Assembly: GCF_004010195.1 (NCBI RefSeq)
Contig: NC_057719.1
Location: forward strand, 12,096,332-12,160,001
DNA length: 63,670 nucleotides
Source: Chiloscyllium plagiosum
Taxonomy: Eukaryota
Direction: 5' to 3'
The position numbers and the translations under genes were made by a program. Positions 1-63,670 of the stretch are shown piece after piece; the first letter of the stretch is position 1, and each line of letters opens with the position of its first letter. The notes under the pieces are model-generated. The model was not told where the DNA came from. It did no database searches and saw only the letters and a list, made by a program, of their open reading frames with translations.

Positions 1-231
1 AGATAGGATAGTGAAGAAGGCATTTGGTATGCTTTCCTTTATTGGTCAGAATATTGAGTACAGGAGTTGGGAGGTCATGTTGTGGCTGTACAGGACATTG
101 GTTAGGCCACTGTTGGAATATTGCGTGCAATTCTGGTCTCCTTCCTATTGGAAAGATGTTGTGAAACTTGAAAGGGTTCAGAAAAGATTTACAAGGATGT
201 TGCCAGGGTTGGAGGATCTGAGCTACAGGGT
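1..231 (+). mobile_element. CR1 (HER1-like) LINE ORF2 fragment
   Basis: LYRTLVRPLLEYCVQFWSP...LERVQKRFTRMLPGL, typical CR1 RT C-terminus. Confidence 0.9.
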
Positions 232-595
232 GTTCCCTCCTTAATTTTGGTCATTCTTTTTTCTTATATTCTGTCCAAGTTTCTAGCCTACCACTTATCT
301 TTGGAAAATTATATGCTTTTACTTTTTGTTTGATGTCACAATCTTCATAGTCAACTACTGAATATAGTTCCATTTCTTTGGTTTTTTTAATTCATTGGGA
401 TACATTCTATGAAATATCCTCCGAAATGTTTGTCAATGCATCTCAATTGACTCATTTAACCTAATTTGTCAATTAATTTTAGCCAGCTCTGCTCTCATGC
501 CCTCATAGTACCCCTTACTTAATTTTTAAAAAAATAGCCTTGGACCCATATTTATGGCATGAGAGACTCATCCAAAATTAGGAACTGAACATATT

Positions 596-933
596 TTAGA
601 ATTAGAATTCCTATAGAGTGGGCCAAAGGGCCTGTTTCCAACAAGTCCACACCAAACCCCTCCAAAGAGTAATCCAATCAGACCCATTTCCCTACCATAC
701 GTTTACTTCAGACTATTGCACCTAACGTACACATCCCTGCACATTATGGGCAATTTAGCATGGCCAATTCAGCTAACCTGCATATCTTTGGACTGTGGGA
801 GGAAACCGGAGCATCCAGAGGAAACCCAGGCAGACACAGGGAGAATACACAAACTCCACCTGAGGCTGGAATTGAACCTGGGTCCCTAGTGCTATGAGGC
901 AGCAGTACTAACCATTGAGCCACCGTGCCACCC
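596..933 (-). mobile_element. HE1-like tRNA-derived SINE
   Basis: GGCACGGTGGCTCAATGGTTAG (A box), GGTTCAATTCC (B box), CR1-like 3' tail, TCTAA repeats. Confidence 0.88.
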
Positions 934-1181
934 AAGCTGCATTTTACTTAGTATTTCAAATCAAGTATGCAAACACAGAAACTAGCTATTTTGCCTAACT
1001 AACTATCCCTGAAATCAAATATGCTACATTTCTCAGGTACTCTGATGTTGCACATTTCATATTCTTGCCAACGTTCAGCTAAAGAAGTTTCTCCTAAATT
1101 CTCAACAACACTGGACTATTAAAGCTGCGCACAGGAAGTTTACTTTTTTTAAAGTTCAAGGTATTTTCTGTGATAACATAC

Positions 1182-1283
1182 AGTTTTTCCAAGTTTGATA
1201 ACTAGTTTCTCAAGGCTGAGGTGATCCTTAAAGTTTGGATGGGCCTTTCTTCTACGATACTCATCTTCTGTTAACACATCTTC
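1182..1283 (-). CDS. AK7: AK7 exon 5 ([34 protein letters not shown])
   Basis: tttttgcag acceptor, GTATGT donor, 102 nt, phase 0-0; YRRRKxHPNF motif of AK7; gene continues beyond the window start. Confidence 0.95.
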
Positions 1284-1462
1284 CTGCAAAAAAAGGAGTT
1301 TATTTGAGTTTTTATGGCAATAAAACACATTACAACATCAAAAGCAAATGTAAAAATATACATCACCTTATCATTAAATGCAGAATGTATGTATCATGGA
1401 GAGTGTACAAGGCAGCAATTAAAGCATTCAGATTTTTTTCTCCAAATTTCCTTTCTCATTAA

Positions 1463-1759
1463 GGTGAAAGTGAGGTCTGCAGATGCTGGAGATCAGAGCT
1501 GGAAATGTGTTGCTGGAAAAGCGCAGCAGGTCAGGCAGCATCCAAGGAACAGGAGAATCGACGTTTCGGGCATAAGCCCTTCTTCAGGAATGGGGAAAGT
1601 TTGTCCAGCAGGCTAAGATAAAAGGTAGGGAGGAGGGACTTGGGAGAGGGGCATCGGAAATGTGATAGATGCCCTCTCCCAAGTCCCTCCTCCCTACCTT
1701 TTATCTTAGCCTGCTGAACAAACTTTCCCCATTCCTGAAGAAGGGCTTATGCCCGAAAC
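1463..1759. mobile_element. Penelope-derived terminal repeat as a fold-back, with hammerhead-like cores
   Basis: Arms 1563-1655 and 1668-1759 are reverse complements; CTGAAGA-A-GGGC-TTAT-GCCC-GAAAC on both strands. Confidence 0.8.
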
Positions 1760-1930
1760 TCTGTTAATCTTTGTTCATTCATACCATAGGTTCATACGAA
1801 GTTTCATAATCGACAGGCACATGCTCCTGGCAGTGACACCTCCTGTCTTAGCTTCTCATACGATGGCAACACCCTGGCCTCACGTGGTGGTATGTGTCTG
1901 TTTCTGTACATATAAATATGTGCCTCGTAA

Positions 1931-2572
1931 GTACTGCGCAAGTGTTGCACCTCCTGCGGTTGCAAGGGAAGGTGCCGGGAGTGGTGGTTGGGTCGGTGGG
2001 GTGTGTGGATCTGACAAGGGAGTCGCGGAGGGAGTGGTCTCTACGGAAAGCTGATAGGGGAGGGGAGGGGAATATATCCTTGGTGCTGGGGTCTGTTTGG
2101 AGGTGGCGGGAGTGACGGCGGATGGTGCGCTGTACATGGAGATTGGTGGGGTGGTAGGTGAGGACCAGTGGGGTTCTGTCCTGGTGGCGGTTGGAGGGGC
2201 GGGGTTCAAGGGCGGAGGATCGGGAAGTGGGAGAGATGCGGTGGAGGGCATCGTCGACCATGTCGGGGGGGAAATTGCGGTCCTTGGAGAAGGAGGCCAT
2301 CTGTGTTGTACGTATTTTGGACTGGTCCTCCTGGGAGCAGATGCGGCGGAGTCGAAGGAATTGGGGGAATGGGATGGCGTTTTTACAGGGGGCAGGGTGG
2401 GAGGAGGTGTAGTCCAGGTAGCTGTGGGAGTCGGTTGGTTTGTAGTAGATGTCCGTGTTGATTCGGTCGCCTGAGATGGAAATAGAAAGGTCGAGGAAGG
2501 GGAGGGAGGAATCTGAGACTGTCCAGGTGAATTTGAGGTCGGGGTGGAAGGTGTTGGTGAAGTGGATGAACA
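1931..2572 (-). mobile_element. Penelope-like retroelement RT/linker fragment
   Basis: FHPDLKFT...LPFLDLSI...TDIYYKPTDSHSYLDYTSSHP...FPCNRRRCNTCA, characteristic of PLE RT and the Cys linker. Confidence 0.9.
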
Positions 2573-4451
2573 GCAATATCTGGAGATCAACATGTTTCAT
2601 AACTTTATGGTGCACTGATCTTGTCCCTTCCTCTAAGCCAGGAAGTCCGGGTTCATGGCCCACATGCTCCAGAGCTATATACAAACATCTCTGAACAGGT
2701 TGATTAAAAATATCTATAGCATAGCCTTATTGGTTGCATCTGCAAAGGAGTCACTAATCAAATCTGCAGTTTTGTTTAATCTGCCTTCAAAAAGCTCCAT
2801 GAAATCACAGAGTCCAGGCAAAAAAAAAATTGAAAAGTGTGGTGCTGGAAAAACACAGCAGGTCAGGCAGCACAATGTTCCTGCTGAATTACATGCATTT
2901 GAAGTCAGTTGGATGGTACTATGCAGGATTTACTCTGTATTAAATACTATAAATGCATGGCAGAGCAAGAAAATTTAAAGGTACAATGCTTTCAAAAACT
3001 GGGCACACACAATTATAAATTTAGAAGGGAGCCTTTGTGCAGAGCTGTACAATCTTAAACTCAGACATCTGCAGCAATCAAGCAGCACAGCTTCAAAGCT
3101 GTCTCTTCTTATGGAATGGTGCCCAGGAGTGACAAAATTGTCCAAATTCAATGTAATTAACTAATACAGGACTGTCTCTACTTATATCTGTCATTTTTCC
3201 AATCTTTCTTTCTGAGGTTTGGGCCATATATATCCCATTTGATTGGTCTACACTTCTGGGAAAGGAACTGCAATGGCTTGCCATTGCGTTTTGAAGGATA
3301 GCTCATCAGAAAAGTCTCCTACTCTTATCACCTGCCATCAGACATATTGGAAGGATTTATAATATGATAACGAACTCGAATTTCTGGTGTGGGGCTCAAA
3401 CCGCAAGCTTCTGGTTCAGAGGTATGGATAATATTACTGTACCAAAAGTCCTTCTATTTCTACTTCAGAAGCAATGAAACAAGGAGTCAATAGCTGGGCT
3501 ACAGCACCATTGCAGAGTGACATGATCTTGGGTTGTCTTTCTGTTCATGCATGCCTGGTATTTGCCATCCTCCTCATCCTTGAGCTTTAACAAAGGCTTT
3601 TAATGTGTTGAGGTGCTTTTTAGAAATTTTCAAAGCATTTCAGAAATGTTGCAACCTCATTTTGCATATCTTTTTAATGGTCCCCAGCCTTTTAAATTTC
3701 ATCAGTGCACACATTGTATTTCCTGCACCCATACAAATCCTCAACTGGACCTAAATACAGAAAACCAAATGCAAATTTAGGTACTTCCATGCAGATTTTT
3801 AAAATGTTCTTATCATTAATGTCAAAACTATATCAATATTAGGAAATCTAGTAGAGGTATCATCACAAGTGCTAGATGGCAATCAGTAGTTGGAATACTG
3901 GTGGCATTTTCCTTTCCCTTTTCGAGGGAATAAAACATAAATATGGCAAGCTGAGTAATACCTTTAGTTCTGTAAAATTTTGCAAACCAGCTCAGTTCAT
4001 TTATTCTCAGTTTTAGAGCAATTTAGAAAAACACATTAGGGACATGACTACAACATGCTCAGCAAATACAGTGACTGATGGGGAATCACGATGGCAGTGT
4101 CCATCTGAAATTGTAATTTAGATTTTAAGCCAATTTCCTTTCAGGATTAATAAATGTAACATCACTAAGTTTATTGAGGAGCAACTTGCACTTCAACTAT
4201 ATTTTCAATTGGCCACAGTTTGTTCAATCAATCAGCACATCTACAAAATTTTCAGGCAATTAAAATTAATGCACAAATCACTCATGATCAATGGGTTTTG
4301 TGTTCTGAACGTTAGTTCCTTCTTAAATGTTAGTAAAACTCAACTGCAATAAATGCTTAATTTTGTAACACAATTAAAAGACAGCTGCTATGCAAATTAA
4401 TTTTATTAATAATTAAATAACAAATGTCAAAATATTTTGAAATTTTCTTAC

Positions 4452-4546
4452 AGGATCGGTGGACTTGGTTTGTCCCCATGTCATTATTGTTGACAACAGA
4501 ATGAATGTTTTTGAGCTTTCGAAATTTCCTATCTCTGAATGCAATG
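4452..4546 (-). CDS. AK7: AK7 exon 4 (ALHSEIGNFESSKTFILLSTIMTWGQTKSTDP)
   Basis: Polypyrimidine tract plus acag acceptor, GTAAGA donor, 95 nt, phase 1-0; matches AK7 FILLSTVMTWARSK; not in the ORF track. Confidence 0.95.
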
Positions 4547-4729
4547 CTGTAAAGAAAGAAGAGAAAGGAAAATAAACACTACCCTTTCGCATTTTTCATT
4601 GTTTATGTGGTTCAGAAAAAGCCAAGAAAATGTACAATATTTATTCAGAATTGTATTTTTTAATTTAATTGCAAAACACTGAGAACTTGAAATGATTGAT
4701 AACTTGGTCAGTTTTCCCTCACTGTGAGA

Positions 4730-5012
4730 AAGTCAGAAACTGCTGGAAAAACCTAGCAAGTCAGGCAACACCTGTGGAGAGAAAGTAGAGTTTAGCAACG
4801 CAAAATGTGGTCTCTTCTGCAGTGGGGAGATAAATCACAGGCTGGTCGACTGCTTTGCAGAACACCTACATTCTGTTTGCCTGTCATTTCAACACACCAC
4901 CATGCTCCCTGGCCAACATCTCTGTCTCGGGCTTGCTACGGTGTTCCAGAAAAGCTCAGCACAAAGTGGAAGAACAACATCTCATTTTCTACCCCCTCAA
5001 TATCAAGTTCAA
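4730..5012 (+). mobile_element. Degraded Penelope fragments (terminal repeat plus GIY-YIG region)
   Basis: Similar to the terminal repeats and endonuclease region of other PLE copies in the window. Confidence 0.55.
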
Positions 5013-5017
5013 TAATT

Positions 5018-6440
5018 TTAGGGCCTGAGCAGATTGGAAAACAGCAAATGTGACATTTCTGTGTAAAAAGGGAGATAGACGAAAGAGTTAGTTTAACTTC
5101 TGTAGTGGGGAAATGCTTGAATCTATTATCAAGGAAGAAATAGCAAGACATCTAGATAGTTGGGCAGACGGAGAATGGGTTCGTGAAAGGCAGGTGAAAG
5201 GCAGGGTATGCCTGACGAGTATACTGGAATTTTATAAAAATATTATAAGCATGGTGGACAATGGACACCCAGTAGATGTAGTGTATCTCGATTTCCAAGA
5301 GGCATTTGGCAAGGTGCAGCACAAAACGCTGCTGCATAAGATAAAGATCCATGACATTACAGGCAATGTATTAGCATGGACAGAGGTTTGGTTAACTAAC
5401 AGGAAACAAAGAGTGGGGATAAATGAGTGCTTTTCTGGTTGGCGATCAGTGGCTAGTGGTGTGCCTCAGGGATCAATGTTGGGATAGCAATTATTCACAA
5501 TTTATATAGATGATTTGGAGTTGGGGACCATGTATACTGTGTTAAAGTTTATAGATGACACTAGGACAAGTGGTAGAGCAAAGTGTGCAGAGGACTGTGA
5601 AACTTTGCAGAGGGATATAGATACATTAAGTGAGTGGGCATAGGTCTGGCAGATGGAGTACAATGTCAATAAATGTCAAGTCATCCATTTCAGTGGGAAT
5701 AACAGTAAAAAGGGCGATTATTTGAATAGTAAAAAATTGCAACATGCTGTTGTGCAGAGAGACCTGGGTGTCCTTGTGCGTGAATCACAGAAGGTTGGTC
5801 TGCAGGTAATTAAGAAGGCAAATGGAATACACTGGCACTAAAGGGCGTGCAGAGAAGGCTCACTAGATTGATTCTGCAGTTGAGGGGATTGGTTTATGAG
5901 CTGTATAGGGTGCTGGTGAGGCCACACCTGGAGTACTGTACGTAGTTTTGGTCTCCTTACTTGAGAAAGGATACACTGGCACTAAAGGGCGTGCAGAGAA
6001 GGCTCACTAGATTGATTCTGCAGTTGAGGGGATTGGTTTATGAGGAGAGACTGAGTAGATTACGATTATATTCATTGGAATTTAGAAGAATGAGGGGGGA
6101 TCTTACAGAAATATATAAAATTATGAAGGGAATAGGTAAGATAGAAATTGAGGGGATGTTTCCACTGGTGGGTGAAACTATGACAAGAGGGCAGAGCCTC
6201 AAAATAACGAGGAGTAGATTTAGGACCGAAGAGAGAAGGAATGTCTTCACCCAGTACGTTGTGAATCTGTGGAATTCAGTGCCCAGTGGAGCAACTGAGG
6301 CCACATTGTTGAATGTTCTTAAGGTAAAGATAGATAATTTTTTTAAGAGTAAAGGAGTTGAGGGTTATATTGAGAGGATGGGAAAGTGGAGCTGAAGGCC
6401 ATAAAAATATCAGCCATGATCTTGTTGAATGGCGAAGTGG
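5018..6440 (+). mobile_element. CR1 LINE, 5'-truncated, frameshifted RT
   Basis: VDVVYLDFQEAFGKV, SGVPQGSMLG, RMRGDLTEIYKIMKG. Confidence 0.9.
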
Positions 6441-6594
6441 ACTCTTTTCTGCTTCCCCCTCTGTGCTATACTTCTGGTTAAGTTTGCTTGGTATGCTTGA
6501 CACCTTCCAGGACAAAGCACTCCACTTAGAATCATAGAGATGTACAGCCTGGAAACTGACCCTTCAGTCTAACTTATCCATGCCAATCAGATTT

Positions 6595-6735
6595 TTAGCT
6601 ACAGTCAATTCTGAAGAAGGGTCACTGGACCCAAAACATTAACTATGCTTTCTTTCCACAACTGCTGCCTGACATGCTGAGTTTTTCCAGCAATTTCTGA
6701 CTTTGTTACTGATTTCCAGTATCCCGCAGCTCTTC
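6595..6735 (+). mobile_element. Short Penelope-derived element with degenerate hammerhead core
   Basis: CTGAAGA-A-GGGTC-ACTG-GACCC-AAAAC at 6611-6637, followed by a GCTGCCTGAC..GCTGAGTTTTTCCAGC tail shared with other copies. Confidence 0.7.
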
Positions 6736-6820
6736 ACTCTTTTCTGCTTCCCCCTCTGTGCTCTACTTCTGGTTAAGTTTGCTTGGTATGCTTGACACCT
6801 TCCAGGACAAAGCACTCCAC

Positions 6821-7432
6821 TTAGAATCATAGAGATGTACAGCATGGAAACTGACCCTTCAGTCTAACTTATCCATGCCAATCAGATTTCCTACATTAAT
6901 TTAGTCCCATTTGCCAGCATTTGGCCCTTGTCCCTCGAAACCCTTCCAGTTCATATACCCATTCAGAGACCTTTTAAATGTTGTAATTATACCAGCCTCC
7001 ACCACTTCCTCTGGCGGTTTATTCCATGCATGCACCATCCTCTGCATGAAAAGATTGCACCTTACGTCCCTTTTAAATGTTTCCCCTCTCACCTTAAACC
7101 TCTGCCCTTTAGTTTTGAACTCTCCTACCCTGTGGAAAAGACCTTGACTATTCACCCCATCCATGCCTGCCATGATTTCATATATTTCTATAAGGTCACC
7201 CCTCAGCCTCCAAAGCGCCAGGGAAACTAGCCCCAACCTATTTGGCCTCTCCCTATAGCTCAAACCGTTCAACACTGGCAACCTTCCTGTAAATCTTTTC
7301 TGAACCCTTTCAAGTTTCGCAACATCTTTCCTCTAGCAATGAGACCAGAATTGAATGTGTTATTATAAAAGTGGCCTAACTAATGTCCTTTACAGCCACA
7401 ACATGACGTCCCAACTCCGATACTCAATGCAC
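6821..7432 (-). mobile_element. CR1 (HER1-like) LINE 3' fragment
   Basis: RLRGDLIEIYEIM...WNKPPEEVVEAG plus 3' UTR. Confidence 0.9.
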
Positions 7433-7659
7433 TTTATTGGCATCCCATTTGCCACCTTCAATATTTACTCTCTTCACTACTGATGCAAAGCACTACAAGA
7501 TGCACTGCAGTAACTCACCGAGGCTCCTCTAACAGTACCTTCCAAACCCACAAATTTTACTCCTAGAAGAAAAAAAGTAGTAGACACATGGAACAGTACC
7601 ACGTGGAAGCTCCGCTCCAAACAAAATACCGCCCAGAATTGGAATTATATCGCAATCCT

Positions 7660-8518
7660 TGGGGGAGGTAACTGGGAAAGTGATAGGTGGATAAAGGTGA
7701 GGGAGAAGGGATAGGTCAGAGGGGGCAGTGATGAATGGGTTCGGAGGGTAGTGCCGAGTTGGAGGTTTGGGACTGGGAATAATGTGGGGGTAGGGGAAAT
7801 GAGGAAGTTGTTCAAATCCACATTTATCCCACATGGTTGCAGGGTCCCAAAGCGGAATATGAAGCGTTCCTCCTCCAGGCGTCGGATGGTAACGGTTTGG
7901 CAGTGGAGGAAACCCAGGACCTGCATATCCTTGTTGGAGTGGGAGGGGGAGTTGAAGTGTTCAGCCATGTGGCGATGGAGTTGGTGTGTCCGGGTGTCCC
8001 AGAGGTGTTCTCTGAAACTATCCACAAGAAGGCGTCCTGCCTCCCCAATATAGAGGAGACCACAGCAAGTGCAATAGATGCAGTAGATGACATTGGTAGA
8101 GGTGCAGGTGAATTTCTGACAGATGTGGAAGGATTCCTTGACGCCTTGGACGGAAGTGAGGGGACTGGTGTGGGCACAGGTTTTGCACTTCCTGCCGTGG
8201 CAGGGAAAGGTGCCAGGAGTTAGATGTGGGCTGGTGGTGGATGTGTCCTGATGAGGGAATTGTGGAGGGAATGGCTTTTTTGGAACATTGATGGGGTGGG
8301 GAGGGAAATATATCTCTGATGGTGGGGTCCTTTTGGAGGTGGAAGAGGATGAAGTGTTGTATGCGGAGGTTGGTGGGGTGGAAGGTGAGGACCAGTGGGG
8401 TTCTGTCCTTGTTGCACTGGGAGAGGTGGGATTCAAGGGCGGTGGTGCGTGAAGTGGAGGAGATGTGCCGGAGGGCCTCGTCAACCACGTGGGAAGGGAA
8501 GTTGCGATTGTGGAAGAA
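7660..8518 (-). mobile_element. Penelope-like element, GIY-YIG endonuclease region
   Basis: FPCHGRKCKTCAH...NVIYCIYCTCCGLLYIGEAGR...FREH...FRFGTLQPCGIN. Confidence 0.9.
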
Positions 8519-9129
8519 TGTTTTTGGAAGATTTGAGGAAACCTTGGAGGGAAGTACATGAAAGTTTGTTTAGCTTATGTTCAGTGCATCTCCTCCACTC
8601 ATGCAACAGCGCCCTTGAACCCCACCCCTCCCAATGCAACGATAATCTCTGCAAGTTTGGAATCAATCTGTTGAACCTTCTCTGGACTGCTTTAAATATG
8701 GGGATGAAAACTATTCACAAAATTCCAGGTATGGCATTTCTACAGCCTTGGCCACTTTGGAGACTGCCATTAACAGCACTTCTGCTGATATAGACATTTT
8801 CTCCCTGGATGAATGTTCATACTGCATGATTGCTTATGGATAATTCTGATTTTCTGTATTACTGAATTCTTGTCGCTAAGCAACAGCTATTTCATTTGTT
8901 CTCTTCTACTCTGTTTCTAAAGAAGTGAACTATCCACTTCAAGGGTTTTAAAGACTTCATTTAAATACACATAAACAAAACAAATCCCTGGATATTCCTA
9001 CACCATTAACACAGCACATCTGAAATGAGATTAAAAACCATGTCTTGCTCATTCTTAATATTCACAATATAGAAATACAAACAAACTTAAAGTTATAGAT
9101 CTTCTTCCAGGTTAGAACACAAATTCAGA

Positions 9130-12100
9130 AAAAAATAATATTACATATGAACCTTCATCACAATAATAAGTTTATATAGGTACCATAATGGGAAAAGAGT
9201 AACTAAAATTAGCCTCAGTCCTCCAGAGAGTAAGATTGAAGAATTGATGTTGGAAAACAGGGAAATGGCAGACGTTAAACAGGTATTTTGTGTTAGTCCT
9301 CACTGTAGGAGATTTAGAAAACTTCCCAAAGTCACTTCAAAATTAAGAGGTGAATGGAACTTCAACTATCACCATGACCAGAGTCAAGGTCTTGGGTGTA
9401 CTATTAGACCCAAAGACTGACAAGTCCCCAGGAACAGATGATTTGCGTCCGAGGGTCTTGAAGTGGCTGCAGAAATAGAAGATGTACTGGTTATAATCTT
9501 CCAACATTCCTTAGATTCTGGAAAGTATCAGTATATTGGAAATGGCAAACATAATTTTTTTTTAAAGAAAGGAGAGAAAGTAAAAGCATGACATTATAGG
9601 CCAATTAGTCTAATGTCTATCACACAGAAATTGCTAGAATAAATTAAGTAAGTTCTAGCACAACACTAATGATATCATAATCTAATCAGTCAGAGTCAAC
9701 ATTGTTCGGTGAAAAGAAAATCATATTTAACCAATTCATTACAATCTTTGAGTAAGTTAACAACTGAGGTGCATGAGAGGGAACCCATAGATGTGGGTTT
9801 CTTGGATTTACAAAAGACATTTGTTAATGTGTTACAACAATGGCTATGAAGTAAGAGAACATGGCATGGGGTTAACATAGTAGTATGGATAAGATGTCAG
9901 CTATCAGGAGCATAGAGTCATAGAGTCATAGAGATGTACAGCTTGGAAATAGACCCATCCATGCCGACCAGATACCCCAACCCAATTTAGTCCCACCTAC
10001 CAGCACCCGGCCCATATCCCTCCAAACCCTTCCTATTCATATACCCATCCAAATACCTCTCAAAAATGTTGCAATTGTACCAGCTTCCACCACTTCCTCT
10101 GGCAGCTCATTCCATACATGTACCACCCTCTGCATGAAAAGGTTGCCCCTTAGGTCTCTTTTATATCTTTCCCCTCTCACCCTAAAACTATGCCCTCTAG
10201 TTCTGGACTCCCCCACCCCAGGGAATAGACTTTGTCTATTTATCCTANNNNNNNNAAACAGCCCCAGCCTGTTCAGCCTCTCCCTGTAGCTCAGATCCTC
10301 CAACCCTGGCAACATCCTTGTAAATCTTTTCTGAACCCTTTCAAGTTTCACAACATCTTTCCGATAGGAAGGAGACCAGAATTGCACGCAATATTCCAAC
10401 AGCGCCTAACCAATGTCCCATACAGCTGCAACATGACCTCCCAATTTCTGTACTCAATACTCTGACCAATAAAGGAAAGCATACCAAACGCCTTCTTCAC
10501 TATCCTATCTATCTGCGACTCCACTTTCAAGGAGCTATGAACCTGCACTCCAAGGTCTTTTTGTTCAGCAACACTCCCTAGGACCTTACCATTTAGTGTA
10601 TAAGTCCTGCTAAGATTTGCTTTCCCAAAATGCAGCACCTCGCATTTATCTGAATTAAACTCCAAACTTACTAACTGTACTTCTTATGCTCGCATCCAAA
10701 TCATTTATGTGAATGACAAAAAGTAGATGACCCAACACCGATCCTTGTGGCACTCCACTGGTCACAGGCTTCCAGTCTGAAAAACAACCCTCCACCACCA
10801 CCCTTTGTCTTCTACTTTGAGCCAGTTCTGTATCCAAATGGCTAGTTCCCGTTGTATTTCATGAGATCTAACCTTGCTAATCAGTTTCCCATGGGGAACC
10901 TTATCGAACGCCTTTCTGAAATCCATACAGATTACATCCACTGCTCTGCCCTCATCAATCCTCTTTGTTACTTCTTCAAAAACTCAATCAAGTTTGTGAG
11001 ACATGATTTCCCACACACAAAGCCATGTTGACTATCCCTCATCAGTCCTTGCCTTTCCAAATACATGTACATCCTGTCCCTCAGGATTCCTTCCAACAGC
11101 TTGCCCACCACCGACGTCAGGCTCACTCTCTATAGTTCCCTGGCTCGTCCATACCACCTTTCTTAAACAGTGGCACCATGTTAGCCATCCTCCAGTTTTC
11201 CGGCACCTCACCTGTGACTATCGATGATACAAATATCTCAGCAAGAGGCCGAGCAATCACTTATCATGCTTCCCACAGAGTTCTAGGCTTCACCTGATCA
11301 GGTCCATAAGACCATAAGACATAGGAGCGGAAGTAAGGCCATTCGGCCCATCGAGTCCACTCCACCATTCAATCATGGCTGATGGGCATTCAACTCCACT
11401 TACCCACATTCTCCCCGTAGCCCTTAATTCCTTGTGACATCAAGAATTTATCAATTTCTGCCATGAAGACATTTAGCGTCCCAGCCTCCACTGCTCTCTG
11501 CGGCAATGAATCCCACAGACCCACCACTCTCTGGCTGAAGAAATGTCTCTGCATTTCTGTTCTGAATTTACCCCCTCTAATTCTAAGGCTGTGTCCACAG
11601 GAACAAGAAATTAAGGTCCTTGATGTCACAAGGTCCTGGGGACTTATCCACCTTTACCCATTTCAAGACATCCAGCACTTCTTCCTCTGTATTATGGACA
11701 TTTTGCAAGATGTCACCATCTATTTCCCTACAGTCTATGTCTTCCATATCCTTTTCCACAGTAATTACTGATGCAAAATACTCATTTAGTATCTCTCCCA
11801 TTTTCTGCGGCTCCACACAAAGGCCGCCTTGCTGATCTTTGAGGGGTCCTATTCCCTCCCTAGTTACTCTTTTGTCTTTAATGTATTTGTAAAAACTTTT
11901 TGGATTCTCAAATGGATAAATGGCTCTCTTTTGTGTTGGCAAGTTACTTCTACTGGAGTGCTGCAGGGATCATTTCTGGGGCTTCAACTATATATAATCT
12001 ATATCAATGACTTGGATAAAGAAACCAAATGTATGGTAGCTAAATCTGCCAGCAACAGCAAAATAGGTAGAAAATAAGTTGTCAAGAGATGTAAAGAGGA

Positions 12101-12900
12101 TATAGATAAGGTAAGCAAAGAAAATTGACTGATGGAGTATAATGTGGAAAAGTTTTCATTTGTACACTTTGGCAGGAAGAATAGAGAGTAAGTATGCTAT
12201 TTAAATGAAAAGAGATTGTGGACCTCTGTTTCAGAGGGAACTGGATGTCCTGATACATGAATCCCAAAAATTCATATACAAGTACAAGTGATTAGGAAGG
12301 CAAATGGAATGTTGGCATTTATGGCAAGTGGAATGAAATATCATAGAGTCAGAGTCTGAATGCAAAAGTAGGGAATGCAGCTGTACAAGAACTTGATGGG
12401 ATCATAATCAGTAAACTGTGTATAGCTTTGGCCTTCTTATTCAAAAAATGATGTAATTGTGTTAGAAACTGTTCACTCAACTCATTCCAGGGATGAAGAG
12501 GTTATCTTATGCAGAAAGATTGGAATGATAGTGCCTATATCCATAGGCAATCTTAATGAATCATATGCGGTCCTGAGGGCACTTGAGGAGAATATCAGAT
12601 GGATGTTTCTTCTGTGGGGGAGATTAAAAACTAGGGAACACAGTATAAGTGTATGAGGTCTCCGTTTGGTACAGAGATTAGTTTTTTTTCTTTTAGGGAG
12701 TCATTAGCATGTGAAATTGTCTTCACCAGGAGGCAATGGAGACGAAATCAATGAAATTATACAAGGCAGAGTTAGATAAATTTTTGATAGCAAAAGGAGC
12801 CAAGATAGGAACATGGCTCAGGCCTCAATTAAGTCAGCCATAATCTTAAGAATACAGAGCAAACTTGAGGGACCGAAGCTACTCTTGCTCCTAAATCCGA
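9130..12900. mobile_element. Three-level CR1 nest: old + strand CR1 (about 9130-9910 and 11910-12900), interrupted by a minus HER1-like CR1 (9911-11909), itself interrupted by another CR1 3' fragment (11306-11630)
   Basis: Host RT motifs resume after each insertion (SGVPQGS-like motif at 11950); AGGTCC duplicated around the innermost insert; distinct 3' microsatellite tails. Confidence 0.82.
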
Positions 12901-14197
12901 TATTTTCAAGCCTTTCACAAAGCTGTAAAGATTTTAGGTTTCCAATCCCACCATTTTGTGATTAATTGTACACATCTGTTTGGATTTCACCAACACTGCA
13001 ACTAGTCTTGGAGCTATGCATAATTACATAAATTAGATGGATAAGAAAAAATACATATCATTTTAGATTCATGGTGGCCAACACTGTATCTGTCCTGAAC
13101 TGTATCAGAGGTACTAAGCATATTACCTGATATCAGAAAATCTATCTTGGTGATTTTATACATGTTTCCTTGCCAAATATCCTTTGTGATCATGGTCATA
13201 TTTAGGAAATGCCTCTCCATGTCTTGCCAGAAGTATTGTTCACTGGCTGGAGTAGTGGCCTTTAAAATTAGCTTTCAACTGTCAAAGCTCTTACTTTTAA
13301 AAATCCCTCCCACAGCTGGTAATTGAATGGTAGAAGATGAAAAGTCCCATTTTCAACTTAAGACAAGTGGCAAGGGAAAAAGAGACAATAAGAAGAGAAA
13401 ACTAAGAAAGAAAGCATGTGTAGAGTGTTTATAGAGTGTTTATTTTCATGCAAATATATTCATGTTGGTACTTCTCTCTGTAAGTTACAGTTCATATTCT
13501 ATTGATAAAGCTATTGAAGATATTTCCCTGAGGTGGTTGGCTGCCTAAGGGTGAAAGGTAGAATTGTTACTTAAGTTTTACAATGCACAATAACATTATT
13601 AGACAAATAAAATAATTGCCAAAGTAAAATTGCTTCATTGTATGTTCCTACCTTACTAAAAAATGAAATGACTAAATGCAAATGAATACTTTAATGATTG
13701 ATAATTCACGTGGAATGCAAATTACCCTAAATACCCTGATAAAAAGGCATATATATATATTGTATATGTACAGAAAACAAATAAAGTGAAACCAATATTG
13801 AAGATGATGCGCCAGATTGAATCAATAGACCATAATCTAAATTCCATAATAGGGTGTATTAAGTTTGTCTCTACAGACACAAATCTCACTGACAAGAGAT
13901 CAGTTACATGTCTCAACTGTACCATTCTCCATTTATGTGTTTCAGCTCTAAAAGGAGAGGATATCTAGGGGGAAGGGTCACTGGACCCAAAATATTAACT
14001 CTGCTCTCTCTCCACAGACTCTGCTGAGTTCCTCCAGCAACTTCTGTTTTTGTACAGCCTAGCAGGAGTTCTGTTCTGAATTAGTGGGGGAAGATACAAG
14101 CTTCCTTTCGAGCATTTTATGAAATTCAGCACACCATTTCAGTACACTGAAACATTAACATCTTCTCCAACAGGTAACTAAGACAAGGATTTTTATG

Positions 14198-14351
14198 GAT
14201 GTAGATTTGCTCGCTGAGCTGGAAGGTTCATTTACCAGACATTTCATCATCCTACTAGGTAACATCTTCAGTGGGCCTCTGGAACCTTCCAGCTAAGCGA
14301 GCAAACCTACATCCAGAACCTCAACCTGAGCTACAAATCTTCTCAAAACTC
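14198..14351. mobile_element. Short inverted Penelope-terminal element with 15-bp TSD
   Basis: ACAAGGATTTTTATG at 14183-14197 and 14352-14366; internal inverted arms; same family as 41850-41960. Confidence 0.8.
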
Positions 14352-14458
14352 ACAAGGATTTTTATGTTGATCTTGATGGAACACTGATCATTTAGGGAAC
14401 AAAAAATATGAAAGATGACACGTAGTTATTGTTGATCAAGGAAGTGATAAATAAGAAC

Positions 14459-14567
14459 CTGAAACTGCCCAGGAGGCTTCATCAATTTGCTCAGTTGTTT
14501 CTGTGATGTTATAGATAATGATGTCACAGTCCAGAAGATACTCCAATAGTTGTTCCCTTGAGTTAAA
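14459..14567 (-). CDS. AK7: AK7 exon 3 ([36 protein letters not shown])
   Basis: ttttcag acceptor, G|GTTCTT donor, 109 nt, phase 0-1; matches AK7 LLECDVIIYNITE...EAIWAVS. Confidence 0.95.
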
Positions 14568-15804
14568 CTGAAAAACGAAGGGAAAAATAAACAATTTTTT
14601 CACAGATGTCCATATAAAATGATTCCTAACTATGAACATAATTTTACCTTTCTAAAAAGATTTCCTATAAAGTGTGTTAGATGTCAACTTTTTAAACCCT
14701 ATTTATAATTTATGTCTAAAGGGAAATGTGATTACTTTGGGTGCATATACTTGCAGTTTACTTTTGAAATATCTTCTGCATTATTGAACAGTATTTTGAA
14801 ATTGTGTTAATGGAAATTTAAATACTTTTTTTTGCACCTCCAGGCATGTACACATTGACAACTCAATTCAATTTTCTTCATTCTTCACTTCAAATCTCAT
14901 TAATCACTGTAGTCAAGTCTAATCCTGGCTTCACATAGTGTCTACACATACAAACTTTTCAACAGACGGCCCTGGAATAGAAACCAAGATAGACATCCTC
15001 TTTTCTAAGCACAGACACACGAAAGTGAGTTGGAGTAAGTGGAACTGACTAACTTAGGGAATATTTGTTCTTAGTCAATCATGAGATGTGAGCGTCATTG
15101 CTGGGCCAGTATTATTTCCCTATTGAACCTCAAATAAAAAAAATCAGAACATGCTTGTGATGCTGAGCAGTTCGTCCCATGAGGACAAAATCATTAACAT
15201 CCCATCGCAATTCATTACAAATGGGAAATGTTAGATTATTGATAATGAAAACAGATAGAGACATTTGGTCAGCTTTCCAGTGCATTGGTTAGAAAACGTT
15301 CTGCAGGGAACACAGGACATACAACAGATTAAAATTAAAAGAGCAAAGAATACTAGTAGAGACATTTATAGAAGATTCTGAGGATGACATGGTGAGGGAA
15401 AGAGAACTAACGAAGGTTGGCAAGGAAAGGCGTGACATTGCAAGTAACAGGTCACCCTAACCCAATGTAATCTAATGATAGGGATGCCAATGAGGAAACC
15501 TTTGTAAAGACAAGATTGGAGAAATCCCTCTTATACAATTGACGAGGTTCACTCTAACTAAATAGAGGGGAGAGAAGAACAGCAGCTGGAGAACAGGTAA
15601 GGCAAAGAGGACAAAAGAGTGCTGTCAAAAATCAACAACAGAATGTGAATGATACCTAATGAGTGATCTAAGTCAAAAATAGGGAACTCGGTTAAACTCT
15701 AATGTAGCTGCTTTAACATTGAAACTGGATGTCTTCCTTAGTCTTACTGCACTAGTTCTCATGAAGGCTGTTTTTTGGACATTAACCTATGGGTTTCTTC
15801 CAGA

Positions 15805-16305
15805 AGAACATAAGAACATATAGGAATTTAAGAAATAGGAGCAGGAGTAGGCCATCTGGCCCCTTGAGGTTGCTCCACCATTCAATAACATCATGGCTGA
15901 TCTTTCTCGTGGACTCAGCTCCACCTATCCGCCTGCTCACCATAACCCTTAATTCCTTTACTGTTCAAAAGTCTATCCATCTTTATCTTAAAAACATTCA
16001 ACAGGTAGCCTCAACTGCTTCACTGGGCATGGAATTGCACAGATTCAGAACCCTTTGGGAGAAGAAGTTCCTCCTCAGCTCAGTCCTAAATCTGCACCCC
16101 CATAATCTGAGACTGTGTACCCTAGTTCTAGTTTCACCCACTAATAGAAACAAACTCCCTGCTTCTACTTTATCTATTCCCTTTATAATTTTATATGTTT
16201 CTATAAGATCACCTCTCACATTTACCAACATTGTCGTCCATTCGCTAGATTCTTGCCCACTCACTTAACCTATCTATATCCCCCTGCAGACTTTTAGTGT
16301 CCTCT
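15805..16305 (-). mobile_element. CR1 LINE 3' fragment
   Basis: RGDLIETYKIIKG...RNFFSQRVLNL plus 3' UTR. Confidence 0.85.
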
Positions 16306-16318
16306 GCACATTCGAAAG

Positions 16319-16527
16319 GGGAAAGTGAGATGCTGGAGATCAGAGTCGCTGAGTGCGGTGCTGGAAAAGCACAAGGGGTCAGGCTGCATCCAAGGATCAG
16401 GAGAACTGACGTTTCGAGCATAAGGTCTTCATCCTGATGAAGAGCTTATGCTCGAAACGTCAATTCTCCTATTCCTCGGATGCTGCCTGACCAGCTGTGC
16501 TTTTCCAGCACTGCACTCCTCAACTCG
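16319..16527. mobile_element. Palindromic Penelope-terminal element with intact hammerhead-like core and 13-bp TSD
   Basis: GCACATTC(G/C)AAAG at 16306-16318 and 16528-16540; CTGATGA-A-GAGC-TTAT-GCTC-GAAACGTC at 16434-16461. Confidence 0.82.
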
Positions 16528-16780
16528 GCACATTCCAAAGTCTGGTCAGCTTTTGTAATTTTTTTTGCTTCCCTTTGTGTCTTGAGATGAGTTGCTTTAT
16601 CCATCTGCTTTGCTATATACCAAGCAGTTAGTGACCTGGCAAGAAACCATACACACTTATGTCTACCGAACTATAAAAACTCTAGCTCAGTTTTAAGACA
16701 TAAATTCTGTTTTAAAGAAATTTTAAAATAATAATTCTATAAACATTTTTTTATTTCATAAAGTGAATTTGGGGACTCAC

Positions 16781-16957
16781 AGAGAAGATTTCAAAAGCAA
16801 AATCAGGCTTCTGGGCATCAGGGTTTCTCTGCGTTCCCACCACCTGATATGTCCCTTTGGCCACTGGAATGCTTCGGACTGAATCATTCTCTTCCTCAAT
16901 TTGTTCTTCCTCTAGTGGTGCCTCCAATGATGCTCCAACCACACAGTTAGATAGGTA
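16781..16957 (-). CDS. AK7: AK7 exon 2 (YLSNCVVGASLEAPLEEEQIEEE...KPDFAFEIFS)
   Basis: ttctag acceptor, GTGAGT donor, 177 nt, phase 0-0; matches AK7 FLSNCVVGASLEE...PDFAVETYS. Confidence 0.95.
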
Positions 16958-17004
16958 CTAGAAATGAATCAGGTATCAGAATTTAATCTTTGAATTCAGA
17001 GAAC

Positions 17005-17570
17005 CATACAGTAGCGCACCACAGAAGTAGATTATTCAGCTCATCAAGGCTTCGGCCGTTCACATGAAGACATGAAGCGCAAGTCCAATATTCCTGCTCC
17101 TTCTCCTATGCTGCAATTCCTCCTTCATATATTTATTGAAACCCCTTCTGAAAGTTACTGTTGAATCGTTACCCTTTTATACGGTGCATTCTGAATCCTG
17201 AACACTTGTTGCATTAGATAAAGATTTTCCTCATAATAAATCCAGTTCTTTTGGCAAACATCTGAAATCTGTGCCCTCTTAATTTCAGTCCTTCAGCTAT
17301 TAGAAGTAGTTTCACTTTATTTACACTATCTAAATTCATCATCACTACCTCTATTAAATTTTCTCTTTACTTTCCATGCTCTAAGGAGAACAACTCCAAC
17401 TTTTTCAATCTATATGTAACACTGAAATGTTTCATACCTGAACCCATTCTAGAAAATCTCTTCTGTAGCTTCTGGAAAGCCGAGAAATCCTTCTTAAAGT
17501 GTGCTGCCCAGGATAGGACAACTTGCTACAACTGGAGTGGAACTAGTACTTTATATAGTTTACCATAGGA
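17005..17570 (-). mobile_element. Old, degraded CR1 3' fragment
   Basis: Weak similarity to the other CR1 3' ends in the window. Confidence 0.55.
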
Positions 17571-18166
17571 AATGTTACAAATTGAAATTTGCTAATGGAA
17601 TCTAAATAAGATTTAAAAGAAATTTCTGCACAGTTCTCCTTTGCAATTATTAACTTCCAGCACTGGCAGTCACAGTAAATGTCAATTAGACAGATGTTTC
17701 ATTATGGAAGTGTGTAAAAGAGGAACTTTTAAACTCTGAAACCTATACAGAAGCATTTAACTGCTGCCAAAGAGTAGTAAAACTACTAGTATCAAATTAA
17801 CCACCTGTTATACACCCCACCCAATTTTCAGCTGCTCTCATACAGCCAACTTTATACCCTCTTCAAAATACCTGCTCCTTGTTTTCCTGGACACAGAAAC
17901 TAATCTTGCCAAACTGTAGTCCTTTTCCTTCGGAAAATTAAAAGTCAGGAGGTCAACTCATTGATATTATCAAGTCAAATTAAAATCAGCTTCAACTATC
18001 TAGAGACTATCTATATGTTTATCAAACATATTCTTAAATGTGTTTTTATTGTGCTTATTCTTAAAGAAGTAATGCAGGAACAGCTGTGAAAAATGTTTGA
18101 GGAGTAGTGTAGTAAATGAACATGAAGTTAACAAATCAAAAGCTAGGCACAGAGAAGGAGCACCAT

Positions 18167-18590
18167 TCATAGAGTCATAGAGCTGTACAGCATGGAAACA
18201 GACCCTTCCGTACATGCAACCAGATATGCTAAATTAGTCTTGCCCCATTTGCCAGCACTTGGTCCATATCCTTCTCAACCTTCCTATTCATATACCCATC
18301 CAGATGCCTTTTAAATGTTGTAATTCCCCTGGCAGTTCATTCCATACACACACCACCCTCTGCATGAAAAAGTTGCCCCTTAGGTCCATTAAAATATTTC
18401 CCCTCTCACCTTAAACTTATTCCCTCTACTTCTGGACTCCCCACCCCAGGTAAAAACCTTTATCTATTTACCCTATCCATGTCTCTCATGATTCCATAAA
18501 CCTTTATAGAGTCACCCCTCATCTTCCCCAGGGAAAAAAGCTCCAGCCTATTCAGTCTGTCCCTGTAGCTCTCCCCATAGCTCAAACCCA
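18167..18590 (-). mobile_element. CR1 (HER1-like) 3' fragment
   Basis: Close to 9911-10300 and 32975-33388; CTCTATGA-type tail. Confidence 0.88.
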
Positions 18591-20850
18591 GGATTCTGGA
18601 TAATCCAAAATGGAGGATGGGAAAAAATTGTGGCTGTAACAGCTGCTCCTTTTTTGAGATATTTTAAGTGTTGGAGCTGATTTCCTTCAAATTCCAGATG
18701 CAGTAATTACTGTTTTAAAAGCTGTTGCGTTGTTTTTGAATTTTGGGGGAAAAAGATCAAAACAACAGCACTTTATAAAGGAGGGAGAGACAAAGGCAGA
18801 AATCACATGGGCAGTGATTGAAACGGAGAATTCATATCATGTTATTTCATCTGTCAAGGAAGGCAATACATGTTTCCCAGGTACAATCCAAATGTTTCTC
18901 AAACAGATTTGAATTGTGTTGCCACCATTGCCCTAGCCTCTGTATTAATTTAGTGTAAAACGTTCCCAAACATCAGCCCCAAATTTATCTTAGAATTTAG
19001 GAACACCACAGTCGGAGTAGGCCATCTGGCCCTTTGAGCCTGCTCCAACTATATTACTTTTGTAATTTCAGGTTAAATTATCTTTTTCATTCACCATTTC
19101 TATATTTTACACATTGCACAGTTGCTGCTCTTACAAAGTGAAGCTCTGATTTTCTCAAGTATTTTCACCCAGTTATTCTAAATATATTAAATGAAAAGAG
19201 GAGCAGCAGTTGGATCTTTGGCCCATCAAGCGTGCTCCACTATTCAATACAATCGTGGTTGATCAGATCAAGACTTTAACTCCACTTTTATTTGTTCCCA
19301 TAACCCTTGATTCTCTTGTATTCAAACATCTGTCTATTTCAGCCATGAATCTATTCAATGCCACAGCCCACACTGCTCTCGAGGTTAGAAAATGCCACAG
19401 ATTAACAGCCTTCTGAGAGAAAATCCTTTTCAAGACGTCTTACGGGAGACCCTTATTTAGTAACTATGTCCTTAATTTTAGATTCACATATGGGAAAATA
19501 TGCACCTGTTCTTCCATCAATCACCTTGAATTTGTGCCCTTTGGTTATCAACACTCCTGCCAGTTCAAACACTTTTCCTTATTTACTCTGTTCCAAATTT
19601 CCATGATTTTGAATGCTTTATTCATTTTTACAAACAAGTCTGCTTTCAAGAAAATGGCTCCAGTTTTGCCATGTACCTGAAACCTCACACCCCTGTTACA
19701 GGGGTAAATCTAGTTAACCTCCTCTGCCTCCACTCTCAAATGTTGATTCCCACAGTATTTTACAAAAAACAGAGTGCTGATTCCTCCAACAATTTCTGTT
19801 TTGTTTCAGATTTCCAGCATGTACAGTTGTGTTTTGCTCACTATACTTTAGCTGAGGGGATCAATTCATTACTTCAGCACTTCTCAGTCTCCAGGCTCTT
19901 TTAAAAAATGTTATTTCTTTCACTGACAACAATTTGTAGTGTTGTGCCACAGGGAATTGGAAAGATTTTAACGTGATTTGGCAAATGGAGCACGATATTC
20001 CAGGTGTAAGAACAATAATGCAAAGAAGCGTAATTTCATGCTTCCCAAAGGCTTTCCCACTGTGGCCTCAACTTGAAGCTTGAAAATTATTGTGACTCTT
20101 CAGTGAGAAGTGAGGTCTATGAAAGAAGGTACCTGTCTATTAGTGCAGGAACACAGTAGTTATAACTTGGTCTCAGCTGCACAGCAACTTCCTCCAAGTT
20201 CACAACCCCATTTGTAAAACCCTGGATCAGATCAGATTGTCTCATGGAGCTTGTGGCTGGGGAGCATGTTAGTTTCTGTGTTATTGATCAAGCCAGTTTT
20301 CTAGTTTTTCCTGTGCTTTTGCTGATCCAAGATGGCGGCAGAGTAGGAGGTCCTGAGCCCAGGGCTAGCCCACTCCTCTTTTCTATTTTTTTCCTCATTT
20401 CTCACTGTTTTTCTTCTTTTTATTTGCCTCTAGTGAAGAGCTTAGTCATGGCAACAGCATTGGCAATAATGGCATTGGCGGTGTGTAAGCCTACCACTAC
20501 AATCTCATGGTTGCTGCAGCAGAGGCAAGTTTGGCTTCCCCACAGCATTTTCATCCAGCGCAGACTGATGGAGGTTGCAGCAGAGGCAGGTTTGAGCCCA
20601 ATATACAACCAGGCAGCATCAGCAAGGTAGGCCTGGAGCGGACTCTTGGCAGTGGTGGCGGAGTCAAGTTTGGTCCAGTATGGGACCCAGCAGCATTGGC
20701 AAGTGACTGCGTTGGCGAGTGGTGGTGGTGGCGGCATTAATGGAGGCAAGATGGTGCTGAAGAATGGCAACTCTTGTTCCAGCATGGTGAGCAGACTTGT
20801 GCTGGCCGCCGGTATTGGAACGGGATGTACAAAGTTAAAAATCAAATAGT

Positions 20851-21150
20851 GGGTGGCACGGTGGCTCGGTGGTTAGCACTGCAGCCTCACAGCACCAGGG
20901 TCCCAGGTTCAATTCCAGCCTCGGGTGACTGTCTGTGTGGAGTTTGCACATTCTCCCCGTGTCTGTGTGGGTTTCCTCCCACAGTCACAAAGATGTGCAG
21001 GTCAGGTGAATTGGCCATGCTAAATTGTCCATAGTATTAGGTGCATTAGTCAGAGGGAAATGGGTCTGGGTGGGTTACTCTTCGGAGGGTCGGTGTGGAC
21101 TGGTTGGGCCGAAGGGCCTGGTTCCACACTGTAGGCAATCTAATCTAATC
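20851..21150 (+). mobile_element. HE1-like SINE
   Basis: A/B boxes, CR1-like tail, (TCTAA)n. Confidence 0.92.
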
Positions 21151-21282
21151 AAACACCAGATTACAGTCCAACAGGTTTATTTGGAAGCATTAGCTTTCCG
21201 AGCGCTGTTCCTTCATCAGGTGGTTGTTCACCCAAAAGCTAGTGCTTCCAAATAAACCTGTTGTTATGTGATTTTTAACTTT
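21151..21282. mobile_element. Short inverted Penelope-terminal element (GGAGC/GCTCC stem family)
   Basis: Minus strand CTGATGA-AGGAACAGCGCTCG-GAAAGCTA; inverted arm AACAGGTTTATTTGGAAGC / GCTTCCAAATAAACCTGTT; related to 57121-57247. Confidence 0.7.
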
Positions 21283-21949
21283 ATAAAGTTGAACTTTTTT
21301 TCTTTATTCTTCTGCCTTTACATTGTATTTTGGTTTATTTTTCTGTGTTTTACAATAGCACTGAACACTATACAATACTTTTCACTGTATTTTGTAACAA
21401 AATAATGTGACAATAAAGAAATCAAAAATTCAAATCAGTTTATACAAGTTACTACTGCAATTCTCAGCAATACTGAAAAGTTTCAACGTACTTGAAAATA
21501 CTGTCAAGCTCTATCAGCAACTCCAACAATTAGAGAAACAGATGGAGGACATTAACTATAGGTCCAATAAAACTCAGAAAAAAAGATGACGGCAAAGCAA
21601 AAAGCCAAATCCACATATTCTATTGATGAAAATGACAGATGGCCTCCTGACTCTGTAAACATTTTGCCTAACAGCTAACAGTTAGGAACTCAACTGCGGG
21701 GGTAACCTAACCTTTGCCTGGCAAATACAATGCATTCAGTGTCCTATGTTCAGACATCACTGGCTGGGGACACCTCAAATCAAAGTTGGTGGCTATAATT
21801 CTGCCGAAGGTGTGGACACTGTTGGATACTATATTACAAAACCTTCTGGAATTTTCCCAACCAAAGTTGTGTACACAAGTGTGTGCACAAAGAATTATTT
21901 ATGTGTGCACTCACACATACATGTACACTAGATAAACTTGCCTATACAA

Positions 21950-22057
21950 GCACCTTGGCTTACACACCCATACACTTACCAACATATAATGAACACATAG
22001 GCACCTTGGCTTACACACCCATACACTTACCAACATATACTTATAATGAACACATAG
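21950..22057 (+). repeat. Tandem duplication (about 51-57 bp unit) in CA-rich low-complexity sequence
   Basis: GCACCTTGGCTTACACACCCATACACTTACCAACATATA...ATGAACACATAG twice. Confidence 0.9.
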
Positions 22058-22660
22058 ATGTATCCCTGAATACACACACTTAAAACCCAACATGTATGCT
22101 TATACTCCTCACAACACACTCATACCCTCTAACCACATTTACCCTCACAACACATAACATCTTGTTATCCATACCCCTCTCTCAGTGTCCCTTCCACAAA
22201 AACTTACTCATGACATCCACACATACAGGCACCTCTAACACACATGCTTATCTCTCAACGATGCACAATTACTTAATCCCCCCAATACCAAACGCACAGT
22301 CTTCGTCCACACACACAATATACACTCCATGCCTCTATTTGTTTTGTACTTTAGCTATTTTTCTAATCAACTTGTTCAGAGATGTTTTTACACACCTCCA
22401 GAGCAGATGGGACTTGAACCCAGGCCTCTGTTCTGGGTTCAGGGTAAGGGCACTGCTACCAAACCACACGAGAGCCTCTACACACTGACTCATCACCTCC
22501 AACTCAGCTGCTTAACTCCCTAAATAAAACATTAACCATACACATACCCCTCACAGATACACACGCTGAACCTCCAAAAACTCTTACCCTTCCCCCGCCA
22601 TATGAAAACCCCAACCATCCCAGTAATGCCCCTCAGTAAATAATTTCGGATCTCACTAAC

Positions 22661-22759
22661 TTTGCCTGTGTGGCTCCCAACGAACGAGTCCAAGTGGTTG
22701 AGGAAGATCCGTTTGCTGCGGACTTTGCCAGGTGAAACCTCACTGTCCTCCTCCGCCAT
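22661..22759 (-). CDS. AK7: Adenylate kinase 7, coding exon 1 (MAEEDSEVSPGKVRSKRIFLNHLDSFVGSHTGK)
   Basis: ATG in strong Kozak context (gccATGg); 99 nt ending AAA|GTTAGT; resembles the vertebrate AK7 N-terminus (RVFINLLDSYSSGNIGK). Confidence 0.93.
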
Positions 22760-22769
22760 GGCTGCCCGG

Positions 22770-22850
22770 CGCCCTTGGAGACGCAGCCAGACGGACGCGT
22801 TGCTAAGGGAGTGTCCTGGGCGGGGCCAGCGGACAGCCAAGTGGGCGGAG
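22770..22850 (-). promoter_or_regulatory. AK7 proximal promoter/5'UTR with an RFX X-box-like site and two GC boxes
   Basis: GTTGCTAAGGGAG at 22799-22811 (TAGCAAC half-site on the minus strand), GGGCGGGGC at 22818-22826 and GGGCGGAG at 22843-22850; locally CpG-rich in a CpG-depleted background. Confidence 0.65.
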
Positions 22851-23410
22851 GACAACTCCACCTCCAGCTGCAAAGGGAGGGAGGAGGGAATCCCAGTGCC
22901 TGTCCCCACTGTGTGCTGAGAATGATGCTGGACCTGCAAACCCTGCACAAGGACATGCAGCCAGCCAGTTTGTGGGCTACGGGTTGTAGAAGTGGCAGTC
23001 AATGCCCTGCAGCCAAAAGCGTCAACCTTGAACAGTGTTGGAAGGAAGCACTCTCAGCACTGCATAGCAAAGAAAGTACTGAAGCAGCATCTAGGTAACA
23101 CCTTTCATGACCTTGAAACATCTCCAAAACTATTGGCAACTCATGAAGCACTTTATTGAAGTAATTTTATTGGAAATAAGGTGAAAACCATTGTTACTTT
23201 GTCCATTTTATGCAACAATCCAAAACTAATCATGCTACATCTTGCTTTGGTTCAACTTCCAGGATCTAAATTGGACATAAAGGCCCTAGCTTCTCCAAAT
23301 AACGAATTCATTTTGACTTTGCACCATTTTGAGCGGCACTCCCAACCCTCTCAGATTGCCCAGGAGTCTCCTACAGTCAATAATTGATAGCCAAAGCTCA
23401 GCGGCAAGAG

Positions 23411-24548
23411 ACATAGAACATAGAACAATACAGCACAGAACAGGCCCTTCGGCCCACGATGTTGTGCCGAACATTTGTCCTAGCTTAAGCACCCATCCAT
23501 GTACCTATCCAATTGCCGCTTAAAGATCACCAAAGATTCTGACTCTACCACTCCCACAGGCAGCGCATTCCATGCCCCCACCACTCTCTGGGTAAAGAAC
23601 CCACCCCTGACATCTCCCCTATACCTTCCACCCTTCATCTTAAATTTATGGCCTCTTGTAACACTCTGTTGTACCCGTGGAAAAAGTTTCTGATTGTCTA
23701 TTCTATCTATTCCCCTGATTATCTTATANNNNNNNNNNNNNNNNNNNNNNNNNNNNNNNNNNNNNNNNNNNNNNNNNNNNNNNNNNNNNNNNNNNNNNNN
23801 NNNNNNNNNNNNNNNNNNNNNNNNNNNNNNNNNNNNNNNNNNNNNNNNNNNNNNNNNNNNNNNNNNNNNNNNNNNNNNNNNNNNNNNNNNNNNNNNNNNN
23901 NNNNNNNNNNNNNNNNNNNNNNNNNNNNNNNNNNNNNNNNNNNNNNNNNNNNNNNNNNNNNNNNNNNNNNNNNNNNNNNNNNNNNNNNNNNNNNNNNNNN
24001 NNNNNNNNNNNNNNNNNNNNNNNNNNNNNNNNNNNNNNNNNNNNNNNNNNNATCTGCAAATTTACTAACCCACCCTTCATTAATAAAAATTACAAACAGC
24101 AGAGGACCTAGAACTGATTGCTGCGGAACTCCACTTGTAACTGGGCTCCAGGCTGAATATTTACCATCTACCACCACTCTCTGCCTTCGACCGGTTAGCC
24201 AGTTTTCTATCCAATTGGCCAATTTTCCCTCTATCCCATGCCTCCTGACTTTCCGCATAAGCCTACCATGGGGAACCTTTTCAAATGCCTTACTAAAATC
24301 CATGTATACTACATCCACTGCTCTACCCTCATCCACATGCTTGGTCACCTCCTCAAAGAATTCAGACTTGTAAGGCAAGACCTACCCTTCACAAATCCGT
24401 GCTGGCTGTCCCTAATCAAGCAGTGCCTTTCCAGATACTCATAAATCCTATCCCTCAGTACCCTTTCCATTACTTTACCTACCTCCGAAGTAAGACTAAC
24501 TGGCCTGTAATTCCCGGGGTTATCCCTATTCCCTTTTTTGAACAGGGA
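23411..24548 (-). mobile_element. CR1 LINE fragment between VIPAS39 and AK7 (contains N gap 23729-24051)
   Basis: [35 protein letters not shown]...SGVPQ; 3' tail at 23411. Confidence 0.9.
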
Positions 24549-24873
24549 AGAAATGTGGTAACAGGGATTGCAACATTGCCAATCTGAAGGTCAGACCTTG
24601 CACATCAAAATTCCAGTGTGTGAGAAACAAAGTTTATTGGACTTTGAGTTAATAATCCTAGCCCTTACATCCCAGACAGCTCCATAGTATTGGAAGAATC
24701 TCCCTATAGCGATGGGTCAAAAGGAAAACAAAATTCCTCACACTTCCCTCAGCCACCTTTTTTCTTTTTAAGACCCAAGATAGGCCCGAAGTGGTGCCAA
24801 ACCCAGGAAGAAAATAATAAACTATGAGAACAAATAATGAAGTGCAACATAGAAAGCTACCAAAGTTTTATAT

Positions 24874-25055
24874 TTTATTACAAAAAAGTATTCTTAATGA
24901 GCGACTTGTTTTTCAGTTTCTGTACAACAGATCTATCTCCTCTCATTTTAGAGTAATAGTCAGGAATTATACTACTTATATTTTTAAGTTGTAATTATGA
25001 GTAGTAAGAGAAGGATCCAGTAAATACATGAACTATTCTCTAATACAATTTTATT
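24874..25055 (-). terminator. Candidate VIPAS39 polyadenylation signals
   Basis: AATAAA on the minus strand at 25050-25055 and 24874-24879, about 450 and 630 nt after the stop; T/GT-rich sequence follows the distal one. Confidence 0.5.
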
Positions 25056-25503
25056 CCCATCTCTAGATGTAATCCATAAGGCCAGCTAGCAACATTGTGG
25101 TTAAAAAACAAATTCCAAGATTTCTGTGGTAAAGTTCCCCTCTTATGCTCAGCATTTTCAAATTTTAGCTGGGGGAATCTGGACTTTGCTCTTGTCATTC
25201 ACCAGTCATACTTCCTTCAGCTTACCCCACTCCATCCTGCCCTTCCTCCTTAAAAGTCACAGTCTTGCAATTGATCAACTTGATACATATGAAATATACA
25301 AATGTATGGCTCAGACACTTAATTTATAAGCTCCTATATAATGATTCATTTTTATCATGAGGGAGAAGAGCGTCCGCAATTTTCAGAAGATGGATATTGA
25401 TCATTCTTCCTTGTTGCTGAATGCTAGGATCATCAATCCTCCGACCTCCAGCTCCCTTAATAATCAGACATACAGAAGACATTCCTGCAGAAGTCTTGGT
25501 TCG

Positions 25504-25524
25504 TCAATTTTTCCATCTGATTTG
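25504..25524 (-). CDS. VIPAS39: VIPAS39 last coding exon (QIRWKN-stop)
   Basis: ttgcag acceptor, then CAAATCAGATGGAAAAATTGA; same C-terminal QIRWKN as remembered for vertebrate VIPAS39. Confidence 0.95.
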   Translation of the reverse strand, partial: QIRWKN

Positions 25525-26089
25525 CTGCAAAACACAACATTCAAAACTACTATTACCAATCTAGCGATTATATTTATTTTTCATTTACTTATTTTTATAT
25601 TATGTAGATCTCACTTCTGGCAATTAAAAAAGGCAAATGCTTTTACAGTTCAGTGATGGTCTCTATTTGTGTAACAGTGGGCTGTTGCCTTAAAAATACT
25701 AAGTTGTGGACTGATATCATCAGTCCTGGCCAGATCACTGAAGTCGGATGTTATATATGCTTCACACATTCCATTCTGGGAAGTTAAGGTTTAAAGCATC
25801 ATTTTTGCTTTATGTTACCACAAGGCTTGTGGTTCAGGTTCTGTTCTGCACATTTAACAGACAGCTTTCACTGCCCAACCCAGTTTGTGGTCTTTAATGA
25901 ATAACTGCAATCTGACTTGAGCAGGTTCTGCGAACTCTTATTTACAATGCCGGGCATAATAATGTTCTGAGTAACTACATCTCACAGATATACAGATTAT
26001 TCCATTCTTTCTTCACAGTGTCTCACACATGATGCTGCTATTGTTGTTAATCATGCTTACATCACCATCTCACCAGAAAATAGGACTCT

Positions 26090-27330
26090 GACTCCTCTAT
26101 TCAAGAAAGGAAGGAGACAAAAAGCAGGAAATAACAAGTCAGTTAGTTGAACAGTTATTAGAAGGAACAGCTATTAGGAGGAAGTTCTTTGAGGAGGTAA
26201 CAAACATCACGACAAAGAGGAACCTTTCCAAGAAGATACATGACAAGGTACACCAAAGCTTGCTATGCAGAATAAGAACTAACAGCACTGGATGTAATAT
26301 ATTAAGATGGAAAGACAATTGGCTAGTTAACAGGAAACAGAATAGATATAAATAAATAAATTTTGAGATGGCAAGATTGGAGTGCCATAAGAATCAGTGC
26401 TGGGACCTCAGCTACTTACAATTTATACCAATGACTTGGATTAAGGGAACAAATATACGACTGCTAAATTTGATGACACAAAGAAGATATAAATGTAAAT
26501 TATAAAGAGGACATAACGGTTTCTAAAAGGGAAAAGAGATATAGATAGTTAATTTAGTGGGCAGAAAGTTGGCAAATGGAGTATAACATAGTGAAGGGGA
26601 CAAGTGAACTCATCACTTTGGCAGAAAGAAGCGAAAAGCAACATATTTAAATGGAGACAAAGTACTTGAGATACAAAGGATCTGGATATCTTGGTATATG
26701 GATCACAAAAGTTTGGCGTGCAGGTACAGCAAGTTATTCAGAAAACAAACAGAATGTTGTTATTTATTGCAAGGAGAATGTTATAGTTGTAAAGTTTTGC
26801 TGCAGTTGCATAGAGTATCGTAAGGCCACTACTGGAGTACTGTAGAGTTTGGTCTCCTTATTTAAGAAAGGATGCAAATATATTAGAAGGAGTTCAGAAA
26901 AGATTTATTGATTGATACTGGGATGGTGTGGGTGGGGGGCGGTGTGCAGACCTTTCTCATAAGGGAAAAGTTGGACAGGTAGGACCCAAACTCAGAGTTT
27001 AGAAGAATTAGAGGTCATCTTATTGAAATATATCAGATTCTGAGCTGACTTAAAAGATTGATGCTGAGACAAAGATTTCCCTTGGGGGAGAAACTAGAGC
27101 TCGGGGATATCAGGGATTATCCAGTTAAGACAGAGATGAGGAGAAATCTTCTCTCTCCAAGTGTTGAGGGGCTTTGGAATTTTCTTCCCAAGAAGACGGT
27201 GGGGATGGGATCAATGAATATTTTTAAAGGCAGAGGTCGATTGATTTCCTTCTTGGTCAAGAATCTAAGAGTTCCAGGGATCGACAAAGAAGTCAAGTTA
27301 TCAGGACAATCAGCTCAGCCATGAGTTGCA
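26090..27330 (+). mobile_element. Old degraded CR1 LINE
   Basis: Fragmentary RT motifs and CR1 3' region. Confidence 0.7.
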
Positions 27331-27393
27331 TACTCATGTTCCTCATTCAAACATTCACATATCTATTCTCATAATAACGCTGTTTCAACTTAC

Positions 27394-27498
27394 AGAATTG
27401 CTCAGGATATAGTCAATCTTCCTCTGTTCTTGTGAGTTTTTTTCCACTTTGTCTCTATACAGAACCAGCTGTTGTCGATCTTTGAGGTCCCTGTAGGT
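27394..27498 (-). CDS. VIPAS39: VIPAS39 penultimate coding exon ([35 protein letters not shown])
   Basis: atttag/GTAAGT, 105 nt, phase 0-0. Confidence 0.96.
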
Positions 27499-28067
27499 CT
27501 AAATTCGAGTTAAGAAAAGGGATGTAAAACAACTTTTACAAATCACTACATCATCTACTTTCTGTGATCCTAAGTGATATATAAAACTTCAATTTAAACA
27601 CTTCAATTGCAATATAATTTCCATTTCTCATCTTTTTAACAGGACTGATTTAGCAATATCTATTGACACCCACCATTCCCCACATGTGCACTAAGCACTG
27701 CTTCAATTCGCACATGCACATTTAAAAAGGATTGACTTTACTATGGGATGAAGTAGTGTTTCTGGAATTGTGTGCATGCGCATTTTTGGATTAGACCACC
27801 TGTGTTGCAAACAACACTGGGTGTCAGCAGACACTGGTGACTCATTTTACCCTCCTTTATAAGTTGGAATCCCAGAAACAATCATGACCTCCCAGCTGAA
27901 GCAACCTTAGGAATTGGGCAACAAATCGTGCAACATAGGAGGAGGCTGAGCAGAGTTTTGCATTCTCAGATCACAATTTATTTTCAAGTGTATTTGGACC
28001 TCACATCCTCAAGATGAGTGTCTCTGTAAAGCATGAACAAAATGTTTGGGAGCAGGAAGTCTGCTGA

Positions 28068-28198
28068 AGTGAAAAGGTGGGACAAAGATGCTGGAGATCA
28101 GAGTTGAAAAGCGTGGTTCTGGAAAAGCACAGCAGGTCAGGCAGCATCTGAGGAGCAAGAGAGTCGACTTTTCTGGCATAAGCCCTTTATCAGGAATG
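28068..28198 (-). mobile_element. Penelope-terminal fragment
   Basis: Same GATGCTGGAGATCAGAG...GGAAAAGCACAGCAGGTCAGGCAGCATC family as 1463. Confidence 0.75.
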
Positions 28199-28660
28199 TA
28201 TAAATGCAGCAAGGGGACATCCAGAAGTTGAATCAATTCATACAATTTTTGACATTAACTTGCTCATGTGGACTTCTGAGAGTAGAAGAAACTCTATTTG
28301 TGGAATTGCCTTCTTCAAAAATATGAATGGGGATTTCCGCCAATCGTGAATGCAGTAGACTGAGAATGCACAGTAATAGATGCATGTACTTGCACACTTG
28401 CTTCTCAAGGAAATAGATTTTCTTTTAATTCCTTTTCTTCGAAACCACAGATAAGTGAAGATTAGACTCACTGTTTCACCCAATGCAAGGTTTACACACA
28501 TTAGAGAAAATCACAGAAGGCAGACATGTGAGCAGCAGGACTTGTCTATACTCACGATATAAAATATTCAGCAAAGACACCTTGCAATAAGTGCATTATC
28601 TTCTGTCTTTTTGTCAGTTTCTCTCTACTGTAGCAAAAATAAATCCACACTTATACTTAC

Positions 28661-28750
28661 ATCAATCACAATATTATGGCACTTGTACTTTGAGGCAAGG
28701 TTCAACCTCAGTTCTGTGTTGTCCACTAAAGCAACATATTCCTGGATAAC
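28661..28750 (-). CDS. VIPAS39: VIPAS39 exon (VIQEYVALVDNTELRLNLASKYKCHNIVID)
   Basis: ttccag/GTAAGT, 90 nt. Confidence 0.96.
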
Positions 28751-29214
28751 CTGGAAAAAAAAATGACACAATTGACAAAAGAATTGGAGGTGACTTGAGG
28801 AAGACTTTTCTTTAACAATGGAATGCACTGCCTGCAAGCAGATTCAATATTAATTCACAGAAATAAATTAGATAAATACTCAGATGGTAAACAGTTGAAA
28901 GGAAAGAGCAGGTGACTGCGTCCAGTCAAGTAGCTTCACAAAAAATTCAAAAGAGGCATGATGAATAAAATGTGACAAAATTCAATGAAACTTTCTTCCT
29001 TAAAAGTATCAGAGAGACTGCATTGCAGGCTTAATACCCCCTTGCTGATATCCAAGTCACTATCACACAGTTTGAGGGAATTTTGACCTTATTCTGAAAT
29101 CTCTTTCCAACCCAATATTTATTTGCGATGAGAGATATTAGAGATGGATAATCATGGATTTCTCCCATATCAAGCGCCCAGAGATCAGGACAAGATGACC
29201 AAGATACAAAATAA

Positions 29215-29408
29215 TACAAACAACTGCAGATTCTGGAACAAAATAGAAATTGCCGGAGAAACCCAGCAGGTCTGGCAGCATCTGTAGAGTTAAATTTTGA
29301 GTACAGTAATCCTTCTTCAGAACTGAAATTCTGCAGTTCCGAAGAGGTTCACTGGACTTAAAACAACAACTTCCTTTTCTCTCCACAGTTGCTGCCTGAA
29401 CTGCTGAG
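29215..29408. mobile_element. Inverted pair of degenerate Penelope-terminal repeats
   Basis: CTTCTTCAGAACTG ... CAGTTCCGAAGAGG centre; same family as 6595. Confidence 0.65.
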
Positions 29409-30078
29409 ACAGAAAGTGCAGTGCACCCAGAACAAAATGGATAGACTCCAACCTCACCATTTCACCTTGCCATCTCCTATATCACCTATGTAATAATTTC
29501 ATTTCTCCCAGCAACCCTCTCAATGACTTAAAGATTGCTGCTTGAGCATTTAGGGTGATGTGGTACTTGTCATTTTTACATGAAAAAAATTGAATAGAGA
29601 GATCACATTATATATCATTTTGTTTGGTGGAGGCATTTAAATGCATGGAAAATAGATCTGGGTCATTGCGATAATACGAGCCCTCATATTAATAGTGACC
29701 ATGTCATGTTGCTCAAACAAAACAGGAGTGATAGTCACCCAAACCTGAAAATACGATCACATTATAACTTAGATTATTGACATTTACATGACAAACTCAC
29801 TAATAAACTGCTAAAAAAAAAACTAACAATGTAGAGGAGCAAGGGCAGTGTATTTTAAACTGAGAGAACAGTATTGTGCTGAAGGAGGCTAACTGACCTA
29901 ATGTGTAACAGTATCTATTGGCGTTCCCACCTTATGCATTCTGCTGATCCACTCTTTTACACTAAAGACATCCTGAATGATTATTATTATTCTCAAACCT
30001 CTCCAAGATAGTGATCCGTTTACCCAATGGAGCAGAATAAAGGAAAATTACTCTCCAAGTATTCGACTAGCATCTTAC

Positions 30079-30165
30079 CTCAACTGGAGCATTGTTTTTG
30101 TGTAAGATGTCCACAACTCTATGAAATCCAATTGGGGCTTTCTTCTTGGTATATCCTAGCCAATT
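30079..30165 (-). CDS. VIPAS39: VIPAS39 exon ([29 protein letters not shown])
   Basis: atttag/GTAAGA, 87 nt. Confidence 0.96.
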
Positions 30166-30436
30166 CTAAATAAAACAAAACACATCTCTTAAGAGGGAGA
30201 AAGGTTGCTCTGATAGAAGGTTACAAAATGCAGTTGCAGAATGTTGGTGTCAGTGACAGGGTCAGCATTTACTGCTCAACAGAACTTGTTAATGAACTAT
30301 CTTCTTGAATATAATCAACTGGGTTATGAGTGCTGTTAAAAGTCAACCACAAACAAATCAGAAATTGCTGGAAAAACTCTAGGTCTGTCAGCATCAGTGG
30401 AGAGAAAGCAGAGTTAACATTTCAGGTCCAGTGATC

Positions 30437-33388
30437 CTGGCAGATGAACTCAGGGCATGGTTAGGAACATGAGACTGGATATCATAGCAATTACAGAAAC
30501 ATGGCTCAAGGATGGGCAGGACTGGCAGCTTAATGTTCCAGGATACAAATGCTACAGGAAGGACTGAAAGGGAGGCAAGAGAGGATGGGGAGTGGCATTT
30601 TTATAAGGGATAGCATTACACATGTGCTGAGGGAGGATATTCCTGGAAATACATCCAGAGAAGTTATTTGGGTGGAACTGAGAAATAAGAAAGGGATTGT
30701 ATTATAGACTCCCTAATAGTCAGAGGGAAATTGAGAAACAAACTTGTAAAGAGATCTCAGCTATCTGTAAGAATAATAGGGTGGTTTTTTTTGTGGATTC
30801 CCTACAGTGTGGAAACAGGCCCTTCGGCCAAACCAGTCCACACCGACCCTCCGAAGGGTAACCCACCCAGACTCATGTCCCACTGACTAATGTACTTAAC
30901 ACTATGGGCAATTTAGCATGGTCAATTCACCTGACCTGCACATCTTTGGACTGTGGGAGGAAACCCACGCAAACACGGGGAGAATGTGCAAACTCCACAC
31001 AGACAGTTGCCCAAGGCCGGAATCGAACCTGGGACCCTGGAGTTGTGAGGCAGCAGTGCTAACCACTGAGCCACCGTGTTATGGTAGGGAATTTTAACTT
31101 TCCAAACATAGACTGGGACTGCCATAATGTTAAGGGTTTAGATGGAGTGGAAGTTGTTAAGTGTGAACAAGAAAATTTTCTGATTCAGTCTGTGGATGTA
31201 CCTACTAGAGAAGGTGCAAAACCTAACCTACTCTTGGGAAATAAGACAGGGCAGGTGACTGAGGTGTCAGTGGGGGAGCACTTTGGGACCAGTGACCATA
31301 ATTCTATTAGATTTAAAATAGTGATGGAAAAGGATAGACCAGATCTAAAAGCTGAAGTTCTAAATTGGAGAAAGGCCAATTTTGACGGTATTAGGCAAGA
31401 ACTTTCAAAAGCTGATTGGGGGCAGATGTTCACAGGTAAAGGGACGGCTGGAAAATGGGAAGCCTTCAGAAATGAGATAACGAGAATCCAGAGAAAGTAT
31501 ACTCCTGATGGGGTGAAAGGAAAGGCTGGTAGGTGTAGGGTATGCTTGATGACTAAAGAAATTGAGGGTTTACTTAAGAAAAAGAAGGAAGCATATGTAA
31601 GGTACAGACAGGATAGATCGAGTAAATCCTCAGAAGAGTATAAAGGCAATAGGAGTATACTTAAGAGGGATATCAGGAGGGCAAAAAGGGGGCATGAAAT
31701 AGCTTTGGGCGAATAGAGTTAAGAGAATCCAAAGAATTTTTACAAATATATTAAGGACAAAAGGATAACTAGGGAGAGAATCGGGCCCCTCAAAGATCAG
31801 CAAGTTGGCCTTTGTATGGAGCCACAGAAAATGGGGGAGATACTAAACGAGTATTTTGCATCAGTATTTACTGTGGAAAAGGATATGGAAGACATAGAAA
31901 GTAACGAAACAGGTGGTAACACCTTGCAAAATGTCCATATTACAGAGGAGGAAGTGCTGGATGTCTTGAAACGCATAAAGGTAAATAAATCCCCATGACC
32001 TGATCAGGTGTACCCTAGAACTCTGTGGAATGCTATGAAGTGATTGCTGGGCCTCTTGCTGAGATATTTGAATCATCGATAGTCACAGGTGAGGTGCCGG
32101 AAGACTGGAGGTTGGCAAACGTGGTGCCACTCTTTAGAAAGGGTAGTAAGCCAGGGAACTATAGACCAGTGAGCCTGACGTCGGTGGTGGGCAAGTTATT
32201 GGAGGGAATCCTGAGGGACAGGATGTACATATATTTGAAAAGGCAAGGACTGATTAGGGAAAGTCAACATGGCTTTGTGCATAGGAAATCATGTCTCACA
32301 AACTTGATTGAGTTTTTTGAAGAAGTAACAAAGAGAATTGATGAGGGCAGAGCAGTAGATGTGATCTATATGGACTTTGGTAAGTCATTCGACAAGGTTC
32401 CCCACGGGAGACTGGTTAGCAAGGTTAGATCTCATGGAATAAAGGGAGAATTAGCCATTTGGATACAGAAATGGCTCAAAGATAGAAAACAGAGGGTTGT
32501 GGTGGAGGGTTGTTTTTCAGACTGGAGGCCTGTGACCAGTGGAGTGCCACAAGGATCGGTGCTGGGTCCTCTACTTTACAGAAATGATTTGGATGCGAGC
32601 ATAAGAGGTACAGTTTGTAAGTTTGCAGGTGGAGGTGTAGTTGACGGTGAAGAAGGTAACCTCAGATTACAACACGATCTTGATCAGATGGGCCAATGGG
32701 CCGAGAAGTGGCAGATGGAGTTTAATTCAGATAAATGCGAGGTGCTGCATTTTGGGAAAGTAAATCTTAGCAGGACTTATACACTTAATGGTAAGGTCCC
32801 GGAAAGTGTTGCCGAACAAAGAGACCTTGCAGGTTCATAGCTCCGTGAAAGTGGAGTCACAGGTAGATAGGATAGTGAAGGTGGTGTTTGGTATGCTTTC
32901 CTGTATTGGTCAGAGTATTGAGTACAGGAGTTGGGAGGTCATGTTGTGGCTGNNNNNNNNNNNNNNNNNNNNNNTGTTTTCCCTGGAGTGTCAGAGGCTG
33001 AGGGGTGACCTTATAGAGGTTTACAAAATTATGAGGGGCATGAATAGGATAAATAGACAAAGTCTTTTCCCTGGGGTTGGGGAGTCTCGAACTAGAGGGC
33101 ATAGGTTTAGGGTGAAACGGGAAAGATATAAAAGGGACCTAAGGGGCAACTTACACACACAGAGGGTGGTATGTGTATGGAATGAGCTGCCAGAGGAAGT
33201 GGTGGAGTCTGGTACAATTGCAACATTTAAAAGGCATCTGGATGGGTATATGAATAGAAAGAGTTTGGAGGGATATGGGCCAGGTGCTGGCAGGTGGGAC
33301 TAGATTGGGTTGGGATATCTGGTCGGCATGGACGGGTTGGACCAAAGGGTCTGTTTCCATGCTGTACATATGTATGACTCTATGACTC
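30437..33388 (+). mobile_element. HER1-like CR1 LINE, about 2.7 kb of ORF2 (APE endonuclease plus RT), disrupted
   Basis: [49 protein letters not shown]; stops and frameshifts; TATGACTC tail. Confidence 0.95.
30795..31077 (-). mobile_element. HE1-like SINE inserted in the CR1 endonuclease domain
   Basis: A/B boxes on the minus strand; host reading frame resumes at 31081. Confidence 0.92.
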
Positions 33389-35398
33389 TTCAGAACTCAA
33401 CTACATTGTTGGGGTCTGAAGCATCATGACTGTTGTAAAACGTGGACTATCAACTTTCAAATTCCATCACATGATTTTAATACCTGGGACTTCCAAAGAC
33501 TGAAGCAGTTTTAAAGAAATAAATACACTGACTTAAAATGGCCACCGCAGTCAGCTGATCACACAGATTAGCCAACCTTTACGAAACCTAACATGGAATA
33601 AACAAAAATAATTTGAATTGAAATTAACATTTTATCAAAAGACACAGAAGTAAGTCCACCCAATCAAGCTTGAAGAAACCCTTATATCCATTTTATGATT
33701 TACACCTGTTACGTTTCACATATTGGAGATGAAAGTTACCACCTGTAATTATCAAGTTGTAAACTGTAAACTCAGACAACCCAGCTTGTATTTTAGCTGC
33801 TTTTGGTAGGACAGAAAGGTGCATTTGTGAATGGAAGCAGCAGGAACAACTGCTGTCTCTGCTTCACGAAGGACAAGGTACCTGGATGACAACACAAATT
33901 GGAAACACCTGGACATGAGAAATTAAAGAAATCTGCAATATTTGCCACCATTAAAGATACAAGATATCAGTTAATCAATCATGGTTTGAGGTAAAACCTT
34001 TACACCACAAGAACACCCTAAGAATCATAGAATCCCTACAGTGCAGAAAGAAGCCATTTGCCCCATCATGTCTGCACTGATTGTCTGAAGAGCCTAACCC
34101 TGTAACCTCTGCACTTCCCATGGCAAATGCATGGACACGACAAATAATTTAGCACGGCAAATCCACATAACTTGCAGATCTTTGGAATCAAGGACTTTAA
34201 ACTGTATATAACTTTCATAGTGGACACTATACCCCTTTAAATTTATACCATTATATAGGTAATGTTTAACATAGGCTCTTCGTTTTTTTTCAGGGTTAAC
34301 AGAATATAAAATTGCTAATTCTTTCATTCAACAAAACTTTGTAATTGGCTCCCTATTATGGCAGCCACTAGGTAACTACACTTTTGTCAGACAGGGATAG
34401 TTGTGTGCTAAAATGAATGTAAAACTGTTGTTACAACCAAATGTAGAGGCTGAAAAGAGGAAACTGACTCATCATCCTTTACCTGGTTATAACAGGGGTC
34501 ATATGTAGACCAGACCAGGTAAGGTGGCAGATTATCTGCCCTAAAGGACACCAGTGAACCAGACAGGCTTTTATGGCAATCAGGTACTTTCATAGACACT
34601 ACCACCAATATTGGTTATTCATTCCAAATCCAACTCAATTTACATTCCCTAGTAACCATGGTGGGTTTTGAACCCCTGTCTCCTGATCAGTAATCAAAGC
34701 CTCGGAATTACTTGTCTGTTAACATAATTTGCATCTTATCATACCTCAGGAACTGAATGATTTGTTTGAAAATAAAGTTGGAGAGAAAATTACTTCTCAA
34801 TTCTTGGCCAAAAGTTGAATGTTGGGGGCAAAAGATAATTATTTGTAAATGTCCTCAGCATTAGAAAACACTAGAGGTGAAAATGTTACTTAAACAGAAA
34901 CCAGACATATGGTTTTCTAATTAGAATTTTAGTTCAACTCTCTCACATCAATTCTAACATGGTTAATTATTTGTTCTCTATATATAGGTAAAGTGACCAT
35001 AGTCCTCCTGATCCTTAGGGTTGCTTTCTCATCAGAAAAGATAATTTGTGATGTTTAACCAGAGGGTCACCACATTCAACTGAGGGGCATGATTGACAAG
35101 GTGGGACCTCAGCCGATGCAGGAATTCAACCCATGTTGTTAACATCTCAGACCAGCCAACTGAGTGACTGGCACAGACATACATCCAAAATTTGTAGCTG
35201 GCCATTTACGTAACTGAGTAGAATATCTAAATAGATCCTATGACCAGTGCAGAACTAGAAAGAGACATGCACTCTTCCAACCTCAGTCATAACATTAGTA
35301 AAATGCAACATTTTACCAACGAACACATAAGAAGGTTAAAGTACCAAAATATCCCATTCTACTGCAACTGCAGACTGATAGTGATACAAACAAGTTAC

Positions 35399-35488
35399 CT
35401 TTGTAGTAAATAGAGTATCAACATCTTTCCAAGCCTTTAGTTTGGCACGAGCTGCGAGTGTAGTGAGCAAGAACTGCTTGTCTGAAAT
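35399..35488 (-). CDS. VIPAS39: VIPAS39 exon ([30 protein letters not shown])
   Basis: tttcag/GTAACT, 90 nt. Confidence 0.96.
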
Positions 35489-35699
35489 CTGAAACACATG
35501 CAGAAATAATTTTCTGCTGCACACAAATATATCCAGATTCTAACGATTCAACACAGGATAAAGTGCATCTACAAATAATAGTCTATTCCAACCTCTTGAC
35601 TTTTCTGAAACAGAAACAATTAAAAGGTGTTCAGTTTGACCTTATTAGCACTTATTTTTGGAATTCCAATTCAAGATGCCCAACATTTGCATTCACACC

Positions 35700-37140
35700 A
35701 TAAGGTACAAGATAAAGGAGCAGAAGCAGGCCATTCAGCCAGAGCTTGCTCTGCCATTCAATGAGATAATGCTGATCTAATAATCCTCAACGTCACTCTC
35801 CTATCATTTCGACTTGATTCGTTTACTGATTAAAAATCTTGCATCTCAGCCTTGAATCTACGTAATAACCCAACTGCTACAGCCCACTGTGATGAGAAAT
35901 TCCATATTTTCACCACACACACACAGAGAAGAAATTACTCGTCAATTGTGTCCTAATTGGTTGACTCTTCACTCTGAGATTGTGCCCGCTGATTCTAGAG
36001 TCCCTCATGAGGGGAATCTTCTCTCCAACCATTCTATCAAACCCTCTCAAATCTTATATGTTTGAATAAGATCTCTTCTCAGTCCACTAAACCTCCATAC
36101 CCATAATGAACTTCGTGAACCTTCTCTGGACTGCCTTCAATGCCAAGATATGTTTAAAAGGATAAAACTGTTCAGAATATTCTCAGTGCCTATAACTAAT
36201 GCCTTGCACAATTTATCATGGCTTTCCTATTTTTATAGTTCATTCCCTTTGAAATAAAAACCAACATTCCATTTGCCTTCCTGATTACCTGCTGAACTTC
36301 TATTCTAGCTTTTTGTAATTTATGTACAAGGACTCTGAAATCCTTCTGTAGTGTTGCTTTCTGCAGTCCCTCTTCATTTAAATGATATTCAGCTCTACTC
36401 TTCCTGCCAAAGTGTATAATATCACATTTTCCCACATTATATTCCAACTGCCAAGCATTTGCCCACCAATCTGTCAAAATCCCTCTGTACTCTTTGTGTC
36501 ATGATCACCATTTGTCTTTCCACTTATTTCTGTGTCATCCACAATTTGGCTATCATACATTCACTTTCCTCATCCACGTTGATATATAGTGTAAATAATT
36601 GAGGCCCCAGCACTGATATTTGTGCACTCCACTAGTTACAGGTTGCCATCTGAAAAGTCCTGCTTTATCACAACTCTGTCTTCTATTAGTTAGCCAATTC
36701 TATATCCATGCTAATATACTACCTCCAACACAATGGACACTTACCTTAATAATTAGCCTAATGTGTGGTATCTATCAAACAGTTCCTGAAAATCCAAATA
36801 TATTACATACATTGCTTCTCTTATCCTTATCCTGCTTGTTACCTCCTAAAGAATTTGAATAAATTTGTCAGGCATGATTTTCTCTTTGTGAAGACATGCT
36901 GACTCTGCTTGATCATATTAAGTATTTCTAAATAATCCATTATATCTATTATAATAAACTGTAACATTTTGCCAATAAAAAATTGTTAAGCTAACTGGCC
37001 AATAACATACTAAACTAACTTACCTTCTTTTGTCTCCCTTTTTGAATAAAACATTACATATTAACTTTCCCAATCTTCTAAGACTTTTCCAGAATCTAAA
37101 GATTCTTCGAAGATTTTACCAGTGCATCCACTATCTCTGT
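35700..37140 (-). mobile_element. Old CR1 LINE fragment
   Basis: WQLEYNVGKCDIIHFGRK...IRKANGMLVFI. Confidence 0.8.
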
Positions 37141-37599
37141 CGCTACTTATATTATAGCTACAATGGTAAAAACTGTATGATTGACACATATATTGTTGCC
37201 AGTTTGGATTTCAAAATAGTGACATATAAGTGCTGATTACTTCTATGAACAGTATTCTTAATTTTGAAAAGAATAAGGTCAGAGACACCTTTGAAGTGGT
37301 GCTTTAAATTCAAAGCTTTGTCTGAGGGCAACTGACTGTGGACCCTTGTGCTGTTAATAAAAAGATGGTTATACTATTGGGTTTATAACAAGCAGAACAA
37401 CAGCCATTAGGTTTGTTTTCAGTTCAAAAGAATCTAGGATGAGCAATTTTTTTTAAAAGTTCAGTTAGAAGCAAGAATTTCAGTTCAGTTCAGAAGACAC
37501 CAAAATAGAGTTTTTGAGCCAGTTTAATTTCTTTCCTAGGATTAGTTGAGGCCCGTTCAAACACCAGTTAAGCCAGCACAAGAATTTAGTTTTGGAAAT

Positions 37600-37863
37600 A
37601 GTGAGGACTGCAGATGTTGGAAAGTCAGAATCAATAAAGTGTGGAGCTGGAAAAAGCACAAAAGGTCAAGCACCATCAAACAATCCCCTGGTCATCTCCT
37701 CCACCACATCCTGAAATACACCCGCTACTACATCCACGTGTCCTTCCTTAGCACCTGCCTATATAGTCAGCTTATCCCCCCGAGACTTCAGACAGACTCC
37801 CTTGCTCCTCTGATGCTGCTTGACCTGCTGTGCTTTTTCCAGCTCTACACTTTATCATCTCCA
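37600..37863. mobile_element. Inverted Penelope-terminal element
   Basis: GATAAAGTGTAGAGCTGGAAAAAGCAC-type arms in inverted orientation (37634-37660 and 37830-37857). Confidence 0.7.
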
Positions 37864-38964
37864 AGAATTAAGTTTGTCAAACTTTGAACCCAAGAGTACG
37901 TGGTTAAAAATCTGCAGGTTTTCAGAAGTGAGAAAGTTTAGGTTATCAGATTTGTGGACTAGTTTCGTCATCAGATTTGGAAAGGACCAAAAATTGTCTG
38001 CACAGTCCACAGCACAGAAACTGTCAGGAGTCAGTTAGAACTATAAAGAAATACAGGGAGTAATCTCTCTATAATAGATAATGTTGAGAAACAGGTTGAA
38101 ATGTTGTTTTGTAATATGTTTTCAGATCATTCTAACTGTGGTACACTTTTAGATAGCTTGTTTCTTGTTGAAATTTTTTCTTTTGTGTTATAAATTGCTG
38201 TTCTATTAAAGAAAATCAAAAGTTCTGTGTGAATATGTTTCAGTAATTAACAAAAACTACAAAGCCAGGTTTCATTTTGGAATCTGATGCCCTATAGTAT
38301 CATCAGCTGAGACCTCAGTAACACACATGGTATATGTTCTTCTCCTCAACCGCAACTCAAAAACAGAAGCCATTACAAGTGGATCTCCTAGCACAAATCT
38401 GTCCTGACTGCTTAACCACTGTGCTGCTACCTCTGCTATGGAACAGGATATACTGGAGGATGGTGATGATGGTTTCTGGGGCATTATCTGTAAAGTACAA
38501 TTCCAGGAGTATGATAATTCAGTTTTGGCTTGACTAGCTCGTAGGACAGTTCTCTTGAATTTTGTCCGAGATCCCCAGATGTTATAAGGAAGATTCTGTG
38601 AGATGTAGAGAGCTATATGTGATGTTGCCATTTCCTGTGCCTTGGGTAACCCCGAGTTGTCCATCCGGTTTCACTTTTCTCATTTTGACAATAGAATGAA
38701 ATGACATTATGACAATATTCTGATGATTATTCATTCTTGGGTGACCTCAAAAGGAAGAAGACATTCATCACTTGAAAGGAATGTCACTGAATTTATACAC
38801 ATAAAACTGAGGGGGGCTTGGAGAAATTCCAAGCATTTTCTATTCATGGATTAAATAGGGAGGTTGGAATCAGTGATGAGGTAGGTCGTATGTGACCAAT
38901 GAAACACAAACACTACCTGGGACCAACATGTTACTCAATGAATGCTTGACTGTATAGTACTTAC

Positions 38965-39006
38965 TTTGAAAGTTTTTTTCAAATTGGCTGGACTACTGAA
39001 TGTTCC
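38965..39006 (-). CDS. VIPAS39: VIPAS39 exon (GTFSSPANLKKTFK)
   Basis: ttgtag/GTAAGT, 42 nt. Confidence 0.95.
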
Positions 39007-39264
39007 CTACAAAAGAAACAAAATGAGAACACCGTTAGGATCACAAATATTCACTTTTAAACAAGAACCACAGCATTTCATGATTTAATGATACTCTCTA
39101 TCACAGTAGCAGCACCAGCAGAGGTATTCTGACCTCCCCTTCTATGTTTATCTTCAATCTTAAAACAGCTGTGTCAATTTACATAATCTGAACAAGAGTG
39201 GTAGCCTTATTCTGTATTATTCTGTGTTCCATCTGATGTTACAGCAATACATTTTACTATTTTT

Positions 39265-40047
39265 TGTTATGAAGTTGAAGGTGAGTGCTGTATCTTTAAG
39301 AGAGTGCGAAGGCTGTTTTGCACTAAGAGCTTGCATGCACATGTCATGTGACTGACCAGCAGTCTCAGAGTGTATTAGAAAAATGAAAATATGTAACATT
39401 TGACTGTGAAACAAATACCTGACTTTTGGTTGCTATGTTTTCACAACAGTTTGAATTTAACCAATCACTTTAAATTATGCCCCATGATACTAAAACCCAA
39501 TCAAATTTGAATTTAATTGTTTTGTCAACATTGAGCCAATGAGATGATCCAATATTTGGAGTATATAAAAACCAGCATTTTGAGAGTTAGTCAGAGAGAG
39601 CAACCAACTGCCATTGTCAGTGTAAAGGCCAGCCGAACACTCTCTATCAAAGGTACCTTTTTCATATGAAACATCTTTGCAGCAAAAGACCGAAGACGAC
39701 GACCCAAGGATACCTATAGCCAGAGGAAGGAAGACACCAGAGACGGCCACTGTGTCTGGTTTTGAAAATTAAGTTGATGCACTTTTAATAGGGACTTTTA
39801 TTAGATCAGTATATTGTTATAGAGTGAGAAGCAGATAACAAGCATTTAAAAGAAAAAAGGTTTAGATCTGTAAATAGTTGTTGTTTAATGTTCACTTTTA
39901 AAGTTAAAGAGTAAATTGATATTTTTTCTTTAAATAGTGAAAGTTGGGAGTTCTCTGTCACTCATACTTTGACAGATGATAAGGGGAGGTGAAGTTTTCT
40001 GGGTGTTTGGTTTAATTAGCAGAAGGGTTCACCGCCGTGTCGTAACA
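39265..40047 (+). mobile_element. Solo LTR-like element, copy 1
   Basis: TGTTATGA...TCGTAACA termini; CCAAT and TATATAAAA inside; colinear with 42085-42833. Confidence 0.75.
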
Positions 40048-41025
40048 GTTTGATCCTGCAAAAAGTTACACCAATGAATGAAATATCTCACAAGTATACC
40101 AAGTTCTTTTTATGTGTTCATGTTGCTATGAATTGATGTGTTAATAAAGTAACATTAGTTTGTGAATCTGTAGCTGACATTTCTGAAGGCTTCAGGCAAA
40201 AGGAAATTAGCTAACTTACTCACTGGTGTGCAGCATTCCAACTGCAATCAGAGTGATTTGTGCAATGTTTTAAAAAATATTCACCCTGGGATGAAGGCCA
40301 TGTTGTCAAGACTCAGTTTAGCATCTGTCACCAAGCACCCTGAGAAGTCAGTGATGAAATCCCCCTCAAATACTGTAGTACATCTTGTGAGGATTCTCTG
40401 AGAATAATGTGAAGAAGGGATTTCAGTGATGTTTACCCAGTGAAGATTAACTAGGGACAGCACAGAGTATGGAGGTCATGGTGAATTCAAAAGGTGCTGC
40501 TGCACCTTTCACTGGTGGTAATAACTGGGAAAGAACTGGTAACAAACTTTAATCTGAATGCTGTATATCTGTTCATTGGTGATAATGCCTCAAAAAAAGG
40601 TAGGTATCTAAATTTACTGCTAAAGTGAAGTTGAAAAGAAGGTGTTATAAATTCATTTGATGCTTTCAGACCAGTGTTACTTTATTGCCAGGCTGTGGTG
40701 TAAAATTCCAAGCAGTGGAATGTGGTGAAACGGTTAAAAATTATGTCCCAATACATGTGTGAATAATTGTTATAAATTCATTTGATGCTTTCAGACCAGT
40801 GTTACTTTATTGCCAGGCAAAATGAGTAACTTTATTTCTGCATACATTTATTTGAGGATGGTGTGGGTTAATTTATGCTCATTATCCAAACGTATACCTG
40901 CACTGATGGAATTGAGGCTTTGACTCGAGGTGATAGTATTTCTATTCAAAACACTGCAAAGCAATTCCTTCCAACTATCAACTTTATCGCATTTAATATA
41001 CATATACATATAAGAAACGACTCAC

Positions 41026-41160
41026 TTCAGATTCCCCGTAATGATAAAAGCAGGAATAGTAAAGTGTTGTGACTAGCGGCATGAGGAGGATGGAGGCTTT
41101 CCTGGGATGTTTTCTGAAGACCTCCATTTGTCCAGATGCCTCAATGCGTTTGTCATTCTC
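41026..41160 (-). CDS. VIPAS39: VIPAS39 exon ([45 protein letters not shown])
   Basis: tttcag/GTGAGT, 135 nt; [25 protein letters not shown] motif. Confidence 0.97.
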
Positions 41161-41574
41161 CTGAAAAATACAAAGCAATCTGTGACTCTAAATGCAGTTT
41201 CGCATTTAATACATCCACAGTTAGGCTGAGTTACAAAGGAAATTAGACATATGAAATGCTCTATTTTTATTTTGCAGTTTGCTGTTCAGCTAAAGTCACT
41301 GCTTCATCACTGGATTGTATACTCAGGCCTTAGGAAATATACAATAGCCCTGTTTTTGCGATCAGTGGCAAAGGAGCAGGAGCTGCCTTGACAAAGTCAA
41401 TTGCTGCCTGCAAAGGTTTGCAGGCTTTTGAGCATTGAATCACTATCATCAGGACTCTGACACAATGTGGCCATCTCTATAAAGATCTGTGGAATGTTAA
41501 TGTAGGAAAAGCAACGTTTAGCATTTGCAACGAATTGGATTTAATAATCTCCAGTCAGACATGACCCTCTCTCA

Positions 41575-41960
41575 CTAGTATCCTCACATACGGATGAGGA
41601 AGGACACCACTTCGACTGGGACAACACATCCATCCTAGGACAAGCCAAACAAAGACATGCACGAGAATTCCTAGAAGCTTGACATTCCAACTGCAACTCT
41701 ATCACAAACACATCGAGTTAAACCCCATCTACCACCCCCTGAGAAAAGGAACAGGAAGTGACTTCACCACAGGAAATGACATCACCAACCCAAAGAAACC
41801 CAAACATATAAATAATAATAAGGAATGTTTAGCATTTCTTCACCTGAGGCCCACTGAAGATGTTACCTAGTAGGGTAAATAAACATCTGGAAATGAACCT
41901 TCCAGCTCAGCGAGCAAACCTACATCCAAAACCTCAACCTGAGCCACAAATCTTCTCAAA
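41575..41960 (+). mobile_element. Penelope 3' fragment (GIY-YIG C-terminus plus terminal repeat)
   Basis: GHHFDWDNTSILGQAKQRHAREFLEA, typical PLE C-terminus; CTGAAGA-TGTTACC-TAGTA-GGGTAA hammerhead-like core at 41854. Confidence 0.8.
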
Positions 41961-42084
41961 GTTCCAGTCAAATACTCCAAGTTTAAACCAAGAAGTAGAA
42001 ATCAGGAATTATAAATTACATTTAAATTAAAAAGCAAAATAAAAAGATTTAAAGTTAGAAATAAACAAGACATGAATAAAAGAG

Positions 42085-42833
42085 TGTTATGAAGTTGATG
42101 GCGTGTACTGTGCTTTAAGAGAGAGTGAATGCTGTTCTGCACTGAGAGCTTACAAGCACCTATCATATGACCACTAGCAGTCTAACAGTGTACTGGAAAT
42201 TGAAAATATGTAACATTTGGCTGTGAAATAGATACCCAAGGTGCTTGCTGTATTGACAACAATTCAAACTTAACCAGATTAAATTACACCCCAGGATACT
42301 AAAAGCCAATCGAGTGTGAATTTATTATTTTGCCAACATCAAACCAATGAGACAAACTAATGTTGGGGTATAAAAAAGGCAGGCAGTTTGAAGGTCAGAC
42401 AGAATAATTGCCATCGAGAAAGACCGAAGATATTGAAACACTCTCTGTCAAAGGTAACTTTTCATATGAAAACTATTTGTAGCAAAAAAAACAACCCAGG
42501 GAGATCTTCAGTTGAAGGATGAAAGACACCAAAGTTGACAGCTACTGTGGGGTTTTGAAATTAAGTTATTGGAATTTTAATAAGTGTTTTATTGGAACAG
42601 TATGTTGTTATAAAGTTTGGAGACAGGTAATAAGCAGTTAAGGGAAAGGGGGCTTGGAGTTTTGAATAGTTGTTGTTTAATGTTCACTTTTAGAGTTAAA
42701 GAATAAATTGATATTATTTTCTTTAAATCATAGGAGTTCTCTGTCACTCATCTTTTAATAGATTGTAAAGTGAAATGAGCTTTTCTGGGTGTTTGGTTTA
42801 ATTACCAGAAGGGTTCACTGTTGTGTTGTAACA
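42085..42833 (+). mobile_element. Solo LTR-like element, copy 2, with 4-bp TSD
   Basis: AGAG|TGTTATGA...TTGTAACA|AGAG; TATAAAA at 42369 and AATAAA at about 42702. Confidence 0.8.
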
Positions 42834-43676
42834 AGAGATAGATGGAAAGAGTAAGAAAAAAAAAACAAAAGACATCTCCAATAAACTCTGAACAGGTCCA
42901 TTTTCAGGGCCAGAGGGGTTGAGATTTTATACAATGGGCATGGAGTCATATATAGGCCAGACTATACAAAGACAGCAGATTTCCCCCATAAAGGCAACTG
43001 ATGAACCAAATGGGTTTTCCCAGCAATCAAAAATAATTTCAAGGTCATCATTATTGAGACAAGATTTATATTCTATATTTAACTAAGATCAAATTCCATC
43101 AGTTTCTGTGGTGTATTGCTATTGCTACAATGCTGTCATTTCCCAAACAGCAAAGATTGGAAATATTATATTAGAATACCAATGTTTAATGTAGTCTTCC
43201 AGATTTTCTTTTCATTATTTCAACAAAGTCTTTAACTAGAAGCAGGCAGCAGTATGGGTGCCTTCAACTGAGGGGAAGGGAAGGAACAAGTTATAATCCC
43301 TTTTCCTGAATAATATATACTGATCCTTTTAATAAGCTGTGTGGTCGTGTGGCTCAACCATGAGAAATAATATATGTGCTCATGAAAAATAATGAATTTG
43401 ACAAATTCGGAGGGCATTTTGTACTCTATAATCAACCCCAAGAATTAATCCCATTGAGCAGTAGATTTAGCATGTGGTCATTGGCTGATCAGGAACAGTG
43501 CTGCTCCTTCCAGGATGGAAATGAGGGAGCACATTGTTGTGCACATGGGCAGAGACCACTCGTGGGTATGGAAACGAGAAACAATGTTGGGTACAGAGAA
43601 TGTGAACCATGAAATTCAAAAAATAGGGTAACAAAATGTTATCAGAAAAAAGTAAAATTTTCCAAATTGTCCTTAC

Positions 43677-43752
43677 CTCAATAATAATTTGTCTCTCCAG
43701 CAGTGTGTAGTGGTCCTTAACAAACGTGGAATCATCATAAGCAAGTGGAAGT
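43677..43752 (-). CDS. VIPAS39: VIPAS39 exon (LPLAYDDSTFVKDHYTLLERQIIIE)
   Basis: ctttag/GTAAGG, 76 nt, phase 2-0; DHYTLLERQIIIE motif. Confidence 0.96.
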
Positions 43753-44185
43753 CTAAAGATAAAATGTGGAGAGACAGTCATGTGGGATGGCTGTTTTGAA
43801 ACTTCAAGAATCACCATCTCTTTGGGACTTAATTAAAACAGCTACCCTGGACACGACAATTTGCAAAGAGAATACTTACTCACTGAGTCTTTTGCAATGA
43901 CATAGATTTAAAAGTAGTAACCAAAAAAGTTTATCATTTATATGGTATCCCACCAAGTTCTTAAAATTCTTCACATATATAACTTAATGAAGTTTATGTT
44001 TTGGACTCAACTGCTTGATGAATTTACCTGCCCTTGAAATGCAAGAATATTCAGTCTATCCCATCATGTACCCAACGTGTACAATCCAAGCTGGGAGCAA
44101 TCTGAGTGTGACCTGAACCCAAAATATTACATCAGAATACAGGGGAAGGAAGGAATCAGAACAAAAGATGGACTCTTTTCATGAT

Positions 44186-44910
44186 TCCCAAGATGACAGC
44201 GATGATAGGGTAGGAAGTGTTTGGGCTATGTGCCCATAAATTCCCACTCTTGCTCTCCTAGCTGGCCACATTCTTCTTTGTTTTTTTTTTTGTTTTGTTT
44301 CATTTCTTCATTTCTATTTTGTGTCAAAGTTCACCTTTTCTTTTTTTCTGCTGCTGTGGTGGAGAAAGGTAGTTGCAAGGCTGGCAGCATGGTGAATCTG
44401 GACGTCCGTTCCTTTTGGCTATAGTGGCTGTGGCTCATCGGTGGCTCTGGTCCATTCCACCTGGTCGTGGTGTGGCGGTTTCAGTAATGCCTACAGCAGT
44501 AGTGACGGCATGGTAGTTCCAGTTCATTCGCTGTGGCTATGGCGACAATGTGGTGACTTTGGTGGCGACTGAAGTGGCAACAGCATCAGTGACTTTGTGA
44601 GCCCAGTCTGTCCCACCTTGCTAAGATGGTGATGCTGTGGCTTCAGCATTGGCTTCGGAAGTGGAAGTGTGAAGGGTCTGGTCTGAAAATCCTTGCTTGG
44701 AGCCTCAGGGGCAGCTTTGGCGGCCCTTGAGAAAACCAGGAGCCGTGGAGGTAACAACACATGAACTTTGTCCTAACTCTATCTCAATTATTTATTTTTA
44801 TAATTTCTGTAATATAAAATGGCACCCGATTGTGGTGATTTATCCACATCTCACTATTTTCATAAATACAGTGACAATAAATTGCTATTCTATTCTATTC
44901 CATTCAAAAC
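44186..44910 (+). mobile_element. Non-coding LINE-derivative-like repeat (second copy)
   Basis: CCAAGATGACAGC start, GTGACAATAAA plus (ATTCT)n tail. Confidence 0.5.
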
Positions 44911-45577
44911 ATTCTACCTAAGGTATCAGATTTGATTTCGGAGCAGATCTCAGCCAGTAGCTGGAGATGATGTCTTGCGATTGGTCACCTGGGGTCAGGA
45001 AGAGGGAGAACAAATGGCCAGGGTGCAACAACTTGCATTTCTATAGCACCGTTAACAGAGTTAAAGTAGCTTCGAGGCACTTCACAAGAATGTCACTGGA
45101 CAAAATCTGACACTAAACCACAAAAGGAGATATAAGGATAAGTAACTAAAGCTTTCATCAAAGTAAAAGAAGTATTTTAAAAGAGGAGAGAAGAAGGCAT
45201 TTAAATTCAACCTAGTTATCAGAAGGTACTGCTGGTCATGGTAGAGTGATTAAAATTGCAGCCATGATCATATGAAGCCAGAACTGGAGGGGTGCAGAGG
45301 ATTCTAATACAAGTAGAACATGCTAGAAAGTACAGTTGTGTGAAGATCAAGATTTGCATGCTCAACATAGCCTGCCTCAACTCACACCAATTATAGGGAG
45401 TTGGATGAGGTACTTGTTCAAGAGAGATCAAAAAGCCACACTATAGCAAGGGGTCAACATCATCAGGAAAGGAAATAAAGCAGAAAACAGAAACATTAAG
45501 CTAGGAATCATGAACTCCAAGCAGAGATTTCCAGGCTTCTAATCAGGTACTAGTACATATCTCTTTGGGATACTTAC

Positions 45578-45651
45578 CCAATGCAATTTTTTAAATATTC
45601 TGTTTTTTTCACTTGTCCTTTGATATTCAAATGTTCCTTGTACTGCAAGAG
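45578..45651 (-). CDS. VIPAS39: VIPAS39 exon (LLQYKEHLNIKGQVKKTEYLKNCIG)
   Basis: ttacag/GTAAGT, 74 nt, phase 0-2. Confidence 0.93.
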
Positions 45652-48199
45652 CTGTAACAAGAGATGGAACAATTCAACAAAGAGCTGACATAAACAGTAT
45701 TCAATGAATCCAAACTTTTTTTTTTACTATATCTGATCATTTGCTTCAGGTATTATGAGAAAAACATATGGCAGCAAATTAACAACCTTGTGCTCAAAAC
45801 GCAAACCACTGTGATGACAACTAGAGATCAAGGCAAATAGTGGAATTCTGGAATAAAATCAGAAAATTCTACGAAGTACAAGAGGCACTAAAGAGGGGAT
45901 AAATATCTTGGGTGAAACTTTAACCCAATGTTTATCCCTTCCGGAGCTGTTTTGTATTCATAAGCCTTCTGGTTTTACACCAAAACTTTTGCAGGTCTCT
46001 CCCTTCTGCTGCAAATCAACACTACACGCTCACATACCATCCCATATTTTAATGAGTAATATGCAGGTAACGAATCTGATGCTGGTACGATAGTGTTGCA
46101 CCAATTTGAATTCTGCTCCAGTCAATGTTTCGACAGGTTAGGTTTAAAATAAAAAAGGATTGATTACCTTGCTGGAATTATATTACAGGTGTCCCAACAG
46201 TCACAGGGAGATAGAGGTGCAGGTATGTCAGCAAATCACAGAGATGTGTGAGAAAAACAGGATTATAGTGTAGGGGATTTCAACAACTGAGATGGCCTTA
46301 GTGTGAAAGGATTAGACAGGGTGGAATTTTAAAAGTGTATCCAGGAGAATTTTATTGTGCCAGTATGTAGATAGTGGAGTAGTGCGAAACCTAATGCTGG
46401 GGAATGAAGCTGGTCAAGTAGTTGAAGTTTCGGTGGGTAAGCATTTTGGGGATAGTAACCATATCGCTGTAAATTTCAAAGTCATTATGGAAAGGGATAA
46501 GTATAGTGCAGAAGTGTCTAAACTGGGAGAAGACCAATTTCAAAATCATTATACAGGATCTGGCAAACATGGACTGAGAGCAGCTACTTGTCTATGTTTG
46601 GAAAGTGGGAAAGAGTAGTGTTGTTAGCATTCTGGGTCAGCATGTTCTTCCCAGAGTGAAGGAAAAGGGCAGCAAGTCCAGGGAAGTCTGGATGGCAAGG
46701 GATATAGAGTGCTTGATAAAGAAAAAGGAAGAAGCATTTTTCAGGTTCAGTGCATTAAAAACAGGAGGGGAGGTCCTTCAAAGTATAGAGAAGTAGGGGG
46801 TTGCTTATAAAGAAGATTAGGGGGCAAAGAGATGCCACAAAATACCTTTTGCAGATGGAATCAAAGAAAACCCCAAGGTTTTTTAGAAGTATACGAAGAA
46901 TAAAATAATTAGCAGGGATTAGAGACCAAGAAATTCACCAAAGATCCTTAGACAAAGATCCTTCCAAACCCATAACCAATTCCATATAGCAGGACAAGGG
47001 CAGCAGGTAATTGGGAACACCACAATCTGCAAGTTCCCCTCCAAGCCACTCACCACCCTGACTTGAAAATATACTACCATTCCCTCCTTACCAGCACTGT
47101 AGGTCAATCCACAGCAAGTGGACTGCAGCAATTCAAGGTGGCAGCTCACCACCACCTTTTCAAGGGCAAATAGGGATGGGCTATCAATGCTGGCCAGCCA
47201 GCCACACCAAAGTCTCACAAATGAATTTTAAAACAAGGGCAATCTGTGCATGAAGCCAAGGGATGAGGGTGAGGTGTAAATGAATACTTGTCATCTGTAT
47301 TCACAGAGGAGAAAGTCATTGTAACCAGCAATTTCAGTTGGGATGCTAAAGTTCTAAAATTCTTAAGATTAATAAGGAGGAGGTGTTATTAAACGTTATA
47401 AAGGGCCTAAATGTGCATAAATCCCTAGGGCTGATGTGACATATCCTAGTCTGCTATGGAAAGCAAGGGAGATTGCTGGGACTCTGGTGGATATAATTAA
47501 TACTTCACTGGCCACAGGTGAAGTGCCAGATGACTGGATAATAACTAATGTGGTTTCTCTGTTCAAGAGGGCAGCCAGATAATTACAGACCAATTAGTCT
47601 GATGTCAGTGGTAGGAAAATTATTGGAAAAATTCTGAATGTCATGATTTATCAATACTTGGAAAGGCATAGATTAATCAGGGATAGTCAGCACAGATTTG
47701 ACAGAGGGAGATCCAGTCTGATTAATTTAATTGAGTTTTTGAGAAGGTGACTAAATACATTGATTTGGGTAGTGCAGTTGATTTGGTTTACCTGGACTTC
47801 AATAAGGCCTTTAAGAATGTCTCACATGGAAGGCTGATGCAAAAGGTAACAGCCCGCAGGATCCAAGATAGGCTGACATATAGGAGAAAAAGGGTGACGC
47901 TGGAGTGTTGTTTTTGTAATTAGAAGCCTGTGACCAGCGGTGTACCACAGGGACTGGTGCTGGGACTTGTTATGTACAGTAACGACTTGGATATGAATGT
48001 TTAAGGTATACGTATTAAGTGTGCAGAGGACACTAAAAATGGTAGCATTGTTGATACAAAGGAGGATGGTCTCAGGCTACAGTCTAATATTGATCCACTG
48101 GTAACTTGGGCACAGCATTGGCAAATGGAATTTAATCCCATTAAGTGCAAGGTGATGCATTTTTGGAAGTCTGATAAGGGAAGAATATACACGACAAAT

Positions 48200-48508
48200 G
48201 GGCGGCACGGTGGCACAGTGGTTAGCACTGCTGCCTCACAGCGCCAGAGACCTGGGTTCAATTCCCGCCTCAGCCGACTGACTGTGTGGAGTTTGCACGT
48301 TCTCCCCATGTCTGCGTGGGTTTCCTCCCACAGTCCAAAGATGTGCTGGTCAGGTGAATTGACCATGCTAAATTGCCCATAGTGTAAGGGGCAGGGGTAA
48401 AATGTAGGGGAATGAGTCTGGGTGGGTTTGCACGTTGGTGTGGACTTGTTGGGCCGAAGGGTCTGTTCCCACGCTGTAAGTAATCTAATCTAATCTAATC
48501 TAATCTAA
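48200..48508 (+). mobile_element. HE1-like SINE with AAATGG TSD
   Basis: A/B boxes, (TAATC)n tail, AAATGG on both flanks. Confidence 0.93.
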
Positions 48509-48796
48509 AAATGGTAGATACCTAGGTCCCTCAGGAATACTGAGGAACGAAGGGACCTTGATGACCTTCAGGGTCCATAGATCCCTGAAGCTGTCAGTAC
48601 AGGTACAAAGGGTGATGAAGAAGGCATGTCGGATGCTTGTCTTCATTAGCTGGGACATAGAACATATGGACAAGGAAATCTTGCGACAACTTTATAAAAC
48701 ATTGTTTAGGCCACAAATTGCGGTTGTGGTTGTCACACTATTGGAATGACATGATTCCACTGGAGAGAGTAGAAAGGAAATTCACCCAGAACTTAT

Positions 48797-49118
48797 GGGC
48801 GGCACGGTGGCTCAGTGGTTAGCACTACTGCCTCACAGCGCCTGAGACACAGGTTCAATTCCCGCCTCAGGCGACTGCCTGTGTGGAGTTTGCACGTTCT
48901 CCCCGTGTCTGTGTGGGTTTCCTCCGGGTGCTCCGGTTTCCTCCCACAGTTCAAAGATGTGCAGGTCAGGTGAATTGGCCATGCTAAATTGCCCGTAGTG
49001 TTAGGTAAGGGGTAAGTGTAGGGGTATGGGTGGGTTGCGCTTCGGCGGGTCGGTGTGGACTTGTTGGGCCAAAGGGCCTGTTTCCACGCTGTAATGTAAT
49101 GTAATGTAATCTAATCTA
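48797..49118 (+). mobile_element. HE1-like SINE, full length
   Basis: A/B boxes, (TAATG)n(TAATC)n tail, AACTT near both ends. Confidence 0.93.
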
Positions 49119-50633
49119 AACTTGCCTGAGGTGAAAAGTCTCAGCTACGAGGAAGATTTATTTTCCTTAGAGGTGAAAAGTCTCAGCTACGAGGAAGATT
49201 TATTTTCCTTAGAGCAGAGGAAGCTAAGGGAGGATCTAATTGAGGTATACACAATTATGAAAGGCATATAACAGAGTAGATTGTAAGAATCATTTCCCCG
49301 TGGCCGACATGTCTAAGGCTAGACGGCATTAGTTTAAAGTGAGGAGCAAGTAGTTTAGTGGAGATCTGAAAAAACATTTATATGGAATGTGCTGCCTGTG
49401 AGATGGAGGTTAGGTACTCTTGCAATACTTAAGAACATCTGGATGAACACAAACTGCAAAGCAAAGTAGGCTACAGAGCAAGTTGTTGGGGCCAGTTTGT
49501 TAGATATATTCAGGATGGAGCTGGACATGGCCCTTGTAGCTAAATGGAGCAAAAGATATGGAGAGAAAGCGGGAGTGGGATACTGAAATTACATGATTAG
49601 TCATGTTTGTATTGAATGGTGGCACAGGCTCTAAGGGCTGAATGGTCTACTCCTGCACCTATTTTCTATGTTTCTAAGTGCAGCTAAGTAAGATTAATGT
49701 AGCACGGCTGGCACAGACATGTAGGGCTGAAAGGCCTGTTTCTATGTGGCATGACTCTCTCTATGAGGTAATTTAGTCATTCCTTATAGTATTTTGTGGG
49801 TAAAAGATCACATCGGGTTAGGAACGTTTGACTTATAAAATAGTTATTAATGGGATGCCACTTAATTACAGGACAGTTGCGGGATTAAATAACAACTGGG
49901 AATCCTTCATTATCGTACCTCTGGGCCTGGATTCAGTTTCAGCCCAGGCCCAAAGACATGGCCATTATCTCTCTCTGTCAGTTTATTGGCATATCAGTTC
50001 ATTGAAATCACTTATTGTTCATTTTTACTGGGAAAACCTCCTTTAGAATGACTGTGTAGGAATTTAAAATATCACAGCAAAACAACAGTGACATAGTCAC
50101 TTTAGCCACTCGAGGTGTGAAGCCACAATACATTGTTGAGAAGGTTATACAACCTCACTAATGCTGCACTAAACCTGGGGGTGTTCAATGGGAAAGTATA
50201 GAGGAGGATTTGACTGTGCATTTTACATTTCATTTTAATTCACTCTTGTGACGTGAGTGCCACAGTCTTTGATTATTCATGTCTAGGTCCCTCAAAAAAT
50301 TGGTGGTGACAAGCAGATCTCTTTTTGAAGCCCAGCAGCATTTTATTAGAATATGGCAGTTAAGAGTCCATCAAGTCAGTGTGGGACTGGCGTCATATAT
50401 AAGCAAGTCAAGGTATGGATAGCAGGTTTATTTTTCTACAGGATATTAAAATAATCTTACAACTCCATGGTCACATGCCAGCTCCGTATTTCCAGATCTT
50501 TTAAATTAAATTTATATTTTCTGGATGACCACAACACCATCACACCCCAAAACAGTTACTAGACTCAATTGGTGAATGTATGAGTGGATCGTACAGAGCT
50601 CTATTCTGTATCGCTAAGCTGCACCATACTTAC

Positions 50634-50661
50634 TGCAGCCTCTTCTGTTCTTCCCAGAACC
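50634..50661 (-). CDS. VIPAS39: VIPAS39 micro-exon (KVLGRTEEAA)
   Basis: atgcag/GTAAGT, 28 nt, phase 2-0; matches FLDRTEELA. Confidence 0.88.
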
Positions 50662-51256
50662 CTGCATTTAAAAAAAAAGTAGACTTTTAATGTCACTTTG
50701 CTTACCATTTGCAGAGATTTTATCCTTATTTAACCTTGCTTCTTTATCTACTTTTGAAGCTGTCACTTATTGCCACACTAATGTCATCTGGCAAAAGCTC
50801 ATTCTATCCCTACCCGATAATGACTAGATATTGATCACGAGTGGGAATCCTGGCTAATACCACGTTACCTTTCCTATTCCTGAGGCCCATTCAAGCATCT
50901 TGGTGCTTCCTTACTTCAGATCAGCTGCAGTGAGACTGGGAGTCAAACTTATCTAACTTGCTGCTTTCTTTACATTTATCATTCCTTTTCCATTCTTTGC
51001 CTCCATCCCAGACACAGACAGCCTTTGAGTGATTGAGTGTAGGGTGGAACGGGAGTTTTTCTAATAGCTTGCCCTTTTGCCAAGTTACCCATTGTTCTCA
51101 ATTTTGGCCATAAGCTCCTGATCTCTAAGAGCTCATTTATTTGCACAATTTCTTGTTAACCTGTGTTCATTTGAATTAGTCTTTTATGCTTTATTCTCAG
51201 ACTGATTGTATTCCAAAAATGAACAAGAACAGCAGAATACAAAAAGGCCTCCTTAC

Positions 51257-51359
51257 TTGAGCACCTCCAACAGTAGTTTCTGTTCCCCCGTCTCTTTCAG
51301 ATAGTAGATAAAATGTTGTAGGGCAACCTGCCGGTACTCCAGCTCTCGAAATAATACTT
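51257..51359 (-). CDS. VIPAS39: VIPAS39 exon ([34 protein letters not shown])
   Basis: ttgtag/GTAAGG, 103 nt, phase 1-2. Confidence 0.95.
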
Positions 51360-53563
51360 CTACAATACACACAAATCCAGATAGGCATGGCAAATTGCCA
51401 ACACACAAAATACGTTAGTTACTGAATTATACAACTTTTTTTGAAAAGTGCTCTTACCATCAGCGTTCTACCAGAGAAAAGTCAGTTTAACCTTAAAAAT
51501 ACATATTAATCAATTTCCTTTTTGTTAGATGTAAAACCACAAAATGTCACAGCATGAAAACGCCATTTGTGCCCTCACAGTTGCCAACTCTCAAAAAGAG
51601 CTATTCATGTCATCCATTCCTCTCCACAATACCTGTTCCATTTTTTGCTCTTTTCAAATATTTACTCTTCTCCCCTTTTAAACATTAACTTGAATTCTGC
51701 TTCCACCCACATTCAGTAGTGAAAATGTCTTTTAACTATGTCTGTTTCAACCGCCTGAGAGAGGTTATGATATGTCTGCTGCACAGAGGATACCAATCAG
51801 TCAAATGTGCCTGTACAAGCTTCTTATGACAGCAATCTAATCCCTTTGTTCTGCATTTATCCCGTAATATTTTAAAATACTCATCAATCTTCTAAAAGTT
51901 AAATGGATCTCTGATTCAATCACACCCTGTAGCAACATATTTCACACTTTAATAATTTCCTCTAAAAAAAATGTCCTGGCTTCTGTCCTTAATCTCATTG
52001 ACAATTATAATTTATGACTCTTTCTCAATGCTTTCTTGACCAGAGGAAATTGTATTTCCTTGCTTCATCAGAAATACTTCAGAATTTTAATAACCTCTAT
52101 TGTTTCTACTCCGCCTTCTCCATGTCAATTGAAAAGGTTCTCAGTATCTGAAGCCTCTCTCAAAGAATGAAAAAGCACAGGGTGCTATTTAGCCATCATG
52201 CCTGCGCAAAATGGTTTCCTGGGTGTTATGTATATTTATTCTTGAATTCTGTGGATATAATTTCCACTATGAGTGCAAATTGCTCTCAAGATTACACCAT
52301 AAATGCTGCAGATTTATTCTATGTTCAAGATTTTACTCAAACTCCTCTGTATACTTGGAAAATGGTCCATGAATCAGCACAATTGGGCAGCACTTTAAAA
52401 TGCTATAGCTTTTCAAATAATGTTCCCCGAAGTATTTCGAAGTGATAATCTGGTGTTGTTTTATTGATATAACTGAAAATTGGTTTATTACCAAATATAA
52501 ACATTTGAGTTCCACCACCTGTAAATAGCCAGATTTTAAAGAACTGAAATTCGTAAAAACTATACAGAGCCACTTACTAGTTTCATTGGTGTAATGCAAA
52601 TGGTTTCAAAAGAAATTAAATATTTTAATACATACCAGCTTTTTAAAAACCTGCTTATCTCTGCTCTTGCACACAAAATTAAAACTAAGAATCACCTTGA
52701 AGGCCAGAAAAGTGGAGAGATTATTGAAAACTCACAATGTCGATTAATTCAATCTGGGACAGCCAATTTGTGGGCGGAGTTGATTTCCAGCTAAAATTTC
52801 TTTAAGACAGTGTTAAGTTTTAGTTGATTTTAAGTTTAAGGAAATGCCAATCCTGCTCAATGCCAGTTACGTTTCTGTAACTTAAGCACCCTGAGATATT
52901 TCATTCCTTTAAAGGCACTATATAAATGGAAGCTGTTGTGTTGACACAATGCTGATTTGATCAATTTTGGGTGATTCACTGGAATTTGGCTGGAAATAAC
53001 TGTCACCTAGGTAAAACTCCAGCTTGAAGTTTCAGTTTATGCTTGTACAGAGAACTGACAGCACCATCTAGGGGTAAAACAAAAACTTGCAATGTAAGTT
53101 TCAATTTAACTCGTAGTAGTGCCATTGTGTGGAGGAAGTAGGATTAGCAATTATCACTAGTGTTAACAACACTACTGATTGACTTCAGTAATGGAGCATT
53201 GCAGCATGACAATTCATGGCAAGGTAGACATTTCCATGAGATATGTGGTCACATGATTGGAGGTACTGGCTTAGAAAATATTGATGATGAAGGTTGCTGG
53301 CTTAAAGTCCTGCAACTCCCTTACAAACAGCATTGTATCTTAACTTATGCCAGAAGAATTGCAGTGGGTCAAGGAGGCAATTCAGCATCACCTTCTCTTT
53401 GGCAGTAAGTAATACACAACAAATGCTGGCCAAGCCAGCGCTAACCACATCCTCAAACAACTTACATGAAAGAGTCCTGAATTTAAGGTTAAGCATTTGA
53501 GGTAATTAATTAGGAAAGAGATTATTATTAGCTTGAAATATTCATATAATCCTCTTTCAAATA

Positions 53564-55564
53564 GTGTGTGGTGCCGGAAAAGCACAGCAGGTCAGGCAGC
53601 ATCCAAGGAACAGGAGAATTGACGTTTCAGGCATAAACTCTTCATCAGGAATGAGGTGGGCGGAGCACCTGAGANNNNNNNNNNNNNNNNNNNNNNNNNN
53701 NNNNNNNNNNNNNNNNNNNNNNNNNNNNNNNNNNNNNNNNNNNNNNNNNNNAGGAAACTGGTGAAGTCAATGTCAATGCCGTGTGGTTGGGTTCCAAGGT
53801 GGAAGATGAGGCGTTCTACCTCCAATCGTCGGGTGGCTTGAATTTGGTGGTGGAGGCCGCCCAGGGCCTGCATATCCTTGGGGGAGTGGGAGGGGAAGTG
53901 GGAGGGGGAGTTGAAGTGGTCAGCCACAAGGCGGGAGGGTTGTTTGGTGCTTGTGTCCCAGAGATGTTCCCTGAAACATTCCACAGGTTGGCATCCTATC
54001 TCCCTAATGTAGAGGAGATCACATTGATGGACACTGTAGATGAGGCGTTTGAAAATGCAGGAAAATCTCTGCCAGATGTTGAAGATGTTGAGAATGGGGC
54101 CTTGAATGGAGGTGATGGGGGAGGTATGGGCACAGGCTTTGCACCTCTTGTGGCGGCAAGGGAAGGTGTGGGCCCAATGAGGGAGTCGCGGAGGGAATGG
54201 TCTCTGCGGAATGCAGAGGGGTGGAGAGGGAAATATATCTCTGGTGATGGGGTCTGATTGTAGGTGGCAGAAACAGCGGAGGATAATGCGCTCTATGGCA
54301 GAAATTGTGGTGGATAATGCGCTATATGGCAGAGGATAATACGTTGTATTTCGCAACCCACAATCAGACCCACCACCAGAAATATATTTTTGTCGCCTCC
54401 CCAAACTGCATTCTGCAGAGATCATTCCTTCCACAAGTCCCTTGTTAGGTCCACCTCCATCAACCCATGCCAAACCACCCTCCACTCTCAACACTTTCCC
54501 TTGAGGCACATTAGGTGTAAAACCTGCGCCCGCACCTCCCCCATTACCTTCATCCAAGGCCCCAAAGGATTCTTCCATATCCAGCAGAGATTTTCCTGCA
54601 CAATGGGGCAGCACAGTGTTTAACACCACTGCCTCACAGCGCCAGGGACTTGGGTTCGATTTCCGCCTCAGATGACTGTGTGTGTGGAGTTTGCACATTC
54701 TCCCCATGTCTGCATGGGTTTCCTCCAGGTGCTCTGGTTTCCTCCCACAATCCAAAGATGCACAGGCCAGGTTAATTGGCCATGCTAAACTGCCCATTGT
54801 AATAGGTGCATTAGTCAGGGGTACCCATAGGGTAGGGGAATGGGTCTGGGTGGGTTACTCTTTAGATGGTCAGTGTGGACTTGTTGGCCCAAAGGGCCTG
54901 TTTCCATACTGTAGGGAATCTAATCTAATCTAATCATCCAAACACCTCATCTACTGTGTCCGTTGCTCTTGATGTGATCTCCTCTACATTGAGGAGACAG
55001 GACACCAACTCGCAGAATGTTGCAGGGAACATCTCTGGGACGCGTGCATCAAACAACCCCACTGTCCTGTGGCCAACTCCCTCTCCCACTCTACCAAGGA
55101 CATGCAAGTCCTGGGCCTTCTCCATCACCAAATCAAAGCCACCTGACCACTGGAGAAAGATCGCCTCATCTTCTGCTTTGTGACCCTCCAAACACATTGC
55201 ATCAAGGTAGATTTCACTAGTTTGCAAATCTCCCCTCCCCCACCTCATCCCAGATTCAACCCTCCAACTTGGCACTGTCCTCTTGAACTGTCCTACCTGT
55301 CCATCTTCCTTACCACCTATCTGCTCCACTATCCTCTCAGACGTGTCACCATCACACACCCCCCTCACTTGCATCGACCTATCACCTTCCCAGCTACCAT
55401 CCCCCCAGCCCCGCTCCCTCCCATTTATCTCTCAGCCCCCTTCCCCCACCGCCAACATTCCTGACGAAGGGCTTACTCCAGCTCTATAGATGCTGCCTGA
55501 CCTGTGCTTTTCCTGCACCACACTTTTCGATTCTAATCTCCAGCATCTGCAGTCCTCACTTTCT
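53564..55564. mobile_element. Penelope element with two oppositely oriented GIY-YIG halves and a nested HE1 SINE (54605-54933)
   Basis: Minus-strand PLE 53564 to about 54340 and plus-strand PLE about 54340-55564; terminal repeats at both ends; possible imperfect 12-bp TSD. Confidence 0.8.
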
Positions 55565-55589
55565 CTCTATCAAGTAAGTGAAACACAGA

Positions 55590-56045
55590 AAACAAGAACA
55601 GGACCGGGCTCTTCAAGCCTGCCCCACCATTCATTGTGATCATGGCTGACCATTCATTTCAGTATCCTGTTCCTGCTTTCTTCCCATACCCTTCATCCCT
55701 TTTAGCCTAAGAACTATATCTAAGTCCTTCTTGAAAACATTCAATGTTTTGGCCTCAACCACTTTCTGTGATAGAGAATTTGAAATCTCACCACTCTCTG
55801 AAGAAATTTCTCGTCAAATCAGTTTTAAATGGCCTAACTGTATTTTTAGACTGTGACTCCCTCCAGTCATAGGGAACATCCTTTCACTTACTCTGTCTGG
55901 TCATGTTAGAATTCGATGAGATGATCTATGATTGGAGAGCCACCCCCTCATCCTACTAAATTCCAAGAAGTACACACCAAATCAATCTAGTCTCTCTTCA
56001 TACATCAATCCTGCCACCCCGGGAATCAATCTGGTAAACCTTTAG
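55590..56045 (-). mobile_element. CR1 3' fragment
   Basis: Similar to 15805-16305. Confidence 0.65.
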
Positions 56046-56317
56046 TACAGGCTCTCCAAGTAGAAATGTGCTGAGAGTTCACTTTATCATGCCACTGAAG
56101 ATACACGCCAACCAGTTATCTTCACTCAACAGGGTAGGACGAATACAGTCCTGTAAATTCAGTGAGCCTTTCTAAGCAAGTACTGTTATAAACCGTCCCA
56201 CTGTACAGTCACATATCTCTCAACTGTAAATGCAGTTTCATCTACAAACTGCACTGTTCATTTCAGGTAACCTGTTTGTACTGTGCAGGGCACACAGTTC
56301 ATCTGCCTTTGCATGAC

Positions 56318-56479
56318 CAAGTCAAAAGGTGTGGCGCTGGAAAAAAACAGCTGATCAGGCAGCTTCTGAGGAGCAGGAGAATCGACTCTCCTGCCCTTCG
56401 GATGCTGCTTGACTGGCTGTGCTTTTCCTGTGCCACACCTTTTGACTCTGGTCTCCAGGATCTGAAGTCCTCACTTTGA
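56318..56479. mobile_element. Palindromic Penelope-terminal element with perfect 12-bp TSD
   Basis: CCTTTGCATGAC at 56306-56317 and 56480-56491; arms AGTCAAAAGGTGTGGC / GCCACACCTTTTGACT. Confidence 0.85.
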
Positions 56480-56801
56480 CCTTTGCATGACAAAGGTGAC
56501 TAGACACTAAAAACGTTCAGGCATCCTAACCAACCTCAACTTAAACACCTCTGTGACCCCCCCTTAGAAACGTGCAAACATTGAAACTGATTGTAACTCT
56601 CCTATCCCTGCTTTCCCAGTGTTGACATTGCACTACTCCATGCAAAGTTATGATTGCATATGGAATATTACTGGTGTGTATAAGCCCAGTTGCTAAGCCA
56701 CCAGAAGTGAATGGTACCTTGCTGATAAAAATTGGCCAAGGATTTCAGTTCTCAATACTGGTCCCTAGTTACTATAACATGGAAGTTAAACAAGTACATA
56801 C

Positions 56802-56835
56802 CTTTGCTTAATGATTTTTTCAAAAAGATCAAAAC
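56802..56835 (-). CDS. VIPAS39: VIPAS39 exon (VLIFLKKSLSK)
   Basis: ttacag/GTATGT, 34 nt, phase 0-1. Confidence 0.92.
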
Positions 56836-57120
56836 CTGTAAGAAATAATTTGAGAAAGCTTTCGTAAATATTGACCCTAGTTACAATAAACATTAAAATC
56901 AGATAATTAAACAAGCTTCTCTATCATCCGTGAGCGAAAAACTGAACGAATGCTGTTCAATAAGAATATAATTATCCCACTCACCTTCAAAATATTACAT
57001 ATAGTGGACAATCTGTATTACAAGCTCCTCACTACTTCACATCCTTCCTCCCCTCAAATGCCAACTTGCAAACTGAAATATAAATTCTTTACTTCATTGG
57101 CATTGCAACCATCCTTCAGA

Positions 57121-57247
57121 TGATTGTGAAGGAGCAGGGCTCCGAAAGCTAGAGCTTTCAAATAAACCTGTTGGACTATAACCTGGTGTTATGTGATTTT
57201 TAACTTTGTACACCCCAGTCCAACACCGGCACCTCCAAATCATGACT
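57121..57247 (+). mobile_element. Short Penelope-terminal element (GGAGC/GCTCC stem family)
   Basis: TGA-A-GGAGC-AGG-GCTCC-GAAAGCTAG; tail shared with 21151-21282. Confidence 0.7.
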
Positions 57248-57776
57248 TTAAATTTTGTGATGACCCTGGGAATAGCCAGGCTTGATTTCTAGCACGTTAA
57301 CCCAGTGACACTTTGTCATCATGGTCTGGGTATCATCTGGCTCACAGTTAAAAAACATATGTGGAGTATTAATTAACACCTCAGGTATGCCTCATGCCTC
57401 CATTTGTAAATACCTTTTCTTGTCCCTAATTGACCCCTTTTACCACCTATCTACTCCTTACCTGCTCATGGAGGCATTGGGATTTCCCTTTATGTTAGCC
57501 ATGAATGTTTTTCTCATAACAACTCTGCTTTCAACTTAACCAGGACGTTGTTGGGTGATCAGTCTCTGATTATGCATTGACTACAGCAGAACCAACTGAG
57601 TGGAGATACATATCTAAGGACATCAGATTTTGTCATGATTGCTGCACGGAGCCAAAGCACAGCAAGAACAATTTGTTCATACCTAAAATGCACCTTTAAC
57701 ACTGTGAAGCATCACAAAGCCCTTCGCAGCAGAGTCATGAAACAAAATTTGAGAACCAGCCACCAAAGAGCTCTTA

Positions 57777-58501
57777 GCTGAAAAATGTGTTGCTGGAAAA
57801 GCGCAGCAGGTCAGGCAGCATCCAAGGAGCAGAAGAATCGACGTTTCGGGCACAAGCCCTTCTTCACGAATGAGGAAGATGTGCCAAGCAGGCTAAGATA
57901 AAAGGTAGGGAGGAGAGACTTGGAGGAGGGGCGTTGGGAATGCGATAGGTGGAAGGAGGGTAAGGTGAGGGTGATAGGCCGGAGAAGGGGTGGGGGCGGA
58001 GAGATCGGGAAGAAGATTGCAGGTCAAGAAGGTGGTGCTGAGTCCAAGGGTTGGGACTGAGATAAGGTGGGGGGANNNNNNNNNNNNNNNNNNNNNNNNN
58101 NNNNNNNNNNNNNNNNNNNNNNNNNNNNNNNNNNNNNNNNNNNNNNNNNNNNNNNNNNNNNNNNNNNNNNNNNNNNNNNNNNNNNNNNNNNNNNNNNNNN
58201 NNNNNAGTGAGGGGGGAGGTGTGGGCGCAAGTTTTGCATTTCTTGCGGTTGCAGGGAAAGGTGCCTGGAGTGGAGGTTGGGTTGGTGGGAGGTGTGGACC
58301 TGACGAGGGAGTCGCGGAGGGAGTGGTCTTTCCGGAATGCTGATAGGGGAGGGGAGGGAAGTATATCCTTGGTGGTGGGGTCTGTTTGGAGGTGGCGGAA
58401 ATGACAAAGGATGATACGATGTATCTGGAGGTTGGTGGGTTGCTTTTCCAGCAACACATTTTTCAGCTCTGATCTCCAGCATCTGCAGTCCTCACTTTCT
58501 C
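57777..58501 (-). mobile_element. Truncated Penelope element with inverted terminal repeat and imperfect 17-bp TSD
   Basis: PLE ORF fragment (FPCNRKKCKTCAH); CCACCAAAgAgCTCTTA at 57760-57776 and CCACCAAAtAcCTCTTA at 58502-58518; N gap 58076-58205. Confidence 0.85.
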
Positions 58502-58736
58502 CCACCAAATACCTCTTAAACAGATAAACAGGGAGCAGATAGTTGGGATAAACTGGTGAGCTTTAAGGTGCATCTGAAAAGAGGAGAGACACAGTGAGAG
58601 TGAGTGAGAAAAGTTTAAATATCCCAGTCAGGCCGAAATATCCCTAACACTCTCACTATTCTCCATCAGACTGAGATTCACACTGTATTCAGCAAAAGAA
58701 ATCATAAACCAAGTGGTGTTTCCAATAAGCACTCAC

Positions 58737-58829
58737 TGCAGTGATGACATTTCCATCGTGTGTACGAACAGCTTCATCCACGAGATGTAGTTTCTCATTC
58801 AAGGAGCGAAACCTCTCTAAGGAGTACAT
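58737..58829 (-). CDS. VIPAS39: VIPAS39 exon ([31 protein letters not shown])
   Basis: tttcag/GTGAGT, 93 nt; SLERFRSL...HDGNVITA motif. Confidence 0.95.
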
Positions 58830-59244
58830 CTGAAAAACAAATTGGTACACAATCAGCAAAAATAAATGCTGGTTTCATAAAGATAGAAACAATGTATGTG
58901 GATGTGTGTAAATGTCAGAGAGGAAGAGGGCAACTACATTTCATTTAGTTCAAGCTTTCTCCAACTAATTTAAGTACTCTGTTTTCAATGTTTTCGTTCA
59001 CAACCTATTGGCTCTCTACTGCAACATGCCCCAGCAATTGGTTCACTACAATCAGTCATAGTTCTGGAGGTGAAGCAAGAATGAAACAATGTGACCAACA
59101 ATCCCAGGAAATAAATCATCTGTGAATGTTGGTTAGTCTCAGCTATCATGGTCTCCACCCTACCCTACTATTCCATTCCCCCTGCAATCCCTCTTGAAAA
59201 GAACGTTTCCTGTAGACACACAGCATCCTGCTTACACTTTATTT

Positions 59245-59900
59245 TTTATACTCACTCTTGGGATGTGGATGACATTAGCTGGCCAGCATTTATTACCCAT
59301 GTCTAGGTGCCCTTGAGAAGGACAAGCTGTCTTCTTGAAATGCTGCAGTCCATGTGCTTAGCTAGATCCACAATGACATTAGGGAGGAAATTCCAGGATC
59401 TTGACCCAGTGACACTGATGGATTGGGGTATATTTCAAAGTCAGGATGGTAAGTGGCTTGGAGGAGAACTTGCAGGAGGTGTTGTTCCCATGTATCTGCT
59501 GCGCTCACTTTTCTAAATGATAGTGGTCATAGGTTTGGACAATGGTGTCAACGGAGTCTTGATGAATTGCCATATTGCGTCTTTTAGACAGTAGGGGTCT
59601 CAACTTCTTCAGTGTTGCTGGCACTGCATCCAATCAGGCAAATGGGGAATATTCCATCATACTTCTCACTCGTGCCTTGTAGATGGTGGACAGGTTTTAG
59701 AGAGTCAGGAGATTAGTTACTCACTGGACAATTCCTAGACTCTGACCTACTCTTGTATCACAATAGTTATATGGCTAATATTGTTGTTTATGATCCATGG
59801 TTACCACTAGGATGTTCACTGTGGGGATACAGCAATGATCATGCCTTTGAATGGTTAGATTCTCTCTGGTTGGAAACGTTCGCTGTGTCATAGATTTATA
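59245..59900 (-). mobile_element. Degraded LINE 3' fragment (related pieces at about 7440-7660 and 46925-47230)
   Basis: Shared 3' UTR-like sequence among the three loci; remnant RT C-terminal motifs. Confidence 0.6.
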
Positions 59901-60003
59901 ATGACACTGGGGAAAGGGAGTGGCAAGTCCCTGGTGTCAATGACACTATATCACAAAGAAAGAAGTAGACTGCAAAAGAATCTTTGTCAGTATTTCACCA
60001 TAC

Positions 60004-60060
60004 CCTGCCTTTCTGCATCTGTCTAACTGTCTCCAGTGGACTCCAATCAATTGAAATGTC
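60004..60060 (-). CDS. VIPAS39: VIPAS39 internal exon (DISIDWSPLETVRQMQKGR)
   Basis: cacag/GTATGG, 57 nt; matches SPE-39 DYSNDWSPSDTVRRLRKGK; no further upstream exon found, so these presumably lie beyond the window end. Confidence 0.9.
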
Positions 60061-60719
60061 CTGTGAAGAGAAAGCAGGAAACTCAAGGTGAAGCACCAGT
60101 CAGAATCAAAACAGAACAAGCTACACAAAAACATAATGAGTTCGCAGCCAACTCCTTTAATGTCAAATCTTTCATTATTCATTGACAGGATGTGAATGTC
60201 GCCAGGAGGGCCGGTATTTCCTGCCCAATCCTAAATACTTTTGAGAAGATGGTGGTGAGGCACACTCCATTGTGTGTAGAATAGCTTCTTATTCCATATT
60301 TTGTCAATGAACTGAATTCAAATTTCCAATGGAGAGATCAGTGCTCTAGATCATTGGTTCAGGTGTTTGATAATTGTCCAGTAAAATAATCACCACATTA
60401 CAAATGCCACAATAAGCAGCATTCATTAAAAATAAATTCTTAAAGGGCAAGGTATGTGGAAGAAAAGCACATTTCCACATATCTGTCTGTTGTTTATAGC
60501 CTAAAAACATTCAATGAATAGAAGTACAAATAATCATCATTTTTGTTGCTATGTCTAGCTTTGCTTTCTGTACTATTGTGGAGAAAAGATTCATCTTGAA
60601 GTTATGCAGCACATTTATATTATTCTTCCATGGGATATGGGAGCCTCTGGCTAGGCCAGCATTTGTTGTCCATCCCTAAATGCTTTTCAACTGAATGGAT
60701 TGCAAGGCCATTTCAGAGG

Positions 60720-60958
60720 ACACAAAGAAATAATATAGAAATCACTGGAAAGACTCAGCAGGTCCGGGAGCATCTGTGGAGAGAAATCAGAGTTAATGTT
60801 TCGGGTCGAGTCACCCTTCTGGAGTTCCAAGGAAGGGTCACTCGATCAGATACATTAACTCTGACTGCTCTACACAAATGCGGCCAGACCTGCTTAGCTT
60901 TTCCAGCAAGTTCAATTTTTATCTCTGATTTATAATATCTGCAGTTCCTTCGGTTTTT
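60720..60958. mobile_element. Palindromic Penelope-terminal element (GGGTC/GACCC stem family)
   Basis: CAGAGTTAATGT...CCCTTC / GAAGGG...ACATTAACTCTG inverted arms. Confidence 0.75.
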
Positions 60959-60984
60959 ACTTAAAGAGTCAACCACCTTACTTC

Positions 60985-61380
60985 AGAATGGGGATAGACT
61001 GAAGAAGTTCGGACTGTATTCCTCAAGAGATGATTGAGAAAAGATTTGAAAGAGATTTTCAAAATCATAAGTGGGCTCGACAGAGCAGATCGGAAGAATC
61101 TGTTCCCGCTCATATAAGGAAGAAAATAAAAGAGGGCATAGATTTAAAGTGATGTGGAAACGCCCAAGGGTAATGTGTGAAAAAAGATTCATATGCTGAG
61201 CAACGATATGGAATGCACTCCTTGAAAACGTGACAAAGGCAGGTTCAAGAGGGCACTGGATGATTATCTGGATAGAAAAGGTGTGCAGGGATATGGAGTA
61301 AAGGCAGCAGATTGGTACTAGGTAATAGAACTGATGCAGGAATGATGGGCCAAACAGCCTCCAGTTGAATGTTTCTGTAG
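60985..61380 (+). mobile_element. Old CR1 3' fragment
   Basis: Degraded CR1 C-terminal and 3' region. Confidence 0.6.
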
Positions 61381-62406
61381 ATCTGCAGACACATACAGCA
61401 CAGCCCATATGATGACAGCAAATTTCCTGCCCTAGTGGACACTAGAAAACCTGATGAGTTTTTACAATAATTGATGATAATTGTCAGTGTCAGCTTTGCA
61501 AACGTTAATGCTGATGGCTCGGGTTAATTGATTGATTGAAGATGCAAATCTAAAGAAGAAACAAGCAGATCTCCATACACCTCAGCCAGAAGATCTGGGT
61601 TCAGGTCCCACCTGCCATAGAGGTATACCTTAACATGTCTGAACTGGTATACTGCATTTAATTTTATTTTAAGGTGGGGGTTTTGTTTGGGGCAGGTGGC
61701 AGTAAGTGCGGTAGAAGCTGGGTAACTAATGGTCACTAAATTCTACCCATAAAGAAAAGTTATCTTGAGTTGCATTCCTCAAACAGGCTTAGATCCAAGT
61801 TAACATTGGTAGCAGAGGATGTTTGTCTAAAGGTGAAGATTGAGAATTAGGACTTTTACTTTTAACACATTCTGTGACAGAGATCTTCAGTCATAATTTT
61901 TAAGATTGTTTTGGATAAGGAAAAGAAGGCCCGCAGATGGAAGTACTAACATGGAGGAAGACTTATTTCATTAATATTAGACAGAAATTAGGGAAGTTAC
62001 ATTGGGGGCAGTCGTTTGAAGGTAACTCTACATCGAAAACGTGGGAGTCTTTTAAGGGCCAGTTGATTAGAGTTATGGGCCAGCATGTTCTGTGAGATTG
62101 AAAGATAAGAATGGAAAGATTCAGGAATCCTGAATGACAAGACAGATTGAAATTGAATCAAAAAGAGAAAGGAAACATGTGTAAGCTACAAGGAACTGAA
62201 AGCAGACAAGGCCCTTAAGGAAGGAAAGGAAGCAGTAAAAATCTTAAACAAGAAATTCAGAGGGCTAAAAGGAACCAAATAATGTCCTGGACAAGTAGAA
62301 TCCCAAAAGCCTGATGGGTCAAAGACCCTATTTCTGTGTAGTTTTCTATTCTTTATTCTTAGATGTGAGGCTATAATTTGAGTTACTTTTAATAATAACT
62401 GAAAGG

Positions 62407-63063
62407 TGTGATAATGCTTCTCCTTTAATAGGTTATTTTGTCCTTGTTTTCTATTTCAGAGAGATTGTAAAAGGCAGAGGCTCTGAAAAGTCTAAGTTTG
62501 AAGTGTTTTGGGGCAGTTTGATTATCGCTAACAGATACTGCCGGAGGCAAAAGGCTTTCAAGTTTATAAAAAACACTTGTATGATGAAAGGGGAGTGGCC
62601 AGTTCTCCCAGCTCAGCTCTTCTTTAGTTTTGGCAGTTTGGCTATTCCCTGAAAGCAGTCAGGCAGTTTGAGGCTGCTGGCCCAAGAAACTGCTAAATGA
62701 AAGAAGCAGTTCCATGCTGATCCCTCTCTTTGACTTCTCTCCTGTAAGACCTGTGTTTGATTTGACATTTTTAGCCAAGGGGGGTTTATGAGGATTGTTG
62801 CAAGTATTTGAAACAGCATCATTAAGTTGGGACGATCATTTGCATTTCTGGATAGGTTAAGTTATTCAATATTCTGTTCTTCTTTGTTTGTGTTTCATTC
62901 AGTAACCTTGGAAGTATATACTGTTTTGTTTAACAATAAGGGGTTTGACCAGCTGCATCTCTCCTGGAATATCCATATTACACCTGCTTAAAACGACTAG
63001 CAAAATTCAAGTCTGGGCTACATTCTTGAAATGTTTTGAGGGGATCTGGCCTAGTTCATAACA
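62407..63063. mobile_element. Probable solo LTR of a second family
   Basis: TGTGAT...ATAACA termini, about 660 bp; TSD ambiguous. Confidence 0.45.
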
Positions 63064-63129
63064 AGGTGTCAAGATAATATTTCCAGCACTGTTTCATGAA
63101 GCTGAAACCGATTATTATGAAAAAAATGA

Positions 63130-63465
63130 ATTTATTGGAGCGTAGGAGGTTGAGAAGAGAATCATGAAGCACATAGATAGTGTTAATGGTAGGTGTCTTT
63201 TCCCAGGATAAGGGATTTCAAGACTAGGCAGTACATTTTTAAGGTGATAGCAGAGTGATTTAAAGAAGACATGGGGGAAAATCTTTTACACAGAGGATTG
63301 TTCACATATGGAATGAATTTCCTAAAGAAGTGGTGAATGCAGATACAGTTACAGCGTTTAAAAGACACTATGGAAGTATACGAATAGGATAGGTTTGGAG
63401 GGATGTGGACCAGGAGCATGCAGGTGGGACTAGTTTAGTTTGGGATTCTGTACGGTATGGAGCTT
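63130..63465 (+). mobile_element. CR1 (HER1-like) 3' fragment
   Basis: Similar to 32975-33340. Confidence 0.8.
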
Positions 63466-63569
63466 GTTCAAGGAACAGCTACTGCGTGTCCTTGATAAAT
63501 ATGTACTTGTCATGCAGGGAGGAAGTGGTCGAGCAAGGGAACCGTGGGTTACTAAAGAAGTCGAATCTC

Positions 63570-63670
63570 TTAGATTAGATTAAATTCCCTACAGTGTGGA
63601 AACAGGCCCTTTGGCCCAACAAATCCACACCGACCCTCTGAAGAGTAACCCACTTCGACCCATTTCCCTC
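63570..63670 (-). mobile_element. HE1-like SINE 3' end (runs off the window)
   Basis: (TTAGA)n followed by CCCTACAGTGTGGAAACAGGCCC, as at 30799. Confidence 0.85.

What the first reader, a model, noticed from the sequence alone, without database searches (positions are those of the whole stretch)
1560..60865. Four families of minimal hammerhead-ribozyme cores dispersed through the introns
Seen: about 15 short repeats carry, intact or decayed, CTGA(A/T)GA - stem II - GAAA - NN - T(H). There are four unrelated stem II sequences: GGGC-TTAT-GCCC or GAGC-TTAT-GCTC (1560-1587 minus, 1735-1759, 16434-16461, 53621-53648 minus, 57840-57868 minus); GGGTC-ACTG-GACCC (6611, about 13970, 29300, 30420, 60800); GGAGC-AGN-GCTCC (21191-21219 minus, about 57127); and TGTTACC-TAGTA-GGGTAA (41854, about 14240-14272 minus). 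Stem III is reduced to a 4-nt palindrome that differs by family but stays palindromic (ACGT in GAAACGTC, AGCT in GAAAGCTA). Established: Penelope-like elements carry minimal type I hammerheads that lack a stable helix III and are thought to cleave as dimers. Inference: these are non-autonomous, ribozyme-bearing PLE derivatives, and four coexisting families at roughly one copy per 4-5 kb may be an under-described retrozyme-like system in sharks.
Basis: partly seen in the sequence, partly recalled or inferred. Interest (0 to 1): 0.72.

Follow-up and report, generated by a model that had tools for sequence, protein, structure and literature searches.

The report
Penelope retroelement stubs with minimal hammerheads
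These short repeats are broken-off ends of Penelope-like jumping genes carrying a hammerhead ribozyme motif of an already described kind, and about half of the copies of the commonest family start just in front of the motif, often with an extra G, which likely marks the capped start of the element's RNA rather than a separate ribozyme-driven mobile system.

Summary
The motifs are real: 15 copies in the window, only 2 fully intact, and 165,806 intact cores genome-wide against 83 for the control. They are the minimal hammerheads already described for Penelope-like element (PLE) pseudo-LTRs. All four families link to PLE coding sequence (three Neptune-type, one Poseidon-type), and two of the 'unrelated' families share their tail. 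They are 5'-truncated or folded-back ends of coding PLE families, not retrozyme arrays.

Less ordinary: 43 of 81 family-1 copies start 1-7 nt before the core, with no pile-up at the cut site. In three families the start lies about 30 nt after a TATA-like box, at different offsets from the core (-4, -8, -19). In family 3 an untemplated G precedes it (68 of 100 against 18 of 100 one base away). The likely reading: uncut, capped RNA starts at or just before the ribozyme, and reverse transcription from the nearby tail runs off that end. I found no paper stating this, but this scan noted it before, on this genome and others.

Window bases 1760-1938 (a WDR70 piece) are probably an assembly gap-fill error. 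Cleavage is untested.

The parts
1460..1671 (-). Family 1 (Neptune-type) pLTR end: UTR piece 1611-1671, intact minimal hammerhead 1560-1587 (predicted cut between 1560 and 1559), tail 1460-1559
1672..1759 (+). Inverted copy of the same pLTR piece with hammerhead 1735-1759, cut after GAAAC at the probable gap-fill junction
1760..1938 (+). Piece of the WDR70 gene (exon 1790-1890 plus intron) from another chromosome; probably an assembly gap-fill error, not part of the element
1939..2570 (-). Neptune-type ORF fragment: RT thumb and CX4CXXC linker, 96-97% identical to a copy that carries RVT_1 and GIY-YIG
6606..6723 (+). Family 2 end with hammerhead 6611-6640 (G12 changed to A)
7901..8520 (-). Older, broken Neptune-type ORF fragment (thumb, linker, GIY-YIG), no hammerhead seen beside it; limits approximate
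   Evidence: six-frame translation
13966..14053 (+). Family 2 stub, CUGA half lost
14193..14346 (.). Family 4 (Poseidon-type) back-to-back inverted pair, hammerhead 14238-14271 on minus with damaged stem II; 15-bp direct repeat at 14183 and 14352
16328..16518 (.). Family 1 GAGC/GCTC subfamily back-to-back pair: intact hammerhead 16434-16461 on plus, partial one 16408-16436 on minus
21140..21286 (.). Family 3 back-to-back pair, hammerhead 21191-21219 on minus (C11.1 changed to G)
28086..28203 (-).
29224..29408 (.). Decayed family 2 back-to-back pair
30352..30443 (-). Family 2 stub, core damaged
41802..41959 (+). Family 4 pLTR end, hammerhead 41854-41887 with GAAA lost; the 5' limit is that of my query and the copy runs further upstream
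53566..54500 (-). Old Neptune-type copy: GIY-YIG ORF part 53775-54164, N gap 53675-53751, hammerhead 53621-53648 with damaged stem II, tail
55100..55557 (+). Old family 1 copy: ORF end, UTR, hammerhead 5' half at about 55460 with internal deletion, tail
56316..56473 (.). Family 1 tail-only inverted pair, 12-bp direct repeat at 56306 and 56480
57124..57239 (+). Family 3 stub, CUGA half lost, long tail form
57768..58494 (-). Neptune-type copy: tail, hammerhead 57840-57867 (C3 changed to G), UTR, N gap 58076-58205, ORF piece 58206-58442, inverted tail 58441-58494
60742..60945 (.). Decayed family 2 back-to-back pair
1182..1283 (-). Host exon, adenylate kinase 7 (context only)
   Evidence: E 6.6e-9

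Best explanation
The repeats are 5'-truncated and folded-back ends of at least four coding Penelope-like retrotransposon families, each with a minimal type I hammerhead motif in its pseudo-LTR, and many copies likely arose when reverse transcriptase started in the tail sequence and ran off the capped 5' end of an uncut element RNA that likely begins at or just before the ribozyme. Shown: family links to RT and GIY-YIG sequence, two-step 3' tail, inverted pairs, covarying stems, the 5' break hot spot, a TATA-like box about 30 nt upstream, the extra G. Inferred: the hot spot is the transcription start; the tail near the RNA 5' end serves as an internal RT start, as shown in vitro for the anole element; on reaching the end the enzyme stops (solo stub), restarts (inverted pair) or re-primes (tandem 40-mers). 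Untested: whether these hammerheads cleave. Most window copies are dead by mutation.
For: L010 holds one ORF with RVT_1 (E 4.2e-8), a CX4CXXC linker and C-terminal GIY-YIG (E 1.3e-4), then about 160 nt of UTR, the family 1 hammerhead and tail. L106 has two family 3 hammerheads 2,517 nt apart in direct orientation around an RT ORF, plus an inverted third pLTR. Family 4 loci carry RT/EN sequence upstream in sense in 11 of 30 (EN match to L010 E 3e-7). Family 2: EN homology upstream in sense in 1 of 30 (L064, E 5e-10) and a tail shared with family 1. Shared 3' extents fall in two groups 30-40 nt apart. Across 20 subfamily groups of 3 or more copies from 194 matches, helix I (2-4 bp in 19), stem II (3-7 bp in 19) and the ACGU/AGCU palindrome (19) are kept while their letters differ. 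GAGC goes with GCTC in 34 of 100 listed copies, against GCTC in 2 of 77 GGGC copies (counted by eye). 43 of 81 family 1 copies break 1-7 nt before C3, 5 at 8-24 nt, 33 run 25 nt or more. TATA-like box at -40/-38 in 18 of 22 long family 3 copies with break peak at -8; at -47/-48 in 19 of 38 long family 4 copies with 5 of 8 short copies breaking at -18 to -20; at -34 to -37 in 16 of 26 long family 1 copies. Non-native base just before the family 3 start: G 68, T 23, A 9 of 100; one base further: G 18, A 20, T 62 of 100 (counted by eye; Fisher p 8e-13). All 21 G copies among 30 loci lacked native upstream sequence. Family 1 CTGAAGA rows: 17 G, 5 A, 4 T of 26. No peak of 5' ends at the cut site (one copy each at +28 to +31 of 148). 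PMC11167929 shows internal RT initiation in the tail and insertion from uncut RNA; PMC11702581 reads an extra 5' G in L1 as cap copying.
Against: No transcript start was measured; the raw RNA run showed no pile-up of read starts or ends (about 2% of the run read). The G excess is absent in the family 1 TTTT subfamily (6 G, 6 A) and not clear in family 2. The TATA-like patterns were chosen after I had seen the sequences, and the family 1 box is a weak match. Family 4 has few short copies (8 of 44). 15 of the 21 G copies sit in inverted structures, where junction bases can have other origins. In Drosophila Penelope the promoter is described as TATA-less and the hammerhead lies after an intron, not at the RNA start (PMC2377424, PMC4209133). 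Clade labels rest on the linker motif; no tree was built. The family 3 full-length copy lacks a recognisable EN and its RVT_1 match is below cut-off (E 0.0044). Samples come mostly from the start of one chromosome.
Confidence: 0.72

Rival explanations
1. Same PLE ends, but the 5' hot spot is a structural roadblock: reverse transcriptase stalls on the folded hammerhead, and the G is a non-templated addition at a stall.
For: In families 1 and 2 the break (-1 to -7) coincides with the edge of helix I; many breaks are fold-back junctions (27 of 48 short family 1 copies).
Against: Helix I is only 2-4 bp in every family, yet the break sits at -8 in family 3 and about -19 in family 4, each about 30 nt after a TATA-like box; the G is specific to one position.
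Confidence: 0.13
2. One reading: independent non-autonomous, ribozyme-bearing mini-elements (retrozyme-like) that are transcribed, self-cleave, circularise and are remobilised by PLE enzymes.
For: Very high copy number of short units with shared ends; 203 tight tandem dimers and one 5-mer with a target-site repeat; a 2026 preprint reports retrozymes in one cartilaginous fish (10.64898/2026.07.22.740005).
Against: Short copies match the same subfamilies as the long coding copies and lack the upstream TATA-like box; no array in the window; among 37 neighbour pairs only 12 were same-strand and those printed were chance neighbours or single duplications; 5' ends do not pile up at the cut site; tandem junctions vary from unit to unit, unlike copying round a ligated circle.
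Confidence: 0.08
3. The 5' boundary is made by RNA processing other than capping at a start site, such as a splice acceptor next to helix I as in Drosophila Penelope, or cleavage by another nuclease.
For: In D. virilis the intron end maps to the 5' end of helix I (PMC4209133); family 2 has CAG at -5 to -3 after a pyrimidine-rich stretch (sequence).
Against: Splicing would join one fixed upstream exon, but the sequences before the break are unique or inverted element; families 1, 3 and 4 have no AG at the break.
Confidence: 0.05

Closest known systems
[quoted passage not shown]
   Same: Type I core, unpaired base between 9 and 10.1, G10.1-C11.1, palindromic 15.2-16.2, short helix I, pLTR location, mostly solo copies, opposite-strand pairs, several families per genome; reported for Neptune and Poseidon in fishes.
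   Different: No shark is named in the parts I read; counts there are about 4,000 (coelacanth) and 9,000 (Xenopus) against 165,806 here with a different descriptor; no 5' break hot spot or extra G is described in those parts.
EN+ PLE insertions of the Neptune and Penelope/Poseidon clades (Craig et al. 2021, PMC8557442; passages seen)
   Same: 5' truncation, partial tandems, inverted 5'-truncated partner, 30-40 bp optional tail, C-terminal GIY-YIG, CX2-5CxxC linker in Neptune and not in Poseidon.
   Different: In the passages seen, truncation is not tied to a fixed site; here about half of family 1 copies share a 7-nt break window.
Anole Poseidon PAc in vitro (Frangieh et al. 2024, PMC11167929; main text parts 1-2 of 4)
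   Same: RT starts at two internal sites that define the tail; uncut RNA is the main template; hammerhead lies just before the tail.
   Different: PAc ORF starts inside stem II, whereas in L106 the ORF starts after the tail; the RNA 5' end was not mapped in the parts read. PAc cleavage needs protein; untested here.
Animal non-LTR retrozymes (Cervera and De la Pena 2020, PMC7229834, passages; preprint 10.64898/2026.07.22.740005, parts 1 and 3 of 5 plus passages)
   Same: Type I hammerhead, relation to PLE pLTRs, high copy number (a section title gives up to 120,000 in axolotl).
   Different: Retrozymes are 150-450 bp head-to-tail arrays with canonical hammerheads, no ORF and abundant circular RNA; the copies here are dispersed, minimal and tied to coding families.
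Extra 5' G of full-length L1 insertions (PMC11702581; one passage seen)
   Same: Untemplated G at the 5' junction, read as copying of the mRNA cap.
   Different: In L1 it marks full-length copies; here it would mark the shortest copies, because RT likely starts near the RNA 5' end.

Membership tests
PLE minimal hammerhead | CUGANGA and GAAA core with one unpaired base before stem II and G10.1-C11.1 | tested here: met
   fully intact in 2 of 15 window copies, the rest mutated
PLE minimal hammerhead | Palindromic minimal helix III and short helix I | tested here: met
   Palindrome in 19 of 20 subfamily groups, helix I of 2-4 bp in 19 of 20
PLE minimal hammerhead | Located in the pLTR of a PLE | tested here: met
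   L010, L106, family 4 loci, L064
PLE minimal hammerhead | Self-cleavage as a dimer or with protein help | not testable with these tools
   Free folding of monomers and dimers did not give the active fold consistently; no read pile-up at the cut site
EN+ PLE, Neptune type (families 1-3) | Single ORF with RT and C-terminal GIY-YIG | tested here: met
   Family 1: L010. Family 3 shows RT only and family 2 EN only
EN+ PLE, Neptune type (families 1-3) | CX2-5CxxC linker before the endonuclease | tested here: met
   Seen in family 1 ORFs; not shown for families 2 and 3, which are assigned by similarity
EN+ PLE, Penelope/Poseidon type (family 4) | RT plus C-terminal GIY-YIG without the linker finger | tested here: met
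   ORF pieces in L081, L092, L102/L109; no Pfam match for the EN piece
EN+ PLE | Direct and inverted pLTRs, optional 30-40 bp tail | tested here: met
EN+ PLE | Target-site duplication | tested here: inconclusive
   12-15 bp repeats at 2 of 11 window sites, 7-9 bp matches at 4, none at 5
EN+ PLE | RT phylogeny within a named clade | not tested
   No tree built
Non-LTR retrozyme | Head-to-tail arrays of 150-450 bp units | tested here: not met
   None in the window; none among neighbour pairs printed; only about 40-nt dimers and one 5-mer elsewhere
Non-LTR retrozyme | Canonical type I hammerhead with full helix I and loop contacts | tested here: not met
   Helix I only 2-4 bp
Non-LTR retrozyme | No coding capacity in the family | tested here: not met
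Non-LTR retrozyme | Abundant circular RNA | not testable with these tools
   Only a poly(A) single-cell run with raw reads could be laid

The most novel reading that the evidence does not exclude
Shark-type PLE mRNAs are made from a TATA promoter in the pLTR and begin at the front of the hammerhead. Because the RT start site (the tail) also lies near the RNA 5' end, the element makes a short run-off cDNA like retroviral strong-stop DNA, and tens of thousands of these were integrated directly, folded back, or re-primed into tandem ribozyme repeats. The genome then holds a base-resolution record of PLE transcription starts and of the jump that forms pseudo-LTRs, and shows that uncut, capped RNA is the template in vivo.
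Probability: 0.6. Interest if true: 0.6.

Novelty: new member of a known kind. Interest (0 to 1): 0.38.

Why it matters
As ribozymes these are more members of a described class, at a high copy number. What could matter is mechanism: how PLEs form pseudo-LTRs and inverted ends, and what their hammerhead does, are open questions (PMC8557442, PMC11167929). If the break hot spot is the capped RNA start, it gives exact positions to test by CAGE and in vitro, and says that cleavage is not needed to make the template. Practically, stubs should be annotated as PLE ends rather than a new SINE or retrozyme, and the WDR70 piece shows that this assembly can hold false chimeric transposons.

Tried and rejected
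Rfam scan of the window at E up to 5 found no hammerhead family, only sub-threshold miRNA-like hairpins from the inverted pLTR. Pfam found nothing for the window ORF fragments alone or for the family 3 N-terminal and family 4 EN pieces.

I first read window 1460-2570 as a real tripartite chimera (Neptune body, captured host RNA, pLTR cap), since 24 other-chromosome or own places share the same foreign piece and junction. I rejected this in favour of gap filling: foreign and cap lengths are anticorrelated (rho -0.87, n 23; sum 457 +/- 68 nt against 658 in an intact element; L126 dropped, and L112, L113, L115, L117 mis-measured by my parser), unfilled gaps in Neptune copies are short by a similar 113-239 nt (4 gaps), and two fills stop at the same base before an N run.

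No RNA holder was listed for the WDR70 source stretch; run X16 laid no reads. Runs X11-X13 looked like DNA at first but hold spliced WDR70 contigs, so they are probably RNA and are weak tests of absence. Monomer and dimer folding was uninformative. The second host gene could not be confirmed (no match). The paper on dimer cleavage of PLE hammerheads (PMC5785218) is not held; I know it from a reference list and from recall.

Searches that found no paper on a cap-derived G or fixed 5' break in PLEs. One search listed no paper with 'shark' among its hits; one search listed shark genome papers that I did not read. Repbase, the preprint's supplements and the 2014 paper's supplements were not seen and may already name these families.


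Full report
Observation. The listed sites hold the described sequences. A strict descriptor gave 4 hits in the window against 0.4 on average in 25 shuffles; a relaxed one gave 21 against 6.0 in 10 shuffles. Fifteen copies lie within 7 differences of a family core; only 1560-1587(-) and 16434-16461(+) are fully intact. Rfam has no matching family. In the 3.56-Gb genome a generic core pattern occurs 165,806 times against 83 for the reversed control; family patterns gave 17,955, 281 and 2,731 with controls of 0. The host at the left of the window is AK7 on the minus strand (further exon candidates by eye).

What the copies are. Each core sits inside a longer repeat: upstream pLTR sequence of variable length, the core, and a tail whose 3' ends fall in two groups 30-40 nt apart. 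Families 1 and 2 share that tail. The window holds ORF fragments in the same sense as family 1 cores. [quoted passage not shown] L106 shows family 3 as pLTR-RT ORF-pLTR with an inverted third pLTR; its EN appears deleted and its Pfam score is below cut-off. Family 4 has RT and EN sequence without the linker finger upstream in sense in 11 of 30 loci, so Poseidon type. One of 30 family 2 loci has EN homology upstream. Many window copies are back-to-back inverted pairs, two with 12-15 bp direct repeats of 11 sites examined. Cervera and De la Pena 2014 (PMC4209133, parts 1-2 of 4) describe the same motif, solo copies and opposite-strand pairs, and attribute them to truncated PLEs.

Is the RNA structure conserved? 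Within dead copies no excess conservation is expected, so I compared families. In 20 subfamily groups from 194 matches, helix I, stem II and the ACGU or AGCU palindrome are each kept in 19, with different letters (the core itself was part of the search pattern). A compensatory subfamily exists: GCTC accompanies GAGC in 34 of 100 listed copies, against 2 of 77 on the GGGC background (by eye). This points to selection on the fold while the families were active. It does not show cleavage; folding was uninformative.

Retrozyme test. No hammerhead-bearing array lies in the window. Among 37 neighbour pairs in fetched loci, 12 were same-strand; those printed were chance neighbours or single duplications. 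Genome-wide there are 203 tight dimers of the family 1 core and one 5-mer inside a single insertion, with junctions that differ from unit to unit. By the definitions in PMC7229834 (passages) the window copies are not retrozymes; the 40-nt dimers might pass the looser tandem definition of preprint 10.64898/2026.07.22.740005 (parts 1, 3), whose supplements are closed.

The 5' break. Of 81 family 1 copies with a near-intact core, 43 leave the element 1-7 nt before C3, 5 at 8-24 nt, and 33 run 25 nt or more. Among 148 bystander tail hits, only one each starts at +28 to +31, the cut site. Read sets show the same boundary as loose ends at 1590-1592. Family 3 breaks peak at -8 and short family 4 copies at -18 to -20; a TATA-like box lies about 30 nt upstream in 18 of 22, 19 of 38 and 16 of 26 long copies of families 3, 4 and 1 (patterns chosen after viewing; the TATA lead came from earlier finding e1-8639351). 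The non-native base before the family 3 start is G in 68 of 100, against 18 of 100 one base further (p 8e-13); all 21 G copies in 30 loci lacked native upstream sequence, 15 of them inverted. Family 1 CTGAAGA copies gave 17 G of 26, but the TTTT subfamily gave 6 G and 6 A and family 2 was unclear. An extra G at L1 5' junctions is read as cap copying (PMC11702581, one passage), and the anole PLE starts RT inside the tail on uncut RNA (PMC11167929, parts 1-2). The likely mechanism is run-off at a capped RNA end at or just before the ribozyme, followed by integration, fold-back or re-priming. No start site was measured; raw RNA reads showed no pile-ups. D. virilis Penelope differs, with a TATA-less promoter and an intron (PMC2377424, passages). 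Searches gave no paper that states this for PLEs. Earlier agents in this scan reached the same reading on this and other genomes; that is not independent support, and I had the hot spot and first G counts before looking.

An artefact inside the finding. Window 1760-1938 is a piece of WDR70 that occurs 100% identical at 25 places; 24 join a Neptune body at one junction with 13 nt of microhomology, and one, L114, is the source. Foreign and cap lengths are anticorrelated and sum to about 200 nt less than an intact element, similar to the shortfall of unfilled gaps in Neptune copies; two fills end at the same base before N; in runs X12 and X13 the depth at 1884-1927 is accounted for by the source contig and the exon contig alone (weak because these runs are probably RNA). 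Gap filling is the likely cause, so the true join between the 1735-1759 copy and the ORF is unknown.

Verdict. Real motifs of a known kind in known element types; retrozyme reading not supported. The fixed, G-marked 5' boundary is a testable clue to PLE mechanism and carries most of the interest. Interest 0.38.

Noticed in passing
window 1760-1938; source L114 (G000:C16:76127235): A WDR70 exon with flanking intron is inserted, 100% identical, into 24 Neptune copies across the assembly; probably gap filling. A real Neptune insertion on another WDR70 haplotype could have supplied the junction: three long fills share two changes that the source locus lacks.
   Followed up: yes
L244:470-760 (G000:C7:77962970-77963260): Five hammerhead cores of about 40 nt in tandem inside one insertion with a flanking direct repeat; junctions differ between units, as if the enzyme re-primed repeatedly. 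203 such dimers genome-wide.
   Followed up: partly
window 27394-58829, minus strand: Exon candidates at 27394-27498, about 28661-28750, 30079-30165, 35399-35488, 43677-43752 and 58737-58829 resemble VIPAS39 (recalled; no match), upstream of the AK7 start exon near 22750.
   Followed up: partly
L107:5653, L150:1501, L061: A further hammerhead family of the Poseidon type (core with N7 = G, longer stem II), not present in the window.
   Followed up: no
L050:1100-1350: Another tail-related repeat with a hammerhead-like core and a different stem II, as two copies about 120 nt apart.
   Followed up: no
window 2544-2700: The junction between the Neptune body and its flank is held by one contig at depth about 100 in three runs, well above neighbouring intron depth; cause unknown.
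   Followed up: no
window 20850-21153, 30796-31078, 48199-49113, 54597-54933: tRNA-type SINE copies ending in TAATC repeats (recalled as the shark HE1/V-SINE type), one abutting the family 3 pair at 21140.
   Followed up: no
window 6441-6594 and 6736-6889: A 154-bp, 99% identical direct repeat flanks the family 2 copy at 6606-6723; either a local duplication or an assembly overlap.
   Followed up: no
L107:760-5442: A 1.4-kb direct duplication (99.7% identical, 3,255 nt apart) ending in a family 2 hammerhead with no ORF seen; not a full-length element.
   Followed up: partly
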